Source: Candidatus Bathyarchaeota archaeon (GTDB taxonomy: Archaea > Thermoproteota > Bathyarchaeia > 40CM-2-53-6). Taken from it: a DNA stretch of 64,000 nucleotides. The stretch is taken from positions 14,452-78,451 of the forward strand of contig CAWIHH010000004.1 of assembly GCA_963835925.1 (NCBI GenBank), given 5' to 3'. Numbering within the stretch: the first letter of the stretch is position 1; the number at the start of each line of letters is the position of its first letter. A model generated the notes under the pieces. That model was not told where the DNA came from. It did no database searches and was given only the letters and a program-made list of their open reading frames with translations. This document shows, piece by piece, positions 1 to 64,000 of the stretch. Both the position numbers and the translations under genes were made by a program.

Positions 1-106
1 GGACTCTGATCCGGGGTCTTGAAAGAAGTTTGTGAACCCGTTCATCTTCGGATGTGACGAGGTATGCGTTTCATTGTCCGATCGTGCAATTCCTTGGACG
101 TAACGA

Positions 107-1171
107 TTAAAGAATGTGGGGGAACATGCACGCAACACCGCGAGATGTTGAAGCCGGGTCCACCGACTTGGAGCTGCTATCAATCATGCCTTGGATCAGG
201 TGATTATAAAGGACGCCTCGGTGTCGACTCGCCACTGCTTGGTAAGTTTGGCCGGTGACTGTTTCAATTCGTTTGAGGCGGTCTTTTTTCCATAGGAAAT
301 CGTCGTTCCATTCAGATGAGAGATCTGTGATGGCGTATTGAGGGTGATATTTCACTTCAGCCCCGAGGTAGTTTATTCCGTCAGCACCGATCACTAGAAG
401 AAAGTGTGCTGCGTGGTATCCTGAGAAGTCCACGCTCTGTTCCACATACCGGTCCGGCAACGTGAAGACCTGAAATCCATCTGAAGATGATTCTTGGGTT
501 TCTCTAATTTTCGCCAGAACCTTGTATTGGTTCACACGGTCGGGAGCACCAACATCCCATCGGACACATAGGGGATGGAAATAAATCCAGTCCGCGGCTG
601 CTGCGGAAACTTCTTGTGCAACCGACGGAATTAAGTCCGCATTCTCCCTGCTTGTGAGCGCACTTATGCCGATCTGTAGCTTGCTGCCTTCGCTTTCAAC
701 TCGTGACTTTAGCCTTCTGATCTGGTTGAGGGTGGACTGAAATTCGACCCTTGATTCCTTAGTCCAATCGTATATGGAGACACGCACGGATGATGCGTAT
801 GCGCAGAGCGCGGCAGAAACCTGCTCATCATCCAGAAGACTTCCATTTGTCACGATTGCAATGTCAACGAATCCGTGCTCCCGAGCCATACGGAGAACCT
901 TTGGAAAATTAGGATCCATGGTGGGTTCTCCTCCTGAAAGGAGAAGGCCTCGCGTTTCACCTTCCAGGCGAGTAAACAAGCGCTCGATGAAACTCGGTTC
1001 AAGGCTATTTTGGTACTCGCTCGTCGTGCTTGGGCAATAGGGGCACCTCTTATTGCATTGTGACGTTATATCTAGTTCAATCGTAGCGGGTGTGATCTGT
1101 TCCTTCCGCAAATACGCCTCAAGTTTTTCCTTGTGAAACGCCACTTTGTACGCTGATGCTAATTCAGGCAT
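107..1171 (-). CDS. radical SAM enzyme
   Basis: 354-aa ORF. It has a CNKRCPYC (CX3CX2C) Fe-S/SAM motif near the N-terminus and a downstream LLSGGEPT glycine-rich motif. Confidence 0.8.
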   Translation of the reverse strand: MPELASAYKVAFHKEKLEAYLRKEQITPATIELDITSQCNKRCPYCPSTTSEYQNSLEPSFIERLFTRLEGETRGLLLSGGEPTMDPNFPKVLRMAREHGFVDIAIVTNGSLLDDEQVSAALCAYASSVRVSIYDWTKESRVEFQSTLNQIRRLKSRVESEGSKLQIGISALTSRENADLIPSVAQEVSAAAADWIYFHPLCVRWDVGAPDRVNQYKVLAKIRETQESSSDGFQVFTLPDRYVEQSVDFSGYHAAHFLLVIGADGINYLGAEVKYHPQYAITDLSSEWNDDFLWKKDRLKRIETVTGQTYQAVASRHRGVLYNHLIQGMIDSSSKSVDPASTSRGVACMFPHIL

Positions 1172-1413
1172 CTATCAACCTGCTCTCCTTCAACGAGCGA
1201 TCCTATTACCACCATGTTCTGGCTAACTATGAATCGGCATAGATGCAAATTTACCTGCAGATCTGCCGCCAGATTCACTCATCTCCAAACTGAGGAAGGC
1301 CAAGTGAGATTTATGTGTGAGATGGAACTCTCAAACTGGCAGTCACATAATTCCGACAGAAAGAACAGTTGCATGAGAAGTTACCCTCAGTCCGTTGATT
1401 TGGGAGTTCGAAG

Positions 1414-2523
1414 ATGAAATTGCTTCGAAACGTTTCCTCTCTGTTCAGTCAACTTCCACGGCAACCTTTCACGTTCTCCTCATGGAATGCCAACAAGCAC
1501 CGTATCCCACCTATCTTACGGGAAATCATCTGGTCTACAGCAATCTCGATCATGAAGTTGGACACTAGGCACACTCAATACCTCAGGGGAATTCTTGAAA
1601 ACAATATTATGACACTCACAATAGAACTAACGAACATTTGTAACGCAAACTGTTAGTTCTGTGCCTACAAACATCAGAAGAGAGAAAGAAAGATCATCTC
1701 TGACGACTTGTACAAGTATGCCCTTGATCAGTACGCAGAATCCGGGGGTGGAGTGTTAAATCTGACCCCTGTCGTTGGTGATCCTTTGCTCGACAAGAAC
1801 CTGGTCCCCAAAATCAAATATGCGAAGACCTTGCGCCAAATCGAATACGTCTTCTTCTACACAAACCTCATCGGATTGAGTAATTTCGATGTTACCAATC
1901 TTCTTTCGTCAGGGATCGATGAGATAGACGTCTCCGCATGTGTCGGCAGCAGGCAAATGTACCGCACGGTATACGGCGTTGATAGATATGATTCCGTTAT
2001 GCAGAACCTCCGAAGTCTCCTGAAGGAGAATTGGCGGCTGGGGGATCGAGTCAAGGTCAAAGTTCACGTCAGGGGCGACAAACCACATGAACGAATCAAG
2101 TTGAGTTCTGACTATCGTCGAATTTCCGAATTGTACGGCAAGGAAGTCATCCATGCTGATGAATGCTACGATAACTGGACAGGAATCATAAGAGAAGAAG
2201 ACCTACCGAAGAACAACGTATTTAGAGAAATCAAGAATCGGTCGGAACCGTGCTCGGAATTGTATAATGGCATGATTATCTTCGCAAACGGAAACGTGGG
2301 AATCTGCTGGCGTAGAGACGTTGAAGCAAAGCTGATTATTGGAAATATTCACGTGAGTAACTTGGAGGACATTTGGAAAGGAAGAGCACCTCACATGATT
2401 AGGGAGAATTGGCTGAAGGGGAACGTTCCCTCGACATGCAGCCGATGCTACTGCTACACGCCCCTATCGGAGTTCTTATTCACAAATGGACTGCGGAATA
2501 CTCCATATGGAACGCAAGCATGA
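1414..2523 (+). CDS. radical SAM / SPASM-like enzyme interrupted by one in-frame TAG (1654-1656) inside the CX3CX2C motif
   Basis: ORFs 1414-1656 and 1708-2523 share one frame. Read-through gives TNICNANC-[TAG]-FCAYK. The C-terminus has a Cys-rich SPASM-like region (CSELY..GICW..CSRCYCY). Confidence 0.7.
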
Positions 2524-2609
2524 GCAAAGTCAACAGCATCAACTGAAAGCCATGGTAAATGCGTGACCAGAAACGGCAATATCCTGGGCGATTGATACTA
2601 CAGGTTCGG

Positions 2610-3808
2610 TTAATGGTCGGTCAATTTCGTTGTTTCATTAAGAACATTCATGACCAGCTGAGCAACGATATTCCAATCATTTTGAACGGCCAACTTTCGT
2701 GTCTCAACTCCAAGTTTGAATTGCTCGTGACTGTTCCGCAATATGTGCTCACAACCTCGAAGCCAATCGTCATGCGAATTAGACTCAAGAAACAATGCTG
2801 CTCCTTCCGCATATTCTTCAAGTCCTAAGCCGCGAGAGACAAGAACCGGAAGTCCCGAGGCCATAGCTTCGAGCAGAGCGAGCGGTGCAGCTTCGGTTGT
2901 ACTGGGCAAGCAGAAGGCCGTCGCGCATTTGAAAAGAGATGAGATGTCTTCATGATTCAGGAGACCTGGAAAGCTCACTGATTGACCTAAGCCTAGCTGT
3001 CGAGACAACCGTTGCATACGCGAACGGTCCGGGCCGTCTCCGGCGAGAACAAGCTGAACATCAATCTTACGCCGAAGATCAGCAAATACTTCAAGAAGGA
3101 AGTCGAGATTTTTCTCCTGAACAAAACGACCCGCCCACACCAACAGACTTTTCTCACGTGCAGTTGGACTCGGGCTGAACATTTTACAATCGACACCTTG
3201 CGGCACCGCGAGATTCGAGACAGCGGAACTCCAAGTCCAATGAGCCGCTTCACTTCCATTCCTGATAATGCAATTACGCGATCAGCATTGCGGAGTATTC
3301 TCCTCGACACGCAAGTGATGTACGCCTCTTCAAGAAGATTAAGCACAGGTTGACGTTTCACTCTGACTCCATGGCTGACTACTATGAGAGGTATTGAACG
3401 TAGTTGCGATAGCCAATAAGCAATCACTGTTGTGAACATCAAGTGTGAATGTGCAACGACCACGTCAAATCGTTCGTTTGTTCTAAGGGAGTGCTGAAAC
3501 ATCGAGAGAGGTACTGGATTCTCTGCCAACCACAAGCGTGCAGGGAAGCGTCTTATCAAGCATCGCTTGGCAAGCTCTAAACTAGGGTATTCCCCCTCAA
3601 GAGAAGTCCAGACCTCAACTTGATGTTCTTTCGAATGTAATTCCGAAATTTTGTTGACGTAGACGGACAGCCCACCTTGGCAAGGTGGGAAATATCGGTG
3701 TGCGATATGTAATATTCTCATACAATTCATTCCGTGGTCATTAGCGGTGTTATTCACCGCAGCTGCATTATGCTGGACTGGTTCACAATCACTCTTGATG
3801 TTTTGCAC
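2610..3808 (-). CDS. GT4-family glycosyltransferase, one frameshift near 3200 (true start probably 3721)
   Basis: The N-part (MRILHIAHRYFPP..GG) and the C-part (EKNLDFLL..LPSTTEAAPLALLEAMASGLPV) lie in two overlapping frames. Confidence 0.7.
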
Positions 3809-5561
3809 TCAAAAGGTAATGGCCTTGGCTCTCCACACCGATTCACACAACCACTTTCGACAATTGTCGTCTGGTTCGGAAGTGGCGAGTAGAGAATTTC
3901 ATACCAAGAGAAGTTTGAACGTCCTCCTATCAGTTTGTTTGAGAAATGCAAAAGTAACCAATTTAGCACTTCAGGTCTTGGCAGGAACCAGGTGCCTCTC
4001 TGCTGATGCACAAGTACCACGGCAATGACATTTCTGTGTTCCAGCGAATCTTGAATAGAACTCACGTTCCTGTAGACATTCAAATCGATTAGGTCGGCAT
4101 TAGGCAGGTAGAACCTGATTTCCATCGCATTAGTCAAAATCGTGCCTCCTGTGAATCCTAAATCCGCTATGGCGTGTCCAGCGTCACGCACTCCGCTGTA
4201 CTCCTCAGTAATTACCGGCATTAAGCCAATGGAACCAACGAGTAAGAAGACAAATACTATTCCAATGGTGCGCTTACTGCTGGTATGTGGTAGCACGCTG
4301 CCTCCATTTACTCCTAACGCGGCAAGCGGTACTGATGAGATTAGCAGGTAGCGAATGTCCCTTACTTTGAAAATCATCAAGACTATGGGCACAAGTAACC
4401 ATAACATCAACCAGATTCCCCCGCTTTCTTTATTCCTCAGTGATAGGTACACAGCGGTTAAGGCGAGGAGAATGAGGGGTAGAGTCCACCATCCAGGTAA
4501 TTGGGAAACAAGGTCAAAGTAGCTGATCCAGGACAAGGTCCCCCCCAGCTCGACGCCTCTCAAAATGACGCTGGTAGTCAAGCCAAGAGAATAAGCAAAG
4601 GAAACCGGGGATAACATCGCCCATAATCCGTACGCTACTGCTCCGATGAAGCTGACAAAACTCCCCCATACTAGTCTTCGAGATCTCGTCAGTCTAGGAT
4701 AGAAAAATGCTGCAAGAAAGATCATAACCATCCAAAGAAAAGGTATAACTCCCTTACTCCAGAAAGCCAAACCAAGTACGACACCTGAAATTACAAGCGC
4801 CTTCTTTGAGTCATATCGAACCGAGTGCAGAAACATTGTCAAAGCCAGAAGCCCAAAAAAGAACGCGTAGCGTCTGTCAATGCCAAGGACTGAAAGGCAA
4901 CCCCTTGCGGAAGCATGGCAAAGAAAGAAGTTGCATAGAGAGCAGTGATGCGGTTCTGAATTGTCAACACAAACCAATATACAATGGGTATAGACGCTAG
5001 AGCAAACACAACCGAAACGATACGCGCCCCTTCCAGTGACCCAAGGACTTCATACCCGAGTGACATCAACATAATCCCTAACGGCGGGTGAACCGCCTGA
5101 AGTCCAGCTATGCGATCATAATTCTGCAGGAAATTCGCGAGGTTAGTCCACGGGTGAGTGCTCAAGATCGCCCAAATCTGATATTCATCAGGATAGTAGC
5201 TTGCTGAGAAAGCGACAACAAACCTCAACGCAGCAGAAATCAACATTAGCACGATTATGAAATAAGAGGATCTCTCAAACAGCCAATTCAACAAAGGAGG
5301 TTTGAGATCGTACCTAGAGGCAACTATGAGGGCGAATAAAGCAAGAATCGGTAGGGAAATGAGAAAGACTGGTACCTGGAAACCCAATTCTCCAACGATA
5401 AGAAAAAAAACTAGCGAGGCGATCGCACCCGCCAAGGCTATGATTATCCAAGCTGCATCTTCCAACGTCTTGAAGAAGCTCATCACCGAATCTAAGCACG
5501 GGTTCTTTCTCTGATTCAAGAACGTATCGCAACTGATTCCGATTGAAAAGGAAGGTGTCAA
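3754..5561 (-). CDS. GT-C fold membrane glycosyltransferase (PMT/ArnT-like), one frameshift near 4900
   Basis: Polytopic membrane protein split over two overlapping frames. It has a YYPDEY loop motif and VHPPLG early in the protein, typical of GT39/GT83-type enzymes. Confidence 0.55.
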
Positions 5562-5760
5562 CGAGGTCTTGTCATTACGAGCACCCTACATTAACTACTG
5601 CCTAACTCCTAATTCTTGAATGGATAATGCGCATCACTAGAACCGCATACACAAGAACGCCGGTAAAACATCGATCCGTTCAAGCGAATCCAGTTGACTC
5701 GATCAACACCTCCAGCAGTGAATGTGGAACGCGACATCGCAAGGGTGCCTTCTCTCGCAC

Positions 5761-6489
5761 TTAGTCGAACTGGAAGGAAAGAAAGTGCCAATCACTGTTT
5801 GTTGTTCCTTCGACAACCAGCGTACCTGTAAAGCCAGGGGCAGGTGCGAAGGGCAGTACGGACCAGCTTGAAGTATTCTCGGCAGGTTCGTCAGAGTTAT
5901 CCAGAAGATCAGTTCCGCTGGATAGTTGGAAACGTTCAGCGAAACCAGTTCCAATTGCTTTGACAAGGGCCTCTTGTCTAGTCCAACTATCAAAGAACAC
6001 CATTCTCCTCTCATTTCTAGTTACAGCCCTGGCAGCTTCGCGCTCGGAAAGGCACGTATCCACAATCTGTTCAACGCCCGGCAATTCTCGAACAAACTCA
6101 ACGTCAATGCCTAAGCGGCGCCCGCGAGTGAATGCGTACAGAACAAGCTCATGTGAATGAGCTAAGCTAAATTGAAACGCATCTCTGCCGTATCCCTGCT
6201 CCACATATGGTTTACCATGGGCCCCGTAGTAGAATTCGATCAGATTCGGTTCAGCGTTCAGGTAGAATCCGAGGATCGTTCGAAGTACCCCTCTCCCTAC
6301 AATGAATTGCCTTCTAGCGTTGTTAGAACGAAAGCGCGCCGCCCTTCTGCGGTCTTCCACGGATAGTCTTGAGGCCAACTCATGATCAGAGAGAGTGTGT
6401 CTTTCAAGATTCAGGCGCCAAACATGGACATCTTTGCTTGACAATTCTGCCGGGAGGCTAGGCGTAGCCCAGGAGTTCGCGAATTTCAC
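5761..6489 (-). CDS. Sfp-type 4'-phosphopantetheinyl transferase
   Basis: 242 aa with GKPY, LGIDVE and FFDSWTRQEALVKAIG (WxxKEAxxK-like) motifs. Its start overlaps the stop of the upstream carrier-protein gene by 4 nt. Confidence 0.85.
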   Translation of the reverse strand: MKFANSWATPSLPAELSSKDVHVWRLNLERHTLSDHELASRLSVEDRRRAARFRSNNARRQFIVGRGVLRTILGFYLNAEPNLIEFYYGAHGKPYVEQGYGRDAFQFSLAHSHELVLYAFTRGRRLGIDVEFVRELPGVEQIVDTCLSEREAARAVTRNERRMVFFDSWTRQEALVKAIGTGFAERFQLSSGTDLLDNSDEPAENTSSWSVLPFAPAPGFTGTLVVEGTTNSDWHFLSFQFD

Positions 6490-9149
6490 GACTGACTCCT
6501 TCTGTCTGGCGACAATTGTACGTTGTTCACGGCATTATCAACGTAAGTTCTTACAAGTTCGCCCAGAACCTGTACGTATGGTTCTTTCAGTATGCTCAAA
6601 TGTTCGCCTGGCACCACGTGGGCTTCAAACGGGCCAATAGCCAGTCGCCTCCAAGCATCTATCCTACGCTGAGGTTCAGGACTAAAAGGCGCTCTCTTTT
6701 CGGGCAAAAATAAAGCGGTTCGTCCTGGATATGGCTTTGGAACGTATCTATCTACTGCTTTCTGCGTTTCAACCCAGACCCGAAACCGGCGAACGAAGAT
6801 CTTGCCCAGCTGCCGAGAATAATGACCAAATATCGACTTTGCAAGTGTTATTGCTTCTTCCCTGTGCTTCAGATAGAAGGATACTTTATGTAGATACTGT
6901 TCAAGGTCTTCTAAACAGCCGCGATGTTCAATAGTGGTGCTAGGCTCAAATGGTCTGGGCAGTCTAGTGTCAAGCAGAATAAGCGCTGCAACATCTGAAC
7001 TTTGTGTACGCAGTTGTTGGGCCATTTCTAGCGCTACGATTCCTCCGATTCCTGCTCCACCTAAAACGTAGGGACCGTGCGGTTGCACGGCTCGAATTTC
7101 TTTCATGTAGTGGGCGGCCATCTCCTCAACCCGCGTAATTGCGGCAGTATTTTTGTCAAGGCCTTGCGCTCTCACCGCGTAAAATGGCTGGTCTGGACCA
7201 AGTCGACGGGCAATGTCTGTGAGGAATAGAACCTCACCTTCACATGCATGCACGAAATAAAGAGGTACTTTGGCACCCGTGGGTTGGATGGCGGTTAGCG
7301 ATGCTGGAGGCATGAAGAATTTTTTCACACCCAGCATACTAGCCATTTCCTCAATCGTAGGCGCGTGAAGAAAAATCACTAATGTTATGTCTCTTCTTTG
7401 CAGCGCTTCGCATAACTTGGAAAGGATTACTCTCGCTTGAATTGAGTCACCTCCTAGCTCAAAGAAGTTGTCGTTAACGCCGATTTTCTCCACGCCCAAG
7501 ACCTGCGACCATATTCTTGCTATTTTTACTTCTAGCGGAGTGCTTGGAGCCTTGTATGCTGCTTCAGCTTCTAGAATCGGTGCATCGCTAGATTGTCCTA
7601 AGCCTAAACGTGCAGCAAGGCCTATCCGCTGCATTTTGCCGGTTGGCCCTTTAGGTATCTCTTTCAGGAAAACGATCCTGCGCGGAATTTTGTAATCTGC
7701 CAAACGGCTAGCAACGAATCGTTGAATTTCCCACTCTGTGGCACTCGTACCCTCACGCAAAACAATCGCAGCGGCAACATCTTCACCGAATTTGGGATCC
7801 GGCACTCCGAAGGCAATTGCTTGCGCAACGCATGGATGGCCCAAAAGGACTTCATCTATTTCACGTGGTGAGATCTTTTCGCCGCCGCGGTTGATTATCT
7901 CCTTGAGACGCCCCGTGAGCGTGAGGAAGCCCTCTTGATCAAGATAACCTTGGTCTCCTGTCCTAAACCACCCCTTGACGAATGCTGTGGCGTTTGCGTC
8001 TGGATTGTTGTCATAGCCTCGCATGACGGTCGGACCACGGATCACTACTTCGCCAATTTCGTCCTGCGGCAACAGATTTCCATCAGCATCCATGATTCCA
8101 ATTTCCGGACCAGCAGGTAAGCCTACTGACCCCGCCTTTCGCATGTTTGGTGGCAGTGGGTTGCTGGCCATCTGATGCGAGGCTTCAGTCATTCCGTATG
8201 ATTCGATCACGGGAACATTGAAGGTCTTTTCCAAATCAGTCATAACCTGCGGCGGCAAGGGGGAAGATGAAGATCGAATAAATCGCAGCTTGGAGTGGCC
8301 AATAACGTCGAGATTGTTCTTGGACCGCGCCAATATCGCTTGGTGCATAGTGGGCACTGCAGTGTACCATGTCGGATTACACTCCTTCATCCAATCGTAG
8401 AATCTCGGAGCATAGAAGCCAGGCGTGCAGAAAATAGATGCACCCGCAGATATCGTTGAAAGCAATGCGCCGATGAGGCCGTGTATGTGGAAAAGGGGCA
8501 TAACGTTTAGACAGCAATCCGCCGGAGTCAACTTGAGAACTGTTCGAATATTGCGGGCTGAATTGCATATGTTCTCGTGCGTCAGCGGAACCATCTTGGG
8601 CCGTGATGTCGTACCAGAGGTATGTAGGACCAAAGCAACATCGTTGGGCTCGGCGAAGCCTCCAGCGGAAATGTGATTCTCACCCTCGCTACTTAGAGTG
8701 AAGACGCCCGCACTTTCCTCCAACACAGGCGAAAGGCGTACAACGGGAATCCCTCTTTCCCTCGCAATACTAATTGCTGGCAAGTCCATTCCGGACTGAA
8801 TTATGAACGCTCGCGGCTTCAAATCGGAGAGGAGAAAATCGAACTCCTCAGCTTGCAAGTACGGATTAATAGGCGCGCTCCCTGCGACGGAAGCTACTGC
8901 TAAGAATGCAACTGCGGCCTCGGGGCCATTTGGCACTACCATGGCAACACGATCGTTTCTGCCGACGCCCATCGCATTCAGTGATTCGACAGTAAGGTCG
9001 ATTTGTTTGCTCAATCCCTCGTAAGTCAAAGACGACCGTCCCGGAGCAGCGATTGCAAATGCATGTGGAGTCTTCTTTGCGCAGTTTGACACGAATTCGC
9101 TAACGGTTAAAACAGGCGAAGAAAGGTCACGTCTAGTGTTGTCATCCAT
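6486..9149 (-). CDS. NRPS-like adenylation / carrier protein / thioesterase-like tridomain protein
   Basis: 887 aa. LHTSGTTSRPK is the AMP-binding core. GWFRTGD and GRLKEIINRGGEKI are later adenylation motifs. FFELGGDSIQA is the phosphopantetheine attachment site. The C-terminus is an alpha/beta-hydrolase region with GPYVLGGAGIGG and GEH. Confidence 0.85.
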   Translation of the reverse strand: MDDNTRRDLSSPVLTVSEFVSNCAKKTPHAFAIAAPGRSSLTYEGLSKQIDLTVESLNAMGVGRNDRVAMVVPNGPEAAVAFLAVASVAGSAPINPYLQAEEFDFLLSDLKPRAFIIQSGMDLPAISIARERGIPVVRLSPVLEESAGVFTLSSEGENHISAGGFAEPNDVALVLHTSGTTSRPKMVPLTHENICNSARNIRTVLKLTPADCCLNVMPLFHIHGLIGALLSTISAGASIFCTPGFYAPRFYDWMKECNPTWYTAVPTMHQAILARSKNNLDVIGHSKLRFIRSSSSPLPPQVMTDLEKTFNVPVIESYGMTEASHQMASNPLPPNMRKAGSVGLPAGPEIGIMDADGNLLPQDEIGEVVIRGPTVMRGYDNNPDANATAFVKGWFRTGDQGYLDQEGFLTLTGRLKEIINRGGEKISPREIDEVLLGHPCVAQAIAFGVPDPKFGEDVAAAIVLREGTSATEWEIQRFVASRLADYKIPRRIVFLKEIPKGPTGKMQRIGLAARLGLGQSSDAPILEAEAAYKAPSTPLEVKIARIWSQVLGVEKIGVNDNFFELGGDSIQARVILSKLCEALQRRDITLVIFLHAPTIEEMASMLGVKKFFMPPASLTAIQPTGAKVPLYFVHACEGEVLFLTDIARRLGPDQPFYAVRAQGLDKNTAAITRVEEMAAHYMKEIRAVQPHGPYVLGGAGIGGIVALEMAQQLRTQSSDVAALILLDTRLPRPFEPSTTIEHRGCLEDLEQYLHKVSFYLKHREEAITLAKSIFGHYSRQLGKIFVRRFRVWVETQKAVDRYVPKPYPGRTALFLPEKRAPFSPEPQRRIDAWRRLAIGPFEAHVVPGEHLSILKEPYVQVLGELVRTYVDNAVNNVQLSPDRRSQS

Positions 9150-9349
9150 CTCGGTTCATCTATGTCTGCTCATCATCCGCCTGAACGGAATGCTCAGCTT
9201 CTCAATTCTTCTCTTATTAGGCAGAGGCCCTCGTCTGCACGCGTGTGGGCATTCTGGTGCGCCAAGAGGATAAGCCTTTCACTCAGTTGGAGAGGGCGTA
9301 TTACCTGCCGCGAGTACGGTAAAACTACTAACGAGTTAATTTCTAAGGC

Positions 9350-10402
9350 GTGTGTGAGGCCTACGAGATGAAAGTGAAGCAGCTAGTTGCGAGCGCTGCC
9401 AACTACACAGGCACGTTGGCTGCTTACGCATTCCTTCGAAGGAAGATCACAAACTCACAAGTGGCTATCCTATTGTACCATCGAATCAGTCCTGCAGAAG
9501 ACACGTATCATCGTCCGCTTGATCCTGTGAGCTTTCGTGAACAAATCAAGTATATTGCCGACAATTTCAAGATACTCGGTCTGGAACAGCTAGCCGGTAT
9601 GATCCGATCGGGCCGATCGCTCCCTGAAAAAGCCGCGGTCATTACCATCGACGACGGATATAGAGACAGTTACGACTATGCCTATCCAATCCTTCAAGAA
9701 TATGAAGTACCCGCAACGGTGTTCGTTGTTACAGGTAACCTAGACAACAGGGAGCTATTCTGGTGGGACAGAGTAGAGTACATACTCAAACACACTACAA
9801 AACGCTAACTGAACTTGGAAGAGCTTGGCAGTTATCAACTCGAACGTGAAGATAACAGGTTCAGTGCGATAGTCAATGCTATTGGAAAACTGAAGAGAAT
9901 TCCTGATGACGAGAAGAACCTGATGGTCGCCAAGCTTTCAGGAATCTGTGACGTGAAGATCCCGCGTCAAGATGTGGAGAAAGGTCTCCTTTCTTGGGAG
10001 AACGTCAGAGAGATGAGCAAAGGCGGCATAGTTTTTGGAGCTCACTCGGTGAACCATCCGATTCTAACTAACGTGTCCCTTGAGCTCGCTAGGGACGAAA
10101 TAGTTGAGTCAAAGAGAAGTCTCGAGAAGAAACTGGGCAAAAGTGTGACATCTTTTTCCTATCCCGATGGCCACTTCAATGTCGACATTGCAAAGCTGGT
10201 CGCTGGAAACGGCTTTACCTGTGCTGTCTCTGTGGGTCCAGGCAAATTGGTCAATGTCACCGATAACGTATATGGACTTGGAAGAATCTGCCCCGGTGAG
10301 GATTATAGCAAATTCAAAGCGCTGATCTCCGGGTTGGCTGGGGACGCGGAAAGAGCTTGGAGTGCATGCAGACGGGATCATCTGTCGATTGATAGCGAAT
10401 GA
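9350..10402 (+). CDS. polysaccharide deacetylase (CE4) interrupted by an in-frame TAA (9806-9808)
   Basis: ORFs 9350-9808 and 9815-10402 share one frame. Motifs are ITIDDGYRDSY (Asp-Asp metal/catalytic motif) and GAHSVNHP. The likely ATG is at 9368. Confidence 0.75.
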
Positions 10403-10470
10403 AACCTATCATCGAGCGCTGGCGGTAAGTGGCTTCATGTCCTGTCGCCCAGAGAGACGAAAGGGTGGTC

Positions 10471-11691
10471 TCACCCGGTACTATCACCGCAGTTTGGCCT
10501 ACTTGCAACCTCTCTGAATTCGCCGCATGCGATTGCAGCAACTTTCGGGGCAATGACACGCCAATCGAAATTTCGCATTACAAATTCCCGGGCGTTGAAC
10601 CCGATTCTTCGTGCGTACTTCTGGTCGCCGTGCAAATCGCGAATTATGTCCATCCAGACTCGGGGCCGACTGTTATCGACACAAAATCCGGTCTTCCCGT
10701 GCCGTATCATTTCCGGCACACCTCCAACCTTGCTTGCAACAACTGGTCTGCCAACAAGTGAAGCTTCTAGGATCGTGGTTGGACAGCAGTCAAGACCAGA
10801 CACCAGAGCGTACACATCGCATGCTGAGAGGAATCGTCTCACTTGATCCGGGTAGGCTAGATACGGTATAAATGTTACATTCTTGACACCTCGTAGCGCC
10901 ATTGCTACCTTGTTGAAATAGGGTGCCAGGCCTCGGATACTAGGTTCTCCTGCAACAACATAGAACGTGACGTCGGGCATCTGCTGTATCACGTTCCGGA
11001 ACTCAATGAGGGCTTTCACCTTTGGCCAAATGTTGTATGTCTGCATGATCCCGACATTCGGATGTTTGAGTTGCAAGCCTTTTTCCTCATAAAACAGCGA
11101 AGGATCGACGCCTTGGTAGACAACGTCAGTCCTAACGTTCCCTATTTCGGAGTGGACTCTCTCCTCAAGCCAACGGCACACAGGAATTATCAGATTAGCT
11201 GAACTCATTTCCTTATTGAGTAGGCGCCTGTAGAAGTCTGTAATCAGGTACGCTGAGAGGGCAGAAGGACTTCTCTTTGACAGGGAAGCTCGTCTCTCCC
11301 TTCTGAGAAAGGTAACCTCAGTCCAGATATCGCCCCACAAACGAATTGCATAGGCGCAACGGAGTCTAAAGAGACGCCGCATCAGCGCCAGATGCTTCGA
11401 TTGATTGAGAGGTAGATCCGTCAGCAGAAGATCTGGTCTGAACTTCACGGCGTTTCGATAGAGATCTACTGGTAACACTACGTCGGTGACTAAACTGGTC
11501 CCGCTCGTCCAAACGGGAATGATCTCGGTGTCAAAGTTGGAGGGCAGATTCCGTACAAGCATTTGCCAGAAATAGCGCGAAAAGCCCGCAGTGACAATCA
11601 GGATTCTCAAGGAGTAACCTCGATGGGACAGCTGTTTCTCAGAATCGCACAGCCACCCGGACAATGGTAGGGCGTACCATTTCTCTCGCAT
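10471..11691 (-). CDS. GT4-family glycosyltransferase
   Basis: 406 aa. The C-terminal domain reads CPTTILEASLVGRPVVASKVGGVPEMIRHGKTGF, typical of Glycos_transf_1. Confidence 0.75.
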   Translation of the reverse strand: MREKWYALPLSGWLCDSEKQLSHRGYSLRILIVTAGFSRYFWQMLVRNLPSNFDTEIIPVWTSGTSLVTDVVLPVDLYRNAVKFRPDLLLTDLPLNQSKHLALMRRLFRLRCAYAIRLWGDIWTEVTFLRRERRASLSKRSPSALSAYLITDFYRRLLNKEMSSANLIIPVCRWLEERVHSEIGNVRTDVVYQGVDPSLFYEEKGLQLKHPNVGIMQTYNIWPKVKALIEFRNVIQQMPDVTFYVVAGEPSIRGLAPYFNKVAMALRGVKNVTFIPYLAYPDQVRRFLSACDVYALVSGLDCCPTTILEASLVGRPVVASKVGGVPEMIRHGKTGFCVDNSRPRVWMDIIRDLHGDQKYARRIGFNAREFVMRNFDWRVIAPKVAAIACGEFREVASRPNCGDSTG

Positions 11692-11971
11692 TTGTCTGGC
11701 GCATGTTCGACTGCCTCATAGACTGGTAAAATGTGGATCAGTTGCCTCTACATAGCTTATGCCTCTAGGTAAGATTTGAACAGCAATCTCAATTCTTGAA
11801 TAAATAATGAGAAGGCTAGATCCTTGGCCCGATCTTTCGCTGCCTGTTGTCTCAAAAGCGGATACCCAACCCAAATTCGAGGATAGACTTCGAAAAGAGG
11901 GAATAAGGTATATTCTTTTGTGTGACCCCTGTAGACTGCATATGCCGTCTTGAACTAGGTGAAGACTGAAA

Positions 11972-12610
11972 ATGAAGGAAACCACAGAGAAAACAAGTGG
12001 AACCGTTGAATCAGCTCAGAAGAAGACTGTGAGCGGACCGGTTGAACCGCACATTAAGGAAGCAACAATCACAGGAATCATCCACAAACCCACAGGAGAC
12101 GCCCTTGGCGGAGCCTCAGTCGAGCTCGTAATTAAGAAGGTCTTTTCCAGTAGCGACGGAAACTATACGCTGAAGGTCCCTGTACCAGAAGACGGCAAAG
12201 TGACCTTAGCTATCTCCTGCATTGGTTACCAGAGCGAAACAAAAGAAGTGAAGGTCACCCCTGATGAGAGTCTGAGCTTGGATTTCACCCTAGGAAAGGG
12301 GAAGGCGTCCATCGAAGGCGACGTGTACGACAAAGACACACGAGCGAAACTCGGGGGAGCCTACGTGAGTATCGAATCACAGAGAATATACCGCGGACGA
12401 GAACGGCCACTTCGCGTTTAAGGGTTTAGACGCCGTAAAACGCTACCCGTTCACATGCTACAAAGACGGATACAAAACGGAAATATTTCTATCCGACTGG
12501 ATTCAACCAGATCAAACCCTCAAACAAGACATCTACCTGACCAAGGCGGATCCAGTCAAGGAAGCTTCCGAAGCAGCAAGTCAAGAGACGCAAGAATCGA
12601 AACAGTCCTA
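11972..12610 (+). CDS. carboxypeptidase-regulatory-like (beta-sandwich) repeat protein, frameshift near 12375
   Basis: Two G.V.D..T..PL.GA.V / DG.Y.L / GY-type repeats. The second continues in the +1 frame (EYTADENGHFAFKGL..YKDGYKTE) to a stop at 12608-12610. Confidence 0.5.
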
Positions 12611-12658
12611 AGACCGTCGCCCAACCGGCCCAACTAGAAAGACCGAGAACGCTGGAAG

Positions 12659-14051
12659 CTAGTTTGGCCTATGTCTTTTCTTGACTATGATGGTCGCGAC
12701 AAGAGCTGCCAGCGCCAGGATAAGAATCGCGATGGGAATCGTGTAATCCTGATGCCAGCGAAGCTGCAGCATATGCGGCGCATCCATAACAATAGAAATA
12801 GTGCTTGAGGTCCCCCGATAGACTCCGTCCTCGTACCATCCATCAAACGCCCAATCAGCACCAAGGATTCCGAGGTCAGCACGAATTGGGAGCGAAGTAG
12901 GCTTGGAGAACGATACTGTTGATTCGTCGTCATACCACCCGGAACCATTCAGCGGCACTAGCGAATCAATGCTGAGCCAGTGTTGCATAACGTATGTTGC
13001 CTTGAGTGTCGTATCAGATTCCAATGCAAATGTTCGATTCGAAGAGGTTGGCCCATTACTCCAATGGTCGAGCCTAAGCCTGTTGCCTGCATCAATCTCG
13101 ATATTCTCAGGTACTTCAATGGTGTGTGATCCACGTGAAAGAGATAGCTGAGAATCACCGGTTAGCGTCCACTGGTTATCTATTCTGGAGTAACTTGATT
13201 CGGCATATCGAGAGTCAACGTCAACCCTCCCACAACCCCTCTCCACAACAAATGCAAATCTTTCGGCTGACGAATTCCGCTCCCCGCGATTACAGCTCCA
13301 GCTCTCTCTGACATCACACCGTAAGGATTCTTTACGCTGTAATCCGTATTTACAGCGCGCTCTACCAGCGCATACATTGCTGTCGCATAATGCCACCCAT
13401 CACCTTTGAGGTAAGCCAGGCTTCGAAATTCCACCGGCCCCAATTGACCAAAATTTGGAGAATCACTCCCCTTCTCCGCCACAAAATAGGCAGCATCTAC
13501 AGATGTAGCCCACGTAATTGAGATGCGTGAGACTTCGTGATCGTCGAATAGGCAACTCCACGCTCCTGCAGAGTTCGGTTCAATTGAATACTTATGCCAC
13601 GTCCCATTAACGCCGAGTGCACCTGCAGGTCCTTTCACAACAGTGAAATCATTACCATTCCGGTTGGGCCAGTACTGCCATTCCCAACGAGCATCTGACA
13701 CGCCGACACGTTCAGAATCCCCTAAACACGTGAACTTCCCACAAACCGATCGGTCGTTCATACACCAAAATCCTGGCTCGTAAACATAGCCGAACTGGAT
13801 GAAACCACCATTGATGAGATTATCACCAACCCAGAAATACTGAAAGTCCACTGAATTCACAGTGTAGAGGTGAGTTCGAATCTCCACATACACTCCCCTG
13901 TTTGCTTTCGAGGCATCATCACCCAAATACCAACTTGCGGCTCGAAAGTGAGTGCTCGAACGTTGGGCACAAGCATTAGCAGGAAAAGGGCAGCCAGTAG
14001 CAGTAACTTTACTCGAAGCTGTCCTCTCACGGAGTGCCTCAGCTCGACCAT
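12659..14051 (-). CDS. secreted surface protein with C-terminal membrane anchor, at least 2 frameshifts
   Basis: The signal-peptide-like N-terminus (KLLLLAALFLLMLVPNVRA), the central domain and the anchored C-terminus (IAILILALAALVATIIVKKRHR) lie in three different overlapping frames. Confidence 0.45.
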
Positions 14052-14244
14052 CTACTTGAAACCGGTCGGATTTAGTCCTTTAGACCGCGGTATATGCATC
14101 AGAAACGTTTTTCGCCTGATTTGAGAGGCACAATTACTGCAACATGCGCGGTTCTGTGAAATGTTCCCCCAAAATCTCACGAAAATAGGTCAACCATAGC
14201 GTAGGGAATCATGGAATAGGTTCATTATTCCCACTTATCAATGC

Positions 14245-15456
14245 GTGAACAATTACTTCCAGGAATTGTCAAATGTGGTTACTATGGCGACTCCATTAGC
14301 GAGTATTGTCTCTGGCGGGATAACCAAGTTTGGGGCCCGCGAGGGCGTTTACACACGAGAACTCTTCGCTGAAGCTGTGAAAGAGGCGTTTAGCAATTGC
14401 CCCAATCTAGATCCGAGACGGGATATTCAAGGGCTCTTTGTTGGGATGATGAGCGAATCCTATGAACACCAGGCGCACGTCGCCCCTCTACTCCTCGACT
14501 GGATCGGCCTACTACCAATCCCCGCGGTTCGAACAGAAGGCGCATGCGCATCCTCGTCGGTGGCATTGAGGAACGCTATCTGTGCAATTCGCTCTGGCCT
14601 ATACGATGTTGTACTAGTGGGAGGAGTGGAGAAGATGACTCACTTCAGCACCACAGGCGTTACCGAGGTTTTGGCCATGGCCTCAGATTTCCCATTCGAA
14701 CAGTGGCATGGGATTTCCTTTCCAGGCATATTCGGAATGATGGCCGTTGACCATATGCACCGCTACGGGACCACCGAGGAGCAGATGGCCAAAGTCGCGG
14801 TCAAGAATCATGAGCATGGCCTGTTGAACCCGAAAGCACACTTCCAGAAGCGAATAACCGTGAACGATGTTCTCTCATCCAGCCGTGTAGCGTGGCCGCT
14901 GAAACTCTACGACTGCTGCCCACGCAGCGACGGTGCCAGCTGCCTGATCCTCACATCGCCAAAAATCGCGAAGAAGTTCACGGACACACCGGTGAACATT
15001 GTGGGGTCAGGTCAAGCCCAGGACACCCTAGGCCTCTTTGAACGTGAAACCTTCAGCAGCATGAAAGTTACCCGGTTGGCCTCCCAGCAGGCTTACAAGA
15101 TGGCTGGCCTCGGACCCAGCGATATTGACGTCGCTGAACTGCACGATTGCTTCACAATAGCCGAGATCATGGCCTACGAGGATCTGGGTTTCTGTGAAAC
15201 GGGCAAAGGCGGCAAGCTGATCGAAGACGGTGCGACCCAGCTAGGCGGGAAAATTCCAACGAACACAAGCGGCGGCCTCAAAGCCAAAGGACACCCTGTG
15301 GGCGCCACAGGTACAGCCCAGGCCCACGAGATCTACCTCCAACTCACCAACCAAGCGGGAAAGAGACAGGTCTCCGGAGCAAAGATCGGTCTCACCGAGA
15401 ACGTCGGCGGATCAGCCTCAACCGGAGTCGTTCACATCTACCAACGCGGAGATTGA
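14245..15456 (+). CDS. thiolase (acetyl-CoA acetyltransferase-like, archaeal type)
   Basis: Thiolase fold with the nucleophile context VRTEGACASSSVAL and the C-terminal GGLKAKGHPVGATG. The likely start is the ATG at 14284. Confidence 0.85.
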   Translation: MNNYFQELSNVVTMATPLASIVSGGITKFGAREGVYTRELFAEAVKEAFSNCPNLDPRRDIQGLFVGMMSESYEHQAHVAPLLLDWIGLLPIPAVRTEGACASSSVALRNAICAIRSGLYDVVLVGGVEKMTHFSTTGVTEVLAMASDFPFEQWHGISFPGIFGMMAVDHMHRYGTTEEQMAKVAVKNHEHGLLNPKAHFQKRITVNDVLSSSRVAWPLKLYDCCPRSDGASCLILTSPKIAKKFTDTPVNIVGSGQAQDTLGLFERETFSSMKVTRLASQQAYKMAGLGPSDIDVAELHDCFTIAEIMAYEDLGFCETGKGGKLIEDGATQLGGKIPTNTSGGLKAKGHPVGATGTAQAHEIYLQLTNQAGKRQVSGAKIGLTENVGGSASTGVVHIYQRGD

Positions 15457-15471
15457 TGGAGGAAAAGAAAA

Positions 15472-15927
15472 TTGACAGCTCCAACAACCTCAACCCAAGA
15501 ACAGAAAACCGTGTTCATACGGAACAAAGAGGGCCAAATACTACCTCTCGTTGAAAACTTCTACCTATACTGCACCGAACGCAAAATAATGGGAGTGATA
15601 TGCAAGCAGTGCGGCGCAATCATCTGTCCACCACGAACCCTATGCCCCAAATGCCTCGCCGACCAGTTCGACTGGACAGAACTAAAGGGGCGCGGAAAAC
15701 TGCTCACCTACACCATAATCCACTTCCCCCCCACCCAGTTCCAAGCACTCGCACCATACGCCGTGGGAATTGTGAAACTGGAACAAGGCCCCCAACTCTC
15801 AGGAATGATCAAAAACACGAAGCTGGAAGAGCTCAAGATCGGCATGGATATAGAGGTCGATTTTGAAATCCCCCTGCCAAAAGAGTGGCCTCGCTGGCCA
15901 AGGTACTTCTTTAAGCCCGTAAACTAA
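15472..15927 (+). CDS. DUF35 zinc-ribbon/OB-fold protein (thiolase partner)
   Basis: CKQCGAIICPPRTLCPKC zinc ribbon followed by an OB-fold-like segment. It sits immediately downstream of the thiolase, as in archaeal thiolase/HMG-CoA synthase/DUF35 complexes. Confidence 0.8.
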   Translation: MTAPTTSTQEQKTVFIRNKEGQILPLVENFYLYCTERKIMGVICKQCGAIICPPRTLCPKCLADQFDWTELKGRGKLLTYTIIHFPPTQFQALAPYAVGIVKLEQGPQLSGMIKNTKLEELKIGMDIEVDFEIPLPKEWPRWPRYFFKPVN

Positions 15928-15972
15928 GCATTAGCCAAAGTAGAGGAGCAGCAAGTAGTTCTCTAGACACAG

Positions 15973-16939
15973 GTGCAATTCGTATTGGTTGAAGGACATC
16001 TTACCGGCATATTCCCCCGCTCGGAGGAACTGGTTAAAGCCACCCGAGCAGGCGTCCGGGGAAAAATCTCACCGACCGATCTGGAGGCAATCTTCCGCCA
16101 CGACCTCGCCGCCCTAGCTCGGCTGGAGACCGAGTGTGGTCTGGATTATGTGGTGGATGGACAGTTGAATTGGCAGGACCTCTTCAGACCATTCTCAAAT
16201 CTCTTCACCGGCATCACACTCGGAAGCCTGACCAGATGGTTCGACAATAATGCATTCTACCGCAAACCCATCATAGCCGAAAAGATCCGATACTCCAAAG
16301 CCAACATCCAACAATACTTCCAAAGCAGCTTGCTCCCAGCTTCTGTGCCGAAGAAAGCGATTCTCCCTGGTCCGTTCACGTTCGCCGCCATGTCCCAAAA
16401 TGGTCCATACGACTCGTTCGCAGACCTCGTTGACGACATAGCCCACGCCCTCAAAGACATTGTCGGAGAACTGCGCAAATCCGGATACGGCTTCGTTCAG
16501 TTTGACGAACCCTCCCTCTGCGAGAACGGCAGAACCAGAAGCGAATTGGAAATAGCTCAGCATGGGTTTGAGGTCTGCGCGAAGGGGGCTGGAGTCAAGA
16601 CTAGTCTGCAGACATATTTCGGAGACGCCGGCCCAATCATCCATACCCTCCTCAACTATCCGGTCGACGGCATTGGAGTGGACTTCTACGCCACTTCACC
16701 GGACGGCCTACGACGAACATGTCTTTTCCAAAGAGCTTGGGTGCGGGTGTATAGATGGGAGAAATTCCCTACTCGAATCATTAGACGACTTGACCACATT
16801 CGTGAAGAGAATTCAAGGCGACCTGGAACCCAAGAGGCTCTCAATTGGCCCGAACTCTGACCTTCAATTCCTACCCTACCCCGTAGCGGAGAAGAAAGTG
16901 CGCACGCTGGCAGAGGCTAGGCGGAAATTGGAGGCATAG
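15973..16939 (+). CDS. MetE N-terminal-domain-like protein, frameshift near 16700
   Basis: MetE-like TIM-barrel sequence. The proper C-terminus (KELGCGCIDGRNSLLESLDDL...) is in the overlapping ORF 16562-16939. Confidence 0.65.
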
Positions 16940-16942
16940 CAA

Positions 16943-18074
16943 GTGAGCGAGAAACTCTTCCCGGTCCAGGAAATCGGGAGTCTACCTAAAGCTCCATGGC
17001 TCATCGCCTACCTCCGTGGCAAGAAAGTTGAAGACAAAGACCTGGAACACCTGAGCAAATGGTCAGAGATAATTAGCTTCGAGGAAGAACAGGAAACAAA
17101 ATCCATCCTTACCCAACCGAAAACGCCTGAAGGCGAGACGCAGATCAGGAATCTCGCCTCCCTCTTCGGATTAAGATATCTCGAGTCCGCCGGGCTGGAT
17201 TACGTCTATGATGGAGAAGCAAACCGAATCGAGATGTATGAACACCCGGTGAGAAATTCGGAAGGATTCGAATTCTACGGCCACGTCAGATCTTTCGACG
17301 ACAGATACTACCGAAAAGCCGCCTGTGTCAGAAAGGTTGGTTTCCGCAAAGCCTACCACCTTGATGAATTCCTCTACGTCAAGAAACATGCGAAACGGAA
17401 AGTCAAGGTTCCTGTGACCGGACCCTACACCGTGGCCGAGTGGTCGTTCAACGAATTCTACCAAAAACGCCTCTCAGGAAAATACAAGGACCTGCGTGAA
17501 CTCAAACGCGAAGCCAAACGGGAATTTATTCTAGACGTCGGCACGGAGATGCTCCGCCCGAACCTGCAGGCCCTGGTTAACGCCGGCGCAGGAATGGATT
17601 CAAATCGATGAACCCGCCCTAACCACGAAGCCTGACGAGGTACCATTCTTTGTGGAAGCATTCAACGCCAGCACCGATGGCATTCAATGCAAATTCAGCG
17701 TTCACATATGCTACAGCGACTACCGCAAACTGTACCCCCACATCCTGAAGCTGAAGAACTGCAGCCAGCTGGCCTTGGAGTACGCCAATCGAAGCAACGA
17801 AGAGAAGAACGCCTACGACGAACTCAAGCTAATGAAGGAATACGGCGACAGGAGTGAGGTGGGATTGGGAGTGTCCGACGTGCACATTGACGACCTGGAA
17901 AGCCCTCAACTAATTCGTGACAGAATTGTTTACCCGGCCAAAATCCTGGAAGATCCTAGAAGGATTTACGTGAACCCTGACTGCGGCTTACGCACCCGCA
18001 CCTGGGAAGTCGCCTACGCCAAATTGTGCAATATTGCGAAGGGCGCCGAATTGACGAGGCAAACAGCCTCCTAA
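16943..18074 (+). CDS. metE: cobalamin-independent methionine synthase catalytic-domain protein (MetE-like), frameshift near 17585
   Basis: VHICYSDY and NPDCGLRTR are zinc-ligand contexts. The expected AEWIQIDEPAL appears only after a 1-nt shift at gcaggaatgg. Confidence 0.75.
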
Positions 18075-18106
18075 GTTAAGTTCCCCAACCCAACATTGAA
18101 ACCGCA

Positions 18107-18998
18107 ATGCCGCCACCAAGGGAGGAGCGTCGCCCACGAAAATCACAGAGATACTAAAAGCCACCCGACCAGTCTTCTCTTTCGAATTCTTCCCCCCAAA
18201 AACAGAGGAAGCGACCATTGAACTCTACGAGACCATCAGGGAAGTGAAGAAATTGAACCCCGGCTACATCTCAGTAACATACGCTCCCGGCGGCGCAACC
18301 AGAGACAAAACCATTCGAATTGTGGAACGAGCGAAGAAGGAGATTGGTATAGAGAGTATGGCACATCTCACATGCGTCGGCCATTCGAAACAGGAAATCA
18401 AAAACATCCTAGATGAGTTGAAAAGGTCAGGAATCGAGAACGTGATCGCCCTGCGCGGCGACCCCCCGCAAGGAGAAGCGAGTTTCAAGTCTCACCCGGA
18501 GGGATTCAAGTACGCCAGCGAGCTGACTCAGTTCATCCGCTCCTCCTACCCATTCTGCATCGCCGTCGCAGGCTACCCTGAAGGCCACTCGGAATCACCG
18601 AGCAGAGAGGAAGATTGGAATCATCTCCAAGAGAAAGTGATGGCTGGAGGCGACCTCATTATTACACAACTCTTTTTCGACAACCGCAACTTCTTCACCT
18701 TCGAGAAAACAATGCACGAGAAGGGCGTGAGGGTTCCAATAATTCCAGGCATTATGCCCATAACAAATTACCGACAGATCCTCCGATTCTCGAGAATATG
18801 CGGAGCAAACATCCCTGAAACCGTTGTAAGAGACCTCGAAACCATCCAGAACGATCAAGAAGCAGTCCAGCAATACGGAATTACATTCGCAGACGCCAGT
18901 GTAAGGAGCTGATCGCCCATGGAGTTCCAGGAATACACTTCTACACCTTGAACAAATCCAAGTCAAGCCAGCGTATCTACGAAAACCTACAAAACTAG
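18107..18998 (+). CDS. metF: methylenetetrahydrofolate reductase, frameshifts near 18115 and 18895
   Basis: Motifs [19 protein letters not shown] and LRGDPP. The C-terminus [21 protein letters not shown] continues in another frame to the stop at 18996-18998. Confidence 0.75.
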
Positions 18999-19118
18999 GT
19001 TATTCAAGGCCCTCGAACAGGCAAGTCCCACAGGTTAATTTCGTACACAGTTTAAGCAGGTCGCCCGCAGCTTCAGATCTATCTAGCCAGTTCTTTTGGA
19101 ACTGGTCTGAAGGCTTCT

Positions 19119-19793
19119 CTATTCTGTTCTGATACTCTTGCCTCTAATCATGTTCACTAGGATCGGTGTTAGCATGACCAGAGTGATTCCAACCCCGCTG
19201 GGTGTTACGGCCGTAGCATTGAGAAATTCAAACGCCCCAAAGGTGGCTGGCTGGGTGAGTAATTTCGCGGTAAGCGTGAAAATGGGGAAGCTTCGCATTT
19301 GGACACCCAGGCTTATCGAGATCCAGAATGATTGGTTCACCAGGGGATAGAGTAGTGGGGTGTAGTTTGTGAAAAGGTCCATTATCAAGTGCGTCGTGAT
19401 CCCCGCACCGGCGATCAAAGTAAAGCGCCTCAGCGTTGGGTACTTGCGGCTGAGGAGGAGAATTGGGATGACGATCAACGCCAGAGTGATGGCGGAATGG
19501 CTTACCGATCTGTGCACGTGGAATAGCACGTCCAAGTCTGGCGTCATTGCTATGATCGAGCCGAATAGGACTTCACGCCAGTTCAGCCTCAATGCGCTGA
19601 AGGATGCGAAGGGAACCGCGAAATGCAGCAATGGTTCAGGCAAGCTCTCAACAACTCCGGGGAATCCACTGATCGTTCGTGGCTGTTCTTGTGCGCTATT
19701 TTGCTTTAGGGGCGCATTTTCTTTCGTGATTTTGGGCTCTCCAATATCAGATTGGATGAAATCCGCCGCGCTGGTGACCAGAATTCGTTTCAT
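19119..19793 (-). CDS. membrane-bound metal-dependent hydrolase (DUF457/YdjM-like)
   Basis: 224-aa polytopic protein with His-rich loop motifs (HVHRSVSHS, TTHLIMD). Confidence 0.5.
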   Translation of the reverse strand: MKRILVTSAADFIQSDIGEPKITKENAPLKQNSAQEQPRTISGFPGVVESLPEPLLHFAVPFASFSALRLNWREVLFGSIIAMTPDLDVLFHVHRSVSHSAITLALIVIPILLLSRKYPTLRRFTLIAGAGITTHLIMDLFTNYTPLLYPLVNQSFWISISLGVQMRSFPIFTLTAKLLTQPATFGAFEFLNATAVTPSGVGITLVMLTPILVNMIRGKSIRTE

Positions 19794-19860
19794 CTCGTTA
19801 ATTGTGCGAACATCTCTTTAGAATGGTTGTCGTTAATTTACCTCAGACCCATTATCCAAA

Positions 19861-21520
19861 TCATTCATGACCCTTCCTGATCATGTAGAGTATTCTTTTC
19901 GCATATCTCAGTCCGGGTCTCAGAAAGGTTGCGACTATTCGTGTTCTGCATAGGATGGTTTCTAGATTGGCGATATCGGACTCGCTGATGGCTCGCATGA
20001 TTGGTGCTACGGTTAGGTAGGTCACCAAATAGAGCCCTCCGCCCAGAATGAGATTGACCACACCATGCTCGGTCAGATGGAGCTGGAGTATGGCTATCGG
20101 AAACAGGGCCGAAACCATGGCCGCGATTAGTATCCTTGCGCTAGCTCCGAGATCAAGTCGCACATCGATTCTCCATGAAGCCATACGTAACCCAAACAGC
20201 GTTGAAGTCATGGTTGAAAGAAAGAAGGCTACTAGAAGGCCGTAAGGTCCCCAAAGCCATGTGAATACCCAACCCGACGGCAAGGAGAGACCGAGGGTCA
20301 GGATGCCTATGAGCAGGAGCGTTTTGGTTTCCGCCACTCCGCTGAGAAAACTTCCAAGAATCAAGTATCCAAGCCCAGTCAGGAAGTACACAGCGGAGAG
20401 CAAAATCAAGTACTGGGGAGCAAGCGCAAAAGCCCTTCCATAGGTGAGGTAAACAAGGTCCCGAAAAAACAGCAACCGCCACGGATGCAGGAAACATAAC
20501 CAGCGATGCGTACTTCACCGCCAACTTGAACGCCCTCGACAGGTTGACCCTATCGTTCACGAGCTCCATCTTGGAAAACATTGGAAAAATGGCTGTTGTG
20601 ATTGGATAGATGAGAATCATTAGAAAACTGTTGAAATTCCAAGCGGCGCTGAAATTCCCGATCTCCACGTTAGTTGCGAAATGAGTGAGAACAATGTTCT
20701 GATATTGCGTGAGGAAGACTGTGATGAGGGCAGCCAAATACAGAGGCAAGCCATAGCCGAGCAAGATGCCTAATTTCACTGGCTGGCTCTCACCCTCCTG
20801 CCTCCCAGAACGAGCATGCCTCGTGAAGAGAAGGATCGCCCCGCTCACACCTGCAATAAGGGCGCCCAGCACGTATCCAACAATCGCGCCCTCGAGTCCG
20901 AAGCCCAACAGTATGAGCGCAGGTATAAGCGCACTTTTGAAAATTGAAAACGTGATCTGAATGGCCACGCTGTACTGCATTAGATCTAATCCGATGAAAG
21001 CGTTGGTCGCCGCATCGGAAATGGATTGGAATATTATCAAGAATGCTGCCAGCCTCAAGAGAGGAGCTAATTCAGGCCTGTTCAACACAATCGCTGAAAT
21101 CGGCCCCGCACCCAAGTAGCACACCGAGAACCAGACGATGCTAACGGAGAGTTTGAGCAGAAAACCCCGCCTGATCGTTCTGCTCACCGCGAGTTGGTCA
21201 CCTTGTGACTTGAACCTCGCCGACATTCTAACGAGAGCGTAGTTCATGCCCAGGTCGGAAACATAGGCCAGGAGGACGGGGGTAAGCAGAGTCAGTATGT
21301 ATAGTCCGTAGCCTGAAGGCCCGAGCAACCGTGCGATTATGATGGCACCGACGGCCAAGATCACCGTTGAGACAGTGTTCCCAACAAAGAGGAAAAAGCC
21401 TCCGCGAGCGGCCGTCCCAGCTATCCTAGTCAAGTTCTCTGAAGACATAGCCCTCGCCTCATTCATGATACACACGTCAACATTGCTCTGTTTTGAAGGA
21501 TCGTGCACACTCAACCGCAC
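19861..21520 (-). CDS. polysaccharide/oligosaccharide flippase (MOP/Wzx family), frameshift near 20460
   Basis: Protein with 12 or more TM segments beginning MSSENLTRIAGTAARGGFFLFVGN (likely start 21448). The last approx. 190 aa are in the overlapping ORF 19861-20475. Confidence 0.7.
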
Positions 21521-21764
21521 ATTAAGCTTGTGAAACCCATTCCGTCAATGGTCTTAATCGCGAAGAGATGAGAAGGAAAACGAGCGGCGGCTCACATCAA
21601 AATGGAGCCTCGAACTCAAATTGAATTAGGCGCGAATACAGCATTCATAGATTGCGGATTTCAAGAATGCATTATTTATCGTCTCATAAGTTTGCGCACA
21701 ATCCGATGTCAAGTAAGATATACTACCCCGCCGCCCATTTTGGCAAAGTCACTGTGAGATTCTC

Positions 21765-22550
21765 TTGTACGACAACGCCATAGTCACCGGTGGATTAGGA
21801 TTCATCGGTAGCAATTACATTCTTCACGCCATCAAGAGCCCGACACTCGGACGAATCACGGACATAGACTCCCTATCATACGGATCCAACCCAGAGAACT
21901 TGAGAGAAGTGGAGAACGCACCCACCTACCAGTTCGTAAAAGCGGATCTAGCCGATGCGCCAACCACGATGCGTGAAACGGCGAATGCAGATCTTGTAAT
22001 TCATTTCGCCGCGGAGAGCCACGTGGACAGGAGCATCTCCGACCCTACGAGATTCCTGCAAAGCAACGTAATTGGAACTTTCAACCTGTTAGAAGCAGCT
22101 AGGAATGGCAAAGTCCGCAAATTCATACACATCTCCACCGACGAAGTCTACGGCCCAGCTCCCCCGACCGAGACCTTTCAAGAGAACACACCGCTAAATC
22201 CTTCCAGCCCATACTCCGCATCAAAGGCCGCAGCCGAAATGCTCGCCCTCGCATATCACCGCACGTATGGTTTGCCGATTGTGATTTTGCGTTGCACCAA
22301 CAATTTCGGCCCCGTCATTCTAGGGAAAAGCTCCAACTTGATTGAACTGGTCGAAGACCGTCTTGGACACGACTTCAGATACAGCCTCAACTCAAGTCGC
22401 ATCAGGCAGGAGATGGGATGGAAACCGGAAAAAACCCTATCCACCGCATTAGACGAGACAGTAGAATGGTACGTTCAAAACGAGAAATGGTGGAAACCCC
22501 TCTTGAACGAGAAGACACTATCCCCCACTCCCTGGAAAGAGAAATGGTAA
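21765..22550 (+). pseudogene. rfbB: dTDP-glucose 4,6-dehydratase with an internal in-frame deletion
   Basis: Motifs TGGLGFIGSNY, STDEVYG and PYSASKAA (YxxxK). The sequence jumps from NNFGP directly to ILGKSSNLIELVEDRLGHDFRY. By my recollection of RfbB family length, about 70-85 residues are missing. Confidence 0.7.
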
Positions 22551-22551
22551 C

Positions 22552-23436
22552 TTGAAACTCCTGATAACCGGCGCGAGCGGCCTGTTAGGCAGCAAACTAG
22601 TTGAGCTGGCCCTCCAGGCTGGACATCACGTCACCTCACTCTACAACGAGCATCCCGCTAAAGGGAGTGAAGCAATACGCGTAGATCTCAGAGATGCCGA
22701 AGCGGTCAGGAAAATTTTAACCCGTCGTGCGCCCGACGCCGTCATCCATACAGCTTTCATCACCGACGTCGACTTTTGTCAGCGAAACCCGTCACTCGCG
22801 ATGTACATCAACGGAAAGGCGGCTGGAATTATCGCAGAAGTCTGCCGCGAACTCCGTAGCTTCCTAGTTTACGTTTCAACAGATTACGTCTTCAACGGCC
22901 AAACCGGACTCTATAGAGAAGAGGATAAACCAAATCCCATAAACGCCTATGGACAGTCGAAATTGCTTGGTGAACAACTAACTCGCGACTCAAGCTAGTG
23001 AATATTGCATAGCCAGAACGAGCGTTCTTTTTGGCTGGGGCGTGAATATCGCTCGAACTTTGCAACATGGCTTCTGGAACGACTCTCTGCAGGCAAAAGT
23101 GTGAACGTGATCAATGGACAGTACGCCTCTCCCACCCTGACTACGCATCTTGCGAGAATGTTGATTGAAGTGGCCGAAAGGCGGATCTCCGGGATGATGC
23201 ATCTTGCAGGAGCGGACAGGATCAATCGTTATGAGCTCGCAATTCGTTTCGCTCGAGAGTTCGAATTCAACACGACCGCAGTAATGCCAACTGGACCAGA
23301 CTCTGCGAACTGGTACGCTAGAAGACCAGAAGACTCATCGCTGAATGTTCAGAAGGCTACTCACATTTTGAACATGAAACCAATGAATTTGGACAGTGAG
23401 CTGAGAGAGTTCAAACTTGAGCTTCCGCACAAATAG
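22552..23436 (+). pseudogene. rfbD: dTDP-4-dehydrorhamnose reductase, two compensating frameshifts around 22990-23045
   Basis: Motifs LITGASGLLGSKL and YGQSKLLGE. There are tandem stops TAG TGA at 22996-23001. The expected EYCIARTSVLFGWG is readable only in another frame. Confidence 0.7.
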
Positions 23437-23453
23437 TGTGCTGCTCACCGCGC

Positions 23454-24024
23454 TCATTTGTAGACGAAGTTGTTTTCGACATCGTTCAGGAACGGTGCGT
23501 TCCTGTCCTTCATCGACAGTACTGGATTGCTAAAGGGCCACTTGATGCCGATCGTTGGATCGTTCCACCTGATGACTCTATCGTGAAACCGACTGTATTC
23601 CTGTGTCACCTTGTATGCGATCTCCGTTGTATCCGTGAGAGTCAAGAATCCATGAGCAAAGCCTGGTGGAATCCAAAGCATATGAGCGATCTCAGCTGAC
23701 AAATTGGCAGAGACCCACCTGCAGTACGTCGGCGATCCCTTGCGAATATCCACAGCCACATCAAAAGCCTCGCCAACCAGGCAGCGGACGAGCTTACCCT
23801 GCGCGACAGGGTTCGTTCTGAAAATGCAACCCTCGCAGTATCCCACCGCCAGTGGAAAATGAATGATTGTCCTGAGCGAATTCGAAAGGAATGCCGTGCT
23901 TTACGAATTCACTCCTTCTATACGTCTCAGCAAACCAGCCCCGTTCGTCAGCGAACGCTTTCGGTTCGATCAAAACGACTTCCGGCAGGTCATTGAAAGG
24001 TTTGAATTCGAACGCCATACTCAT
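23454..24024 (-). pseudogene. rfbC: dTDP-4-dehydrorhamnose 3,5-epimerase, frameshift near 23820
   Basis: GILRGLHFQ (N-part) and QGKLVRCLVGEAFDVAVDIR..WIPPGFAHGF (C-part) are in different frames. Confidence 0.75.
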
Positions 24025-24914
24025 TCACTCCAAGTCTGTTTCGGGAGGTTCATTGGCTACAGCTTCCAAGTAGGACCGGTATTCCCCGACGTATTTCTCA
24101 GCGAGCTTCCTAACTTGGGCAGCGTCGATGTAGCCCATTCTGTACGCGACTTCTTCAATGCAAGCCACTTTGAGCCCCTGCCGATGCTCAATCGTGGACA
24201 CGTATTGAGCTGTCTCAAGTAACGAGTCGGGCGTGCCCGTGTCAAGCCACGCGATGCCCCTGCCGAACTTGATCAGCCTCAATCGATCTCGGCGAAGATA
24301 CTCCAAGTTCACATCAGTAATTTCAAGCTGGCCTCGAGAGGACGGTTTGAGGCCCTTTGCGATTTCGATCGCGTCATTATCATACAGGTATAGGCCGGTA
24401 ATTGCGTAGTTGGACTTGGGCTGTTTTGGTTTTTCTTCGATTCCTATCAAAGCGCCGCTCTCGTCAAAAATGGCGACACCATACCTTTCAGGGTCCTTGA
24501 CCGAGTATGCGAAGAAGTTGCTCCCTTATTCTGAGCTACGGCTTCCTGCAACATTCCGGAGAGCCCATACCCATAGAATATGTTGTCACCCAGAATGAGG
24601 GCCACAGAGTCTCCCCCAAGGAAATCTTCACTTATAATGAGGGCCTGTGCAATCCCGCCCTCAGGGTTAGGCTGCTCAGCGTAGGAGATTGATAGGCCCA
24701 AGTTCCGAGCCGTCCCTCAACAGTCGACGGTATAGAGGCAAATCCTGAGGCGTACTGATCAGAAGGATGGTTCGAATCCCAGCAAGCATCAAAGTGCTCA
24801 GTGGATAGTAGACCATTGGCTTATCGTAGATTGGAAGAAGATGCTTACTAATGACGCTGAGTGAGCGGATAAAGCCGCGTCCCAAGCCCGCCCGCCAAAA
24901 GAACTCCCCTTCAT
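24025..24914 (-). pseudogene. rfbA: glucose-1-phosphate thymidylyltransferase, at least 4 frameshifts
   Basis: MKG.., [39 protein letters not shown] and EEKPKQPKSNYAITGLY are spread over three frames and three listed ORFs. Confidence 0.75.
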
Positions 24915-25148
24915 CACTCTCTCCCTCAGCAAACTCTCCCCGGACCAATTCGACCCTTTCTCGTAGATATAATGCTCGTCGAGTTCGGTGTAGAGAATCT
25001 TTAAACTGTTTCTAGGGCCGGCAGTCTCAACGACGCTTTCCCTCGTAAGCTCATGCTAGTTTCCTGTGTGACTCGACTCTTCCAAGACCGGTGACACCCA
25101 CCTTACCTGCCCGGGGTCGGAAGGAGAGGGTGCAGAGAAGATCAATCA

Positions 25149-25724
25149 GTGACTCTTGATACCATCTGGGCCGCCATTCCCGAAAGAAGATGGGAATTCG
25201 CTGAGGCTTTGAATAAAACCCTTGGAGTTGATGAGCAAACTTTCAGACGGGTCGTTAATTTCCTCGTCCGCTGGGATTTCATCGAGATTGAACAATCTCC
25301 CGAGCTACGGATCAGAAAGAAAGCTGGCGCACTATCGCCAATCGAAGTCGTGAACCTACTCAGCCTGGTAAACAGCGCCAAACCACGATCGAAACGGAAT
25401 AGGCGTACTCGATTAGCGGAACGTGTCGCATGCCGCGCCTGCGGCAGCCTAAACCTCACCCATCTCGCCGAGAACGAAGTTGAATGCGCAAAATGCCACG
25501 AAAGACAATGGTTCACCATCGAGAAGCCTCAGAAAGATTCTGAATCAGTCAGAAACTCTTTCGAAGCGTCCCCAACCTGCTTGAGCGGTCACAAGGAGGA
25601 CATTCCGACGCCAAAACAGTTCGATTGGTTCAAGAAGTTTCTACTAGTCCTTCATGAACTTCGATCACCCAGTACGCTGAAGCTGAAACTGAAAGGATAC
25701 CCGGTACAACTGCTCCAACCTTGA
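25149..25724 (+). CDS. hypothetical wHTH-like plus zinc-ribbon protein with a PIN-gene-derived tail
   Basis: CRACGS..17..CAKCH forms a four-Cys ribbon. The last residues, LKLKLKGYPVQLLQP, match the C-terminus of the VapC at 34247-34675. Confidence 0.4.
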   Translation: MTLDTIWAAIPERRWEFAEALNKTLGVDEQTFRRVVNFLVRWDFIEIEQSPELRIRKKAGALSPIEVVNLLSLVNSAKPRSKRNRRTRLAERVACRACGSLNLTHLAENEVECAKCHERQWFTIEKPQKDSESVRNSFEASPTCLSGHKEDIPTPKQFDWFKKFLLVLHELRSPSTLKLKLKGYPVQLLQP

Positions 25725-25753
25725 CTCCGGGTTGAAAGCGTAAGATTTCACTT

Positions 25754-26699
25754 TTAGATGAACCGATTCCACAAATCCATCAGATCTCTTTGGAGATCTG
25801 TCTTCGACTCGTATTGAAGTTGAGTCTTGGCTTTTCGAATGTCGCCGACACTCCTCCTAATCTCGCCCTTACGTTCCGGAGCGTGCTGTGGAGTGATGGA
25901 TGGTTGACCGCTGATGTCGATTAATTGTCGTGCGAGGTCCGCTATTGTGGTCTCCCTCCCGGTTCCAATGTTGTAAACCCCCCCATTGCGCTCCGAGTCC
26001 AAGGCGAGAACATTTGCCGAGGCCACATCGGATACGTGTACAAAGTCTCTTGTTTGAAGTCCGTCACCGAAAATGATAGGCGGCTCCGCTTGTTTCAGTT
26101 TCTTCATGAACCGCTGATGGCGCCGCTATATTGACGCGCGGATTGTCCGGGCCGAAGACGTTGAAGTATCGCAGGCAGATTGTTCTCAAACCGTGCGTTC
26201 GCCAATGTTCGACGCACGCCCGTTCCCCCGCCAGCTTGCTGGCACCGTAAGGATTCAAGGGAGCCGGCTCGCACTCCTCATCGGTTGGCACCCTTGCCGG
26301 GTCACCGTAGATCGCTGCCGATGAAGCGTAGACGAAGCGACTAAGGTCGTGCTTTCGTGCTTCCTCAAGGAGGGTAATTGTTCCCTGATGGTTCACGTGA
26401 TCCGCCAGCTGAGGATCACGGAGACACATCTCATGATCCAACAACGCAGCCAGATGCACAACCGCATCAACCTTCCCCATCAGCTCCTTCAGCAGCGAGC
26501 GGCCTCCTATGTCGCCCTGCACGAATTTCAGCGAACCATCCTTAATGTGCGGAGTGAGGTTAGCTAAGGAGCCGGTTGAGAGATTATCGAGCACCCAAAC
26601 CTGTCGGCCTTCTGCTATGAGCCGGTCTATGGTGTGGCTTCCAATGAAACCCGCCGCGCCGGTAACAAGGATGCGGTAATTCTTGAGCTTCATGGACAC
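25754..26699 (-). CDS. NAD-dependent epimerase (UDP-glucose 4-epimerase-like), frameshift near 26095
   Basis: Motifs VTGAAGFIGSH and YGASKLAGE (YxxxK). The C-terminal third is in the overlapping ORF 25754-26107. Confidence 0.7.
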
Positions 26700-26868
26700 A
26701 GCCCCATGAAATGGTTACTGCGATTCGTGTATGTCCAATTGCACTTTAGCCTTGTGAAAGTCGTCTCCGTTCAGAGACCATGCCAGAGACTACATCATAG
26801 GCTCTTTGTACCATAATTGATTCAAATGATGGCCGGAGAGTATTCACTTATTCAAACGAAGTCGCTTG

Positions 26869-27540
26869 CTAGTTTGCAAGCCTAACCACTCCGGGCATAA
26901 ACGATTGCAGCATAGCTTTCGACTTTTCATAGGCCTGCTCATTTCCCGCCACCAACACCAAGCCTGGTTGACCCGTCTTCAGCCAGATTGTGAGATTTCC
27001 CTGGCTGGCCAGTCCGGTTTCTTGAGCGCAATGTAGTCGATGTTCTGTTTGTAGGCTTCGAAGTCTTTTTCTCTTCCAAATCACCTAGCAATGGCTTGCT
27101 TTGGTCGCTCGACATTTTTCGTCCTAGACCTGGCTTCCCACTTGGGCTCCGATTCGGCCGCCTATCAGCCCACCTATAACCGCTCCGGCGACTGTCCCCG
27201 CGGTGGCTTGGGTAAGCATTCCCTTCTGGATGCCGATAATTCTTCTGTCGGTGACGTATATCCCGTAGCCCAGAGTCTTTGAACCTGACTTGACCATATC
27301 TGTGCTCGGGAATCCGTCGACTACGAGTTCCTGGTCGGCAACGTCGGGTCTGTTTGCTGAGAACGATAGTGGAGGGATTGGGGACGGAATTGAGGGTACA
27401 CTTACGTTGGAGTTCGTAGGTGTGCCGCAGTTGGCGCAGAACTTTGCCGGCTATCAATTCGCACACCACATTCCCCACAGAAGCCTCCAGAACCCGTGGG
27501 GACCGGAGTTTGTGTGAGTTTCTTTTTGCTCCAGTTTGTT
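26869..27540 (-). pseudogene. double zinc-ribbon / Gly-zipper protein, several frameshifts
   Basis: Manual minus-strand translation gives FCGECGVRI..FCANCGT, then MVKSGSKTLGYGIYVTDRRIIGIQKG..GGLIGGRIGAQVG, then ..DFEAYKQNIDYIALKKP..SFMPGVVRLAN. These pieces lie in three frames. Confidence 0.35.
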
Positions 27541-28428
27541 CTTGCTTGTTTTCATTTCTGTTCTTGTATGGGTTTGTGGTTTCGGTTGATCTAACGCTCC
27601 GAGCCCTGTTGAACTCGCTGCGGCTTCTGAGGTTTCGAACTGTACGCTCTCGAGCAGCCTTTGTCCAGAATAGATTTGAACTTTCCAACGGCCGAATTTT
27701 CGTGCCATGCTTGTGTCGCGGATCTTGTGAGAGGTACTTACGTAATTGACTGGCCCAGGTAACGTGACGTTCAACATCTTCCTCGAATACAATGTGCCGT
27801 CGGGACTGTACCAGGAAAAGCTGACTTCAGCATTATCTGGAATCAACTTCTTGACATTGGCCCAGACGACAACTTGGTCATCCGGTTCGGTGAAGTGTGA
27901 TTTTGAAGTTCCAGGTTCCACAGTCTCATTCGCAAGTTGAATCATCTTGTCGGATACGCCGGGCTTGATTAGCTGGAGCGGATCGGTCTCGGGTCTGGTG
28001 GCCGTGACGAGGCTACCACACTTTCCGCAAAGGCGTTGACCTGGAGCTAGTTCAGCTCCGCAGCTAGAACAATTCGAACCCGAACCCTTCATCGGTTTCG
28101 ATGACAGGCCCAGGTCATCGGAGTATTGGCAAGTTGAAAAACGATCGAGAAGCATACGAAACCAGTCCTCGTCGAGTAGCTTTCCAGCCTCAGTGCCTCT
28201 CCCAACTTGCCATCGCATTAGGCCTAAAATACAGAGGACCGGCAGGAAGACTGGCAAGTATTGAAGCGTACTCAGGATTTGACTAGGGGCAATAATTGCG
28301 ACAATGACTATGACCGCGACCATTAATCCAATTGTTAGGTAGAGAGATTTCTCAATCTTCTTCCCACTATAGTCTTTCACAAGTCTTCTCCTAGTTATAT
28401 TTGAGCAGACGTGTCTCGTTGATTCCAA
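27454..28428 (-). CDS. membrane protein with internal zinc ribbon and extracytoplasmic domain
   Basis: Two N-terminal TM segments and CSSCGAELAPGQRLCGKCGS. The 3' end is uncertain (possible frameshift into the next gene). Confidence 0.45.
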   Translation of the reverse strand: MESTRHVCSNITRRRLVKDYSGKKIEKSLYLTIGLMVAVIVIVAIIAPSQILSTLQYLPVFLPVLCILGLMRWQVGRGTEAGKLLDEDWFRMLLDRFSTCQYSDDLGLSSKPMKGSGSNCSSCGAELAPGQRLCGKCGSLVTATRPETDPLQLIKPGVSDKMIQLANETVEPGTSKSHFTEPDDQVVVWANVKKLIPDNAEVSFSWYSPDGTLYSRKMLNVTLPGPVNYVSTSHKIRDTSMARKFGRWKVQIYSGQRLLESVQFETSEAAASSTGLGALDQPKPQTHTRTEMKTSKNKLEQKETHTNSGPHGFWRLLWGMWCAN

Positions 28429-28844
28429 AGCTTGTTCGGCATCAATTCATCCAAGTGCTCGCACCCGCACATCGACACTTACAATACGGCGAATATGCTA
28501 GGGTTAAGAGTTGTCCGTGAGAACGAAGACAAAACTAAATCACCCTCTGAGACTCTCGTTGTAGATCCAGGAGTCTCAGGAAGCAGAGCGAATGTCTGCG
28601 GAAGTTTAACGCAAGAATAGGCAAAATATCGGTTGCCAAGACTGTGTGATGCACGTTGGTCCGGCATCTGGTCGGCAGAGAGAGTAATAGTCGATAGTCA
28701 AATAACCCCAACTGTTCCTCTAGAACTCTCGACCAGTTAGGCGTGATAATTGGCTGAGGAAGGCTGCTGCCACGACTACGACGCCGCTTGGAAGTGCAAA
28801 CGATGTAAGTACCAACTCCCACCCGAGCTTGTGAAGCGAATCAA

Positions 28845-28884
28845 CACACAATTGAGCCGACGACACGGTGCCACCAATTTGAAT
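28845..28884 (+). repeat. degenerate copy of the intergenic repeat family
   Basis: caacacacaattgagccgacgacacggtgccaccaatttgaat has only the GGTGC..CACC and AATTTGAA parts. Confidence 0.35.
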
Positions 28885-28980
28885 TAAGGTCGTGGGGATG
28901 TGGGGCCAATCACGTTGTTCGGCACAGCTAAACCTTGGCCAGACAGCCGGTGAAAAGTGTGAGTTATAAGTAAGTGTGAC

Positions 28981-29196
28981 TTGCTTATTGTTGCTAATAG
29001 GCGAGTCATCGTGACGACTACGATCCCTTTGGAAAAGGAAACGAGAGAACGTTTGCGATCTTTTGGGAGAAAAGGGGAAACCTATGATCAGCTTCTAAGG
29101 CGCTTGATGTCTCTCGTGGAGTATGAGCAATTCATGAACAGGCAGTATGAGAGATTGAAGGACAAAGGCGCTTTCGTTTCCTTGGACGAGATCTAA
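28981..29196 (+). CDS. antitoxin (RelB/RHH-like)
   Basis: Approx. 60-70 aa ORF (IPLEKETRERLRSFGRKGETYDQLLRRL). Its stop overlaps the start of the RelE-like gene (TAATG). Confidence 0.6.
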   Translation: MLIVANRRVIVTTTIPLEKETRERLRSFGRKGETYDQLLRRLMSLVEYEQFMNRQYERLKDKGAFVSLDEI

Positions 29197-29474
29197 TGCC
29201 TTACGAAGTGAGATTACACAGAGAAGTCGTCAAAGCTCTTAACGGAATGGATCCCCAGCTTCGGTCTAAGATTATCGGAGCACTGATCGCCCTCCGAACT
29301 GACCCTTTTCAGTCCCGCTCTGGGGCAGATATTGTCAGATTAACCGGTACGAAAGGAAAGCAGGGCCTCTTTCGTTTGAGAGTTGGTGAATACCGTGCAA
29401 TATACGCGGTCGAAAACACTGTAGTGTACGTTACCGACCTATTTTACAGAGGAAAGGGCTACCAACAACATTAG
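29196..29474 (+). CDS. relE: RelE/ParE-family toxin
   Basis: 92 aa. The segment ...LFRLRVGEYRAIYAVENTVVYVTDLFYRGKGY is typical of the RelE-fold C-terminus. Confidence 0.7.
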   Translation: MPYEVRLHREVVKALNGMDPQLRSKIIGALIALRTDPFQSRSGADIVRLTGTKGKQGLFRLRVGEYRAIYAVENTVVYVTDLFYRGKGYQQH

Positions 29475-29579
29475 CGGAGGTCCTATTTCCTTGAACCGCG
29501 CTCCAATCAATTTTTTCTTGACAACTAAACCTACACGCCGTTTCCCGCTTATTCGAGGGGAAGGGCCACGCCCCAAACT

Positions 29580-29846
29580 GTGGTCGACCAGCGTGGAAGA
29601 GTGCTCATCCCCGAAGATATCGGAGAAGGCACTGGGCTGGATGTAGGAACCGTCGTTAAAGTGGAGACAAAAAGCGAGGGAATATTGATCAAACCCGTTC
29701 GCAAAGGTAAACGAACCTGGAAGCAGCTTTGCGGAATAGTTCAAAAGAGAACAGGTAAACCAGAATGGCCTACGCCCGAAGAGATCAAAAAACATCTGGC
29801 CATAGACTCAAACGTCCTCATCGCATACCTGGATATAGTGTTGTGA
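29580..29846 (+). pseudogene. AbrB/SpoVT-type VapB antitoxin fused to the first approx. 15 codons of a truncated PIN gene
   Basis: VDQRGRVLIPEDIGEGTGLDVGTVVKVE is an AbrB loop-hinge motif. The ORF ends AIDSNVLIAYLDIVL*, a PIN N-terminal acidic motif followed by a stop. Confidence 0.6.
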
Positions 29847-29886
29847 TTAGATGAACAAAAGTTGGCCACGCATGCGTGGTGCGCCC

Positions 29887-30165
29887 TCAGATGCGGCGCT
29901 CATCCTCCTTTCCAAGTCGCCAGAAGAAGAAACCGAAGGCGGAGATGACGAAAGCGATCATGCCAACTTCGTCGACGCGCCAGTTGAACGGCGGAAAATC
30001 CACGTGGGAGAAGGAGCCGTAGAGCCACTCGGGGTGAATCATATTTACGGCCACAACGTAAAGCCAAACCAACAACGCGAACACGAACACTGTTAACGAC
30101 AAAGCTCGGCAAGCACTTGAATATCGGCGGATCCTTCGCGAATCTCGTACCCTTTCAGGTGTCAA
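29887..30165 (-). CDS. small hypothetical membrane protein (2 TM)
   Basis: 92-aa ORF with two hydrophobic segments. No recognisable family. Confidence 0.3.
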   Translation of the reverse strand: MTPERVRDSRRIRRYSSACRALSLTVFVFALLVWLYVVAVNMIHPEWLYGSFSHVDFPPFNWRVDEVGMIAFVISAFGFFFWRLGKEDERRI

Positions 30166-30406
30166 CGAGCCGGAAACCTCTAAGGTGATGAGAACAGTTT
30201 ACAGCTTAAACGTACCTCAACATGCTGGGTTCGGCTAACTTTTTAGAGCCAACCGTTCCGTCGTTTTGATCTAACATCATATTCGATCCTACAAGCCTTC
30301 TCCGGCTTCTGGCCAACTAGTTTTCCAAAGCATCTAATACTACTAAACGTGGACGAACCCCGAAAACCCAGCATAACCTGCGGGCACTATCCATGAGGCA
30401 TGCAGC

Positions 30407-31107
30407 ATGGCATCGGATGAGCTTACTGAAATCGCTGGCACGGCTGCACGCGGAGGGCTGTTCCTCTTCGCCGGAAACACTGCGTCAACGGCGATCTTGG
30501 CTATTGGTGTAATCGTTGTTGCACGTCTTCTAGGCCCACTCAACTACGGCCTCTACACGCTAACCGTCACCATTCCAGTGCTCCTTGTGGCTCTGGGGGA
30601 TCTTGGCATGAACTACGCACTGGTCAGATTACCCGCAAGGCTCAGAGCCCAGGGCGAGCAGGTGCGAGCAAATAGGCTCATACGGTTAGTTTTCACTCTC
30701 AAACTCGCAATCAGAGAGACGCCTCCGTCCTCTGCTATGCCAACTCAACCCTGATCGCAACCGTTGCGTTGAATAGGCCGCAGCTCGCGCCGTTCATACA
30801 ACTCGCTTCGCTGATGATAATCTTCCAATCCCTCGACGACGCCACCACCAATATATTCATCGGACAAGATCAGATGCACTACAGTGCTTCTGTGCAGACC
30901 ATGCAGGCAACCCTCAAAGCTACGCTCGCACCCTTACTCGTCTTTCTCGGTCTGGGTATTACTGGCGCGATCTGGGGGTCCGTGTTAGCTTCGGCAGCCG
31001 CCGGGCTGACAGGTGCAACGCTCCTCTTCACAAGACACGCACCCTATCCAAGTCACGCAATTGATCAGTCAGCAATGGAGTTGAAGAGACCGCGCAACCG
31101 CACTTAG
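30407..31107 (+). pseudogene. truncated, frameshifted paralog of the MOP/Wzx flippase
   Basis: MASDELTEIAGTAARGGLFLFAGNTASTAILAIG... aligns residue for residue with the N-terminus of the 21448 flippase. There is a frameshift near 30760, and the copy ends after about 230 residues at the vapBC cassette. Confidence 0.75.
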
Positions 31108-31155
31108 AATACGATGAGCCTGAGGTGTGTTGCCCGCTTGACTAAGAGTAGCAAG

Positions 31156-31575
31156 CTATTCACAGATTCGCTGGATGTCATCGAACTGGTCGAAGTGGCG
31201 GTCGAAACTGTATACTTCTTTTGCATCCGTGGCCTTCATCAGCACATATGCGAGGGCGTCGTTCAATCCAACATTTGCTTCGGAGGCCACTTCAATGGCG
31301 TCCAAGTAGTTGCCTTTCGTGGGTTCGAGGATCACTATTGTGGTTGTGTACAGTATGTCTCTCATAATCCTGTGGCTCTCATTGACTGGCATAACTGCTT
31401 CCAGAATGTTTGCAACCTCGGAAAGATGGATAAGGCTGGAGTAGACCTTTTCATCGGTGTTTATTCTCCTCAAGATGGCTCTTGCTGCTTTCTTCATTTC
31501 AGCAATCTCGTTGGAGACAGCTCTCTTCGGTCGCAGGTATGCGTACAAGAATACTGATGCGTCCACAAACCTCAT
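31156..31575 (-). CDS. vapC: PIN-domain toxin VapC
   Basis: 139 aa. It has the N-terminal FVDASVF acidic motif and the C-terminal VYSFDRHF motif, and overlaps the upstream antitoxin by 4 nt. Confidence 0.8.
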   Translation of the reverse strand: MRFVDASVFLYAYLRPKRAVSNEIAEMKKAARAILRRINTDEKVYSSLIHLSEVANILEAVMPVNESHRIMRDILYTTTIVILEPTKGNYLDAIEVASEANVGLNDALAYVLMKATDAKEVYSFDRHFDQFDDIQRICE

Positions 31576-31829
31576 TGCCGGCGTCGTCCTAGAATCGTTC
31601 TCTTCAGCCTTGAATAGTCACCAAGCAGCCTAGGATCCACATCAACCTCCACCGCGTCAAAATGTTTAGTCAAATCAGACCTACCATTAGGCTTCACTAG
31701 CAATAGTTCTCCCTTTTCGACTACGACAACTTCATGCAATCCTCGGAGCTCGTTCGCCCTCCACCCGGCCGGGAGGGATATTCGCCCCTGCCGATCAACC
31801 TTCTTTATTTGCGCCAAGGCTTCTACCAT
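31572..31829 (-). CDS. vapB: AbrB/SpoVT-type antitoxin VapB
   Basis: 85 aa. VDRQGRISLPAGWR is an AbrB-type motif. Confidence 0.75.
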   Translation of the reverse strand: MVEALAQIKKVDRQGRISLPAGWRANELRGLHEVVVVEKGELLLVKPNGRSDLTKHFDAVEVDVDPRLLGDYSRLKRTILGRRRQ

Positions 31830-32038
31830 TAATCATGTCTTTCCCCACCCATTTAAGTGATTCCCCATCTGGGTCACTATTCCCCATCTTCACCTCCAGC
31901 GTCTTCTTGACAGTTTTCCCCGCCCTGCGCGATGCGGACAGATTCAATGGTTGCGAGCCTTTGAGCGAGTTGTCTTGAGGGGGATGCTCCTGCCTGATCT
32001 GTGCTCCTGCAGCACTTCAAGCAGGGGTCTGGAACCTT

Positions 32039-32338
32039 TCAAGGCACAATCATTTTCGACAAATCTATGCCCAGCATGGGGAAGAAGGCGCAAGTTCCCG
32101 GAAGCTGGAGGTATTTGCTTGTGGTGGTCTTCGTGTATTTTGCGGATGTGCGTGCTAGTCTCGCGTCTTCTGTGATTAGGGTGAGCTTTTGGTTTGTAGC
32201 TACGTGGATGTAGCTGGCGTCGTAGAAGGTGGTCTTCTCTTTTGCGGCGATCTTTGCCACCTCAGCTAAGTTTTGGGCTTCGACCGTTAGAATCTTGGAG
32301 TGGCGGGTACGCTCGTTGGTGGTCGGAAGAAACCGCAA
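32039..32338 (-). pseudogene. PIN-domain (VapC) C-terminal fragment
   Basis: Only FYDASYIHVATNQKLTLITEDARLA (the C-terminal half of a PIN domain) is recognisable. There is no N-terminal acidic motif and no partner antitoxin. Confidence 0.5.
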
Positions 32339-32390
32339 ACTTCCGTGCGCGCATCTAATGTAAACATTAAACTATTAGTTAATTGGCTGT

Positions 32391-32702
32391 ATGGCTGGAT
32401 ATGGTTTGACGACGACGGTGACGGTTGACGACGAGACTAGACGCAGGTTGAAGCGCCTGGCAGCGGTTCTGGATGAGACACAGGGTAGCATTGTGCGGAA
32501 AGCTCTTGCCTATTATGAGTCTCGACTAGCTACCAGAGCGAGCGAGAAGAAAGTTCCCAAGGGGATCTCAGAGGAGCTGAAGAAAGCCACCTTGGCAATC
32601 AGGAAGAAGGATCCGAAATGGGCGCGGGTTTCCACCCTTATGGAGCAGGCCACCACCTCCTTGGATGAGTTTTCCCAGGCGAGATGGGGTAAGGAAATCT
32701 GA
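32391..32702 (+). CDS. ribbon-helix-helix (CopG-like) antitoxin
   Basis: TTVTVDDETRRRLKRLAAVLDETQGSIVRKALAYY is an RHH pattern. Its stop overlaps the PIN reading frame. Confidence 0.7.
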   Translation: MAGYGLTTTVTVDDETRRRLKRLAAVLDETQGSIVRKALAYYESRLATRASEKKVPKGISEELKKATLAIRKKDPKWARVSTLMEQATTSLDEFSQARWGKEI

Positions 32703-33109
32703 AACTGGCCCTCGACAGCTCCGTCTTCAGGAATCGTTCCTTTCTCGAATGGTTACGGTACACCAAGAAATACGAATTGCAGATGTCCATCATAGCCTAT
32801 GTGGAGACTCTTCTTTGGTACAAATCCCTCGGCCTAACCAAGACAGACTTCGACGAGGAATTGGCAAATATCGGAGTATTGGTGATTGGATTATCCGAAA
32901 CCCTCGCTGACGCAACAACGTCCAGAGCCATCAATTACAGAAAGTCATTTCCATTCAAACATCACGCGAGAGACTACATCATAGGAACCACAGCCCTAGA
33001 GAACAAGGCCCTACTCATCACGTACAATTTGGATGACTTCCGATGGGTGGTCGAGGAAGGCGGAGTCGTTGATACGCCCGAGAATTTCCTAACAACACAA
33101 GTCACATGA
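32699..33109 (+). CDS. vapC: PIN-domain toxin VapC (non-ATG start; listed ORF begins 32777)
   Basis: The frame is open from 32699 (LKLALDSSVF.., PIN N-terminal motif). The C-terminal LLITYNLDDF motif is present. Confidence 0.65.
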   Translation: MKLALDSSVFRNRSFLEWLRYTKKYELQMSIIAYVETLLWYKSLGLTKTDFDEELANIGVLVIGLSETLADATTSRAINYRKSFPFKHHARDYIIGTTALENKALLITYNLDDFRWVVEEGGVVDTPENFLTTQVT

Positions 33110-33229
33110 AGTTTGAATCAGCGCACTACGTAACCCGTTGACGCAGGGGGCAAATCCTCCCCTTCGTGCACGCCAGCCGCCTTCTTTACAGCTTCAGAAA
33201 TCACAACGTGACCCTTCGAAGAAACCCTA

Positions 33230-33530
33230 CCTGTAGCAGCACGGAACGCGCATCCTACTCAAGTAAGAATATTCTTACTCTAACATTTGGCCTAAATCAC
33301 CCTCGTTCCGACAAGCTGTGCCTTGAAGATGAGGATGCGATAGTTCCAGCATCGAACTCAGCGGTGTGATCGAATTCAGCTTATGAGTTGGCGAAACTGC
33401 TCAGGAAGACCTCTCGGATCATTAAGGTTAGATCTCAGTTCAAGGTTGTGAAGGAGGATCCTGCAGACAACGCAATTCTGAATACGGCCTACGATGGAAG
33501 ATGTGAATTCGTAGTCAGCGGCAGCTGCAA
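33230..33530 (+). pseudogene. PIN_3-type toxin fragment
   Basis: Manual translation gives AYELAKLLRKTSRIIKVRSQFKVVKEDPADNAILNTAYDGRCEFVVSG and then breaks off. This resembles the central part of the TIGR00305-like PIN family. Confidence 0.35.
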
Positions 33531-33598
33531 CAGCAGCAACAAGCCACATCAGCTTAACTGAAGACGGCGCACTGGACAAGTACTTCCTCGGCCACTCA

Positions 33599-34081
33599 AT
33601 GGTCGCTAACCATCTAGGCCCATACAGCCAAGAAGGCGTCTGGACTTTCACCAACGCACCACTGAGCGGAGAGACAAGCGCAATCTGGGAAGTCGACCTG
33701 AACGGATACATTTCAGGAACAGCACTAGCGTTCACCTGGAGTAACGAGTTCAGATCCATCAGCTGGTACACAGTAACCGTGCAAGGCGCGGCGGTAGGGA
33801 ACGCAACAGGTCCCTCGTTCGCATCGTACACGGAGGATGGCATCTACGAATTCTACTTGGTTCCAGGCACGTACAGCATGAGCATGTCAGGTCCAGGATA
33901 CAGATCAACACCAATGGGCACTATCAGTGTCACGAGCGGGCAGTCGTCCGTTCCAGGCTCTGGTAATAACGTCGGATTGCCGCAAAGCAACATTCCAGTC
34001 CCAGAGTTCAGCGGAATAGCAGTCGTAGCACTATCAGCGCTTGCAGCATCACTATACCTACTACGCCGCAGACGCCAATAG
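33599..34081 (+). pseudogene. C-terminal fragment of a PEF-CTERM-anchored surface protein
   Basis: It ends NIPVPEFSGIAVVALSALAASLYLLRRRRQ (PEF tripeptide, TM segment, Arg cluster). There is no signal peptide or credible start, and the beta-sandwich-like DGIYEFYLVPGTYSMSMSGPGY lies upstream. Confidence 0.55.
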
Positions 34082-34246
34082 GCACTGCGAGCGTACCCTC
34101 CCTTTTTCCGTCTTTTTTTTCATTCAACGAAAATGAGAACACAGTCCGCGCTCTCCGAACTACGGGTAGTAGAACACTTTTTTCGCTGGAGCATGCTATG
34201 GCAAATGGCTTTCGCATGTCTTTGACGAGTCCCGTTTGAGGTGCGG

Positions 34247-34675
34247 TCAGGGCCTGAGCAGTTCTATGGGGTATCCTTTGAGTTTTAATTTCGCGAATTG
34301 AGTGGTGCGATCCGCTGTTAGGCATTTGGTCTTTCTTAGGACGGCTAGGGCTACTGGAATTGCATCGTAGATGGTCACTTTTCCATTGAACGCAACTTCT
34401 GACGATCGCGATAGGAGATTTGCATCTACGGGTGCCTCGAGCAAGTGGAGGCGATAGTAGTGGTTCATTGCTTCCGCAAGTTTCCTGTTGTCGTAGTCAG
34501 GTTTGTAGCGGAGGGCGTTGGCCAGTTCGCAGGGGAGCAGTGGAGTTGTGATGAGTGTTAATTGGCCTTTCACATGGGAATCTCTGAGCGCGAGAGCTTC
34601 GGGTGTGGCGTCTTCTTGGCTGAACCATTTAACGGCGACTGAGGAGTCTATGACGATTTGGAGGCGTCGCGCCAT
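34247..34675 (-). CDS. vapC: PIN-domain toxin VapC
   Basis: 142 aa with the IVIDSSVAVKWF N-terminal motif and IYDAIPVALA..CLTADR C-terminal motifs. Confidence 0.8.
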   Translation of the reverse strand: MARRLQIVIDSSVAVKWFSQEDATPEALALRDSHVKGQLTLITTPLLPCELANALRYKPDYDNRKLAEAMNHYYRLHLLEAPVDANLLSRSSEVAFNGKVTIYDAIPVALAVLRKTKCLTADRTTQFAKLKLKGYPIELLRP

Positions 34676-34878
34676 TTTCGAATCTCCTTAGCCCCGTTCC
34701 AGGTCGGCGTGCTGGTTGAGGTGCGGAGTCTGTCGATACACGCCGCCGCCGTAGTCATCTCCTCTTGGCGTATTGTCTCTTCGAACGCCCTGCGGGCGAC
34801 CGAACTCCAGTTGGTCTTCTTTCGTCTCTGCATCTCACGCTTGAGTTCTTCCGGGATAGTTATCGTCACGTTCGCCAT
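34648..34878 (-). CDS. vapB: VapB-type antitoxin
   Basis: The likely start is MANVTITIPEELKREMQRR (M49 of the listed ORF). It overlaps the vapC start. Confidence 0.6.
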   Translation of the reverse strand: MANVTITIPEELKREMQRRKKTNWSSVARRAFEETIRQEEMTTAAACIDRLRTSTSTPTWNGAKEIRKWRDASKSS

Positions 34879-35314
34879 ACCCGTTACCTGGACACGTGTA
34901 ATTGACATGTGTCCTATATCTGTGCTGTTTGCAGCGCGCATATAGAATATTATGAAGATCTCTCTCAGAGTTAGGACAGTGCTGTGTGGGAGCATGATTC
35001 CCGAAAGCGCCATAGGGGTCATGATGATTGGAGAGAGCGCATTATGGGCGCAACGTATCGAGCGGAACGTAGCTTAGCGGGCGATGTTCTGCTGCTAGTG
35101 CGGATTCTTCGCACCATCAGAACTGTTGCCAGCATCCTGACCCCCCTCCTGGTTGTTGAATTTCATATCGATAAGGTTCTCGACCTTAGCCTGTATCCGT
35201 TGATAACACGGGTCTAATGGTGTGTGCGCATCTAATGGCGGATCAGGTTCTCGTCTTTACGTGCGGCAAGTGGCCCGAAGAATTGGTCGCCAATGGGTAT
35301 TGCATGTTGACTTT

Positions 35315-36244
35315 TCATAGTTGGCGTAGTAAGATGTCTAGTGCGTAGGCCAATGTCAGGGTGACTCCGAAGAGCATGTGAAAGCGGGCAGTACCTCGTA
35401 CTGCACGGCTAAGCGGTTTTCCTTCGACCCCCGAATGAACGAACATGATAAGGTGAACTGCTTGGGGAGCCGTGAAAACGGTGAGCAGAGTGAGGAGAGG
35501 AACCACACCAACACTCGCCAAAAGAAAGATGATGAAGTATGGAGCGGTAATCATTGCGTAATAGATAATGTTTGATGCAGCCTTCCCTCTTTCTGTGCCC
35601 AACCATCTCTCGGCCAAGACCACCCAGGTCAATCGGTCTCTTTGATTGTCCTGTACGACATCTCTAAGATTGTTCGCATGAAGAATCGCCATGACAAGGA
35701 AGCCTATGGGTAAAGAGACTAGTAGTGGAGTCAGAGCCAGTGACTTTGTTTGCACGTAATAGCTACCCATGACCATGATTGGCCCCATGAAGATGAACAC
35801 CTCGGGCTCTCCCAAGCCTCGGTAGCCCAAGGCCAGAGGCTTAGCAGTGTAGAACCAGGCAGCCAGAACGCTCGCAACCCCAATCAGCAGGATTAGCCAT
35901 CCCACCTTCAACGTAAGGTAGATGCCGATTCCGCTGGCCACAGAAAAAACGACTATAGCTGCCCACATAACTTGTTCAGATGAAAGCTCGTTCTTGATAA
36001 TTACTCCTGCAGGACCGAGAGAATCCTCCTTGTCAACCCCTTGAACGTAGTCTAAGTACTCGTTGGCTAAATTGGTGCCCGCCTGAATTGCCATAGATCC
36101 AACCAACGCAAAGAAGAAAAGAATCAAGTCGATGCGGCCAATTTGCCAAGCGATCATAGTGCCCACCATGACGGGAACGATGGAAGCCGGATAAGAGAAG
36201 GGCCTCAGCGCATCGTACCATATTTTCAGACTGCGAATGTTCAA
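35315..36244 (-). CDS. UbiA-family prenyltransferase, MenA-like
   Basis: 309 aa with about 8-9 TM segments and NLANEYLDYVQGVDKED (NxxxDxxxGxD-like first Asp-rich motif). Confidence 0.6.
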   Translation of the reverse strand: MNIRSLKIWYDALRPFSYPASIVPVMVGTMIAWQIGRIDLILFFFALVGSMAIQAGTNLANEYLDYVQGVDKEDSLGPAGVIIKNELSSEQVMWAAIVVFSVASGIGIYLTLKVGWLILLIGVASVLAAWFYTAKPLALGYRGLGEPEVFIFMGPIMVMGSYYVQTKSLALTPLLVSLPIGFLVMAILHANNLRDVVQDNQRDRLTWVVLAERWLGTERGKAASNIIYYAMITAPYFIIFLLASVGVVPLLTLLTVFTAPQAVHLIMFVHSGVEGKPLSRAVRGTARFHMLFGVTLTLAYALDILLRQL

Positions 36245-36283
36245 CCGTGTGGCCCCCGGCTCGTTTCGTTAACCCAACACTCG

Positions 36284-37609
36284 CTAAGTTAGAACTCGCT
36301 TCGTCGTCTCCATGCCGAATTTGAGCATAATCAGTGCCATGATAATTGAGACGGCCGCGAACAAGGCGAAGAACGAATATCGGTTTGCGAAGAACATGAG
36401 CACCGTTGCCGCAACTAGGGGCGCTACCACTCCGCCTATTCGACCCCAGGCCATTCCATGCCCCTCCCCGGCATTACGTATCCTTGTAGGATAGATTTCA
36501 GTTCCCCAGATTATAGTCACATTGTTCCCACCGTTGAACCATCCTCCTGCAAAGAAAGCGAAAGCGAGGAACAGACCAAGACTTTGACTCGGACTCAGCA
36601 AGCCGAACACCACGAAGCTCACTGCGCTTAATCCGTAGTAGATCGAGGCACTCAACCTTCTCCCAATTCGATCAACTATAGCCGCAGTGGACAAGCTGAT
36701 CCCGATCGCTCCCAAATTCGTCACTAATCCGTATGTGAAAGAAAGCTGCGCAGGAAGGTTGTATGGAGGTCCGATGAGTACGGATGGCAGCCATCCACTG
36801 AATCCGTAGGCTATGAAGAACCCTAGGAAAAGAGTCGTTGACAATACGAATGTCCGCCGCCTGTATGGTTCAGAGAATATCTCCTTGAAACCCGCTCTCG
36901 GTCCAGTTTCTACAACTACTCTCTCACCAGGAATTTGAGTCAAAGCCGGGGCTCCTATGCGGTCAAGCACCTCGTCGGCAGCCTTCACGTTGCCTCGCAA
37001 TAGTAGAAATCTTGGAGACTCGGGGACCCATTGTCTGATCAAGAAACTAAGTATTGCTGGGGCGAGCCCGAGAAAGTAGAGGATTCTCCACCCGAAAGGA
37101 ACACCAACGAATATGCCGGCAAGAGAAGCGAGCACCCAGCCGGTAGGGAACATGTTAGAAACAATTGCTAAGACGCGTCCTCTAATGCGAGCGGGGATGA
37201 ACTCAGCAACCAGAGTGTTGGCTATTGGAACTTCACCTCCGAGCCCGAAACCAGTGAGAATCCTTGCAGCCAGCAGCAAGGGATAGCTTGGAGCAATTCC
37301 GCTTAACCCTGACCCAATGCTGTAGATGAGCACCGTCCACATGAATGCAGGTTTCCTGCCAATTTTATCAGAGAGAGTGGACCAGACAAGTGAGCCGATG
37401 AACATGCCCGCTAGTGTGAATGAAAGAACAAGACCGCCATAGATCGGAGTGGATAGCATGAATTCTCTTCCAATACCAGGCAAAGCATACCCTGTCAGAA
37501 GCAGATCCATTCCATCGAATATCTGAGACAAAGAAGCAACAAGTAAGATTAGCAGAACAGGACGACTGGTAATGGATATCGACTCTAACCTGCGAACCTC
37601 GGCTTCCAT
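36284..37609 (-). CDS. MFS transporter
   Basis: 441 aa with 12 predicted TM segments and a GRKP loop motif between TM2 and TM3 (LSDKIGRKPAF). Confidence 0.75.
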   Translation of the reverse strand: MEAEVRRLESISITSRPVLLILLVASLSQIFDGMDLLLTGYALPGIGREFMLSTPIYGGLVLSFTLAGMFIGSLVWSTLSDKIGRKPAFMWTVLIYSIGSGLSGIAPSYPLLLAARILTGFGLGGEVPIANTLVAEFIPARIRGRVLAIVSNMFPTGWVLASLAGIFVGVPFGWRILYFLGLAPAILSFLIRQWVPESPRFLLLRGNVKAADEVLDRIGAPALTQIPGERVVVETGPRAGFKEIFSEPYRRRTFVLSTTLFLGFFIAYGFSGWLPSVLIGPPYNLPAQLSFTYGLVTNLGAIGISLSTAAIVDRIGRRLSASIYYGLSAVSFVVFGLLSPSQSLGLFLAFAFFAGGWFNGGNNVTIIWGTEIYPTRIRNAGEGHGMAWGRIGGVVAPLVAATVLMFFANRYSFFALFAAVSIIMALIMLKFGMETTKRVLT

Positions 37610-37715
37610 GATTTCTTCGTCCTGAACAGCCTAATCATTCAGCATCTGAGCTACGTTGGCCTGAGACTCAGCCTCTCAAATCAACGTAGTCAATGTTTCG
37701 GTCGGCGATTAGTGA

Positions 37716-37802
37716 CATGTGTGTGCGGGATAGCTGGTGCGTGTCGTCGCCGTGGGTCGTGCTGCGCACACACAAATAGTTAGAACAAACGTTCAAATTA
37801 CA
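37716..37802 (+). repeat. intergenic repeat family copy (rearranged)
   Basis: tgtgtgtgcgggatagctggtgcg at 37718-37741, an inverted gcgcacacaca at approx. 37764-37774 and ttcaaatta at 37792-37800. Confidence 0.55.
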
Positions 37803-37945
37803 GCACAGGGAGACCGCACATCAGAGATAGTTAGAGCAGTAGGACATTGTTTGTCAACTCATCCCATATTGACGATTACTTGGTTAATGGTAACTATAGA
37901 TGAAGCATTCAAGGGCTAATTCTTGACAAGTACGGGGGAACTCGC

Positions 37946-38486
37946 ATGCGAATGAGAGATGCAATGTTTGCGATGACTTTGGGCGTGGTCGCAGGGGTCA
38001 TAGCCGCGTTTGCCGAAAGGGCCGACTCTGCCATTACGGGAGGAAATGCGACGCCCCTTGGATACATAAACACATACACATGGTTGCTAGTCTCCGCGAC
38101 CATATTCGGGCCTCTCGGAGCTATCATCACCACGGAGGTTCAAGCGTTTATCGGATTGATCACGTTCGCAAATCCGCTTTCGTGGCTATGGCCTTCCGTT
38201 AATTTAGTATTCGCGGTTGTCGTGGGTACTGTTTCCGTAGCCCTTTCCAAGCTCCATCCGAAGATGAAGCTTCATACAAGGCTCTTGCTTTTGAGTCTCA
38301 CTTGCGCCCTCGTAGACATCCCGATGACCTATGTGGTGATTGTAATGGCTCTCGGATTGCCTTTCAAGTTCTACCTAGTCGCAGTTGCCGATTTACATCA
38401 CGCTTCAATTGGTGCCGTCCACGTTGATTTCGTATACCGTTCTTCGAGGAATCTTTCGGGCTCACATTACCGGCGCAGTTCTTTGA
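37946..38486 (+). CDS. hypothetical membrane protein, probable frameshift near 38385
   Basis: 5-6 TM segments. A hydrophobic C-terminus (LPIYITLQLVPSTLISYTVLRGIF..) continues in the +1 frame to a TGA at 38484-38486. Confidence 0.4.
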
Positions 38487-38504
38487 GTCGGTTGAGGTTA
38501 AGCA

Positions 38505-39668
38505 ATGCAGAACTCTGTTGGAACACCCCCGGAACCGAACCTGAAGAATAGAATGCGAGAGGTCTTCGACAAGCTGTCAAGACGTGAAGACCTTAAGTCC
38601 GACGAGACGGAATTTGTCACAAAGACCATTCTGGACGGATTGACTGATCGATCATCCGACGTTGCTGATTTGTTGGTTGCGTTCTTCGGCGGGTTGACTA
38701 TCAAAGAACCGACCGTGGATGAACTTGCATCAATGGCTGCGGCCATGGAAGCGACAAAGAAGTTCAGGTTCAGGTTCAATGTGGACAAACCCTTAGTGAC
38801 AGCAGGTGGAACTGGCGGTGATACGGTGCCAACCATAAACGTGACAACTCCGGCGGTGATAGCTGCTGCTGCCGCTGGTTCGTACGCCCTCAAGAGTGGT
38901 GCAAGAGCTTTCTCGTCAAAGACTGGATCAACCGATTTAGCTGACTGCTTGGGCATAGACGTGAACGTGCCTCGTGATATTGTAGAGAGCTGTGTAGAGA
39001 AAATCAAAGTCGCAGTGTGGGCCTCTGAAGGCGTCTATCCATGGATGGGTCCACTCATAGAATTGGGGCGCAAAGAATCTGTATCCGCTGTGATGCCATT
39101 GCTATATTCGCTTAGGCTCATGATCGCGACTGCCCTTAATCCGTTTTCAATAAGACGCCAAGTCAGGGGCGTGAGCAAGCCCTTCACAGAGAAGGTAGCT
39201 ACAGTTCTACGGAATTGTGGTTACGAAAGAGCTTTGGTGGTCTTGGGACATGGAAGGACAGAGGGCGTAATGATAGATGAATTTTCAAACCTTGGCAATT
39301 CTGTTGTATCAGAATTGAAACTTGATGGTTCTATAAACACTTACACGATTCTTCCAGAAGATGTGGGCGTAAAGCGAGGGCGGATTGAAGATGTCCTTGC
39401 TCGTCTCAGTCACGTCGAGAATGCGGCAGTCACGGTCAGAGTACTATCTGGTTCAGACAGAAGCGCACGCAGAGACCTCATCCTATTGAATGCCGCCTCA
39501 ATAATCTACGCGGCCGATGACGTGAAGGATATAAGAGATGGGTTTGAACTGGCCTGTCAGACAGTTGACGAAGGAAAGGCATTAGAGGAATTACGCAAGT
39601 TGATTGCTCTAAGTGGCGGAAAAATGGAGAAGCTTGAGTCCATTTTAGGTTCGTTGAATATGCCGTAG
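38505..39668 (+). CDS. anthranilate phosphoribosyltransferase-like (glycosyl transferase family 3, TrpD paralog)
   Basis: AGGTGGDTVPTINVTTPAVIAAAAAG and SSKTGSTDLADCLG correspond to the GTGGD / SSKxGSAD motifs. Confidence 0.65.
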   Translation: MQNSVGTPPEPNLKNRMREVFDKLSRREDLKSDETEFVTKTILDGLTDRSSDVADLLVAFFGGLTIKEPTVDELASMAAAMEATKKFRFRFNVDKPLVTAGGTGGDTVPTINVTTPAVIAAAAAGSYALKSGARAFSSKTGSTDLADCLGIDVNVPRDIVESCVEKIKVAVWASEGVYPWMGPLIELGRKESVSAVMPLLYSLRLMIATALNPFSIRRQVRGVSKPFTEKVATVLRNCGYERALVVLGHGRTEGVMIDEFSNLGNSVVSELKLDGSINTYTILPEDVGVKRGRIEDVLARLSHVENAAVTVRVLSGSDRSARRDLILLNAASIIYAADDVKDIRDGFELACQTVDEGKALEELRKLIALSGGKMEKLESILGSLNMP

Positions 39669-39672
39669 GTGG

Positions 39673-39891
39673 ATGTGTTTGTCAAAGGTAACAGATGAAA
39701 CCGTAACTGTAATCTTCGAAACTGAAAGGCTCACCCAACTAAAAAAAGCCAGAGACCTATTTGCAAGTGATACAGACAATGATATTTCGATAAATGATTT
39801 CCTGGACATGCTCATCAAGACTTACGTCATGTATCGAGACAAGAGAGGCCCCACTGAAAGTTCGTTGCTCAAGAAAATGACTCAGACGTGA
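39673..39891 (+). CDS. small hypothetical protein
   Basis: 72-aa ORF with an ATG start directly after the TrpD-like gene. No recognisable family. Confidence 0.3.
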   Translation: MCLSKVTDETVTVIFETERLTQLKKARDLFASDTDNDISINDFLDMLIKTYVMYRDKRGPTESSLLKKMTQT

Positions 39892-40565
39892 TTACCCTCT
39901 ACATGAAACGATAGAATTAATGTCCTATCGACTACTTTGGTGCTCTTGAGTTTCAACGGTATTGCGTCCGCCTCTTGAAGGAAACCTTCACCATCGACAA
40001 GCGTTGGTGCATCTCTTCCTCCCCAGATGTAAGGTACGACCCAGACAAAGAGTTCGTCCACGAGTCCCTCCTTGAAAAAGCCCCAGCGGGCTTCTCCTCC
40101 ACCTTCAACTAGAACTGAATGTATACCGCGCTTCTTTAGCTCACCCAACAATTCCTTCAAGTCAACACGTTGGGATCCGCGCAATACGAGAACTTCCACC
40201 TTCCTTCGCAGAAGCTTGACCCTGCCTTCAGGGGCATGCTTCGTGACTGCGATTACGGTTGAGGCTTCCCTGCCAAGAATTTTTGATTCCAATGGCGTTC
40301 TCGCTTTACTGTCGAGCACAACTCTGAGAGGGTTTTTTCCTTTCACCTTCCTGACCGTCAGCGAAGGATTATCCGCTATGACAGTATCGACACCTACCAC
40401 GATCGCGTCCACCTTGGATCTGATAGTGTGTAACATCCTTTGATGTCGGGCCGTCATAAATCTTGAAAACTTCCTTCCAACTCGATCAGCGGGCGCTATC
40501 TTACCATCTACGCTCATGAGTCCGCCGACCGTAACCCTAACGTTATCCATTGTGACCAACCTCAC
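39882..40565 (-). CDS. diaminohydroxyphosphoribosylaminopyrimidine reductase (archaeal RibD C-terminal-type)
   Basis: Motifs MSVDGKIA, VDAIVVGVDTVIADNPSLTVR, NPLRVVLDS and VLVEGGG. Confidence 0.75.
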   Translation of the reverse strand: MRLVTMDNVRVTVGGLMSVDGKIAPADRVGRKFSRFMTARHQRMLHTIRSKVDAIVVGVDTVIADNPSLTVRKVKGKNPLRVVLDSKARTPLESKILGREASTVIAVTKHAPEGRVKLLRRKVEVLVLRGSQRVDLKELLGELKKRGIHSVLVEGGGEARWGFFKEGLVDELFVWVVPYIWGGRDAPTLVDGEGFLQEADAIPLKLKSTKVVDRTLILSFHVEGNHV

Positions 40566-40608
40566 CTAACCACACCCATACGAGAAGAGCTTGTTTTAGG
40601 CGTGGAAT

Positions 40609-40860
40609 TTGAACATCGTCGTTAACATGATTTTCTGTATGTGTGGTATTAATGGTGCGCGCATGCTGGAGCCGCATATCCGCAACCCAAACGAAAGTGT
40701 GAAACTGAGAATCTTGGAGCTTGCGCATCAGGGTAGATCTAATGAAGACATTTGCAAGATATTGGACAAGACCTATGACCCCTATCGTCCTTTCGTCTCA
40801 AGAGTCATAGCGGAATATCGAGGAAGAGGGGTACTGACTGCAAAGATCGACACGGAATGA
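40609..40860 (+). CDS. small HTH-like protein
   Basis: VKLRILELAHQGRSNEDICKILDKT is an HTH-like segment. The likely ATG at 40664 lies immediately after a repeat copy. Confidence 0.35.
   Translation: MNIVVNMIFCMCGINGARMLEPHIRNPNESVKLRILELAHQGRSNEDICKILDKTYDPYRPFVSRVIAEYRGRGVLTAKIDTE
40637..40664 (+). repeat. intergenic repeat family copy (short form)
   Basis: tgtatgtgtggtattaatggtgcgcgca. Confidence 0.5.
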
Positions 40861-40962
40861 GTTTTGTAACAACACTTACCCCACCCGGTTGGGCGGATTT
40901 CTTCAACTTAACAACAACTGCATCTTCGAGTATGGCGGTTCGAACGGTCAGAGGTCGATGAC

Positions 40963-41841
40963 TCAGACTTCTGAAGCTTCAAGTGCAACAGTCCGCATTG
41001 TTACGAATTCTGCGCAAGACTTCTTCAGCCTTCGAATTAGGCGGAGAACCTGATCGACTGACCTTTTGCCGCAGTTGTGACTCACGTGAAACGGGACCCG
41101 ATACCCGTCTGGAACGTCGGCTAGTTCCCAAGAGTGCAATTCTATGATGAACGGTTGACCCAGTTTGAATAGCAGGTTTCCTGTCAAGCAGGGAAGTAGC
41201 TCCCCATAATTCTTGCGAAACCACCACCAGCCAACTGGAATTCTGAGAATCGGAAACATTGAAATCGGTAATTCAACTAGCCTCGCATTGGTCTGCTCAA
41301 TGCCCGAGTCCCACATGAAGGGACTCGAAAGTGAAAATATCGGCGAGTACCTGGTCCTAAACCAAGTATCCAACAGCGAACTATCATAGAGATAGCGTGC
41401 TTGCAATAGAGCAGTTATCATGTTCTTTGTGATCGCGAAATACGGTTCCCTGTACCCCTGAGGCGTCACACCTAATGAGTTCTCAAGCGTGCGTGTACTT
41501 CCCAAGATTTTTCTAAGCCATTCATCGCGAGTGCGTTCAGGCGTTCGGCAATGTTCCGTCCCATGGTTCCCAATCTCATGCCCGGCTTTGAGCATCTCAT
41601 GAAGCAGTGGGATGTTGCGTTGAGCAAAATATGTGGTCACGAAGAAAGTGGCATTCACATGCTCTAGATCAAGTAGCTCTAACAACGTTTGCAGGCCTTT
41701 GCGGGCCACTTCGAGCTTGATGGCTTCGGGCAAGGCCGTCACCCGGCTGCGACCAATGTCTTGGGGGATCGTCCATTCCTCCAAGTCGACGGTTATCGCT
41801 ACTTTTCTTGAGAGAACCATAAAATCGCCATCGTGGCGCAA
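40963..41841 (-). CDS. polysaccharide deacetylase (CE4)
   Basis: Motifs ITVDLEEW, ATFFV and GHEIGNHGTEH. Confidence 0.7.
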   Translation of the reverse strand: MRHDGDFMVLSRKVAITVDLEEWTIPQDIGRSRVTALPEAIKLEVARKGLQTLLELLDLEHVNATFFVTTYFAQRNIPLLHEMLKAGHEIGNHGTEHCRTPERTRDEWLRKILGSTRTLENSLGVTPQGYREPYFAITKNMITALLQARYLYDSSLLDTWFRTRYSPIFSLSSPFMWDSGIEQTNARLVELPISMFPILRIPVGWWWFRKNYGELLPCLTGNLLFKLGQPFIIELHSWELADVPDGYRVPFHVSHNCGKRSVDQVLRLIRRLKKSCAEFVTMRTVALEASEV

Positions 41842-42536
41842 AAACGAATGGCAGTAGGAATCACGTGGACTTTCGATCGATCAGTGTGCCGTTCGTGTCG
41901 CTCGACTGGAACTTGCACTATTCTAAGATTGTTTTTTTTAGCTTTTACGAGGAGTTCGATATCGAAGTCGAAACCGTTCGCGGTCAATCCCAGCTCATCA
42001 CAGCTTGTCTTTATGACTGCTTTGAGGCCCTCGTTTGGGTTTGAGATGGGTATCTTGAAAATTCGGGTGAAAAGAGCCTGATACACCGATGAAAATACTT
42101 GTCGGATGGTTGAAGTATGAATGTTCTTTCCCTGGCCGACTACGAGATCTGCAGAACCCGAAAGGATTGGTTCCAGCAATCCTGGTATCTCGAATGGTGA
42201 GTACTGTTGATCCCCATCCATTATTACGAGTATTTCACCGGCTGCGCTTCGGAATCCAGTCCTTATGGCCGCTCCCTTACCCATATGTTTCTCTAGTGCG
42301 GCATACTTGACTGACGAAGAGCGTATTGAATAGTCTTTGATTTGATCTAGTGTTCTGTCGCGGCTTCCGTCGTCAATGAAGATTAGTTCTCGAATGGATT
42401 GGTTTGTGCGCACTAGTCTTTCGAAGGCTTCACAGATTGGTCCTATGCTGCTCTGTTCATCCCTCACAGGAACTATGATTGATGCTTCAAGGCTCAATAT
42501 CGGAATTCCACTCGAACAGTTTTCCTTGACATACAT
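41799..42536 (-). CDS. GT2-family glycosyltransferase (dolichyl-phosphate sugar synthase-like)
   Basis: Motifs SIIVPVRDE, FIDDGSRDRT, GKGAAIRTG and VIMDGDQQY (DxD). Confidence 0.8.
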   Translation of the reverse strand: MYVKENCSSGIPILSLEASIIVPVRDEQSSIGPICEAFERLVRTNQSIRELIFIDDGSRDRTLDQIKDYSIRSSSVKYAALEKHMGKGAAIRTGFRSAAGEILVIMDGDQQYSPFEIPGLLEPILSGSADLVVGQGKNIHTSTIRQVFSSVYQALFTRIFKIPISNPNEGLKAVIKTSCDELGLTANGFDFDIELLVKAKKNNLRIVQVPVERHERHTDRSKVHVIPTAIRFCATMAILWFSQEK

Positions 42537-42552
42537 GCCTCGAAGGACTCCA

Positions 42553-43341
42553 TCACGGAACGACTTTCTTTGTTTTGATTATGAAGTGCGTACCGCGAAT
42601 ATTGGGCAGGCCGTCAAAACTGATTATCATGTCTAAGATTCTTGTGAGCGCCTTGAATAGATTTGTATGAGTAATTTCCTTCATGGACGTGAGGCTCTTT
42701 CGAGTTAGAACTTCGTAGTAGAGCGAGAGGGCAAGATAGTTTTCCAAAGCGGGAACGAGCCATCTTCCGATGAAGAATAGTTCGATGGGAGCGAGGCCCA
42801 ATCGTTTCAGTCTTGGCATAAGATCGGATGGATCGTAGAGTTGTTTTAATCCAGGCGACCAAATCCCAATCTGACGATGGCGAATTCCAATTCGTTCTAA
42901 TAATCGATTCAGCGGATCGTAAATCATGGGATAGTTCTTGTACGGAACTGAGATAGTGCACGTTCCACCATGTTCGAGAATTCTAGCCAGTTCCTTTAGA
43001 GTGCATTCATCGTTCTGCATCATGTTGATCACTTCCATGCAGTAGGCAGTCCGAAACGAACCATCACGGAAAGGCATGTTAGTCGCGGTTGCAGCCACTA
43101 GATCGCAGCGTTCGCGTGCCTGCTTGAGTACCGTTTTAGCGTTTTCCAACTGCTGAAGGTCACTGTCTAATCCAATCACATTGACGCCCTCCATCTTTAG
43201 CGATGCCATTAACTCTCCGCCTCCGCAACCTACGTCCAGAATTAGGCCTCCGGTCGCTATCCGCTTCTCCAGGACGTGTTGTAGTCTTGCTCGGCTTGTC
43301 AGACCGAGCATCTTGACCGTCACGATTTGCGAGGGCACCAA
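42553..43341 (-). CDS. class I SAM-dependent methyltransferase
   Basis: ILDVGCGGGELM is the motif I glycine loop. Confidence 0.7.
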   Translation of the reverse strand: MVPSQIVTVKMLGLTSRARLQHVLEKRIATGGLILDVGCGGGELMASLKMEGVNVIGLDSDLQQLENAKTVLKQARERCDLVAATATNMPFRDGSFRTAYCMEVINMMQNDECTLKELARILEHGGTCTISVPYKNYPMIYDPLNRLLERIGIRHRQIGIWSPGLKQLYDPSDLMPRLKRLGLAPIELFFIGRWLVPALENYLALSLYYEVLTRKSLTSMKEITHTNLFKALTRILDMIISFDGLPNIRGTHFIIKTKKVVP

Positions 43342-43425
43342 ACAAACTCCCTGACCTGAATCTCATCCAAAAGAGCTATGTTCGGACTGGGGGATCCCTG
43401 ATCTGCGTAGAACGCAGATTGAGGC

Positions 43426-45042
43426 ATGCTTCAACCTCTGTTAAGGGGGGATTATTCAACTTGCCCAGCTGCTCGATTCCATGAGGGCATGACGGTAACA
43501 GAGGAATTTTGCCAAAGCTTGTCGGATCTCTTGAAGCGGAACTTTGAGATTCTTATCCTAGTGGTTGCAGCACTAGTCCTGTACCTCTTGTTCATGTCGC
43601 GTTCTTTTGACGAGGTGGATGCCTTCAATTTCGCGCTGGCCCTTACCCGCTACGATGTCTTGGTTCATCAGCCTCATCCGCCGGGATATCCGATTTTTGT
43701 TTTCATTGCGAGTATACCGTACTGGATCACTCGTGATCCGTTGTTCTCTTTGACTTTGGTTAGTTGTGTGAGTGGAGCGTTTACGTTGGTTCCTACTTAT
43801 GCGATTGCGAAACGTCTCTTCAACCGAGAGGTCGCTTTCTTCGCGGCTATGGCGCTAATGGTTGCTCCAGGATTTTGGCTGGTGAGTGAGCAAGCCGTTA
43901 GCGATATGCTCTTTACTCTCTTTCTCACAATTGCGATAAGCCAACTTCTCATTGGCGGCGAATCGAAACTCTATCTCTATTCTTCTTGGGCAATGTTGGG
44001 CATGGCGTTAGGGGTTCGAATTCTGAACTTCGTCTTTTTCATACCATTTCTCTACGAAACGATCAGAGTGACAAAACGTGTGCGTGATGTCTTAGCGTGC
44101 GTACTCATTTGTCTAGGAGTTCTATGCTTGGCTATGTTGCCAGCCGTGTTTTTGACCGGGTACAGTCAATACTTGAATGCTGTTCTTGATCAATTGAGTC
44201 GACATTTGAGAGATGACGTAAACCCGTTCGGGTTATCCGCTCTTGGCCGACTTGTCTTTCTTTTTCTGACTCTAATGAGTGGGCTGGGCGCGACTTTGCC
44301 GTTTCAACTTCTGCGACCCGATCTCTACGTATCAGATTCAATCTTCGCTGGGCTTAACGTCATTTTGATTCTGTTCATGTTCGGAGCTGGGGTGGTGCTT
44401 CTGAGACGTGTCAAGAGGATTTCGAAAGCTTTCTTTCTGATATTGTGGGTGTTTCCATACTTTGGCTATGTCTATCTGCTTGGTGCACCGGGTTACTCGC
44501 GATACCTGCTTCCTGTACTTCCACCTATTTTGATCGTACTGGTCGGCTGCGCGCTTTCTGCTGGTCGTTTCTTTTGTTCATTCATGGGGAGGGGAAAAGA
44601 GGCCGCAACTCATCTGAAAGTGGCGGCTCGATACGCGATGGTCATTCTATTTGTTGCGAGCATGTTTACTTATTCGCTGCCATTGGCGACAGCGCTTCAT
44701 ACGGAGCTGGCTCCCAACGTGCAACTCGTATTATTTGTCCGTTCACACTATGATCCATCAACTACTACAATAATTGTCTTCCATGAACAGAGAGCTTTCC
44801 AGGTGTTCGGATCCGACTTCAGACAAGTTCATTGTTGCGATCAGATTCAGAAAGCAAGGGCTGTAATGGAGAGCAGGTTACGCCTGTCTGACATGGTCCT
44901 GATAACCGATACAGCTCTTGTAGCTTTCCGAAGGCAGGGAATTACGCCAACTGTCGTGCAGATTGCGGTCTTTTCCCGAAGTCCGCTGGTGAAATTCGAA
45001 GATAACACGGTTGTACTTTATAGGGTTGTTACAGTTGGGTAA
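43426..45042 (+). CDS. GT-C fold membrane glycosyltransferase (DUF2723/TMEM260-like)
   Basis: 538 aa with more than 10 TM segments and an early loop DEVDAFNF...HQPHPPGYPIF. Confidence 0.5.
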   Translation: MLQPLLRGDYSTCPAARFHEGMTVTEEFCQSLSDLLKRNFEILILVVAALVLYLLFMSRSFDEVDAFNFALALTRYDVLVHQPHPPGYPIFVFIASIPYWITRDPLFSLTLVSCVSGAFTLVPTYAIAKRLFNREVAFFAAMALMVAPGFWLVSEQAVSDMLFTLFLTIAISQLLIGGESKLYLYSSWAMLGMALGVRILNFVFFIPFLYETIRVTKRVRDVLACVLICLGVLCLAMLPAVFLTGYSQYLNAVLDQLSRHLRDDVNPFGLSALGRLVFLFLTLMSGLGATLPFQLLRPDLYVSDSIFAGLNVILILFMFGAGVVLLRRVKRISKAFFLILWVFPYFGYVYLLGAPGYSRYLLPVLPPILIVLVGCALSAGRFFCSFMGRGKEAATHLKVAARYAMVILFVASMFTYSLPLATALHTELAPNVQLVLFVRSHYDPSTTTIIVFHEQRAFQVFGSDFRQVHCCDQIQKARAVMESRLRLSDMVLITDTALVAFRRQGITPTVVQIAVFSRSPLVKFEDNTVVLYRVVTVG

Positions 45043-46201
45043 CAGATCGAGAGATACATCAAAATCGCCCTGGGGCATGAACTGGACCTCCAAGCCTATT
45101 CGTAACGCCGTTAAATGTGCACTCTTGCTTTGTGTTATCATTCTTCCAGCAACCTTTTCGATGACACGTGTCCTCGCCGATAGCGAATCCCAGCAGTTGC
45201 TGGGCGCGTTCTTCTATCCGTGGTTTGGGCACTACAACCACTGGAATTTATCAAGCCGTCAACCTCCCCTAAGTTGGGCTTCCGAATATCTGCCTTCAGT
45301 CTCCGCACAGACCAATGAACCGGCCAGAGCATTGTACGATAGTAATGATACGGATGTGATACTCTGGCAACTTGGTAAAATGAGGCAGGCCGGCTTGGAT
45401 TTCGCCATATCGTCTTGGTGGGGAAGAAGCACCTACGACGATAAAGTTCTGCAGAAGATAATCTTCGGAGTCATGCCAAGAAATGATAACCCCTACCCCG
45501 ACTTGAGATGGTCAATTGTGTATGAGAAGGTGAGGTTTAGTGACCCTTCGGTTGAGGAGATTGTGCAAGATCTACAGTATCTCAAGGCGACTTTTGGTGG
45601 ATCGAGCAGTATCCTGCGGATCGGTGGAAGAATGGTTCTCTTTGTTGCGGGCGCTCCCGGTAACACTAGCCAATACGTGGACAAATGGAGCGAGGCTGTT
45701 AATCGTGTGGGAGATATCTATCTTGTCTTGAAGGCTTTCGGAGGATACGGGGCGTTTGCGTCAAAGGCTGACGCTTGGTATCAGTTTGCGCCTGGCAATC
45801 GTATGCAATTCGACAGTTACTATTGGGGATACGTATCTCCTGGCTACTGGATGTACAATGAATCGGCTCCCAGATTGGTGAGAAGCCCCACCGAGTTTGC
45901 CAAGGCTCTGCAAACCCTTCGAGAATCAAACGTGCAACTCGTATTGATTGAGACTTGGAATGACTGGAACGAGGGTTCACAGATTGAACCAGGCCGAGAT
46001 ATTGCAAGCGGCAGTGCATATGGCGATACGTACGTAGACTTGGTCCGCCAAGTCATGAAAGAAAACATGCAACCTTCGTCAAATCAAGCTTTGGCAATGC
46101 TTGGGGGAATATTCTCAACCATTGCACTAGTTCTTGTGATGTTTCCAGCTCTTCACAGAAGGAGGAAAAGCGTCGGCGCATCAGATAGAGCTACGCATTA
46201 A
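45011..46201 (+). CDS. secreted GH99/WbsX-like glycoside hydrolase with C-terminal anchor
   Basis: Motifs FFYPWFGHYNHW, ISSWWGR and IETWNDWNEGSQIEPG, with a C-terminal TM segment. The likely start is 45079. Confidence 0.5.
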   Translation: MYFIGLLQLGNRSRDTSKSPWGMNWTSKPIRNAVKCALLLCVIILPATFSMTRVLADSESQQLLGAFFYPWFGHYNHWNLSSRQPPLSWASEYLPSVSAQTNEPARALYDSNDTDVILWQLGKMRQAGLDFAISSWWGRSTYDDKVLQKIIFGVMPRNDNPYPDLRWSIVYEKVRFSDPSVEEIVQDLQYLKATFGGSSSILRIGGRMVLFVAGAPGNTSQYVDKWSEAVNRVGDIYLVLKAFGGYGAFASKADAWYQFAPGNRMQFDSYYWGYVSPGYWMYNESAPRLVRSPTEFAKALQTLRESNVQLVLIETWNDWNEGSQIEPGRDIASGSAYGDTYVDLVRQVMKENMQPSSNQALAMLGGIFSTIALVLVMFPALHRRRKSVGASDRATH

Positions 46202-46341
46202 CTGCTGACTAAGTATCTGCGCCTTCGCACACGTTTTCACGTCGTTTGCGGGGAGCTTCCTATTTGCGCGACGCAAGGATCCTCCGACCGCGCCATCAAA
46301 GAATACTCGGGCTCCGAAACAGAGTCGCGTACTGCACTGCA

Positions 46342-47022
46342 TCAAGTGCTTTCACGGCAGTCTTCTCCTTGAGATTCCTTTTTCACATACGCTTGCAGGA
46401 TTTCTGCTTGGACGATCAATGAAAGGAGTGCCACGCCGAATACCATCGCTTGTATTGTGTCTCTGTAATTGCTTTCTGGGTGAGAGGACTAGTGCGATTG
46501 AGACTGCTCCACGTAGCCCCGCAAAGGCTAGGATCCTTTTCCATGAGGCCGGTATCTTCTCTCCCATTAGTTGAGCGAACCATAGGATTGGGTAGACGCT
46601 GAGGATTCTCGAGATGATTATGGCCGCGAAAGCCACGATTATGAATGGGGCGTAGGCGATCAGCAGCTTGAAGTCGGCTTTCAACCCGATGAGTAGAAAG
46701 GCGAAGGCTGTGGCAAGAAAGGTCACCATCTCCCAAAATTTTATCATCGTTTCACGGGTTTCCTCTGACATGGCTGTTCGCATCGTCCGGTTCCCCATGT
46801 ACAAGACGGCGATGGGTACTGCAATCAGACCTGACACGCCTAGGCTCTCTGCAAGCACGTAGGAACCGTACATGACCGCTATGGTGAAGGATGTTTCCGC
46901 GAGAGGGTCCGTGATCAACTTGTGGAGCAGTTCAGCAACGCCTGACACCAGCAGACCGATTCCAACTCCTCCTAGCAGAGTGACACCGAATTGGCTCAGG
47001 CCGCTTGCGACATTTCATCTGG
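46342..47022 (-). pseudogene. nhaP: Na+/H+ antiporter (NhaP/CPA1) fragment, 5'-truncated and frameshifted
   Basis: Only the C-terminal TM region is present (..LAESLGVSGLIAV..AGLRGAVSIALVLS, then LPESNYRDTIQAMVFGVALLSLIVQ in another frame). An in-frame stop lies at approx. 47022 with no N-terminal half. Confidence 0.6.
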
Positions 47023-47039
47023 CGACATATCGAATCTGT

Positions 47040-47399
47040 TTAGATGATTGAGTTGGATGGATTAATACCTAACCCAGCATTCACCCCTTGACCTATCTCT
47101 AATCTACGCCTCTTATAGAAGTCAACTACCGCTTCATTGATGAATGTACTAAGATCACTATCATACCCACGCTTCCTAGCATAGTCATACAGCAATAACG
47201 GTACTGGATCGATCTTCGCGCTCTTAGTGATAGGTGTTAACTCTAGTTCAACTGATCTACCTAATGGTTGACTAGATAGGATAGTAGATGACAACGATGG
47301 TGCATCTGATGGTTGAGTAGGTATAGTAGATGACAACGATGGTGCATCTGATGGTTGAGTAGGTATAGGGGATGGTATACCTGATGGTTGAGTAGGCAC
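47040..47399 (-). CDS. repeat-containing protein with RHH-like C-terminal domain
   Basis: The N-terminus has Pro/Ser/Thr-rich 14-aa tandem repeats (IPTQPSDAPSLSST). The C-terminus is IDPVPLLLYDYARKRGYDSDLSTFINEAVVDFYKRR. The frame stays open upstream to 47513 without an ATG. Confidence 0.4.
   Translation of the reverse strand: MPTQPSGIPSPIPTQPSDAPSLSSTIPTQPSDAPSLSSTILSSQPLGRSVELELTPITKSAKIDPVPLLLYDYARKRGYDSDLSTFINEAVVDFYKRRRLEIGQGVNAGLGINPSNSII
47261..47397. repeat. tandem repeat, approx. 42-bp unit, 3-4 copies
   Basis: The core ctgatggttgagtagg recurs at 47306, 47348 and 47381, with a variant at 47261. Units 47264-47305 and 47306-47347 are near-identical. Confidence 0.85.
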
Positions 47400-47454
47400 A
47401 TTGCTTGTATCCTGTATTTGAAGCTGAATTTTGGAGCTAGGTTGAGAAGGGGAT

Positions 47455-47485
47455 GATAGGATAGTAGGATAGTAGGATAGTAGGT
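47455..47485. repeat. 8-bp microsatellite (GATAGTAG)n, approx. 3.5 units
   Basis: ataggatagtaggatagtaggatagtagg, read directly. Confidence 0.85.
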
Positions 47486-47488
47486 TGG

Positions 47489-48197
47489 ATGATGGAGTGG
47501 TATTGGGATGCTTTCAGGAATGTTCTGCCTGAATGGTTGGACTTCCAAGGTCGAATGACTTTGAGCTCACCAGAACAATGCGTCTGACCCGTTCAATGCT
47601 GCGTTGAATTATGGGTACGGCTTTCTTGAAGGCGAATGCAGAATGGCGATTAACTGCTGTTGGCTTGGAACCATGCGGTCGGATTTCTGCATGACTTTAG
47701 TGATTACCAGACGAAGCAATCCTTAGCCTATGATCTTGCAGGAACCGTTCAGGTGGATAGTTGACCTATCGGTGATTCAAGCTTTCGAGTCGAAGGTCTT
47801 AGGCTTGCATGATTTCTATTTCACTGGTGATGATTACCGTTACCGGTTCGAGACTGAAGCGAAGCAGCGTTTTATTGATTTGATTCGTGAACGATTCAAC
47901 GCTGGAGTAGGTACAAAGGGTCGAGTTCTGAAATGGGATACGGTGATCGAACAGAAAACTGAAGAGCTAGGCAGATATTTGACAGGAAAATCATCCACGC
48001 TTGACTTCGTCGAACCTGCACCAAGCCTGGAAAGGCAGGATAGCCGAGAGTTGCGATCTAAGATTCTTGCGCTAACTCAATCTCAAGCTAGACAGCTCGG
48101 AATTGGGAAGAGCACGCTCTACTACTTGCGAAGAAATGCAAGAATGCGCCGACCCATCGTGGTCTATAGCAAGCTTCTTGAGAAGTTGGTTCAGTGA
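47489..48197 (+). pseudogene. cas1: Cas1/casposase-like gene remnant with C-terminal HTH; N-terminal domain missing, at least 3 frameshifts or stops
   Basis: YWDAFRNVLPEWLDFQGR, DPFNAALNYGYGFLE, VGFLHDFSDYQTKQSLAYDL and QEPFRWIVD (Cas1 core motifs) lie in three frames. The intact tail 47730-48197 ends with the HTH SQARQLGIGKSTLYYLRRNA. Confidence 0.65.
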
Positions 48198-49941
48198 GTT
48201 GTTTGGCAAGACAATCGGGCGGTATCTCGGCGTTCTAAGCTTTGCAACAGTAGCACTCATACTAAGCCCAAGATATCTCTCTGCTGACTTCAACGCCGCC
48301 ATGGCTAACGATCCGCAGAAATTCATAGAACTCATTGTTGTTTACTACGGATTGCTCTCTATTCCAGTAGCTTGGTCAATATTCCCATCGCTACTGAGGG
48401 TCCCCAAGGCTAGAGGTTACATAGCTACCGCAATATTCTCGGTATTTCTAGTGTCATCCAGAGTTGTCACATATTTTGGACTTGGCAACCCTGAACGCCT
48501 CCTCGACATCCTCGTCGGTGCAATCATACTGTATGTCCTGAGGGAAGTAGTGAGCACTAAGGAAAAAGCACCACTAGGGTCCCCCACACCGGCATTCTTG
48601 GATTTTGGCCAACAATTCGCTTCAGGGTTGGTCTATTTCGGCACAGTGACAGCTGCAGAAGTGATAATCTTATGGTCGACACGGGGAATGCTACCGTATC
48701 CGTATCTAACAGCTGGCATCTGGGCGTCATTGGCGCTGATTTTTGGGTTGCCCATTTTGCGTGTCTATGCTCGTGGTTTTGCTGAGGAGGGGATATCCAT
48801 TCGAAGCTTCTTCGCCTCCATGAAGTCAGCGAAGGAAATGGAAAGATTGGCCGTCATTTCTAATCTGTCAGTGATTGGTGTTCTACTCGCTCACGTCACT
48901 TACGCTTCAAGTGTAGAATTGCATTCAATAATCTACGCTATCGTACTCCTGGGCTTGCCCAGTACCTCATCTCTTCCTACGCTACTGGTGGTGGCTCTCT
49001 ACGCATTGGTATTCGCCTTGCTCATAGCCATGGCAATCACTCCGTTATGGGTTAATTATAGATCTCTTGGGATGAGCGAAGACGATATTCGAAGAATAAT
49101 GGAGAGCAAGACCATCTGGCGGACACCGCTTATTATCCAAGACTTGCTTACGGCTTTGACGTTTGGATTGATCAAGACGGACTTGTTCTTGGTAATCCCC
49201 TTAACGCTCTTTGGAGTCACACCAAACAGATTGCTCTCATTCCCGAATGAAGCCTACATCCTTCTTGTAACCATAATACTGCTGTTCTTCGGTCGCATCT
49301 TGACTACTCTTGCAGGGAGAAGCTTCCCCCTCTACGCCCTAGGCATCGTCATGGCACCTATCAGCATAGTGTTTTCGACTTCTCTCGACTTCTTTCATAC
49401 GGACATCAAAAGACGGCTCCTTCGTCACTACGCTAGACTCCAAGAGCAATTGCCGCTTATCATTGAGCGACTAGAGAAAGCCGCAACAAATGAATACGAT
49501 CTACTCTTGTTGCGACTGATTTCACGGTACGGGCTCTTGGACCAAGAAATCATTGGTGGAAAACACGGGCTTCCTGGGATTAGACCGGTTGACATAGATC
49601 CAGTTGCACGTGTTTTGAATTTGAGCATCAGAGATAGGAAATCCAAGAAATTGGCGCAGATATCCATACCACTTGACGTAGAGACTGCGCACCTTCTAGA
49701 AAGTTGCCTCTCCGGCGTCACTCCAACAAATCGTATTTTCCAAATCTCAAGAATGCAGTTGTGGGCAAGAATCATCCACCTTGCCAAGCGTGCTGCAGAG
49801 AATCCACTTCAGATTACGACGTTTCGATTAAGAGCCCACTTTGTGACATACTGTTCAAAGAATCTACCATCCGATGTAGCAGAGCAGCTGAGGACACGAA
49901 GTGTTACGAATCCGTCTAGCCCTGACACCCATATCCGGTAG
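48103..49941 (+). CDS. polytopic membrane protein with C-terminal degenerate tyrosine-recombinase-like domain
   Basis: About 10-12 TM segments fill the first approx. 440 aa. The last approx. 170 aa resemble an integrase catalytic domain (..IPLDVETAHLLESCL..RIFQISRMQLWARIIHLAKRA..ITTFRLRAHFVTY..) but with substituted catalytic positions. The true start is probably downstream of 48197. Confidence 0.5.
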   Translation: MGRARSTTCEEMQECADPSWSIASFLRSWFSELFGKTIGRYLGVLSFATVALILSPRYLSADFNAAMANDPQKFIELIVVYYGLLSIPVAWSIFPSLLRVPKARGYIATAIFSVFLVSSRVVTYFGLGNPERLLDILVGAIILYVLREVVSTKEKAPLGSPTPAFLDFGQQFASGLVYFGTVTAAEVIILWSTRGMLPYPYLTAGIWASLALIFGLPILRVYARGFAEEGISIRSFFASMKSAKEMERLAVISNLSVIGVLLAHVTYASSVELHSIIYAIVLLGLPSTSSLPTLLVVALYALVFALLIAMAITPLWVNYRSLGMSEDDIRRIMESKTIWRTPLIIQDLLTALTFGLIKTDLFLVIPLTLFGVTPNRLLSFPNEAYILLVTIILLFFGRILTTLAGRSFPLYALGIVMAPISIVFSTSLDFFHTDIKRRLLRHYARLQEQLPLIIERLEKAATNEYDLLLLRLISRYGLLDQEIIGGKHGLPGIRPVDIDPVARVLNLSIRDRKSKKLAQISIPLDVETAHLLESCLSGVTPTNRIFQISRMQLWARIIHLAKRAAENPLQITTFRLRAHFVTYCSKNLPSDVAEQLRTRSVTNPSSPDTHIR

Positions 49942-49990
49942 AGGCTATGCTATTTCCAATACCAATTGCGGTAGTGCTTTCAGGTTTTTT

Positions 49991-50030
49991 GTGTGTGTGG
50001 TATCAGTGGTGCGGGCAACGTAATTTGAAC
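49991..50030 (+). repeat. intergenic repeat family copy (short form)
   Basis: gtgtgtgtggtatcagtggtgcgggcaacgtaatttgaac matches 36 of 40 positions of the copy at 56854-56893. Confidence 0.75.
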
Positions 50031-50294
50031 CCTGGTCCGTGGTCAGAAAATGGTGAATGCGCGCCAGTAAATCACACTTTGAAACTGCCTGCAACACACA
50101 AGGGCAGGTCACAATAGGAACATTACCGAGTGCTGAAATTGATGAACATTGGCAAAAGAAGTCAATTGCGCCCCTCCATGTAGCTTCAGAGTCAGAAGCG
50201 AAAAGGAAGATGAGGTCGTAACGATGGTGCAGCAGCATGCAAAGAACTCGCATCAGAAAGACGTGTCAAGAAGCGACGTTCTCGGCATGATGAA

Positions 50295-50344
50295 GACAGT
50301 TTAGAATTATTCCAAGCTTTCTAAACTGTCAAATCCCTATTTTT
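50295..50344 (+). terminator. 12-bp perfect inverted repeat followed by a T5 run
   Basis: gacagtttagaa (50295-50306) pairs with ttctaaactgtc (50319-50330) across a 12-nt loop. TTTTT lies at 50340-50344. Confidence 0.3.
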
Positions 50345-50468
50345 CAACTCCGATTGGCTTCGAAAAGCTTCGAACGTTTTCAGTAATGTATCGTGTGTTC
50401 AGCATAGTCGGGTGCGCACATACGAACAGTGAATGCATCAACTTCCTAATTGAGGAAGCGCCTGACTT

Positions 50469-50570
50469 GCTGCGAGCTAAGCGAGCAGTTAGAATGTGTG
50501 TGTGAGGCATAGCTGGTGCGAGCACCAGAATTTGAATCGTCGTCGTTCGGTCATTTAGTGTGTGTGCACC
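50469..50570 (+). repeat. intergenic repeat family copy (full form)
   Basis: gctgcgagctaagcgagca ..gtgtgtgtgaggcatagctggtgcgagcaccagaatttgaat, plus a second gtgtgtgtgcacc at 50558-50570. Confidence 0.75.
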
Positions 50571-50623
50571 ATTGATACGGGGATATAGGTAAGATTAGAT
50601 TTTAGACAGGTCACTGTCTTATT

Positions 50624-51385
50624 GTGGTGTTTTACTTGTCATCAACTTGCCCGTCCTGCGGCCAGCCTTTGGCGACGAACGCAAACTTCTGCGCCTCATG
50701 TGGAGTTAGACTAGCTGCTCCGAGTTCAGCGGGTTCATCTGCTTCTATTGCGAATCAATCTTTACGCTCCATTTTCTCGCAATCCGAATATGTAGTCGAA
50801 AAGAATCTGCTCACCAGCGGGGTCGGGCTAGGAAGTATCCGTTCAACTGAGGATACCTTCGAAATCAAAGACAAGAGTGGAAGTCTTCTTGCCAGCGTAA
50901 AGCGTAAGGGATTCGACACAGGAGACGGGTTGCGGGTTTTCATTGTGGAAACTCCAAGCGGCGAACAAGTTGCGGAATTACGCAAAAACGTATTCCAACT
51001 CGGCGACCTAATGAACATGGACGCCTTAAAGGACAAGCCTTCGTATGAAGCGTTTGACTCAACGGGACGATTATTCGCATCAATAAAACATAAACCCTCA
51101 AAACCCGGCGCGAGGTTTTCAGCCGACGTACCCTGCATCATTGATAACAACGGCCAAGAGATTGCGAGATTAGACTACGGTGGCATCATCCTATCAAAGC
51201 AGTGGACACTCAAATCCTCGGACAGCTTAACAATCGCAACCATACGCGCTCAAACAGTGCCGCGAGAAACTTATACTGTGGAAATCGTGAACTTCGCCAC
51301 AGAACCGTACGTTATCCTGCTAACCCTATTCGGAATGATACCAGAATCCACCAATATGCCTCATCATCCTCACATTCACCATTGA
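50624..51385 (+). CDS. zinc-ribbon protein with beta-rich C-terminal domain (possibly LURP-one/scramblase-like)
   Basis: N-terminal CPSCGQPLATNANFCASCG. The remainder has alternating beta-strand-like repeats (FEIKDKSGSLLASVKRK.., FIVETPSGEQVAELRK..). The family call is tentative. Confidence 0.4.
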   Translation: MVFYLSSTCPSCGQPLATNANFCASCGVRLAAPSSAGSSASIANQSLRSIFSQSEYVVEKNLLTSGVGLGSIRSTEDTFEIKDKSGSLLASVKRKGFDTGDGLRVFIVETPSGEQVAELRKNVFQLGDLMNMDALKDKPSYEAFDSTGRLFASIKHKPSKPGARFSADVPCIIDNNGQEIARLDYGGIILSKQWTLKSSDSLTIATIRAQTVPRETYTVEIVNFATEPYVILLTLFGMIPESTNMPHHPHIHH

Positions 51386-51495
51386 CAAGCATTCAATTCA
51401 TTCGTTCGTTTCTTGACGGAGTACGCATCACCACACTCACCATATGACAACGCAGCGAAAACAGCATTCAACCTCACACGTAATGACAAAACCGT

Positions 51496-51570
51496 TTTGC
51501 GAGCGAAGCGAGCACGTCCGTCGGTCGAAAAGTGTGTGTGGGTCTAGTGGTGCCAGCACCTGAATTTGCG
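51496..51570 (+). repeat. intergenic repeat family copy (full form)
   Basis: tttgcgagcgaagcgagca ..gtgtgtgtgggtctagtggtgccagcacctgaatttgcg. Confidence 0.75.
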
Positions 51571-51599
51571 TCGTCTGATCTTGACTCAATGTCTATGCA

Positions 51600-52004
51600 T
51601 TAATGTCTGGATGGTGCGGCCGCCGAGAACCACCATTCAAACGTGGTTCCCACGACTCGGCCTAGGTCACAAACCTCAAGACGTGTGGTCATTTTGGCCC
51701 AAACAACACCGGCGCCATTGAGTGGAACATTAGGAGACGTGAAGATGATTCCTGACAAGGAGAGAGGTGAGAGCTCCCCTTTGACAAGTAGGGGTTCAAA
51801 CTCGAATGGAGATGCTAGTTGCGGCTGAACAAGGCCGCTCCGCGAGATGCGACCTCCTGAGGAACAGTTTTCATCTCTCCGTACCACCAAACCCGAGACA
51901 TCATAACCAAACGCCAAGAAAGCTAGCCCAACACGGCCATGAAAGAGCTTGACGACTTGACCTAGCTTTTGCGTTCTGGAAACTGATCCTTCGTTCATCG
52001 ACAA
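51600..52004 (-). CDS. hypothetical protein
   Basis: 134-aa ORF. A repeat copy lies immediately upstream of its start. No recognisable family. Confidence 0.3.
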   Translation of the reverse strand: MSMNEGSVSRTQKLGQVVKLFHGRVGLAFLAFGYDVSGLVVRRDENCSSGGRISRSGLVQPQLASPFEFEPLLVKGELSPLSLSGIIFTSPNVPLNGAGVVWAKMTTRLEVCDLGRVVGTTFEWWFSAAAPSRH

Positions 52005-52008
52005 GAAA

Positions 52009-52062
52009 GCGTGCGTGCGGTATCAATGGTGCGCGCGCGCACACAATGACGGTGTAAATTCT
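52009..52062 (+). repeat. intergenic repeat family copy (short form, GC-alternating)
   Basis: gcgtgcgtgcggtatcaatggtgcgcgcgcgcacacaatgacggtgtaaattc. Confidence 0.55.
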
Positions 52063-52166
52063 GATGTGCGCACGATGCAATGCACTCACGTTTATTGCGG
52101 GTGTTGCTACGCTAGGGATTCGAGTCTTTTGAAAGCCATAAGCGTGTACAAGAAGGATTAGTGTTT

Positions 52167-53783
52167 TCACAGTTTTGTGCCGCAGTGTGCGCAGAATTCG
52201 TTGCCCGCGGGGTTCTGGGTTCCACAACTTCGACAGTGGACTCCCCCACCTCTTGCACCTTGAGCCGCTTGTGCTGGCCCGGCTGTTCTTCTGCGCCTCG
52301 ACGCGACGAGAGCCGCACCGACTATTAGGATGATGACAGCGAGTATCAGCAAGCTGTTTTGCTGAAGCATACTCATCAGATCACTCACGCCTGACGCGGT
52401 GGAGGTCTGAGTGCTTGAGGATGAGCTCTGCGTCTGTGTCGCCTGGTTGATGATCAAAACCGCGTTGGCCAGGCGGCTTACTCCTCCACCACTGCCAGTA
52501 ATTGCCAATGTGAACGATCCTGTGGGTGCGCTTGCTAGAAGCGTAACGGTAAGTGTTGAAACAAAGTTCGGAGTCGCTGAGGGAACACTGAAGACAATGT
52601 TGACACCGGAAGGTGCCCCCGTCACTGTTAACGAAACCTGCGAGTTGAAACCCTTCAAACCAACAACATTAACCGTGTACGAAACTGTCTGCCCTTGAAG
52701 CACACTCTGGGACGCTGGACTCACATTGATCTGGAAGTCAGGTGCCTGAGTCACAATCAGGGTGACTGGGGCAGAGTGCGATACACCACCTCCAACCCCA
52801 GAAACTGTCAGTGTGAATGTTCCAGGTGATGCTGAAGCAGTTGTGGTGACGCTTAGAGTGGAACTGAAGGGTGGAGTCCCCGACGAGGGAGTGAGGGAGA
52901 CGGACACCCCTGCAGGTGGTGGTGTGGATAAGCTCAAGGCAACGCTCTGTGCCGTGCCCGACACCAAGTTCACCGTCACCCCATAAGTTGCACCGCTACT
53001 CGGAACAACGCTCTGCTGCGGTGGTGAGGCGGATATTGAGAAATCAAACTGTGCCTGCGGCGCAACCGTGAAGCTCTTACTCATTGCATTGTTACTCGTA
53101 TTCGGGTCAAGCCCCACTGGGATCGTCCCGACTCCCCAAGTCAAAGTATGCGTACCAGGTGTTGCAATCCAAGGCGTTTGCGTGCTTACGGTGAAAGGAG
53201 TACCCGTTGGTCCAGGGTAGGTGAGTGACCCACCGCCGCAAGATGCTCCATCGAGCTCGCAAACTGCAGAGAAGCTCTGCGGAAAAGATCCCGGGGAAGT
53301 AAGCGCGGTCATCGCCATACTGAATGTGACCGGGTCACCAACCTTCGGAGCAGAAGGGCTTAGCGAGACAGAAAGAACTGCCCAATCTGTAGCTGGTGTG
53401 GTGCTCCCAACGACCTGAAAGGTTGCCACATTCCCCACCATCTGATGGAAGGTGATCGCCACAAGGGCTTCATATGTTCCAGGGGTGCTTATGCCGGGAG
53501 GGTATACTTCGTAGTCCAATCCGGGTCCTACTTTCATCGGGCTGCTCTGCCAAATGTCCGAAGAAGTGCCAGAGGGGCGAATATGCACCGTGGCAGTTTC
53601 TTGACCGTTCCACTGCTGACTGCCAGTCGCTTCGACCCAGAAAGTAACCATGAACGATTTGCCTACGGGCACAGATGTTGGACTAACAGATACGTGAAGT
53701 TCATCCGCATTTACGGTTCTCGGAACACTGCCCACCGACACGAGCAAAAGGAGCAAAATCACTAGACCGGATCTAGCTCGCAA
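52167..53783 (-). CDS. large surface protein: signal peptide, tandem Ig-like domains, TM anchor, cytoplasmic zinc ribbon
   Basis: The N-terminus is LVILLLLLVSVGSVPRTVNA. Two approx. 100-aa internal repeats begin FDFSISASPPQQS.. and DFQINVSPASQS.. The C-terminal TM is followed by CRSCGTQNPAGNEFCAHCG. Confidence 0.6.
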   Translation of the reverse strand: MRARSGLVILLLLLVSVGSVPRTVNADELHVSVSPTSVPVGKSFMVTFWVEATGSQQWNGQETATVHIRPSGTSSDIWQSSPMKVGPGLDYEVYPPGISTPGTYEALVAITFHQMVGNVATFQVVGSTTPATDWAVLSVSLSPSAPKVGDPVTFSMAMTALTSPGSFPQSFSAVCELDGASCGGGSLTYPGPTGTPFTVSTQTPWIATPGTHTLTWGVGTIPVGLDPNTSNNAMSKSFTVAPQAQFDFSISASPPQQSVVPSSGATYGVTVNLVSGTAQSVALSLSTPPPAGVSVSLTPSSGTPPFSSTLSVTTTASASPGTFTLTVSGVGGGVSHSAPVTLIVTQAPDFQINVSPASQSVLQGQTVSYTVNVVGLKGFNSQVSLTVTGAPSGVNIVFSVPSATPNFVSTLTVTLLASAPTGSFTLAITGSGGGVSRLANAVLIINQATQTQSSSSSTQTSTASGVSDLMSMLQQNSLLILAVIILIVGAALVASRRRRTAGPAQAAQGARGGGVHCRSCGTQNPAGNEFCAHCGTKL

Positions 53784-54021
53784 AATTCCTTTCCCAATTC
53801 TTATTCTCGTGAGTGAGAATTACTGGGTTGCGAAGGCTATTTGACGCTTTGGATGAACGTTCGAGAAATTGAGGCAACTGAAAATCGACACGGGAGAAAT
53901 AAGGCGCTGTTCATTGAAACGCCGACAGACCCATACTCCGAGGTGGTGATGTGCACCAGTTACGCCGCACACACATTTTTGACGAACGACGACTATGAAG
54001 TAAGTCAAGACTGGGAGTCAC

Positions 54022-54150
54022 ATGGCTGAGAAAGTTGCACGCTATCTTCGGATGCCGCGTCCGCCGATCATGAAGTGTTCAAGCTGTGGTAATGACAATA
54101 ATCTCGGAAGCACTAACTGCAGCAAATGTGGCAAACCACTCCAGTACTGA
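54022..54150 (+). CDS. small zinc-ribbon protein (42 aa, below the ORF-track cutoff)
   Basis: Manual translation gives MAEKVARYLRMPRPPIMKCSSCGNDNNLGSTNCSKCGKPLQY*. Confidence 0.4.
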   Translation: MAEKVARYLRMPRPPIMKCSSCGNDNNLGSTNCSKCGKPLQY

Positions 54151-54301
54151 GCCTAACAGTTCAAATCCTACTGCCCGAACAAATTCAAGAGACTAAAATG
54201 ACGCCGAGTGCAGCGGAAAGCTGAGTTTCAGATGTTTTGCAGATTAGGAGTTCTTCCTCTGATTAGGCGTCACCCTGTTCGATTTATCAATTCTTCTTTG
54301 T

Positions 54302-54484
54302 TTACCACGTCTTCTCAACGCGAGATGGACACTTACTTGGGTCACTTGTTCTTGCATCTCTGCATTCCGAGCTTCCAGCGGCGCAGTTTTCTCCAGCGCC
54401 CTCGTCACAAGGGTAATCCTCTAACAGACAATAGTACTTCTTAATCGCATTAACCGTACGAACCGTTTTGCTCATTTCTATCAA
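54302..54484 (-). CDS. small Cys-containing hypothetical protein
   Basis: 60-aa ORF. Weak support only. Confidence 0.2.
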   Translation of the reverse strand: MIEMSKTVRTVNAIKKYYCLLEDYPCDEGAGENCAAGSSECRDARTSDPSKCPSRVEKTW

Positions 54485-54514
54485 CGAAATCTATTGTGTA
54501 CAGTAGTTAAGAAT

Positions 54515-54547
54515 CTGTGTATGGCTGGTGCGCGCACAATAATCTAA
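54515..54547 (+). repeat. intergenic repeat family copy (short form)
   Basis: ctgtgtatggctggtgcgcgcacaataatctaa. Confidence 0.5.
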
Positions 54548-54605
54548 CACACTAATCCCAGACAAACAGGACAACACTAACACGCCACGCGACAAGAAAA
54601 GTCCG

Positions 54606-54672
54606 TTCTGCGAGCGCAGCGAGCACACGCATTTTTGTGTGTGGTATTCATGTTGCGCGCACGCACACTAAA
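54606..54672 (+). repeat. intergenic repeat family copy (full form)
   Basis: ttctgcgagcgcagcgagca ..tttgtgtgtggtattcatgttgcgcgcacgcacactaaac. Confidence 0.75.
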
Positions 54673-54687
54673 CTGGCAGTTCAACTT

Positions 54688-54717
54688 CTGGCGCTTGCGC
54701 CAGTGGTACGTTTTTTT
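54688..54717 (+). terminator. hairpin plus T7 run
   Basis: ctggcgc-tt-gcgccag (54688-54703) is followed by TTTTTTT at 54711-54717, directly downstream of repeat copy 54606-54672. Confidence 0.3.
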
Positions 54718-54828
54718 GTAATGCGATGAGAAAGGGGTAAGATGGCGGGCGAGCTCAAAGCTCCCAAAAACACCCCACTCCTCGTGGGGTATTCTGTAAC
54801 CGAAATACACCCCCCTCCGTGATGGTGG

Positions 54829-54904
54829 TTCTGCGAGCGAAGCGAGCAGCGGTAGAAAGTGTGTGTGCGCACCACCAGACCCACCACCACCAGAAAGTTT
54901 AAAC
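54829..54904 (+). repeat. intergenic repeat family copy (full form, variant 3' half)
   Basis: ttctgcgagcgaagcgagca ..gtgtgtgtgcgcaccaccag..cagaaagtttaaac. Confidence 0.7.
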
Positions 54905-54962
54905 CGCGACTGACGACGATTCAAACCTCGGCTGCAAAAAAAGGGGTCTCATACCTAGCTAA

Positions 54963-55955
54963 ATGGCCGTACGTGCCATTTCGGAAGATGGTCAAGCCTT
55001 GAGTGCAAATCAGCGCTCCCGTAATCTTTCCCGTCGAATCTTTCTCAGTTTAGTTGCCGCTGGCGGAGCATATGTTGTTGCTGATGCGATCCTCAAGGGT
55101 CCGCTCAGCACCTTGTCAACAGGCAAATTCACTGTAAAGCAAGTTACCACCGCTTCGACGGCATCGCTAACAAGCAGTACCAGCACAATCATATCCAAGA
55201 GTACAACGTTGTCCGCTACGTCGCCATCAGAACCCGTAAACATGCTAGTCTTGTACAAGTCAGACTTTGAAACCGGGAGTTTTCAACCTGAAGTGTTCCT
55301 CAATCAAGATCGTATAAACGGAGCAACATGTGACATAGTTACTGACATTGTCAGAGAGAGAAGATATGCTTGCAAATGTACCGTAACAAATCCAACACCA
55401 ATTGTTCCAACAGGTCTGCAATCAAACAAGGCAATGATTAACTTCCTTAATCTGCGGTCGCCGAATCATGCTCCAATCCGCGAAGCGTACTACGCATTCA
55501 GTGTCTATCTTCCATCTACACTGAATGGGCCGTACTGGATTATGCCTTTCCAGATTATGCAGAAAGATTCCTCCACTAGTGACACCGCTGTTTTGGTTGC
55601 TCTCAAGGCACGCAATTTCCCTCAGACGCCCGACGGAGTGCTGAAACTGTATCTTGCATACGACGGTGCCAATTTTCCAGACCAGATAGAACCTTGGCAT
55701 GATTCTGCTCCCTTGGAACTTGGCCGTTGGCATGACTTCATAATGTATTTCCTATGTGACCAGAATGGGCGAGTGATACTCTGGCAAAATGGTGTTTTGA
55801 AGTGTGATGTTTCCTACAATACTACATATTTGAACAACGCTCCGAATCCGTATCCTCTGGCTGGAATGTATCAAGATGAAAGAAATCCTGCGAACTGGTG
55901 TGTTATTGATCGAATAGTAGTAGCTTCGACTCTTGATGCGGCAACAACTTCCTAA
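54963..55955 (+). CDS. Tat-exported concanavalin-like protein (polysaccharide-lyase-like)
   Basis: The twin-arginine signal is SRRIFLSLVAAGGAYVVA. The C-terminal pattern GRWHDFIMYF..GRVILWQNGV is typical of lectin/lyase beta-jelly-rolls. The family call is tentative. Confidence 0.45.
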   Translation: MAVRAISEDGQALSANQRSRNLSRRIFLSLVAAGGAYVVADAILKGPLSTLSTGKFTVKQVTTASTASLTSSTSTIISKSTTLSATSPSEPVNMLVLYKSDFETGSFQPEVFLNQDRINGATCDIVTDIVRERRYACKCTVTNPTPIVPTGLQSNKAMINFLNLRSPNHAPIREAYYAFSVYLPSTLNGPYWIMPFQIMQKDSSTSDTAVLVALKARNFPQTPDGVLKLYLAYDGANFPDQIEPWHDSAPLELGRWHDFIMYFLCDQNGRVILWQNGVLKCDVSYNTTYLNNAPNPYPLAGMYQDERNPANWCVIDRIVVASTLDAATTS

Positions 55956-55997
55956 ATGAACTGGTTCGTTTCAAGGTGGTGATACTGCTGGTGGTGC

Positions 55998-56036
55998 TTC
56001 AAATTGACGGTTCAAATTGCGATGCTCGCACCAGTA
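55998..56036 (-). repeat. intergenic repeat family copy, inverted orientation, partial
   Basis: ttcaaattgcgatgctcgcaccagta is the reverse complement of tactggtgcgagcatcgcaatttgaa. An extra ttcaaattg lies just upstream. Confidence 0.6.
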
Positions 56037-56113
56037 CCTTGTTTTGGAGACCGCTTCCTCTGTGGGTTTGGTGATCTCCAAACAAGCTGACTCTGCTTTT
56101 GTCTCGTCTCCTT

Positions 56114-56710
56114 CTAACTCGACTTTGCGACGCATGTGAGGCTTGTTACATACTTGACCATTGGATGGCCCTTCACCGTAGGTTGCACGACTCTCGCTGG
56201 ATATCCGTGTGGAATGGTTAATGGGGCATCCTCTGCCTTCAGAGCAATCATTGTTTGCGGATTAGTGATAGCAGCCGTCTGGATTTGTGACTTGTAGCCT
56301 GTGACGCTTTCAACTACGATATGGTCTATTGTCTCGGGTGGTGTTTGCGCTAGCGTGAGAAGATCCGTTAATGGTATGCCTTCCCAAGGAACGTCTTTCA
56401 CCCAGACCACTTTGTGCATTTCACATGAGATTGGTATAGTCATCTTCACAGTCGGCATAGCGTATAGGTCATCGATTGTGAGGTGCAAGGGGTTTGTTAC
56501 GTCTCCTACTATGTGTAATCGATAGGACTTCAAGTCTACCGTAGTTGGCATGTCGGTGTTCCATTCGACTGGGAAATCCGTAGGCTGAAATCCTCTTTCG
56601 AGTCCTCGGACAGTCTTTTCAAAAAGCCACGATATGCCTAGAAAACCGCTAGCCACTACGGCGGAGGTTACGGAAATTAACTTAATGAACGACCTTCTAT
56701 CCAATTTCAC
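56114..56710 (-). CDS. Tat-exported molybdopterin-binding oxidoreductase-like domain protein (SUOX/YedY fold)
   Basis: The Tat signal is DRRSFIKLISVTSAVVASG. YRLHIVGDVTNPLHLTIDDL..IPHGYPARVV resembles the Oxidored_molyb domain. Confidence 0.55.
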   Translation of the reverse strand: MKLDRRSFIKLISVTSAVVASGFLGISWLFEKTVRGLERGFQPTDFPVEWNTDMPTTVDLKSYRLHIVGDVTNPLHLTIDDLYAMPTVKMTIPISCEMHKVVWVKDVPWEGIPLTDLLTLAQTPPETIDHIVVESVTGYKSQIQTAAITNPQTMIALKAEDAPLTIPHGYPARVVQPTVKGHPMVKYVTSLTCVAKSS

Positions 56711-56815
56711 GAGCTTAGCCTCGGCTATGCTACATCAATTCCTATGTAGCCTACTTATCAAGTGCTCGTTGCACATTATCTGGGCCTTGTGCTCTATGCC
56801 ATATTTACTCGTCCG

Positions 56816-56918
56816 GCGATGAGAAAGGAGTTTCTGCGAGCGTAGCGAGCATTCGTGTGTGTGGTACTACTGGTGCGAGCAACGTAATTTGAACTGATGT
56901 TCTTTGTGTGTGGTGCTC
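56816..56918 (+). repeat. intergenic repeat family copy (full form)
   Basis: gcgatgagaaaggag-tttctgcgagcgtagcgagca-ttc-gtgtgtgtggtactactggtgcgagcaacgtaatttgaac, plus a second tgtgtgtggtgctcg at 56904-56918. Confidence 0.8.
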
Positions 56919-56922
56919 GTTA

Positions 56923-58184
56923 CTAGAAGAGGTTTAGTTTCTGGAATTGTGAGTTCAGGATCTGTGTAGGGTCAGCGCCCAGCCAATCTTGGAGGATGGT
57001 TGCGTAGACTTGTCTGAAGTCGGTGGTGAATTTGAGGTCTCCGTTATCCAAGTCTGTTAGGCTCGGGTATGTTCCATATAGACCGCCCTTTACTCGTCCT
57101 CCTATGATGAACATTGGTTCGGCTGTGCCGTGATCAGTGCCCAAGCTTCCGTTTTCGTCGACGCGTCGGCCGAATTCGCTGAAGGTCATGATCATCGTAT
57201 CGTTAGCTTTCCCTTTCTCATCCATATCCTGGTAGAAGGCGGAGATGCCGTCGCTCACAGTTTTCAGGAGGTTGGCTTGGGTGTCCTTCTGGTTTGCGTG
57301 GGTGTCGAATCCTCCGATCTGTACGTAGATAATGATGGGTTTGAGGCTTGAAGTGATGACTTGGGCGGCTAGTTTGAGACGGGTTGAAAAATCGTCTGTC
57401 GGATACGCTACGCTTGTTTGATAGTTGGCTGCTGCCTGTTGGACTATGTTCGACGCGGTGATTGCGTCTAGGCCCGCTTGCATCATCGAGTTGACGAGGT
57501 TGTTGTATTCTTGGCATGAACTGCATTGAATTGAATCGAGTGCTTTGAGAGAGGCTTCGGACTGGGTTTGGGGCAGTTTCTTGCTCAGCGGGTTGACTTT
57601 GAAGGATTGTAGGGTTTGGATCGCCATCGCTCTCTCGCTTTGTCCTATGACCGCGGCCAGAGAAGTGAGTCAAGGTTCACCGCGTTTATGCTTGCGTCAC
57701 TGCTTTTGGCAGTGTCGAGGTATCGGCCTAACCATCCGCTGCTTGAGGATGGGTCGCTCACCGAGGCACTTTGCCATATGCTCATCGATTCGTAGTGTGA
57801 ACGGTTGGGGTTCGGGTATCCGACTCCTTGGACGACGGCTACGTGCTCATTCTTGAATAATCCTTGGATGGCGGTCATGTTTGGGTGGAGTGCGACATCG
57901 GCGTCGAGCGGTAGAACTTCGCTCTTGTCCAGGGCGAGCGTTAGACGTGCGGTGTAGTAGGCTTGCTGAGAGTATGGAATGACGGTGTTGATGCCATCAT
58001 TGCCGCCCGTCAATTGAACTACGAGTAAGGTCTGATTCTTCAGGTCTTGGAGTTGTTGTGAAGTGGGAAAATTGCTCAGGTCAACTATTTTAGGACCAAA
58101 ACTGAGGGGATTAAGAGAGGGCACTTTTCCGACGGTTCGAATCATTTGCTGCAGGAGCATTCTTCTAGCTAAATTTACCGGCAT
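56923..58184 (-). CDS. DUF1501 (sulfatase-fold) protein, frameshift near 57640
   Basis: Motifs QLTGGNDGINTVIPY, GVGYPNPNRSHYES and (C-part) GGFDTHANQ, GTDHG. Confidence 0.7.
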
Positions 58185-58196
58185 CTTACTTCATCC

Positions 58197-59612
58197 TCAG
58201 TTAAGGTTGTAGAACGGCGTGGCCATTGTGAGACGGAGTGTCTCTCGCATTCTGTCAGGGGGATTCGCGATCGTGTTGGTGGAGGTTTGAACAGATCCGA
58301 CGACTTCTTGCGGAAGCTCGTTTTGGCAGAGAACTTGCGCGATTTCCCCGGCATAGGTTTCAGTAGAAGTGGAAGGAACGTTGGTTGGGTTTTGAATTGT
58401 GAGTGGAAAGTTGATTCTGTCAAGCATAGTGGAGGTGTTGATCCAAGCCAATCCGCTGGGCCAACCGAAGACCGAAGGGGGGTTGAAGGGAAGTTGTCCC
58501 ATGTTGTTCAGAGTTGAGACGGCGGTCGCGGGAGTAACTGTGGCACCTAGAGAGCGCAGTGCTGCGACCATGTACTCCACTGGACTCTTTACCTGAGCTA
58601 GGTAGGCCTGCGCGGATAGAAACTCGTCGGAGGTAAGAATGCTTTGCACGATGGCTTTGATGTTCCCGTTTGTATTCGTGTAAACATTGGCGAGCCTATC
58701 GATGGTCTCATTTGATGGGTTGTCGTACGCGAGGTATTGAAAGAGTTCTGTGACTATTGTTCTTGCTGTGCCAGGGTGATTAGCCAGGATTTTCACTACG
58801 TCTTCGGGGCCTAGGTCGCCCGTGTGGCCCAAGAATGTCTTTGAGCCCGTGTCGTGAAATCGAGGTTGAAAGTTCACGTTACCCTGGCTGTCAAGCGTGT
58901 ATCCGGTGAAGGCTTTTGCGGCTGCTTTCACATCATCTTCAGTATAATAGCCTCTTCCCATCGTGAAGATTTCCATGACTTCCCTTCCGTAGTTTTCGTT
59001 TGGGGCAGATTTTCTGTTCTGGGCTCCGTCTAGCCAGATGAGCATCGCAGGGTCTTCGGTGATCCCCATTAGGAGATTCTCAAAATTGTCCATCCCCTTG
59101 CTTCGCAGCAATTGATTCTGTTTGAACATCAGGTACGGGCTTTTGACTTTGTATATGGCCGTAGCGAAGTGGTTGTGCCAGAACAAAGTCATTTTTTCTT
59201 CAAGAGGTCTAGGTGTCTTGATCATGCGATCGAGCCACCACCAGACTAGGTTGACAATCTCGCCCTGCGTCGTTTTCTTTTCGTATGTCATCGTCACGTT
59301 CGGCTGGCTTGGAAGGTTGCTGTCATCGATTGAATCGTAATTCAGCAACTGATCAACGGATTGTTCGAATCCGAGCTGGGAATAGCTTGACAGCTCATCC
59401 GGCGACTCTCCGAACCCAACTCTCCTCAGCAGGTGTGGAAGTTGCCATTCGGAGTCAATTGCTGCATCTGGAGTGGTTAGAGTGGCCTGTGGTTGTGTAC
59501 TGATCGATTTGACGGAAGCGTCCGATATTTTCAGAAAGCTTGACCCGACATAACCCGCTGCTGCGACTCCTGAAGTGAGAAGAGCGATTTTCAGAAACCC
59601 TCGGCGATTCAT
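58197..59612 (-). CDS. DUF1800 protein
   Basis: Signal/TM N-terminus, HLLRRVGFG and LFWHNHFAT motifs. It sits upstream of DUF1501, which is the usual pairing. Confidence 0.7.
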   Translation of the reverse strand: MNRRGFLKIALLTSGVAAAGYVGSSFLKISDASVKSISTQPQATLTTPDAAIDSEWQLPHLLRRVGFGESPDELSSYSQLGFEQSVDQLLNYDSIDDSNLPSQPNVTMTYEKKTTQGEIVNLVWWWLDRMIKTPRPLEEKMTLFWHNHFATAIYKVKSPYLMFKQNQLLRSKGMDNFENLLMGITEDPAMLIWLDGAQNRKSAPNENYGREVMEIFTMGRGYYTEDDVKAAAKAFTGYTLDSQGNVNFQPRFHDTGSKTFLGHTGDLGPEDVVKILANHPGTARTIVTELFQYLAYDNPSNETIDRLANVYTNTNGNIKAIVQSILTSDEFLSAQAYLAQVKSPVEYMVAALRSLGATVTPATAVSTLNNMGQLPFNPPSVFGWPSGLAWINTSTMLDRINFPLTIQNPTNVPSTSTETYAGEIAQVLCQNELPQEVVGSVQTSTNTIANPPDRMRETLRLTMATPFYNLN

Positions 59613-59824
59613 TTTTTTTGACCAGCTCCGAAATATCTTCTAAGAGGAGGCGATTTTGCAGATTAGCAAACGTTAGTTAAGACGTTATAAAAGCGATCTG
59701 GACGAATCGTTCATGCGCCCAATTAGTATTGAAACTTAGGATGTCGCGACCTGCAATTTTTCCGGATTCCGGGGAGCCAGCGTCCCCACTGAAGACGTAG
59801 TATGAAGACCAGAATATTATCGGG

Positions 59825-60286
59825 CTAGGAGTTCAAGTTAGTCGATAGAGGTTGTCGGAAGTTGGCCGTTGTGAGGGATCGATGTGTGTGCTTCGGTATT
59901 CTTCGTTCAGTATCTTCCTTGTCTCGCACACTCAACACAACGGCGGCCATGTGATGGAACCGTCTCCAAACCCTTAGCGCCCGATATAGCCCAAGAAATA
60001 GACACAGGCTACCCGCCAGTACCAATCCTGACCTAAACACTGCAAAAACATCAGAGTTGGCGAATGGAGAGACTTCGGACCATAGAGGTTGGCTAAAGGC
60101 GAGAAAAATTACTCCCAGAAAAATTGGAAGCCAAGGCTCTTCCAACAAACCCTCTTTGTATAACGTAATCAGACGTATCGAGAGCACGGCACACAAGAGA
60201 AGGAAGCCAGTCGCCATGACTCTCATTACATAGACAAGGTCAATGGTTTCAAAGTACATACTTTGGCACAGGGCGAGAACACTCAT
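59825..60286 (-). CDS. hypothetical membrane protein (4 TM)
   Basis: 153-aa hydrophobic ORF. Confidence 0.35.
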   Translation of the reverse strand: MSVLALCQSMYFETIDLVYVMRVMATGFLLLCAVLSIRLITLYKEGLLEEPWLPIFLGVIFLAFSQPLWSEVSPFANSDVFAVFRSGLVLAGSLCLFLGLYRALRVWRRFHHMAAVVLSVRDKEDTERRIPKHTHRSLTTANFRQPLSTNLNS

Positions 60287-60451
60287 TCTGATCTCATATT
60301 TATCAATAGACTATCAGGCTGAGCACACCTTGGCCCGAAACGACATTATCCGTAAGGTGGCCGCCCGTTTTGAGGCGCAAATCAAGCGGAAAGGGTATCC
60401 TAACGCCCAGACCTACTTACGGTTCGTTGTTCTCTGTTCGGGCGGTGGACG

Positions 60452-60838
60452 TCACGGATCCGAGGGCGGGGTGATCTCAACGAATTGAAGTTGGGGAAGG
60501 GCTGCGGTGATGTTGCTCATCACATCGTTATGACTTTCCAGCTTTGTGCTCAGTAGAAGTAGTTTCTTCTCTGTAAGAGGTGCGAGAATGAGGCCTGCAT
60601 TTTCATATTTGATTCCGACGAGTTTAGATTTTTTGCCTCCGAGTTGTGTTGCGGCTCCGAGGATTATTATCGGCGCCGACAGGCCTTCCTCGCTCGCGTG
60701 GGAGATCCTGTCTGCTAGGAGCCTAAGCCCGGTTCTAGATGTTTCATCAACGACCTCATAACTTCCATCTTTCTCCTCTATGATGTAGACTTCGTGTATA
60801 TCCCTATGAAGCGCTAGGATATAATTCGCGAAACCCAT
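60452..60838 (-). CDS. hypothetical protein, possibly Roadblock/LC7-like
   Basis: 128-aa ORF with an alpha/beta pattern. The family assignment is weak. Confidence 0.3.
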   Translation of the reverse strand: MGFANYILALHRDIHEVYIIEEKDGSYEVVDETSRTGLRLLADRISHASEEGLSAPIIILGAATQLGGKKSKLVGIKYENAGLILAPLTEKKLLLLSTKLESHNDVMSNITAALPQLQFVEITPPSDP

Positions 60839-61018
60839 TCCTAAGCGCCTCCAACGTGTTCAGACATGAAACCAGTCATCCAGCCGGATGCTTATCTACC
60901 GCAAACCTAACAACCCATGGGGGATAGGAAGAAGTTGTGAAATGTGTTTCTAGAAGAAAGATCCACCCCGGCGGGGTCGCCTCAAGTTTGACGTTCAACG
61001 ATCCCTTGAAAACTAGGC

Positions 61019-61441
61019 TTAGGGTGTGGCTTTCAGGCTACTCTCGAGGGCTCGTTTCTTCGTCTCAACCACCTCGGCATGTTTCTGGAGTTCGTTGAAA
61101 TCCTGCAAGAACGCACGCCCCTTCTCCGTAGCCACGTACACCTTATCCTCCCCGTTCTTGTTGATGTCCAACAGGCCGAGGTTGACGAGCAATTCCAAAT
61201 ACTTCTGCAAAAGGTCGAAGCTCAAATTCCCTAGGTACATGATCCTGGTCTTTCGTGAGCCGTTTTTGGCGATTTGGAGGATGCCTGCGGCTATCTCCAT
61301 CCGATTCCTGTACGGCCTTTTCTGCAGATTGTTGTGTTCCAAGTTGTTCCCGTTTGCACGTGAAAGCCAAGAGTGGAGTAACCGGGGGTTGAAAAGGAGA
61401 TTGTGGAAGACTTTTCTAGAACATTCTTCCGCACTGTCCAT
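61019..61441 (-). CDS. winged-helix DNA-binding protein (HTH_45/PF14947-like)
   Basis: RNRMEIAAGILQIAKNGSRKTRIMYLGNLSFDLLQKYLELLVNLGLL..YVATEKGRAFL. Confidence 0.6.
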   Translation of the reverse strand: MDSAEECSRKVFHNLLFNPRLLHSWLSRANGNNLEHNNLQKRPYRNRMEIAAGILQIAKNGSRKTRIMYLGNLSFDLLQKYLELLVNLGLLDINKNGEDKVYVATEKGRAFLQDFNELQKHAEVVETKKRALESSLKATP

Positions 61442-61633
61442 TCACCCGTGCACGAATCTGGCCCTATTCTCGAACAAAGAACGCGGAGAGATTTCTCGCC
61501 ACTTCGCTCGGCTGCTGGCCCTTTTCTAGTCGAAGGATTCAGACAATCATCTAAATCGTGAGGGCGAGATTCGGTATCGTACGGATTTGTAGAGGCGTGT
61601 GTCTAATTGTTGAGGCTGTAGCTTGGGAGAGGC

Positions 61634-61972
61634 TCATTTGCGCAGTATGTCTTCGCCGTAGGCGCTTGAAAGGCGTGAGTAGTCTTTCAGAAAGCTGATT
61701 CCCTTCTCTGTAACCTTGTACATTCGACTCCCACTCCCTTCGTCGATAAACTGTGAAAGCATATCGTTGTCTTGGAGGAATTTTAGATACTTTTCCAATT
61801 GCCTGTGACTTAGATTGGCCTTGTACATTATGTGAGTTTTCAAAGTTGCATGTTCGGCAACGTCTAGTATGCTTGCCAAGATCTCGACCCGTGTTCTATT
61901 AGCGACGATTGGCGGCGCATGTTCTAGAGAATACAGCGTTAATCTACCTAATCCGAAGCACGTATATCGCAA
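61634..61972 (-). CDS. winged-helix DNA-binding protein, paralog of 61019-61441
   Basis: RTRVEILASILDVAEHATLKTHIMYKANLSHRQLEKYLKFLQDNDML..YKVTEKGISFL is collinear with the neighbouring gene. Confidence 0.6.
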   Translation of the reverse strand: MRYTCFGLGRLTLYSLEHAPPIVANRTRVEILASILDVAEHATLKTHIMYKANLSHRQLEKYLKFLQDNDMLSQFIDEGSGSRMYKVTEKGISFLKDYSRLSSAYGEDILRK

Positions 61973-62070
61973 GATCGTGACTTTAAATCCACCGTTTTAC
62001 ACGTAGGAAGATCAGTGCGAGAATCCTTCTGTCGGTGCAGCATTTAGGTTCTTGTTTAGTTTTTTCAAAA

Positions 62071-62586
62071 CTAATCTACAACGAGTAGAATCGCATCTTT
62101 CTTCACAGTCTCGCCTTCACGAACGTGAACCCTGACCACTCGTCCTGTGGAGGGAGAGGTGATCTCATTCAGCATCTTCATCGCCTCCAATATCAAAAGT
62201 GGAGTCCCCTGCTCTACCGCTTCGCCTTCTCGCACTAGAACGCTGGTAACATGGCCAGGCATCAACGCTCTAATCTCGCCTCCAAATTTTCCTCCTTCAG
62301 TCCGTTCCAATAATCCGGAGGTGGTTATTGTTGCTGCAACTTGTACCACAATCTGGAAGGGCAAACCAGCAAGCCACACTTCCATTCTACCATTCTGTAG
62401 AATTCTACAGTCCGCGTGAATCGTTTCATTGCCGCAATGCACGACCCACGTTGAAATGCTCCCCTCCCCTAGGGATTCAGCGTCGAAAACCTCTCCATCC
62501 AAAACAACTCGAAACATGTTTTCTTCTATCGTTTCGGCTGATACGGCGTGGGACCTGTCGTTCACCTGAACTTTGTAACTGCGCAC
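62071..62586 (-). CDS. accB: biotin carboxyl carrier protein
   Basis: C-terminal lipoyl-like domain with the EAMKMLNEI biotinyl-lysine motif. Confidence 0.85.
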   Translation of the reverse strand: MRSYKVQVNDRSHAVSAETIEENMFRVVLDGEVFDAESLGEGSISTWVVHCGNETIHADCRILQNGRMEVWLAGLPFQIVVQVAATITTSGLLERTEGGKFGGEIRALMPGHVTSVLVREGEAVEQGTPLLILEAMKMLNEITSPSTGRVVRVHVREGETVKKDAILLVVD

Positions 62587-62590
62587 TCCC

Positions 62591-64000
62591 CTACCTCACC
62601 TCTCTTGAAGGCCATCGTTCTCTTCCAGCCCATCGCCACCTTGACAGTGGTTCGCGGACGCTGGCGGTCGGGGGTATTGTTGGGCTTCTCATTTTCCCCG
62701 CTACGGCAGCGACCACAGCGAACTTCTCGAGATGCGAAAAATTCGCATTCATGCGCGGGAGCAAGTCGTTGATGTATGTTGTATGAAAGTCGCCTCGAAC
62801 GAACCGGTCGTCGCGCATTAGCGTTTGATGCAGGATTATTGTCGTTGGCACGCCGAGGATTTGAATTTCGTCAAGGGCAACGCTCATCCGGTCGATTGCT
62901 TCCGATCGATTTCTACCCCAGGCAGCAAGCTTGGCCACCATGGAATCATAATATTCGGAAACCGTGCAACCTGGAAAGAGAGCTGAATCCACTCGGATAC
63001 CCGGTCCGGCGGGAACGTTGTACTGAATTACGGTGCCCGGGGAGGGGATGAAGTTTCGCCGTGGGTCTTCAGCGTTTATTCGACAATTGATCGCCCAGCC
63101 GTTCACTCGCACCTCATTCTGCGAAAAGCTCAGCCCCGACTTTGAGGCTACGTTGAGCTGTTCCTCAACCAGGTCCACGCCAGTCGTCAGTTCGGTGACG
63201 AGATGTTCAACCTGGAGCCGTTTGTTAACTTCGAGAAAGTAGAAGGATCCAGACGTGTCGAGTAGAAATTCAACTGTGCCAACGTTCGTGTAGCCCGCCG
63301 CCAAGAGTCCTTTCTTGGCCGCCTTGTCGAGTTGCTCGCCGAAGGTCTGGGTTTAGAGCGATCGAGGGTGCTTCTTCAAGCAGCTTCTGATGTCTACGCT
63401 GTATGCTGCACTCCCTCTCGCCTAAACTTACTACGTTTCCCGATTCGTCTGCGACCAGTTGAATTTCCACGTGGCGAGGCTTATCCAGGTGCTTTTCGAT
63501 GTATATCTCATCCTTTCCAAATGAGGAAAGCGCCTCTTGCCTTGCGATCCGAAAGAACCTACGAGCCTCCTCGGTGGTGGTGGCTATTCGCATGCCCCGA
63601 CCGCCGCCCCCATAGACCGCTTTCAAAATAACCGGGTATCCAATCTCCTCAGAAACTCTCACAGCTTCCTCCTCGTCCTTTACACGCTCGTCGGAGCCTG
63701 GAATTACGGGCACTCCAGCTTCTTTCATGGTTTTTCTAGCAAGGAGTTTGCTCCCAAGCTTCTCCAGAGCTTTGCCGGATGGGCCGATGAAAATCAGGCG
63801 GTTCTCTTCACACGCTTTCACGAAATTCTCGTCTTCTGAGAGGAACCCGTATCCAGGGTGAATTGCGTCGCATCCCGTTTCCATCGCTGCACGAATAAGT
63901 TTGGGGATGTTTAGGTAGGTTTCTGAAGGCGTGGCTCCCTCCAATGCGTATCGCTCGTCGGCGAACTGTAATGGAAGAGATTCTCGGTCTGGTTCTGAGT
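62591..64000 (-). CDS. accC: biotin carboxylase (acetyl/propionyl-CoA carboxylase subunit), 5' end beyond the window, frameshift near 63300
   Basis: Motifs HPGYGFLSE, GYPVILKAVYGGGGRGMR and FLEVNKRLQVEH. The frame is open to position 64000. The two halves (63270-63944 and 62591-63304) are in different frames. Confidence 0.85.

Follow-up and report, generated by a model that had tools for sequence, protein, structure and literature searches.

Among the closest known relatives of the enzyme reported here are the oxalyl-CoA synthetases, such as A. thaliana AAE3 (AtAAE3), Lathyrus sativus OCS (LsOCS) and yeast Pcs60. In AtAAE3, oxalate is contacted by Ser289, His319 and Lys500 (AtAAE3/LsOCS structure paper, PMC8905533), and oxalate assimilation in M. 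extorquens uses an arrangement of a synthetase with an oxalyl-CoA reductase (PMC9485241). Other relatives are the terminal modules of nonribosomal peptide synthetases (NRPS), in which adenylation (A), carrier (T) and thioesterase (TE) domains follow one another; for the NRPS cysteine thioesterases ObiF, SulM and MacB-TE, three reports propose a thiol, not a hydroxyl, as the acyl-accepting residue (PMC6668435, PMC11298585, PMC13288461). Phosphopantetheine systems are rare in archaea (PMC3533463), in keeping with the original prediction made from the DNA studied here.

Here we describe an archaeal A-T-TE enzyme, encoded with its own phosphopantetheinyl transferase (PPTase) in a 64,000-nucleotide stretch of DNA from an uncultured soil organism, Candidatus Bathyarchaeota archaeon (the window; contig CAWIHH010000004.1). 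A thiolase encoded at 14245-15456 has its closest named relatives in archaeon RBG_16_50_20 (85%) and Candidatus Bathyarchaeia (83%), which places the host in the Bathyarchaeia and not, as had been supposed, in the Nitrososphaeria. The features of the locus are as follows.

107..1171, minus strand: radical SAM enzyme (Pfam Radical_SAM, 56 bits)
1414..2523, plus strand: radical SAM/SPASM enzyme with an in-frame TAG at 1654-1656 (Pfam)
2610..3808, minus strand: GT4 glycosyltransferase with one frame break near 3200 (Pfam on the N-terminal half, relatives for the C-terminal half)
3754..5591, minus strand: GT-C-type membrane glycosyltransferase (PMT_2/ArnT-like) with one frame break near 4880-4900 (PMT_2 after the frames are joined)
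5761..6489, minus strand: Sfp-type 4'-phosphopantetheinyl transferase, 242 aa, GTG start (Pfam ACPS and AASDHPPT_N)
6486..6489, minus strand: GTGA start/stop overlap of the PPTase and A-T-TE genes (read from the sequence)
6486..9149, minus strand: single-module NRPS-like gene, 887 aa, with adenylation, carrier and thioesterase-like domains (Pfam, PDB sequence matches, AlphaFold model)
6561..7265, minus strand: thioesterase-like alpha/beta-hydrolase domain of the 887-aa protein, with a rewired centre (alignment to solved thioesterases, covariation, model)
7332..7526, minus strand: carrier (PP-binding) domain of the same protein (Pfam, 45.8 bits)
7635..9083, minus strand: adenylation domain of the same protein, AMP-binding 23-379 plus AMP-binding_C 430-505 (Pfam, PDB sequence matches)
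9350..10402, plus strand: CE4 polysaccharide deacetylase, in divergent orientation to the A-T-TE gene and interrupted by an in-frame TAA, 9806-9808 (Pfam, both halves)
10471..11691, minus strand: GT4-type glycosyltransferase (Glycos_transf_1), intact (Pfam)

Profile searches bore out the A-T-TE assignment of the 887-aa protein, with Pfam matches to AMP-binding (residues 23-379, 239 bits), AMP-binding_C (430-505), PP-binding (542-606, 45.8 bits) and Thioesterase (629-863, 86.5 bits, covering profile positions 2-220 of 226). The PP-binding match includes the carrier serine motif, GGDS, in which Ser569 (codon 7443-7445) is the phosphopantetheine attachment site; G566, G567 and S569 are invariant in an alignment of 64 homologues. 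In a structure search, the AlphaFold model of the protein (mean pLDDT 81) matched oxalyl-CoA synthetases best, followed by the terminal NRPS modules 4zxh, 5ja1, 2vsq and 6n8e. The enzyme family is widespread, and a full-text search of the literature found no published description of it.

The adenylation domain, whose P-loop TSGTTSRPK begins at residue 177, derives from an oxalyl-CoA synthetase. Its top PDB sequence matches are the oxalyl-CoA synthetases 6qjz (E = 3e-131), 5ie0 (1e-129) and Pcs60 (8aff), and 6qjz is also the top fold match (target-normalised TM-score 0.89, rmsd 2.5 A, 44% identity), so that its placement in the oxalyl-CoA-ligase branch, not among amino-acid-activating NRPS domains, was correctly foreseen. 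Alignment pairs the AtAAE3 contacts Ser289, His319 and Lys500 with Ser295 (codon 8265-8267), His325 (8175-8177) and Lys505 (7635-7637), and these are kept in 113, 110 and 113 of 113 A-T-TE homologues, respectively. Furthermore, the pocket residues I222, H223, S/C294, S295, G319, M320 and H325 are those of free-standing bacterial ligases that are about 60% identical to the domain and adjoin a PanE/ApbA reductase gene in 51 of 53 loci, the same synthetase plus oxalyl-CoA-reductase arrangement as in M. extorquens. These comparisons, among them the pocket comparison called for by the original prediction, argue strongly for oxalate as the likely substrate.

The partner gene matches both ACPS and AASDHPPT_N and encodes a two-lobed PPTase of the predicted Sfp type; HetI is its top NCBIfam match, but the 164 bits scored fall short of the 370-bit cut-off. 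Also, the predicted four-nucleotide overlap, read as a sign of translational coupling, is real: in the junction ...tcGTGAaa..., the PPTase GTG start occupies 6489-6487 and the A-T-TE TGA stop 6488-6486, and the overlap recurs in four relatives (L001, L003, L011 and L093). The PPTase adjoins the A-T-TE gene in all ten distinct archaeal-clade loci and in the Anaerolineae locus L008, compared to only 3 of 12 bacterial A-T-TE loci. Identities of the PPTase to relatives track those of its partner (83% versus 88% for L001, 46% versus 59% for L003 and 45% versus 62% for L002). The pair was probably acquired from bacteria. It is fairly common in environmental Bathyarchaeia, and no account of it as a characterised archaeal operon was found in the literature.

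The thioesterase-like domain revealed a rearranged active centre. Gly700 (codon 7050-7052) occupies the nucleophile elbow, where Ser or Cys is expected; the residue aligned with it is the catalytic Ser in 7crn and NocB and the Cys in 4zxh. Asp727 (6969-6971) and His850 (6600-6602) are retained, and Cys636 (7242-7244) lies in the oxyanion loop. All four residues stand at canonical positions in the model: Cys636, in the oxyanion loop, comes after strand 630-633; Gly700, at the elbow, is the turn that links strand 694-699 to helix 702-715; and the acid Asp727 and the base His850 come after strands 720-726 and 841-849, respectively. Across the 113 family members, the loop Cys is present in 40 of 43 proteins without an elbow Ser/Cys versus 2 of 70 with one (uncorrected Fisher test, 1.6e-24), although a phylogenetically corrected covariation test, with only three well-supported independent pairs, was not significant. 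An independent sample of 50%-identity representatives gave 13 of 24 versus 0 of 155. The elbow is Gly in 38 of the 113 members; 36 of these retain both Asp and His, and 36 of them have the loop Cys. These patterns, together with the model, point with moderate force to Cys636 as a relocated nucleophile or, failing that, to direct activation of the acceptor by His850. A full-text search found no precedent for an oxyanion-loop Cys with a Gly elbow.

Pfam confirmed the identities predicted for the flanking genes, namely two radical SAM enzymes (one SPASM-like), two GT4 enzymes, a GT-C transferase and a CE4 deacetylase, but four of them proved to be interrupted. Stops lie in the SPASM gene, within its CX3CX2C motif (C-N-A-N-C-TAG-F-C), and in the CE4 gene, which matches the intact 343-aa L001 gene at 88% DNA identity without gaps, L001 having AAA (Lys) at the stop position. 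Frame breaks divide the GT4 gene, in a CGCG context, into an N-terminal half (2993-3808) and a C-terminal half (2610-3206) that matches the GT4 genes of L003 and L007, and also affect the GT-C gene, whose product carries YYPDEY and HPPL motifs and reaches PMT_2 (30.9 bits versus a cut-off of 26.1) only with its two frames joined. The interruptions are probably long-read sequencing errors; because they affect four neighbouring genes of the assembly, the function of the window's locus is not assured. The A-T-TE, PPTase, GT-C and GT4 genes form a tightly packed head-to-tail array on the same strand. The radical SAM genes are neighbours and not conserved partners, none being present in the nine other distinct archaeal-clade loci.

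The predicted glycosylation setting recurs in relatives: glycan genes surround the pair in 8 of the 10 distinct archaeal-clade loci (the window, L001, L002, L003, L005, L007, L092 and L093), and an orthologue of the 10471-11691 glycosyltransferase stands beside the pair in L001 and L011. A deacetylase-type gene adjoins the pair in four of the ten. These genes belong to three families of the deacetylase superfamily that show no detectable homology among themselves: CE4 (window and L001), Polysacc_deac_1 (L003) and DUF2334 (L092).

The reading we prefer, at a probability of about 0.45, is that the A-T-TE protein and its PPTase work as a self-sufficient unit, which transfers a carrier-tethered oxalyl group to a glycan precursor. 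The adenylation domain would activate oxalate, or a nearly identical C2 diacid, with ATP and load it as a thioester, in place of CoA, on the phosphopantetheine arm of its own carrier at Ser569. That arm would be installed by the Sfp-type PPTase of the overlapping gene, a dedicated copy being required since priming enzymes for carrier proteins are normally absent from archaea. The thioesterase-like domain would then release the oxalyl group, through a Cys636 nucleophile or a His850-activated acceptor. Gene context hints that the acceptor may be a glycan, most likely an amino or hydroxyl group of a sugar intermediate from the neighbouring genes, with an amino sugar that the adjacent CE4 deacetylase would free as the top candidate; the co-directional GT-C enzyme could place the modified sugar on a surface acceptor. 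We know of no N- or O-oxalylated glycan, and none was found in the literature searched.

The same loading chemistry might instead yield a small soluble product, a metabolite carrying oxalyl as an amide or ester, which the thioesterase-like domain would release for export and which could serve in metal binding or signalling; the glycan genes would then be no more than bystanders in a variable accessory region. The genes around the A-T-TE gene, that of the PPTase aside, do differ from locus to locus; in L008 and L010 they comprise a GH38 mannosidase, a URO-D-like gene, an esterase and MFS transporters rather than glycosyltransferases or other glycan synthesis genes, and in bacteria the adenylation-carrier unit stands at the beginning of multi-module NRPS/PKS genes for small molecules (L017, L020, L022, L025, L027, L031 and L051). 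We nevertheless consider this rather unlikely, given the preponderance of glycan loci, the packing of the pair with co-directional GT-C and GT4 genes in the window, and the lack of a condensation domain or second substrate-activating enzyme with the pair in the glycan loci. The identity of the acid is a separate matter. Three pocket-lining differences from AtAAE3 (V215I, C288S and A313G) make a slightly different small acid possible, such as glyoxylate, glycolate, oxamate or malonate, and fusion to a carrier frees the domain from any constraint of CoA-based oxalate catabolism. However, the direct contacts are invariant or nearly so, and the three variant positions are shared with the PanE-paired ligases, an oxalate-assimilation context, so that a drift away from oxalate seems quite improbable.

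Alpha/beta-hydrolase folds with Gly at the elbow are known as non-enzymes, the neuroligins being an example. The thioesterase-like domain, with Gly in a third of its family, could likewise be a dead scaffold or docking module, leaving another enzyme, such as an unlinked transferase or one of the two nearby radical SAM proteins, to modify or remove the carrier-bound oxalyl group. Retention of Asp727, His850 and the loop Cys in nearly all Gly-elbow members is not expected of a decaying active site, the radical SAM genes do not accompany the pair elsewhere and no other transferase is conserved beside it; we judge a dead domain unlikely. The original prediction had offered, as one hypothesis, acylation in the manner of Dlt, where the carrier passes the acyl group to a membrane acyltransferase that decorates a polymer outside the cell. 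A carrier-dependent activating enzyme within an envelope-glycan locus fits such a scheme, but the carrier is not a separate DltC: it is fused to a cytoplasmic multidomain enzyme with its own release domain. Additionally, the cluster has no MBOAT/DltB, DltD, AlmG, NodA-like or other acyltransferase gene, and none recurs in the relatives' loci, making a Dlt-like route very improbable.

Carrier-tethered oxalyl transfer to a glycan precursor would combine elements of several known systems. As in the NodB/NodA/NodF Nod factor, LpxC/LpxD and ArnD/ArnT pathways, a CE4-type deacylase stands beside carrier-dependent acyl delivery, and the gene array includes an ArnT/PMT_2-like GT-C transferase, as in pathways that deacetylate and then reacylate a sugar; the archaeal locus differs in having no NodA- or LpxD-type acyltransferase, in the predicted oxalyl group and in that every step is proposed from gene context. 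Like Dlt (DltABCD) and AlmEFG, it has an ATP-dependent adenylating enzyme that would load a phosphopantetheinyl carrier to modify the cell envelope, but the carrier is fused rather than free, the predicted substrate is a diacid rather than D-Ala or Gly, and a release domain is present within the enzyme, with no MBOAT or DltD. With the oxalyl-CoA synthetases it shares the ANL fold and core motifs, at 44-45% identity to the plant enzymes (AAE3/OCS) and about 60% to the bacterial PanE-paired ligases; those enzymes use CoA as the acceptor thiol and belong to oxalate catabolism, whereas the archaeal enzyme has a fused carrier and lies in a glycan locus with no nearby oxalyl-CoA decarboxylase, formyl-CoA transferase or PanE reductase. 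The A-T-TE order, PCP-type GGDS motif and type I thioesterase fold are those of AB3403, EntF, SrfA-C and ObiF1, from which it departs in its archaeal host, its adenylation domain of the acyl-CoA-ligase branch, the absence of a condensation domain and the replacement of the elbow Ser/Cys by Gly together with an oxyanion-loop Cys. As in ObiF, SulM and MacB-TE, a type I thioesterase is proposed to accept the acyl group on a thiol; in these three the Cys sits at the canonical elbow, and in the archaeal domain the candidate Cys lies one structural element away.

The adenylation, carrier and thioesterase domains predicted for the 887-aa protein (A-T-TE) all score with Pfam and lie on one polypeptide: AMP-binding at residues 23-379 (239 bits), AMP-binding_C at 430-505, PP-binding at 542-606 (45.8 bits) and Thioesterase at 629-863 (86.5 bits, profile positions 2-220 of 226). 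The attachment residue of the carrier, Ser569, is found in a GGDS motif that is invariant among A-T-TE homologues. The product of the adjoining gene was correctly predicted to be an Sfp-type PPTase; it is two-lobed, with AASDHPPT_N and ACPS matches at 28.0 and 43.0 bits, each over its Pfam cut-off. Its best NCBIfam match is HetI (NF042922), and because the score of 164 bits falls under the curated cut-off of 370, we regard it as a relative of HetI and not an orthologue. Sfp-type PPTases carry two signature motifs, G-x-D and W/F-x-x-K-E-A/S-x-x-K; here the sequence holds GIDVE and W-T-R-Q-E-A-L-V-K, the first Lys of the second motif being replaced by Gln. The 4-nt overlap proposed for the pair is read directly from the junction tcGTGAaa, in which the GTG at 6489-6487 is the start and the overlapping TGA at 6488-6486 the stop, and is seen also in three related loci (L001, L003, L093) and in L011, a contig of the same strain.

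Genes of the cluster, in window positions
107-1171: radical SAM enzyme (Pfam Radical_SAM)
1414-2523: SPASM protein (Pfam)
2610-3808: GT4 gene, in two halves (Pfam)
3754-5591: PMT_2 (GT-C) membrane protein, 30.9 bits against a cut-off of 26.1, two frames joined
5761-6489, minus strand: Sfp-type PPTase (Pfam ACPS and AASDHPPT_N)
6486-9149, minus strand: A-T-TE protein, 887 aa (ORF list and Pfam)
9350-10402: CE4 (Pfam)
10471-11691: Glycos_transf_1 (Pfam)

According to the ORF list of the window, the A-T-TE, PPTase, GT-C and GT4 genes run head to tail on one strand and the CE4 gene is divergent. The flanking families thus agree with the original prediction, PMT_2 once its frames are joined.

The best solved sequence relatives of the adenylation (A) domain are the oxalyl-CoA synthetases of Lathyrus (LsOCS, 6qjz, E = 3e-131), Arabidopsis (AtAAE3, 5ie0, E = 1e-129) and yeast (Pcs60, 8aff). 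Oxalyl-CoA synthetases are also the top fold matches of an AlphaFold model of the whole protein (mean pLDDT 81.4), with 6qjz giving a target-normalised TM-score of 0.89, an rmsd of 2.5 A and 44% identity; the terminal NRPS modules AB3403, EntF, SrfA-C and ObiF1 come next. The ANL core motifs are present and invariant among homologues (P-loop TSGTTSRPK at residue 177, YGMTE at 318-322 and Lys505 of A10). In LsOCS and AtAAE3 the oxalate pocket comprises Val215-His216, Cys288-Ser289, Ala313-Met314, His319 and Lys500, of which Ser289, His319 and Lys500 contact the substrate and the first two are specific to oxalyl-CoA synthetases (PMC8905533). The aligned window residues are Ile222-His223, Ser294-Ser295, Gly319-Met320, His325 and Lys505, the oxalate-specific Ser289 and His319 of AtAAE3 being kept as Ser295 and His325. 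Ser295 and Lys505 occur in 113/113 A-T-TE homologues, and His325 in 110/113. Both the PDB matches and the retention of these three residues uphold the placement of the adenylation core in the oxalyl-CoA-ligase branch. Since the A domain is fused to PP-binding and Thioesterase domains and is not free-standing, we consider it a derivative of the AAE3/OCS/Pcs60 clade rather than a CoA ligase.

A scan of one genome per species, in which the matches listed were all bacterial, returned many free-standing ligases about 60% identical to the window A domain. Among the matches listed, a PanE/ApbA-family reductase neighbours the free-standing ligase in 51 of 53 loci (L033-L091), often together with TctABC-type transporter and FAH-family genes. 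The oxalyl-CoA reductase of oxalate assimilation in Methylobacterium extorquens is a PanE-family enzyme (PMC9485241). The PanE-paired ligases have a pocket identical to that of the window A domain, also at the three positions where the latter departs from the plant enzyme. As an observation in its own right, these ligase and reductase loci have the appearance of a widespread oxalate-to-glyoxylate module. Oxalate is the best-supported substrate of the A domain, favoured by the solved relatives, the kept pocket residues and the pocket shared with the PanE-paired ligases, and we think it quite likely that oxalate, or a close analogue, is tethered by the protein to a carrier of its own, primed by the PPTase.

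The release domain departs from the type I thioesterase triad at one position. In an alignment with solved thioesterases, the position of the catalytic Ser in 7crn and NocB, and of the Cys in AB3403, is taken by Gly700, so that the Ser/Cys of the GxSxG elbow is absent (G-A-G700-I-G); Asp727 and His850 have been retained. The 113 family members include 44 with Ser at the elbow, 26 with Cys and 38 with Gly, the Ser and Cys elbows occurring in more distant homologues; of the 38 with Gly, 36 have both Asp727 and His850. A loop Cys follows the first core strand (H634-A-C636-E-G-E) in 36/38 Gly-elbow and 4/4 Arg/Ala-elbow members, is missing in the single Glu-elbow member, and occurs in only 2/70 members with a Ser or Cys elbow (Fisher test for the association with elbow loss, 1.6e-24, uncorrected). 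An independent sample was obtained by searching the release domain alone exhaustively against 1.8 billion representatives, which covered many architectures; here the loop Cys was found in 13/24 domains lacking an elbow Ser/Cys versus 0/155 with one. On a tree of adenylation domains, Gly at the elbow together with the loop Cys is found in the main archaeal clade and at no fewer than three places outside it. A phylogenetically independent test of the Gly/Cys covariation was not significant, because it holds only three well-supported independent contrasts (n=3).

In the AlphaFold model, Gly700 occupies a strand-turn-helix elbow, Asp727 and His850 directly follow strands 720-726 and 841-849, respectively, and Cys636 lies two residues past strand 630-633, the usual position of the oxyanion hole. 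The covariation and the model geometry together suggest a domain that was rewired rather than simply broken. On the same basis, our working hypothesis is that Cys636 is the probable relocated thiol nucleophile; that it is actually catalytic we hold tentatively, at somewhat less than even odds. Alternatively, His850 may activate the acceptor directly. Full-text literature searches returned no description of a relocated thioesterase nucleophile such as that proposed for Cys636.

A protein search recovered full-length A-T-TE proteins, 47-88% identical, in over 120 clusters, with named members from Bathyarchaeota, Poribacteria, Anaerolineae and a Thiosymbion gammaproteobacterium, as well as a protein from Kamptonema (Cyanobacteria) in which the A-T-TE domains are joined by a condensation domain. 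The matches listed from the genome scan extend the hosts to Acidobacteriota, Chloroflexota, Gaiellaceae and Desulfobacterales. Furthermore, multi-kilobase NRPS/PKS genes of Calothrix, Bryobacterales, Binatia and Gemmatimonadota begin with the same oxalate-type adenylation-carrier unit; such a unit is the first module of very large NRPS/PKS genes at L017, L020, L022, L025, L027, L031 and L051, the hosts of which also include Blastocatellia and Acidobacteriota. In a separate arrangement (L009:6988-12694), the gene for a second PP-binding and Thioesterase protein, of 1012 aa, lies directly upstream of an A-T-TE gene and overlaps it; this is an exopolysaccharide locus, in which asparagine synthase, sulfotransferase and Bac_transf genes also occur.

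The adenylation-domain tree places the window in a 33-sequence clade, which has a local support of 99 and includes the Bathyarchaeota single-cell genome SCGC AB-539-E09. Ten distinct archaeal-clade loci were compared: the window (with L011), L001, L002, L003/L004, L005/L006, L007, L010, L092 and L093. A PPTase gene adjoins the A-T-TE gene in 10/10 of these, in L010 two small genes away on the other strand; of the bacterial A-T-TE loci, a PPTase lies no more than 10 kb away in only 3/12, and the Anaerolineae locus L008 is a further case. Identity of the PPTase to the window tracks that of its partner (83% vs 88%, 46% vs 59% and 45% vs 62%), and the nearest named PPTases after those three come from bacteria, with about 40% identity. 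Most archaea are without carrier proteins and priming enzymes, and the few present come from bacteria (PMC3533463), which would explain why the archaeal copies bring their own PPTase. A bacterial origin of the pair fits these data. Also, the Anaerolineae chromosome (L008:5585-13728) and L010:7920-20466, on an archaeal-looking contig carrying TrmB and AFOR genes, have a common neighbourhood of GH38 mannosidase, URO-D-like, A-T-TE and PPTase genes, which suggests that this block moved between domains.

The host had been named as Nitrososphaeria, an assignment we replace: the closest named relatives of the thiolase at 14245-15456 belong to archaeon RBG_16_50_20 (85%) and Candidatus Bathyarchaeia (83%), so the host is a Bathyarchaeon. 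Four cluster genes are interrupted, the SPASM gene by TAG, the CE4 gene by TAA, and the GT4 and GT-C genes by one frame break each. The SPASM TAG, at 1654-1656, falls between the second and third Cys of the CX3CX2C motif (C-N-A-N-C-TAG-F-C), and the frame stays open for 289 codons past it. Recoding of TAG, for instance as pyrrolysine, could account for such a codon; a general reassignment is unlikely, because TAG terminates 12/43 open frames of 200 aa or longer. If TAG is read as sense, most frames gain only a few codons, and the CE4 interruption is TAA. For the SPASM TAG, an error or a very recent mutation is the likeliest explanation.

Genuine decay of the cluster also seems unlikely. The CE4 gene aligns gap-free with its intact counterpart in L001 at 88% DNA identity, and the codon at the position of the stop is AAA in L001. 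The frame breaks of the GT4 and GT-C genes lie in TCTCGCGG and ACGCGTTCTTTTTT contexts. The Logan contig L011 is 99.8% identical and differs from the window at 12 positions (2610-11583 against L011:1-5845), most of them G/A changes or 2-bp indels of CG where the sequence resembles CGCG or GCGC; the A-T-TE gene, intact in the window, is itself broken in L011, and the broken genes differ between the two assemblies. Additionally, the window lies on a contig of 1.36 Mb (1,355,405 bases), which suggests a long-read assembly. We think, given the gap-free CE4 alignment, the different genes broken in L011 and the CG-rich contexts of the GT4 and GT-C breaks, that most interruptions are technical errors; those in CGCG- or GCGC-like contexts have the look of an error that long reads make systematically at a CG-rich motif, which may be methylated. 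This strain was absent from the sequencing runs in which it was sought for a read-level check of the breaks, and the best runs had no more than 4-6% of sampled words in common with it.

Eight of the ten archaeal-clade loci are glycan loci, holding GT4, GT2, nucleotide-sugar enzymes, Wzx-type flippases, pyruvyl transferase and rhamnose genes; at L008 and L010 the pair stands beside GH38, URO-D-like and MFS genes instead. Whether the target belongs to a glycan pathway we judge to be evenly balanced. Radical SAM enzymes, two of which flank the pair in the window, were rejected as partners, as none recurs beside the pair in relatives. The original prediction had likened the system to Dlt, an analogy which fails because its defining parts, a membrane acyltransferase and a separate carrier protein, are absent: Pfam and NCBIfam scans of the ten ORFs of 107-11691 found no DltB/MBOAT, DltD, AlmG or separate small carrier, and the Pfam lists of nine related loci hold no Dlt/AlmEFG-type genes either. 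Genes with a CarboxypepD_reg domain, probably encoding surface proteins, occur near the pair in two loci (window 11972-12421; L093:16223-18790). Elsewhere in the window, a thiolase gene followed by an OB-fold/zinc-ribbon gene (ChsH2-type, DUF35-like; 14245-15927), an order which we take to be the start of the archaeal acetoacetyl-CoA thiolase/HMG-CoA synthase complex, breaks up the glycan region; beyond it, this region starts again with a flippase gene (20153-21520).

Taken singly, the parts belong to known kinds, namely an ANL ligase, a carrier of the PCP type, a thioesterase fold of type I and an Sfp-type PPTase. What is new is their combination, in which an oxalate-type loader shares one polypeptide with a carrier and a release domain, along with the obligate PPTase partner in an archaeon and the Gly-elbow plus loop-Cys release domain; full-text literature searches returned no description of the A-T-TE/PPTase combination. 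We give the combined account a probability of about 0.45. The joint proposal, that Bathyarchaeia oxalylate a surface glycan or lipid-linked sugar from a carrier-tethered oxalyl thioester, with the nucleophile moved from the elbow to the oxyanion loop (Cys636 with His850 and Asp727), is unlikely to hold in every part. If it did, glycan oxalylation would be a modification so far undescribed in any organism, and the relocated Cys636 a previously unrecognised catalytic layout, whose motif pair recurs at several separate places in the tree. Domains with a Gly elbow and loop Cys have a bearing on enzyme annotation, since they are now scored as ordinary or dead thioesterases, and the variant may represent a new mode of action for this fold. 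To our knowledge, carrier-protein chemistry is almost unheard of in archaea. Bathyarchaeia are abundant, uncultured organisms of sediment and soil with an uncharacterised envelope, to which a conserved two-gene unit with its own priming enzyme offers a directly testable entry point, since both genes can be expressed in E. coli. Should oxalate be the substrate, the unit would tie an abundant soil acid to cell-surface chemistry, and would extend the emerging picture of loaders derived from oxalyl-CoA synthetases from bacterial peptide assembly lines to archaea.

As to the acceptor, a deacetylase-superfamily gene adjoins the pair in four loci and comes from three families without detectable mutual homology: CE4 in the window and L001, Polysacc_deac_1 in L003 (33.3 bits) and DUF2334 in L092 (63.8 bits). 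The most economical model, from gene context and by analogy, is that a deacetylated amino sugar would receive an N-oxalyl group. In the NodB/NodA/NodF and LpxC/LpxD systems an N-acetyl group is removed and another acyl group installed, and in the ArnD/ArnT pathway CE4-type and GT-C enzymes act on a lipid-linked amino sugar. The CE4 gene and carrier unit of the window would follow the same deacetylate-then-acylate logic as the former two, and its CE4 and GT-C genes resemble the latter.

Follow-up and report, generated by a model that had tools for sequence, protein, structure and literature searches.

The closest described counterparts of the repeat family analysed here are the targets of casposases, Cas1-type transposases that insert mobile DNA. 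The target of the family-2 casposon of Aciduliprofundum boonei, situated at the 3' end of a tRNA-Pro gene, has been defined in vitro (PMC5137440, PMC6614799), and its casposase requires the 15-bp segment that becomes the target-site duplication (TSD) together with the adjacent 18 bp encoding the TΨC loop of this tRNA (PMC5137440). Family-2 casposons integrate at tRNA 3' ends or into intergenic sites, generate a 14-bp TSD, form tandem insertions that share TSDs and carry HTH-HEAT genes as well as TPR genes of ~825-827 aa (PMC4779613). In a 64,000-nt stretch of contig CAWIHH010000004.1 from a Candidatus Bathyarchaeota archaeon (the window), an intergenic repeat family was found whose units, judged from sequence comparison, most likely represent the insertion site, and often an end-piece, of Cas1-type mobile elements. 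We assign a probability of about 0.65 to the reading that the repeat is a casposase integration module of a Bathyarchaeon accompanied by insertion scars.

A dispersed repeat family and its copies in the window

The family is real and far above chance, being dispersed in many Bathyarchaeia genomes and present in at least 120 metagenome contigs; in the sampled loci the target module recurs about every 5-6 kb. Within the window, the TGCGAGC-NN-AGCGAGCA box occurs five times, always on the plus strand (50471, 51498, 54609, 54832 and 56835; 0.32 expected by chance), and GTGTGTGTG occurs six times on the same strand (0.44 expected). A repeat search of the window returned three sub-families where the initial annotation had placed its copies, and also the inverted partial copy that it had reported (56010-56036). 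A profile built solely from 229 copies of other organisms recovered six of the window copies, this inverted one included (best E-value 8e-13; Table 1).

Table 1. Repeat copies and associated features of the window (X, 15-mer; leader, adjacent 17 nt; U, target module; E, E-value of the outside-built profile)
Position	Strand	Feature	Profile match or other evidence
37716..37773	+	Partial copy: (GT)n, then X (37727-37741, GGGATAGCTGGTGCG); TGTCGTCGCC replaces leader; closes with CGCACACAC	Repeat search; E 0.15
40604..40664	+	AATTTGAAC, CATCGTCGTT spacer, T-run, (GT)-like tract, X (40645-40659); no leader after X	40632-40664, E 0.0045
47477..48197	+	Casposase (Cas1-family) pseudogene	PDB 6opm_A match; tblastn
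49986..50037	+	Complete U: T-run, (GT)4, X (49999-50013, GGTATCAGTGGTGCG), leader (50014-50030, GGCAACGTAATTTGAAC)	49986-50037, E 1.5e-12
50469..50488	+	A box (TGCTGCGAGCTAAGCGAGCAG)	
50494..50545	+	Complete U: (GT)n, X (50506-50520), leader (50521-50537), CGTCGTCGTT spacer	50494-50545, E 3e-11
50558..50581	+	Second (GT)n, then inverted X-like arm (CACCATTGATACC); 3' of it, GGGGATATAGG promoter-like box of gene 50624	
51496..51515	+	A box	
51531..51571	+	Degenerate U: X (51540-54, GGGTCTAGTGGTGCC), leader AGCACCTGAATTTGCG	51531-51568, E 4e-6 (3.8e-6)
51611..51667	-	Last ~17 nt of tRNA-Ala (CTCGGCGGCCGCACCA, 51611-51627) and ~40-nt trailer	
52010..52046	+	GCGTGCGTGC, X (52019-52033, GGTATCAATGGTGCG), CGCGCGCACACA; left-junction type, X then C-rich run without leader	E 0.2
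53952..53996	-	Inverted partial copy: GTCGTCGTTCGTC, A-run, (GT)n, X-like (GGCGTAACTGGTGCA)	Repeat search
54515..54547	+	X-like 15-mer (54518-54532), then CGCACA	E 1.4
54606..54672	+	A box (54606-54626), T-run, (GT)n, X-like (54643-54657, GGTATTCATGTTGCG), then CGCACGCACAC; TGTTGCG after (GT)n; no leader	E 0.19
54723..54735; 56816..56828	+	K box GCGATGAGAAAGG (two copies)	
54829..54893	+	A box (54829-54849), (GT)n, inverted X of form CGCACCA... (54868-54882, CGCACCACCAGACCC), (ACC)n	
56001..56041	-	Complete U without (GT)n: X (56027-56041), leader (56010-26); candidate unoccupied target	56035-56001, E 1.7e-10
56831..56920	+	A box (56831-52), complete U (X 56863-77, leader 56878-94), second (GT)n with GTGCTCG	56852-56901, E 8e-13

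The near-match noted initially between two copies is borne out, with 88% identity over 43 nt (49988-50030 and 56852-56894), as is the recurrence of the 13-mer gcgatgagaaagg, the K box of Table 1, which is also located upstream of the A box in L002 and L102. All five copies described as full contain the A box, but those at 54606 and 54829 are without the TGGTGCGAGCA plus AATTTGAA part; the short forms at 37718, 52010 and 54515 amount to the (GT)n plus 15-mer part (profile E-values 0.15-1.4), and three proposed weaker relatives (28845, 32344 and 35216) went undetected by the profile, 35215-35238 alone giving any score (E-value 8). GCGAGC direct repeats, regarded initially as the defining feature, precede only 18 of the 276 core copies. 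The GCGAGC-N3-GCGAGC unit (A box) is an optional outer module just outside (GT)n. Within any one locus its copies all point the same way, and it never forms inverted pairs. Three features had been overlooked: the inverted partial copy at 53952-53996, the tRNA 3'-end reading of the minus strand and the casposase pseudogene.

Of the copies, 93% are located outside long ORFs, and they show no preferred orientation with respect to the genes beside them, which agrees with the initial view of a genuine dispersed family that is not a simple promoter. Neighbouring copies are locally co-oriented (57:27). Iteron- or operator-like sites, at which a host or element-encoded DNA-binding protein would regulate neighbouring genes or chromosome structure, could be envisaged from the 24-nt block conserved with fixed spacing in many species, the 9-bp period of the GCGAGC direct repeat and the GGGGATATAG promoter-like boxes adjoining some copies. 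However, neither the core nor the A box exhibits any orientation or distance bias with respect to gene starts or ends, the intergenic regions that hold copies may be convergent, divergent or tandem, and the exact insertion junctions and duplications described below are left unaccounted for, making such a regulatory function improbable.

Resemblance of the core to a tRNA 3' end

The conserved core consists of TGGTGCGAGCA, 4 nt and AATTTGAAC, with this 4-nt spacing being rigid. Its T-loop-like 17-nt leader is composed of the previously described AATTTGAA box plus AGCA, and the 15-mer X of TGGTGCG plus 8 nt. On the minus strand the core reads GTTCAAATT-N4-TGCT | CGCACCA-N8 (N8 also written N6-CC), and its spacing is exactly that of a T-loop (7), T-stem (5), acceptor (7), discriminator and CCA. 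It is a pseudo tRNA 3' end, in which 17 T-loop-like nt are followed by the 15-bp segment, and the layout matches the experimentally defined A. boonei target with its 18-bp TΨC-loop 'leader' and 15-bp TSD. At L035, L080, L118 and in the window, the module comes after a genuine tRNA 3' end and shares its orientation, and at L134 N9 and CACACAC come after a real tRNA. We infer that the module originated from a tRNA-Ala 3' end. The window example at 51611..51667 is homologous to the intact tRNA-Ala(CGC) region of L035; its tRNA 5' part is absent and neither ARAGORN nor Rfam reports a tRNA there. Because the T-stem is not complementary, the pseudo-tRNA cannot be a duplicate of any functional tRNA.

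The likeness to a tRNA 3' end, and the presence of a true partial tRNA-Ala 3' end without its 5' half at 51611-51627, could also be expected of attachment-site remnants left by tyrosine-recombinase elements. Such an origin is quite improbable, since the duplicated segment spans just 14-15 bp with terminal inverted repeats immediately beside it, the Pfam tables examined show Cas1 and no integrase for the elements, and the T-stem is not complementary. Least probable of all are small structured RNA genes or RNA processing signals (tRNA-like 't-elements'), for which the T-loop-like sequence with ACCA in the core and the long hairpins foldable from some copies might be cited. No Rfam match was obtained at the gathering threshold, nor at E<=1 in the 49.5-57.5 kb region, fold z-scores for the two strands lie between -1.96 and +2.18 and no common fold emerges, variable arm positions show no compensatory pairing and the copies are unoriented relative to genes. 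Among the roles put forward in the initial annotation, two are partly right, in that the copies are tied to mobile DNA and look like recognition sites for a DNA-binding enzyme; the small RNA is not supported. No support was found for a function as RNA, promoter or terminator.

Casposase genes and insertion junctions

In related loci, casposase-encoding elements are inserted exactly at the TGGTGCG|AGCA junction, with terminal inverted repeats (TIRs) and a duplicated 15-mer, most clearly at L038, L139, L142, L146 and L148. The L038 element of 5,599 bp has 99-bp TIRs and carries a D5-like primase-helicase gene and a Cas1 gene (Pfam Cas_Cas1, 2.3e-53), whose best PDB match is the M. mazei casposase 6opm (1.4e-68, as compared to 1.6e-26 for a CRISPR Cas1). 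It is flanked on both sides by GGTTCTCTTGGTGCG, the right copy running on into AGCACTGGAAATTGAAC and the left copy being preceded by (GT)n. This arrangement recurs in other Cas1 elements, those of L139 (6.4 kb, TSD 14/15, TIR CACCCCCCCAGAA), L120 (9.3 kb, TSD 14/15, no TIR evident), L142 (8.4 kb, TSD 14/15, TIR ~25 bp), L148 (12.8 kb, TSD 15/15, TIR 18 bp), L146 (19 kb, TSD 14/15, TIRs containing the target) and L143 (TSD 15/15), with L142, L143, L146 and L148 being loci picked via the Cas1 protein and not via the repeat. It recurs as well in the non-coding 599-bp element of L123, with a 34-bp TIR and a TSD of 14/15. Matched pairs flank Cas1 in four of eight Cas1-selected loci (permutation: null mean 1.17, P~0.01) and in three of four repeat-selected loci (permutation P 4e-4). 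The module is present in all eight Cas1-selected loci (24 copies in 155 kb), and casposase genes or fragments were found in 13 of the ~136 loci fetched by repeat pattern alone, in addition to the window. Within-locus 15-mer similarity is raised for pairs in the 'wrong' order too (13.6% vs 17.9%), so duplication statistics alone are weak, and it is the elements that are clear one by one which carry the argument. This Cas1 family is very large, comprising at least 851 clusters at 90% identity (E<=1e-30).

An independent MITE- or REP-like repeat, moved by another transposase (e.g. RAYT or an IS200/IS605-type single-strand enzyme) and hit by casposons by chance, would fit the modular, BIME-like mosaic of direct and inverted units, the intergenic location and local co-orientation of copies, the sharp left edge at the A box with unique sequence beyond, and the fact that most copies have no casposase nearby. 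It is nevertheless an unlikely explanation, since Cas1 is the sole recombinase-like family in the 25 largest clusters (873 flanking ORFs, a minority of them domain-screened) and module boundaries match the casposon duplication to the base. Moreover, opposed arms lack complementarity in their variable 8 nt (mean 3.4/8 vs 3.2 random; no pair at 7/8) and hence no hairpin is maintained, unlike in REP elements.

The window casposase pseudogene lies 1.8 kb upstream of the repeat copy at 49986. It matches residues 262-411 of PDB 6opm_A (E 1.1e-25) and, in two frames by tblastn, the L141 Cas1 with 57% identity; the gene has lost the N-terminal ~190 aa and contains a frameshift, with the C-terminal HTH part intact as ORF 47730-48197. 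The next ORF encodes a 612-aa membrane protein, and a complete U is located 45-49 nt 3' of it. Attempts to delimit an entire element flanked by a matching duplication within the window gave none, and a left inverted repeat was not found either. Rather than a series of promoters or RNA genes, the stretch is most likely a scarred insertion hot-spot.

The (GT)n/(CA)n tracts behave as the usual termini of inserted DNA: 84 of 121 left junctions start with (CA)n, about a third (43/121) have an inverted target 17-42 nt inside (chance ~1%), and, symmetrically, 43 targets have a second direct copy within 100 nt upstream. G-runs, (GGT)n and CGTCGTC constitute rarer termini. At L038 the (GT)n beside the target predates that insertion, and thus belongs either to the target itself or to the terminus of an insert that arrived before.

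Proposed integration cycle and comparison with known systems

The insertion junctions, duplications, inverted repeats and casposase genes are directly visible in the sequences. We infer that the casposase recognises the leader and that events follow in this order: the T-loop-like 17 nt would be bound, the 15-nt segment would be cut at both ends and duplicated when DNA inserts, and the leader-adjacent copy alone would then stay a target. Insertions would consequently pile up on the same side, generating hot-spots such as 49.9-57 kb. A common class of inserts carries a target copy within each ~60-bp TIR, which would account for the tandem copies, inverted composites and high copy number.

With bacterial REP/BIME mosaics and MITEs, the family shares short intergenic high-copy modules in direct and inverted units, and some non-coding derivatives resemble MITEs in having TIRs and TSDs (the 599-bp element of L123). 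Unlike REP/BIME elements, no hairpin is kept by compensatory change, no RAYT-type gene was noticed and the enzyme is a casposase. The CRISPR leader-repeat junction served by Cas1-Cas2 is similar in having a leader beside the duplicated unit, polar leader-side insertion and a homologous enzyme. However, repeats here are non-identical, inserts have conserved ends and measure anything between tens of bp and 19 kb, arrays have at most 3-4 units that each keep their own leader, and neither a cas2 gene nor crRNA features were seen. As in A. boonei, the target is bipartite, with a duplicated 15 bp and an adjacent TΨC-loop part of ~18 bp, a few bases of the duplicated segment fall within the tRNA 3' end and the insert has TIRs and a Cas1-family casposase. 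The target differs in being a dispersed pseudo-tRNA end with an unpairable T-stem instead of one tRNA gene, and is often inside the ends of inserted DNA. The elements showed no family B polymerase and hence are not casposons in the strict 'self-synthesizing' sense. The Methanosarcina family-2 casposons provide the nearest solved relative of the Cas1 found here (6opm; PMC4779613, PMC6977970), and share with the present elements the 14-bp TSD, integration at tRNA 3' ends or intergenic sites, TSD-sharing tandems and the HTH-HEAT and ~825-827-aa TPR genes, present here in L017 and L139. Methanosarcina genomes each harbour a few copies, confined to one to three loci; here, many target copies and a very large Cas1 family are found, and the cargo is dominated by defence-type genes.

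Modular organization and distribution of the repeat

Read in the + orientation of the window, the repeat family is modular and comprises in order the A box (TTCTGCGAGCGWAGCGAGCAG, an optional module), a short A/T-rich stretch, a (GT)n tract designated g, the 15-mer X (GG-N6-TGGTG[C/A]G), the d segment ([A/G]GC[A/G]-N4-AATTTGAAC), which always abuts X exactly, and often a spacer CGTCGTCGT. In variants, d is replaced by (CA)n, C-runs, (ACC)n or CGACGACG, which are the inverses of sequences found to the left of X. The A box precedes only 18 of 276 cores, is always located 3-17 nt outside the (GT)n tract with unique sequence beyond it, and is kept in species whose X differs. Within a locus, A boxes are always co-oriented and never form inverted pairs, and no relation of the A box to gene orientation was found.

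Within the window, the double GCGAGC box described in the initial annotation, TGCGAGC-NN-AGCGAGCA, occurs in five exact copies, each on the + strand, where chance would give 0.32, and GTGTGTGTG occurs six times, only on the + strand, against 0.44 expected. A repeat search of the window reproduced the groups of copies proposed in that annotation and located two inverted copies. A profile of the module was built from 229 copies of other organisms only and hence is independent of the window; it recovered the window copies with a best E of 8e-13, and gave no support to the weaker relatives proposed near 28.8, 32.3 and 35.2 kb. Among five copies described as full, those at 54606 and 54829 lack the last two boxes in the form ascribed to them.

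Features of the window, with the matches of the module profile
Feature	Position	Strand	Detail
TGCGAGC-NN-AGCGAGCA box starts	50471, 51498, 54609, 54832, 56835	+	exact match
Inverted copies	56010-56036, 53953-53996		repeat search of the window
Profile match	56852-56901		E 8e-13
Profile match	49986-50037		E 1.5e-12
Profile match	50494-50545		E 3e-11
Profile match	56035-56001	-	E 1.7e-10
Profile match	51531-51568		E 4e-6
Profile match	40632-40664		E 0.0045
Partial profile matches	37716, 52010, 54522, 54632, 53953(-), 54868(-)		E 0.15-1.4
Zinc-ribbon gene	54024-54152		42-aa ORF
Zinc-ribbon gene	50624-51385		N-terminus of 253-aa protein
Zinc-ribbon gene	52167-53783		C-terminus of 538-aa secreted repeat protein
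Casposase (Cas1) remnant	47477-48197		residues 262-411 of 6opm, E 1.1e-25
Membrane-protein ORF	48103-49941		612 aa, multi-pass
ORF with PTQPSDAPSLSSTI-type repeats	47040-47399	-	holds the 42-bp tandem repeat
42-bp tandem repeat	47281-47397		~2.8 units, two copies identical
tRNA-Ala 3' end	51611-51627	-	last ~17 nt; trailer to 51667
Split DUF1501 gene	56923-58184	-	ORFs 56923-57627 and 57645-58184
DUF1800 gene	58197-59612		adjoins the split gene
46-nt direct repeat	26756-26801, 32940-32985		83% identical, GAAAGTCGTCTCCGTTCAGAGACC...
Segment identical to a separate contig	54732-56696		1,965 bp, Logan ERR10755942

Several further features were observed in the same stretch. A zinc-ribbon occurs in three neighbouring genes of the hot-spot, the 46-nt direct repeat is unrelated to the studied family, and the contig identical to part of the window comes from an unrelated sequencing run. 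The DUF1501 gene, which is split into two ORFs, is probably a frameshift or a pseudogene.

A scan with TGCGAGCNNAGCGAGCA-N3-25-GTGTGTG, covering a single genome for each species, yielded 20 stretches: 16 belong to MAGs assigned to Bathyarchaeia and represent about nine species, whereas the remaining four are bacterial matches consistent with chance. The core TGGTGMGAGCA-N4-AATTTGAAC was present in at least 120 contigs in a metagenome scan and in none of 2.9 million viral contigs. By this distribution, the window most likely derives from a Bathyarchaeon. A viral origin was rejected on the absence of the core from viral contigs, the lone match of the A pattern in a giant-virus bin being consistent with chance. 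No published description of this Bathyarchaeia repeat was found in the literature searched.

In about 865 kb of related loci there are 265 distinct core copies, of which 247 do not fall within any ORF of at least 110 aa. Copies are also found close to housekeeping genes such as those for TBP and eIF-1A. Core orientation shows no bias relative to the upstream gene (104:102) or the downstream gene (84:97). Thus, neither an archaeal promoter, with AATTTGAA or TGATAGAAT as its TATA box, nor a terminator, with the T-runs that precede (GT)n, accounts for the family, since core and A box are unrelated to the orientation of genes and to the distance from them. Adjacent copies more often than not share an orientation, at 57:27 for separations above 200 bp and 54:5 for shorter ones, and this co-oriented, cassette-like spacing led us to consider integron attC-like sites; these were discarded because R''/R' GTTRRRY cores are absent and the genes between copies are on both strands. 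Replication-origin ORB boxes were likewise set aside, given that the copies show no likeness to them and span 19 kb.

Resemblance to tRNA 3' ends

The reverse complement of X plus d reads GTTCAAATT-N4-TGCT-CGCACCA-N8, in which the boundary between leader and duplicated segment falls between TGCT and CGCACCA, and its spacing is exact for a tRNA T-loop, the 3' strand of the T-stem, the 3' strand of the acceptor, the discriminator and CCA. Judged from sequence, the target would consist of a duplicated segment and an adjoining TΨC-loop 'leader' as at a tRNA 3' end, the geometry of which it matches. A real or split tRNA gene was nevertheless rejected, because ARAGORN called no tRNA at the module, Rfam gave no match either at the gathering threshold or, within 49.5-57.5 kb, at E<=1, and the would-be T-stem of this pseudo-tRNA, read directly from the sequence, is non-complementary. 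The same Rfam result, together with unpaired variable arms, speaks against the small-RNA family that the initial annotation had entertained. A C/D-box sRNA was rejected because the GATGAGA/CTGA-like boxes near some copies are present inconsistently and wrongly spaced. A structured hairpin RNA or cruciform was also dismissed, with the variable 8 nt unpaired and fold z-scores unremarkable; the seeming covariation of TGGTGAG/CTCACCA with TGGTGCG/CGCACCA arises from one motif in two orientations. The family proposed in the initial annotation is genuine, and its role as an RNA family or regulatory motif is not upheld.

Real tRNA genes do occur beside the module: in three related loci (L035, L080 and L118) it is located 19-39 nt downstream of the gene in the same orientation, and in a fourth (L134) the real tRNA end is followed after 9 nt by CACACAC. 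The window holds an orphan 3' end of a tRNA-Ala gene, trailer included, for which no matching 5' part was found there. Its homologue at L035:519-653 is an intact tRNA-Ala(CGC) gene that contains an intron. The place of the T-arm in the orphan end is taken by a 7-bp stem, GAACCAC/GTGGTTC, and TCYAGAC in its trailer resembles the commonest N6 of X. This orphan end could be a remnant of a tyrosine-recombinase att site. At such att sites in tRNA genes, an integrase-encoding element would be bounded by identical copies of 20-60 bp of the tRNA 3' part; the clear elements described below duplicate no more than 15 bp and have terminal inverted repeats (TIRs).

Casposase genes and insertion at the X/d junction

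Clustering of 873 ORFs from repeat-selected loci revealed one recurrent recombinase-like family, Cas1. By tblastn, complete or broken Cas1 genes were detected in 13 loci out of about 136 and in the window, where the sequence resembles the Methanosarcina mazei casposase (structure 6opm). The window copy is a pseudogene lacking the N-terminal ~190 aa, with its two homology segments in different frames, and is followed by a membrane-protein ORF in the same gene order as in the related locus L107. Just upstream of this remnant lies the ORF holding the 42-bp tandem repeat. No matched X pair, intact element or left end of the decayed element could be delimited in the window. In a PDB comparison, a full-length relative matched 6opm at 1.4e-68 versus 1.6e-26 for the best CRISPR Cas1, and Pfam Cas_Cas1 matches reached 5.5e-50 and 2.3e-53. 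Homologues scoring E<=1e-30 number 851 or more when clustered at 90% identity, and the gene tables of eight loci selected by Cas1 contain no other cas gene families.

Among the clearest individual cases is the related locus L038, where a 5,599-bp element that contains Cas1 is bounded by 99-bp TIRs of 89% identity. Both ends of this element abut GGTTCTCTTGGTGCG, with (GT)n before the left copy and the right copy continuing into AGCACTGGAAATTGAAC, and hence the element is inserted exactly at the X/d junction of a module with X duplicated (15/15, or 14 given an ambiguous G). Its 99-bp repeats (~6480-6572 and 974-1070) themselves hold a degenerate copy of the target, TGGTGGAGAAGTGGAAATTG versus TGGTGCGAGCACTGGAAATTG. 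A 6.4-kb element in L139 encodes Cas1 and an 825-aa TPR protein, and has a 13-bp TIR, CACCCCCCCAGAA, with a 14/15 duplication; its right flank is orthologous to L012/L096, its left flank is not, and no clean empty site was found for it. The same layout is observed in a 9.3-kb element (L120) with no evident TIR, and 15/15 duplications also flank non-coding or small elements in L047, L125, L138 and L126.

An independent test used eight contigs picked by Cas1 protein alone, and the module was present in all eight, for a total of 24 copies over 155 kb. In half of these contigs (L142, L143, L146 and L148), Cas1 lies between X+(CA)n and a matching X+d, identical at 14-15 of 15 positions, with inverted ends of 18 to ~34 bp: the duplication and TIR are 14/15 and ~25 bp in L142, 15/15 and 18 bp in L148, and 14/15 and ~34 bp in L146. 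When the variable 8 nt were drawn from all credible copies, permutation gave a mean of 1.17 loci versus the four seen (P~0.01). Among repeat-selected loci with full-length Cas1, three of four fit the matched-pair layout (permutation P 4e-4). Since 15-mers of the same locus exceed random likeness also in the 'wrong' order, the case rests mainly on the individually clear elements.

Concerning the MITE/REP-like element suggested in the initial annotation, neither inverted ends nor a flanking duplication of its own belong to the full form seen in the window, which measures ~75 nt. A short non-coding multi-copy unit with TIRs and target-site duplication fits two elements of other loci, one of 599 bp (L123; 34-bp TIR, 14/15 duplication) and one of 1,080 bp (L114). 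REP/BIME sequences were rejected because the variable arm positions lack the complementarity of a stem-loop, and because the 25 largest clusters of flanking ORFs, of which a part was scanned against Pfam, include no RAYT-like family.

Among 121 'g X / C...' junctions, 84 start with (CA)n, and 43 have an inverted target 17-42 nt inside (chance ~1%). A second direct copy lies within 100 nt upstream of 43 of 248 targets, and a G/T-rich run directly upstream of 198. These figures fit a common class of inserts bounded by terminal repeats of ~60 bp that read (CA)n-A-run-GACGACG-GTTCAAATT...CACCA, and the elements of L146 and L114 each have such a repeat at either end. Terminal repeats carrying the target would account for copies in tandem, for 'hairpin-like' composites and for the abundance of copies. 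These composites are not hairpins kept by selection on pairing, as complementarity of the variable 8 nt in opposed arms does not exceed that of random pairs. A conserved hairpin module (TTAGGGGAGGAATCCCCTAA-like) was observed just inside the (CA)n ends in L123, L016:1780-2020, L022, L024 and L101. A CRISPR array is at odds with longest chains of three to four units, differing 15-mers and conserved 'spacers'. Proto-CRISPR arrays, with identical 15-mers and short unique inserts, have a lone candidate at L047 6799/6853 with a 39-bp insert, and no chains of three or more were found.

Defence-type genes dominate the surroundings of Cas1 (L146, L147, L148, L149, L145, L139 and L142), and include DarT with Macro and HEPN_AbiV; N6_N4 methylase with an NgoMIV-like nuclease; dCMP/MafB19 deaminases; an Mrr_cat Zn-ribbon nuclease; and Fic, SLFN_AlbA_2, TIR_2 and HsdM. 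No PolB Pfam family was found within 10 kb of Cas1 in any of the eight Cas1-selected loci, and the L038 element encodes a D5_N/DUF5906 primase-helicase rather than PolB. Without PolB near any Cas1, these elements lack a feature that helps define casposons in the strict, 'self-synthesizing' sense, although they behave like casposons.

Relation to known casposons

Casposons are thought to be ancestral to the CRISPR adaptation machinery, and so far are known as rare elements, few per genome, whose targets are present once, for instance a particular tRNA gene or EF-2. The repeat is best read as the target module, and partly the terminal repeats, of casposase-mobilised elements, with its copies in the window concentrated in an insertion hot-spot adjoining a decayed casposase gene. 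To a broader proposal we would assign a probability of only about 0.3: that Bathyarchaeia host a very large family of PolB-less casposase elements with defence cargo, whose commonest members carry the target in both terminal repeats, such that each insertion creates two landing pads and self-propagating, nested, leader-anchored arrays with 15-bp duplications arise. Such arrays would be a living intermediate that links casposon sites to the leader-repeat arrays of CRISPR. If the repeat is indeed a casposase target module, one archaeal class would have target copies numbering hundreds per genome, abundant casposases of one family, non-autonomous derivatives and insertion hot-spots, offering many natural target variants from which casposase recognition could be worked out, and a natural case of leader-directed, polar build-up of inserted DNA. 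It would also account for puzzling 'unannotated intergenic repeats' in Bathyarchaeia assemblies and make them markers of mobile, often defence-related, gene islands.

This kind of element is known; as far as the literature searched shows, what is new is that the target is dispersed, occurs in high copy and mimics a tRNA end, that it also lies inside element ends, and that the casposase family without PolB is so large. Family-2 casposons duplicate 14 bp on insertion, for which they use the 3' ends of tRNAs or intergenic sites, show tandem insertions with a common duplication and carry HTH-HEAT and ~827-aa TPR genes (PMC4779613), both of which are also present in elements here. At the 3' ends of the A. 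boonei element, only the last five nucleotides matter (PMC6614799). The minimal target of the A. boonei casposase is the 15-bp duplicated segment with the adjacent 18 bp of the tRNA-Pro TΨC loop, sequence downstream of the duplicated segment being dispensable, a layout likened by its authors to the CRISPR leader-repeat junction (PMC5137440). By its sequence, the module of the window has the same architecture as this A. boonei target.

Follow-up and report, generated by a model that had tools for sequence, protein, structure and literature searches.

A 5'-truncated cas1-like gene in a soil or peat archaeon is very probably a casposase remnant from polymerase-less casposons of Bathyarchaeia

A stretch of 64,000 nucleotides from a Candidatus Bathyarchaeota archaeon (GenBank assembly GCA_963835925.1, contig CAWIHH010000004.1, positions 14,452 to 78,451), hereafter called the window, was analyzed. 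It belongs to the 2.35-Mb genome, 73% complete, of a soil or peat archaeon. Around a broken cas1-like gene the following features were found; all coordinates count from the first letter of the window.

37716-56920: island in which about a dozen junction motifs separate cargo genes
40609-40857, + strand: remnant of a helix-turn-helix (HTH) gene, 83 aa, with 71% identity to the HTH at the C-terminus of a related element's core ATPase gene
46352-47020, - strand: 5'-truncated, frameshifted Na+/H+ exchanger gene
47021-47496, - strand: 475-bp segment found at three genomic places, directly adjoining the antiporter and the casposase, which are both cut
47494-48197, + strand: probable casposase remnant, the 3' 60% of a family-2-type gene, with the Cas1 catalytic helical domain and a C-terminal HTH
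47690-47692 and 47742-47744, + strand: surviving catalytic codons for His (H232 of the M. mazei casposase) and Glu (E247)
48045-48143, + strand: three-helix HTH of the casposase C-terminus, from the 6OPM alignment, the AF2 model and an Atlas lead
48103-49941, + strand: cargo ORF of up to 612 aa with a membrane-type N-terminal part, co-oriented with the casposase and overlapping or following its stop
49991-49999, - strand: (CA)n terminal tip of the element holding the remnant
50000-50013, - strand: 14-bp motif of the target-site-duplication type, CGCACCA-N5-AC
50014-50030, - strand: leader of an 8-bp spacer and TCAAAT, with the same spacing as in the casposase target of A. boonei
50509-51574, + strand: gene cassette of 1.07 kb coding for a 253-aa zinc-ribbon protein, bounded by junction motifs, with a 98.6% duplicate at C4:641000-642070
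50565-50592, + strand: junction with a (TG)n tip just upstream and the 14-bp motif at 50565-50578, followed by GGGGATATAG

Three Cas1 motifs, DPFNAALNYGYG, VGFLHDF and YDLQEPFRW, were located on the + strand, spread over three frames as described in an earlier sequence-only reading, and the tail of the remnant can be read without interruption between 47730 and the stop at 48197. The first piece matches Pfam Cas_Cas1 with an E-value of 4.5e-5. Breaks were mapped by DNA alignment of the remnant with three intact or near-intact relatives. Homology to an intact copy starts only at about 47494 (its residue 165-171), and the beta domain of the N-terminus is indeed missing. The EG motif with the first catalytic Glu (M. 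mazei E162) was lost together with this 5' part and, hence, the statement that all core motifs are present was wrong. The catalytic triad E162/H232/E247 is thus incomplete in the window copy, whereas the intact paralogs possess all three residues; judged from its sequence, the window copy cannot act as an integrase any more. The C-terminal HTH, also proposed before, aligned with the C-terminal region of the M. mazei casposase structure 6OPM, and an AF2 model of the remnant contained helices at residues 106-114, 117-122 and 127-138 with a pLDDT of ~90 over residues 111-140. Atlas features pointed to HTH families with scores of ≤0.85, taken as a lead only, although Pfam, including its HTH models, gave no HTH score for the tail.

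Four net breaks, each a single-base insertion (+1), lie near 47566, 47655, 47673 and 47737, accompanied by a compensating -1/+1 pair near 47910-47920. Of the earlier description as decayed, the part concerning the 5' truncation stands, this being a clear lesion; the frameshifts are doubtful, and decay and assembly error have about equal chances. If sequencing or assembly errors caused the frameshifts, for which we see an even chance, the true DNA would contain an in-frame 5'-truncated ORF of ~212 aa that keeps His, Glu and HTH and was either cut recently or retained to regulate the target sites by DNA binding. Errors have to be considered because the protein departs from the family at only 1 of 108 conserved columns (intact homologs: 3.4 on average) and contains no nonsense codons. 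Furthermore, all four net breaks are +1 and mostly outside homopolymers, 6 of 43 orthologs in the same genome, including the cellular PolB, are read in more than one frame, and the relative L075 has an open ORF of 212 aa cut at almost the same codon. However, the duplicated segments flanking the gene are free of internal indels over ~1.5 kb when compared to their copies, and four breaks within 175 nt are far above the genome background. A selected short form is opposed by the truncation points of the relatives, which scatter from residue 102 to 372 and are better explained by random erosion. The question qualifies the word decayed; the identity as a casposase is unaffected.

Near codon 815, the cellular PolB gene (G000:C4:425874) is frameshifted relative to an ortholog of 78% identity, pointing to indel errors of the assembly. 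Additionally, broken casposase copies in this genome and in relatives overwhelmingly retain the 3' end with the HTH and have lost the 5' end, with cuts between residues 102 and 372. Cargo genes begin within a few bases of the cas1 stop; selection on cargo would be the simplest reading of this 3' bias.

A broken gene alone would be of little importance; the importance lies in its family. The PDB search with the remnant tail returned the M. mazei casposase (6OPM) as best match with an E-value of 1e-25 from the catalytic tail through the HTH, and CRISPR Cas1 structures gave no match. At least 11 casposase copies of two clades are present in the genome, five of them intact (~400 aa; two of these lie at C4:134734-135975 and C1:329404-330612), and the earlier term solo was therefore misleading. 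Two intact paralogs matched 6OPM over the full length with E-values of 7.5e-74 and 3.4e-93, the best CRISPR Cas1 reaching 1.7e-25 and 2.9e-30; both clades match 6OPM end to end, far above any CRISPR Cas1. A quick tree of 64 rows was calculated with the remnant entered as a read-through carrying X at each break. It placed the remnant among HTH-bearing Cas1s, within a 24-row clade (SH-aLRT 99) which holds the Cas1s of duplication-bounded elements, and separated it by a branch of SH-aLRT 100 from 11 CRISPR Cas1s, several with Cas2 alongside; the tree holds no named reference casposase, and the link to family 2 comes from HMM and fold scores to 6OPM. The closest Cas1 relatives are Bathyarchaeia records plus one in Nitrososphaerales. 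The earlier reading had taken the HTH as a hallmark of casposases, described as known from Thaumarchaeota; it marks family 2, whereas the family-1 enzymes of Thaumarchaeota lack it (PMC4046053, PMC8464041). No relative was found among viral contigs, and plasmids yielded CRISPR Cas1s near 30% identity and nothing closer.

The relatives carry the database label 'CRISPR-associated Cas1', and the intact paralogs pass the cut-off of TIGR00287. An orphaned cas1 gene of CRISPR adaptation nevertheless has a negligible probability: all subtype models stayed below cut-off, the C-terminal HTH is present, and neither Cas2 nor an exact-repeat CRISPR array was found in the 73% complete genome, extending the earlier failure to see either. 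The separation from CRISPR Cas1 in the tree and the element context of the relatives also refute it. The 6OPM match, the branch of SH-aLRT 100 and a casposon-type end 1.8 kb downstream agree with the earlier view that the gene is a casposase remnant and not a CRISPR adaptation gene. Very probably, a polymerase-less casposon of Bathyarchaeia, related to family 2, once carried the full casposase gene, of which the 3' part has survived.

The downstream end at 49991-50030 is the sole end found for the window element. The flanks were searched from 30 to 62 kb for the left end by terminal inverted repeats (TIRs) and target-site duplications, as suggested in the earlier reading; a left end with a matching 14-mer was not found in that range. 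The site at 40659 was rejected as left end, as 2 of 14 positions differ and the facing side has no tip.

More than 100 related repeat sites, first seen downstream of the remnant, occur in the genome, clustered in islands. The consensus comprises GTTCAAAT, a fixed spacer, CGCACCA-N5-AC and then CACACAC. The target of the A. boonei casposase has TCAAATC 8 bp before a 14-bp duplication (PMC6614799), and the duplication of the M. mazei casposon comprises 14 bp beginning with CGCA (PMC4779613). When tested for a family-2 target, i.e., a TCAAAT leader 8 bp before a duplication starting with CGCA/CC, both positions 50000-50030 of the window and the genome-wide consensus showed this arrangement; the anatomy of the candidate sites is equal to the published family-2 target determinants. 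Elements were found at real tRNA 3' ends or at tRNA-end mimics, with duplications 8 bp behind the TCAAAT leader. Only 1 of 44 mimics has a fully paired T-stem, and the casposase determinants are kept; having lost T-stem pairing, the mimics are therefore DNA sites and not tRNAs.

The element ends are short inverted repeats with microsatellite tips, (CA)n, (CCG)n or (CGA)n. Among relatives, which are not independent samples, eight right junctions had an identical partner 14-mer at the left junction (null mean 0.88; reached in 0 of 2000 shuffles), and the tip type of paired junctions agreed at both ends. Within the genome alone, the pairing of duplications was not significant (2 vs. 1.08, P 0.30). 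The strict junction pattern was detected in 5 of 151 genomes of the class, all with the same Cas1 clade or fragments of it, and was not found in the other 146; junctions were enriched near the genome's own Cas1 copies (7/14 vs. 1.7, P ~0.001). Furthermore, an inward-facing target lies 39-56 bp inside 14 of 119 left and 5 of 32 right tips as compared to 0.2% by chance, and both ends of a 16.2-kb element on C1 carry empty inward-facing targets.

Nine tyrosine integrases are encoded in the genome, several directly behind tRNAs and upstream of islands, and the motif resembles a tRNA 3' end. The repeats could thus be att sites of tRNA-targeting tyrosine integrases with Cas1 as mere cargo, which we regard as highly improbable. 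Inverted tips and a fixed 14-bp duplication mark the ends of the elements, which contain Cas1 and no integrase, the mimics have given up T-stem pairing and retained the casposase determinants, and the junction pattern was not found in the 146 class genomes mentioned above. At G000:C4:969073-969184 (- strand), a tRNA precedes the N-terminal stub of a tyrosine integrase, to which a truncated casposase is joined; elements of two kinds occupy this site.

Several further arrangements were noted at these sites. The same 14-bp motif is followed by ends that start with GGGG, as the TIRs of classical casposons do, at 50579 of the window and at G000:C4:642000, 960879 and 172778, C5:270365 and L060:10574. 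Ends of a third type, CAC-TATGAAAA, were seen at C4:672203 and C5:922. Two to three units of 50-60 bp, each with tip, linker and target, stand in a row at G000:C3:118439-118604, C6:30985-31089 and L095:4013-4118 and resemble miniature repeat-spacer arrays. A 1.66-kb cassette at a junction is present as a 99.9% duplicate (G000:C1:315190-316845 and C6:29255-30910), resulting from very recent movement or an assembly duplicate.

Complete casposons of the relatives are evident from their sequences: they measure 7-11 kb, encode a Cas1 with HTH and are flanked by identical 14-bp duplications. L083, with 9014 bp and a TIR of ~65 bp, is cleanly inserted into the 3' end of a tRNA, and tandem arrays with three identical 14-mers were found in L075 and L094. 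Likewise, two elements of 16-17 kb stand in tandem on C1 of the own genome, where three near-identical 14-mers delimit them and both encode an intact casposase. A PolB had been expected; it is absent from the gene lists of the complete elements and from the window, all PolB matches in the five carrier genomes lie outside elements, and Pfam detected no PolB beside six distant casposase representatives. These elements do not include the polymerase.

It is improbable that the remnant stems from an ordinary family-2 casposon with PolB that has lost its polymerase half by deletion. The full-length likeness to 6OPM would agree with such an ancestor, as would the GGGGATATAG end at 50579, a match to the terminal sequence of the M. 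mazei casposon TIR, and a protein-primed PolB remnant that lies 10 kb away from a casposase copy belonging to the other clade. However, the complete elements of the nearest intact relatives hold no PolB and have no room for one, and the protein-primed PolB remnant lies elsewhere on the contig, behind a cobalt-transport operon and near the more distant A/B clade. It is the only protein-primed PolB in the genome (C4:956660-957331), ~900 kb from the window copy. This polymerase remnant (G000:C4:955970-957448; L012:5968-7380, - strand) has an IS6 transposase and a junction as neighbors, a GGGGTATTAAC end coming after the junction, and the A/B-clade casposase 10 kb away lies behind a tRNA; it possibly stems from a second, protein-primed-PolB-type element using the same target.

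Instead of PolB, most of the complete elements contain three to four small conserved genes, and about a dozen loci have a module in common consisting of a small HTH protein, a basic protein of 120-150 aa, a protein of 110-125 aa and an ATPase of 265-300 aa; the primase/ATPase module is missing in the complete elements L082 and L094. Viral primase-linked and MCM-like AAA+ proteins are similar to the ATPase. Invariant DxD, GxH and DD motifs were identified in 11 sequences of the 110-125-aa protein, which gave weak primase matches (Pfam AEP-TOTE, E 0.032; Foldseek LigD Pol, E 0.012) and a VIA Z of 5.7 to AsfvPrimPol, with HUH and ferredoxin-like folds close behind. The assignment as a putative primase is somewhat favored. 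Of the HNH nuclease and the two HTH genes in the core of family 2, small HTH genes recur in the elements, whereas HNH was called in one locus only (L097); the cargo includes OLD-like, SIR2, TIR and transporter genes. Defence-like cargo was seen as a SIR2 and ATPase pair, an OLD-like TOPRIM and a TIR-domain gene coupled to cas1 (L119:2546-4850; L118:6590-7744; L096:11217-11981). Distant HTH-casposases lie beside genes of 866-930 aa without Pfam match (L124:4875-7475; P0132 locus), and other replication modules may exist there.

In the window, junction motifs of the island were found at about 37740, 40659, 50013, 50520, 50565, 51554, 52033, 53952, 54657, 54868 and 56877, and the 83-aa HTH remnant begins at such a motif (40646-40659, - strand). 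The 98.6% identity of the zinc-ribbon cassette with its duplicate suggests recent movement of enzyme-less units. The cargo ORF at 48103-49941 gave no family match. Copies of the 475-bp segment are located at C4:674397-674881 (96%) and C4:353857-354226 (88%); the segment holds tandem repeats of 33-42 bp and an ORF of 119 aa (47040-47399). A short motif is common to the three copies (47021-47496; C4:674397-675277; C4:353769-354622) ~20 bp outside the left edge, and this segment with its small ORF may be a separate small mobile element. Regarding the other neighbors named earlier, the truncated host gene was confirmed as the Na+/H+ exchanger, the supposed RHH gene had no support from Pfam or PDB, and the integrase-like domain none from Pfam, PDB or an HMM of the genome's own nine tyrosine integrases.

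By homology to the enzymes of A. boonei and M. mazei, an intact casposase would attach the ends of the element to the 14-bp site, one at each border, and the site would then be duplicated by gap repair. The small protein and the ATPase might act as primase and helicase and let host polymerases copy the element. Because ~12-16% of the ends carry their own inward-facing target, new elements would land in old ones and build nested islands; deletions would erode these to enzyme-less cassettes, moved in trans. In the window, a rearrangement probably joined the repeated 475-bp segment to codon ~165 and removed the beta domain and one catalytic Glu. The right end and the cargo gene would thus remain of this element, its left end being lost.

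The elements resemble family 2 casposons, i.e., the M. mazei elements (6OPM) and AciBoo-C1 of Aciduliprofundum boonei, by a Cas1 with C-terminal HTH and, in intact paralogs, the E/H/E triad, by the CGCA-starting 14-bp duplication with the TCAAAT leader 8 bp upstream at tRNA 3' ends, and by tandem insertion at one site and solo ends. They differ in lacking PolB and a regular HNH, with the putative primase and AAA+ ATPase module instead, in their microsatellite-tipped ends, some with tRNA-end mimics inside, in the number of junctions (~100) and casposase copies (at least 11) within a single genome, and in the Bathyarchaeia host. Although working like family 2, they are not filed as members because they do not encode a PolB. 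Family 1 casposons of Thaumarchaeota (NitAR1-C1) share the Cas1-type integrase, TIRs and a short duplication; their compact casposase lacks the HTH, they encode a protein-primed PolB and mostly target the ef-2 gene (PMC4046053, PMC8464041, PMC6563490), whereas the elements described here have the HTH and no such polymerase. The CRISPR Cas1-Cas2 adaptation module is similar in fold, chemistry and the leader-repeat-insert-repeat layout in tandem arrays; in contrast, Cas2, short spacers and effector genes are missing here, and the inserts are 1-17 kb long with ends of their own. In integrons and Tn7-type hotspots, variable gene cassettes accumulate between recurrent recombination sites. Cassettes build up here as well, but the enzyme is Cas1 and the sites are duplicated targets with inverted tips, not attC hairpins. 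The analogy of casposons to Tn7 has also been drawn before (PMC4779613).

Published casposons are defined by Cas1 and PolB (PMC4046053, PMC9966878); hence, an abundant lineage without PolB would escape the usual screen, and in databases it is mislabelled as CRISPR Cas1. In the literature searched, which comprised open-access and not subscription papers, no paper on Bathyarchaeia casposons or PolB-less casposons was found. We tentatively propose that the remnant might derive from an undescribed casposon family in which PolB is replaced by a primase-helicase module, the own target is carried inside the ends, and intact casposases build polarized leader-repeat-insert-repeat cassette arrays in trans. 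The tandem arrays and ~100 natural target sites per genome provide a ready test set for target choice by casposases, useful also for the role of the HTH, which is unresolved (PMC6977970), and bearing on the idea that CRISPR repeats originated from casposon targets. An enzyme inserting 7-17 kb at a defined tRNA-end site would be of interest as an integration tool. If the proposal is true, the family would be a present-day counterpart of the step proposed to lie between casposons and CRISPR arrays, integron-like in action.

Follow-up and report, generated by a model that had tools for sequence, protein, structure and literature searches.

The locus described here raises the question of why a polytopic membrane protein should end in an integrase-like domain that appears to have lost its catalytic residues, and what such a protein might do beside the remains of a casposase gene. 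It lies in the window (the whole stretch of 64,000 nucleotides of Bathyarchaeia DNA that was analyzed), where the following features were delimited.

47565-48197, forward strand: casposase (Cas1) remnant, 5'-truncated and frameshifted, in three frames (47565-47726, 47654-47764, and 47727-48197)
48103-49941, forward strand: frame of the membrane/integrase-like protein, with candidate starts TTG 48103 (612 aa), ATG 48136 (601 aa), and TTG 48199 (580 aa)
48181-49398, forward strand: polytopic membrane domain of 11-12 hydrophobic helices (hydropathy, AlphaFold secondary structure), with a conserved SLDFFH motif at its end
49399-49902, forward strand: basic linker helix and tyrosine-recombinase catalytic domain, predicted to be catalytically dead (pI about 10)
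49975-50030, forward strand: run of six T (T6) together with one copy of an intergenic repeat that is multi-copy in the genome, directly 3' of the stop codon

The reading frame and its homologues

The first-pass annotation of this DNA had described one uninterrupted frame of 612 codons. Counted from the TTG at 48103, the frame is indeed open throughout, but its start probably lies at 48199 or 48136 instead: the gene caller begins its 601-aa product at the ATG, and the homologues, with 568-582 aa, are closest in length to the 580-aa product of the second TTG. The latter sits one base past the TGA (48195-48197) of the Cas1 remnant and is the likeliest start. Residues are numbered below in the 612-aa product. 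On the 3' side, the T6 run and repeat copy may mark the transcript end of the gene.

Surrounded by mobile-element debris (the Cas1 remnant, a truncated nhaP gene, repeats), the frame might be dismissed as a pseudogene, as open by chance, or as two genes fused in assembly or annotation. However, full-length collinear homologues with zero frameshifts are present in four other lineages (42-49% identity across the family), and the same protein recurs on independent contigs of different samples, with gene copies identical in DNA. Since all five lineages have the same architecture, the frame is not a fusion artifact, an outcome that had been named as a possible refutation. The homologues refute the pseudogene and chance readings as well, leaving this whole group of explanations a negligible probability.

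All five lineages belong to the Bathyarchaeia. The genome has a single copy of the gene, and none was found in 22 genomes of the same genus, 105 of the same order, and 400 of the same phylum. Collections of genome, metagenome, and viral contigs gave no matches when scanned with the full-length alignment; when metagenomes were scanned again with the C-terminal domain as the query, one of the five lineages (L100) was found. No description of a membrane domain joined to a dead recombinase was found in the literature. The gene is real and rare, an accessory gene that mobile elements carry in soil archaea (Bathyarchaeia).

The C-terminal recombinase domain

The last ~170 residues, of which about 150 form the domain proper, are a tyrosine-recombinase catalytic domain joined to the membrane part by a long basic helix. 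The family profile matches small integrases with E values from 4.5e-14 to 8e-4 among 1.8 billion proteins, so that the resemblance is not due to chance, and 23 of the 26 small-protein matches that were scanned belong to Pfam Phage_integrase. Comparison of the tail with integrases by hhalign gave a probability of 99.8% (E 4.6e-29), the family member P0008 matches the NCBIfam model XerA_Arch (E 3.3e-4), and the domain model of the tail (pLDDT 89.7) has a Foldseek probability of 1.0. The tyrosine-recombinase order that had been read by eye was thus borne out by proper alignments, and the profile and structure searches that had been suggested as a check detected the integrase fold. The Pfam Phage_integrase model (PF00589) matches neither the whole protein nor the tail alone, even at an E value of 10, and the family-only profile reaches XerD among PDB sequences only at about 1; the sequence link to the recombinases is therefore transitive, via the small integrases. 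PADLOC, PHROGs, and NCBIfam gave zero matches for the window protein. The structural match begins at the interdomain linker of XerA (residue 99) and all sequence upstream of it is transmembrane, so by structure match and hydropathy the protein has no core-binding (SAM-like) N-terminal domain.

The catalytic positions were located as follows.

49537-49539, forward strand: Arg I codon, Leu here and Leu or Thr in the homologues
49822-49833, forward strand: HxxR box, reading F-R-L-R, with Phe in place of His II and Arg II retained
49897-49938, forward strand: His III column (Arg), then 13 non-conserved residues that are disordered and include no Tyr; the helix of the Tyr nucleophile is absent

Four of the six catalytic positions of a tyrosine recombinase (Arg I, His II, His III, and Tyr) are lost. 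As had been claimed, the first Arg is a Leu (L479, nt 49537; Leu or Thr across the family) and the His of the HxLR motif is a Phe (F574, nt 49822; Phe or Tyr in every member). The change of LGH to LRT had been read one residue off register (RTR in the MAFFT alignment), but no register yields a His, and the His III column is occupied by R599 (nt 49897), with Arg or Lys in every member. Likewise, the proposed pairing of the terminal Tyr with Asp agrees with MAFFT, but the Tyr-bearing helix is absent rather than substituted: the homologues terminate three residues past the His III column, none of the five members has a Tyr after it, and the final 10 residues occur in the window copy alone, with disorder in the model (pLDDT below 50). 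The catalytic set is not restored by proper alignment, as the first-pass annotation had expected, although Arg II is retained as R577 (nt 49831) and in four of the five members, with Asn in P0004; the equivalence of the catalytic Lys is ambiguous in the alignment.

A tail of this composition would be unable to cut or rejoin DNA. It is conceivable that the protein is a still-active recombinase with non-canonical residues or a Tyr provided by a partner, as Arg II and the basic beta-hairpin are kept and Flp-type enzymes donate their Tyr in trans. However, the loss of four positions, the lack, throughout the family, of a Tyr beyond the His III column, and the missing core-binding domain make this exceedingly improbable. 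Mean pairwise identity across the family is higher in the C-terminal domain (45.8%) than in the membrane part (37.3%), and the replacement residues are conserved in type, which suggests that the tail domain is maintained under selection. The C-terminal domains of the family have pI values of 9.8-11.1.

The same archaeal taxonomic family contains small tyrosine recombinases of ~190 aa that are made up of nothing but the catalytic domain, and the closest predicted-active relatives belong to it as well; these have every residue of the R-K-H-R-H-Y set and share the RYGL...LPGIR signature. On this sequence evidence, the tail descends from the clade of these small enzymes. The small Bathyarchaeia recombinases (P0012 and ORFs in L030 and L031) and archaeal XerA (PDB 4a8e, 5hxy) have a homologous catalytic fold and have in common with the family the motif RYGL-x3-E-x-x-G-x3-LPGIR-x-x-D, a PLD motif after the hairpin, and the RLR box. 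Unlike them, the family lacks Arg I, His II, His III, and the Tyr helix, and its domain is fused behind about 12 transmembrane helices; the core-binding domain is present in XerA and absent from both the family and its small relatives.

Association with casposase genes

The neighboring casposase remnant noted earlier is real: Pfam Cas_Cas1 matches it at profile positions 182-212, a whole-genome scan extends the covered positions to 182-281 with one in-frame TAG, and the C-terminal helix-turn-helix tail is intact up to its stop codon. Its identity is 56-68% with seven Cas1 paralogues in this genome and 56-61% with the Cas1 that precedes the homologues. The link to Cas1 turned out to be stronger than had been proposed, with Cas1 or its 3' remnant directly upstream of the gene in four of the five lineages (the window, L002, L003, and L100), at a spacing of 0-13 nt or with overlap, and with the gene intact beside casposase remnants of 94-210 aa. 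In the fifth lineage (P0008), the gene lies on a 3.4-kb island with 66-nt tRNA-Val direct repeats at its edges, the only other gene of which is a broken, decayed integrase. Most of the five lineages sit on short contigs, which limits the calling of mobile-element boundaries.

Beyond the family, the seven paralogous casposase genes of the same genome precede other, unrelated genes, no gene adjoining any of these Cas1 paralogues encodes the dead-integrase domain, and none of 45 Cas1 loci of species-representative genomes has the gene downstream. Casposons are Cas1-casposase transposons, with families 1-4 (Krupovic et al. 2014, 2019). The present locus resembles them in that a Cas1 of the casposase type, with a C-terminal HTH, immediately precedes the gene in an operon-like arrangement. 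It differs in that neither PolB nor terminal inverted repeats were found at the locus or beside the paralogous Cas1 genes, and a search out to 7 kb on each side of five of these genes gave no bracketing repeats. In the window, the left part of the element has been destroyed, and the contigs of the homologues are too short for such repeats to show; the genome's single protein-primed PolB lies far from the locus, at C4:956660. Casposon cargo as listed in PMC6563490 comprises nucleases, methyltransferases, and HTH proteins, and one of the two mentions of a membrane protein there is of a VirB6/TrbL conjugation protein.

The tight coupling to cas1 could also point to a docking subunit, in which the tail pairs with an active recombinase or casposase and either recruits it to the membrane or poisons its assembly in a dominant-negative manner. 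Tyrosine recombinases such as Cre and XerCD assemble by exchange of C-terminal segments, and it is exactly this segment that the family lacks, the body of the fold being kept. Nevertheless, the gene is intact where the casposase is a mere remnant, and the paralogous casposase genes are followed by unrelated ones, so that docking appears very unlikely. A complex prediction for the Cas1 fragment of L003 with its cognate C-terminal domain scored 0.00, a value that counts neither for nor against binding. The truncated nhaP gene and the repeats also lie in the window near the gene; a synteny comparison with nhaP loci of the same genus failed to delimit the insertion, and homology breaks off to either side of the gene fragment.

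The membrane domain and the possible function of the protein

The first ~420 residues, up to about residue 430, form 11-12 hydrophobic helices, in keeping with the 10-12 transmembrane helices of the first-pass annotation; the AlphaFold model is poor here (pLDDT 30-55), and the count was taken from hydropathy as well as from its secondary structure. No Pfam, NCBIfam, PHROG, or PADLOC family and no transporter or enzyme family matched this domain, and a word-index search with its profile gave no new relatives. Its sole relative outside the family is a membrane-only protein of 440 aa (P0027), and it is, by these searches, an orphan family. Conserved polar residues lie within the helices, among them an Arg in helix 3 and a Glu in helix 5. 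By the positive-inside rule only, the tail would be cytoplasmic.

The membrane domain could be the working part of the protein (a transporter, a channel, or a lipid or glycan enzyme), with a tail that is regulatory or structural and does not bind DNA. The existence of a stand-alone membrane domain and the conservation of the Arg and the Glu even in P0027 would fit such a role. On the other hand, the tail is the better conserved part and strongly basic, the consistent linkage to Cas1 or integrase points to DNA transactions, and the family searches yielded no transporter or enzyme; we therefore consider this reading unlikely.

The explanation that we prefer, with a probability of roughly 0.55, is that the gene is mobile-element cargo, the product of which would hold a dead, basic recombinase fold at the membrane and act as a DNA-binding regulator or exclusion factor. 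An exapted, inactive recombinase fold on a membrane protein, as first proposed, is supported by the detected fold, the lost catalytic residues, and the five collinear lineages, and the tail probably serves as a nucleic-acid-binding module in the cytoplasm, strongly basic and tethered to the membrane. The gene would first have been co-transcribed with the casposase gene by stop-start coupling and would then have outlived the decay of the adjacent casposase or integrase; since it is intact where these have decayed, its role may be independent of transposition. The tethered tail might recognize recombination-site-like DNA of its own or of competing elements, with the membrane domain giving either the signal input or the place of action. 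Several points stand against this explanation: the tail would have to bind DNA without a core-binding domain, in the absence of which the catalytic domains of tyrosine recombinases bind DNA weakly; the sequence link to the recombinases is transitive; the membrane domain is poorly modeled; its twelve helices are large for a mere anchor, so that the main activity may lie there; and the family is small, with only five lineages.

Reuse of dead recombinases for DNA-binding regulation is known among phage repressors, in a few soluble examples. The putative regulator logic would resemble that of MrpR/YopR of the Bacillus prophage SPbeta (PDB 8a0a, 8bj6); a further such repressor is SroF of phage phi3T (PDB 9rgl, 9rd5). 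According to PMC10516654, MrpR is a DNA-binding master repressor with a tyrosine-recombinase fold that has lost its recombinase function. The likeness would be one of analogy (a mobile-element protein, a recombinase fold, a presumed loss of catalysis), and no specific sequence relation to these repressors emerged. Moreover, MrpR and SroF are soluble two-domain repressors of bacterial phages, whereas the present family is membrane-integral, archaeal, and linked to casposases. Membrane-anchored DNA-handling proteins are known in FtsK/SpoIIIE and the ToxR/CadC-type regulators. With these, the family would share only the general logic of a membrane domain with a cytoplasmic DNA-binding module, as it has no ATPase motor, no winged-helix output, and no relation to them in sequence or fold.

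An abortive-infection or defense effector, comparable in logic to RexAB or to sensor-plus-membrane-effector defense proteins, is a possible but distinctly less probable alternative. Here, the dead recombinase would sense invading or recombining DNA and gate a membrane domain that depolarizes or permeabilizes. This would agree with the patchy, accessory distribution on mobile elements, the survival of the gene next to decaying mobility genes, the nuclease or defense-type cargo of casposons (PMC6563490), and, in L100, a ThsB-like TIR-domain protein encoded by the next gene on the same strand (Pfam TIR_2, E 1.5e-15; PADLOC ThsB, E 1e-7). However, such a neighbor occurs at one locus only, the PADLOC-DB 2.0 models matched none of the five family members at an E value of 0.1 (a miss that a new system would also give), and known membrane effectors are usually small, with 1-4 helices versus 12 here. 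Comparably tentative is an unrecognized Bathyarchaeial casposon module, in which the membrane-anchored dead recombinase would capture DNA of the element or of an invader at the envelope, for exclusion, defense, or membrane-coupled transfer, and would still be useful to the host after the casposase had decayed. If so, casposons would for the first time be linked to a function at the membrane, and tyrosine recombinases to an exaptation into a membrane-integral protein.

Under the preferred explanation of a DNA-binding regulator or exclusion factor, the family would represent in archaea the same exaptation as the phage repressors, here combined with a large membrane domain and a link to casposases, the transposases that gave rise to CRISPR adaptation. 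Should the tail bind DNA, a mobile element's DNA or the control of it would be placed at the membrane, which is absent from casposon models. Repeated survival beside decayed mobility genes makes the gene a candidate for host-beneficial cargo, in defense or exclusion, in a major uncultured soil lineage. With the donor clade identified, the small active relatives show a route from a catalytic-domain-only recombinase to what would be a binding module.

Reading frame, family and distribution

The gene was followed in a frame of 612 open codons that runs from a TTG (48103-49941, plus strand), for which the public gene call of the genome sets the start at the ATG at 48136 and gives a product of 601 aa (P0002). 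Homologues have 568-582 aa and their N-termini align at residue 17 or later of P0002. Another TTG, at 48199, comes one base past the TGA that closes the upstream Cas1 frame. Starting there, the product would have 580 aa and the gene would be coupled stop-to-start with cas1 as in the homologues; judged from these alignments, this is the likeliest start.

A word-index search identified two full-length relatives (P0003 and P0004, 42-43% identity). P0008 (582 aa) and a fragment, P0007, came from an exhaustive HMMER search over 1.8 billion representatives, and the full-length form of P0007 (568 aa, 43% identical) was recovered by a metagenome scan on a further locus, L100. The family thus defined comprises five lineages, mostly on short contigs. 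Its members align collinearly over the whole stretch between the first transmembrane helix and the C-terminus, and identical proteins were found on independent contigs of different samples. The single uninterrupted frame described in the first-pass annotation is therefore upheld and, on this sequence evidence, the gene represents a gene family, an artefact of fusing two genes being excluded. It is a rare accessory gene: its own genome has a single copy, and none was found among 22 congeneric species, 105 genomes from the order, a sample of 400 genomes from the phylum, or 45 Cas1 loci in species-representative genomes. Most loci that carry the same Cas1 clade belong to Bathyarchaeia genomes obtained by metagenome assembly from soil, peat and sediment.

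Membrane domain and recombinase-like tail

Hydropathy indicates 11-12 hydrophobic segments up to a conserved SLDFFH motif, and the AlphaFold model of this part is all-helical with low confidence (pLDDT 30-55). No match to the membrane part was obtained in the Pfam, NCBIfam, PHROG or PADLOC families, and outside the family the only protein related to it is P0027, which has 440 aa, consists of the membrane domain alone and ends at a genuine stop codon; the columns conserved even there include an Arg within helix 3 and a Glu within helix 5. Past the last helix, the tail carries 28-36 Lys and Arg (pI 9.8-11.1), so that a cytoplasmic location is predicted, from the positive-inside rule only.

The family profile matched 24 further proteins (E 4.5e-14 to 8e-4), 23 of them over profile positions 430-575, and Pfam Phage_integrase was detected in 23 of the 26 proteins scanned. 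In a profile-profile comparison, the tail alignment of five members matched that of 18 small integrases with 99.8% probability (E 4.6e-29, 138 columns), and P0008 alone reaches NCBIfam XerA_Arch (E 3.3e-4). Since the Pfam integrase model gave no direct match to the window protein and the family-only profile matched XerD in the PDB no better than at E about 1, the sequence link runs via the small integrases. A model of the tail domain from a deeper alignment (pLDDT 89.7) matched XerD and XerA with a Foldseek probability of 1.0. By these profile and model comparisons the tail is a tyrosine-recombinase catalytic domain, as the reading of an integrase-like tail by eye had proposed.

Catalytic columns of the tail, assigned from MAFFT and hhalign alignments in 612-aa numbering
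Arg I (GLR-x-x-E box): L479 in the window protein; L or T in the family
His II: F574 in the window protein; F or Y in the family
Arg II: R577, kept in the window protein; kept in four of five members, Asn in P0004
His III: R599 in the window protein; R or K in the family
Tyr nucleophile: absent in the window protein and in the family

The loss of Arg I, both His residues and the Tyr, suspected from the sequence, is borne out. The change from LGH to LRT had been read one residue out of register, which leaves the conclusion of a lost His unaffected. The proposed replacement of a terminal Tyr by Asp is rather an absence: homologues stop three residues past the His III column, beyond which Tyr occurs in no member, and the window copy continues for about a dozen further residues that are not conserved and include no Tyr (pLDDT below 50). 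The catalytic-Lys hairpin is still basic, with an ambiguous exact residue equivalence. The replacement residues are conserved in type, and the mean pairwise identity is 45.8% in the tail versus 37.3% in the membrane part, which argues for a remodelled, selected, non-catalytic domain rather than simple decay.

Association with mobile elements

The following features surround the gene in the window or in homologous loci:
46352-47014, nhaP-type Na+/H+ antiporter gene, only profile positions 170-343 kept
47022-47496, repeated unit with three genomic copies, adjoining the break in the Cas1 remnant
47040-47513, minus strand, repeat-rich ORF carried by this unit
L100:2541-2822, last ~94 residues of Cas1, directly upstream of the gene
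L100:4859-5626, next same-strand gene downstream, ThsB-like TIR-domain protein
L015:886-4367 (also in L016), 3.4-kb island with the P0008 gene

In the window, the gene lies behind a Cas1 that is frameshifted and has lost its 5' part but keeps its HTH tail intact. Two other loci have a Cas1 that is cut by the contig end and otherwise appears intact; it stops 0 nt ahead of the gene in L003 and 12 nt ahead of it in L002. L015 and L016 have no Cas1; their island is flanked by direct repeats of 66 nt (91% identical) that correspond to the 3' part of tRNA-Val, and its only other gene is a tyrosine integrase with two in-frame stops. Occurring at Cas1 loci and in the tRNA-Val island, the gene thus travels on at least two kinds of element, and it is intact in three loci whose neighbouring mobility gene has decayed. 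What remains in both loci with a decayed Cas1 (the window and L100) is the cas1 3' end, which would be the part to survive if it held the expression signals of the downstream gene.

The left side of the window element is destroyed. The nhaP gene is cut at about 47005, where homology with intact same-genus orthologues ends, and its missing half was found nowhere in the assembly (73% complete). Copies of the repeated unit are 96.5% and 88.6% identical. Further repeats were observed to the right: a zinc-ribbon and LURP-one-related-like gene with its flanks (50509-51574) has a second copy at C4:641000-642070 (98.6% identical), and a short intergenic repeat (GT run, GGTGCG(A/G)GCA box, AATTTGAA) flanks the 3' end of the gene and recurs on all contigs at many genomic sites, in the window at 49975-50030, 50495-50566 and 56852-56912.

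The whole genome contains 11 Cas1 matches in 2.35 Mb (e.g., C4:134878, C4:204748, C4:1286475, C1:91404, C1:302476 and C1:329548; loci L044-L051). One Bathyarchaeial casposase clade accounts for eight of them, the remnant included; the remaining seven of this clade are 57-68% identical to the remnant. The only protein-primed PolB of the genome adjoins a different Cas1. The genes that follow the paralogues all differ; most have no Pfam family and none contains the dead-integrase domain. No terminal inverted repeats enclosing the paralogues were found in the 7 kb to each side of them. The Cas1 genes may represent an unusual, polymerase-less family of casposase elements.

Possible function and origin of the fusion

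With architecture, homology, fold, loss of catalytic residues, mobile-element linkage and patchy distribution established, the tail is predicted to be a cytoplasmic, non-catalytic DNA-binding module, through which the protein would recognise DNA at the membrane. In function, the nearest precedent is the SPbeta prophage protein MrpR/YopR, a master repressor that binds DNA and whose tyrosine-recombinase fold no longer serves recombination (PMC10516654). Given this precedent, and since MrpR/YopR and the phi3T repressor SroF are among the structural matches, we favour a membrane-tethered regulator or exclusion factor that would act on element DNA. The TIR neighbour and the cargo behaviour of the gene would also suit a DNA-sensing abortive-infection effector. 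Other candidate roles are a transporter or enzyme whose tail would be regulatory without binding DNA, and a partner that would dock onto the casposase or recombinases or interfere with them in a dominant-negative way.

Mobile elements are known to carry tyrosine-recombinase folds that are inactive and exapted; the membrane-integral architecture and the casposase linkage are new. A literature search returned nothing on a membrane and dead-recombinase architecture or on casposons in Bathyarchaeia. A survey of thaumarchaeal casposons (PMC6563490) names nucleases, methyltransferases and HTH proteins as cargo, and of two occurrences of "membrane protein" in that source one is a VirB6/TrbL conjugation protein.

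Among active relatives, the best scores belong to ~190-aa recombinases that comprise the catalytic domain only, retain all six catalytic residues and share the distinctive RYGL...LPGIR insert of the family. Two of them (L030 and L031) come from genomes within the taxonomic family of the window genome and, together with the stand-alone P0027, they fit a scenario in which the gene arose when a membrane protein fused with a small local recombinase. Among the small-integrase relatives, P0009 (380 aa) and P0010 (223 aa) have a tandem duplicated catalytic domain whose first copy lacks Arg I (GLN or GLS for GLR), so that, judged from sequence, a recombinase domain seems to have degenerated here a second time, by a route of its own.
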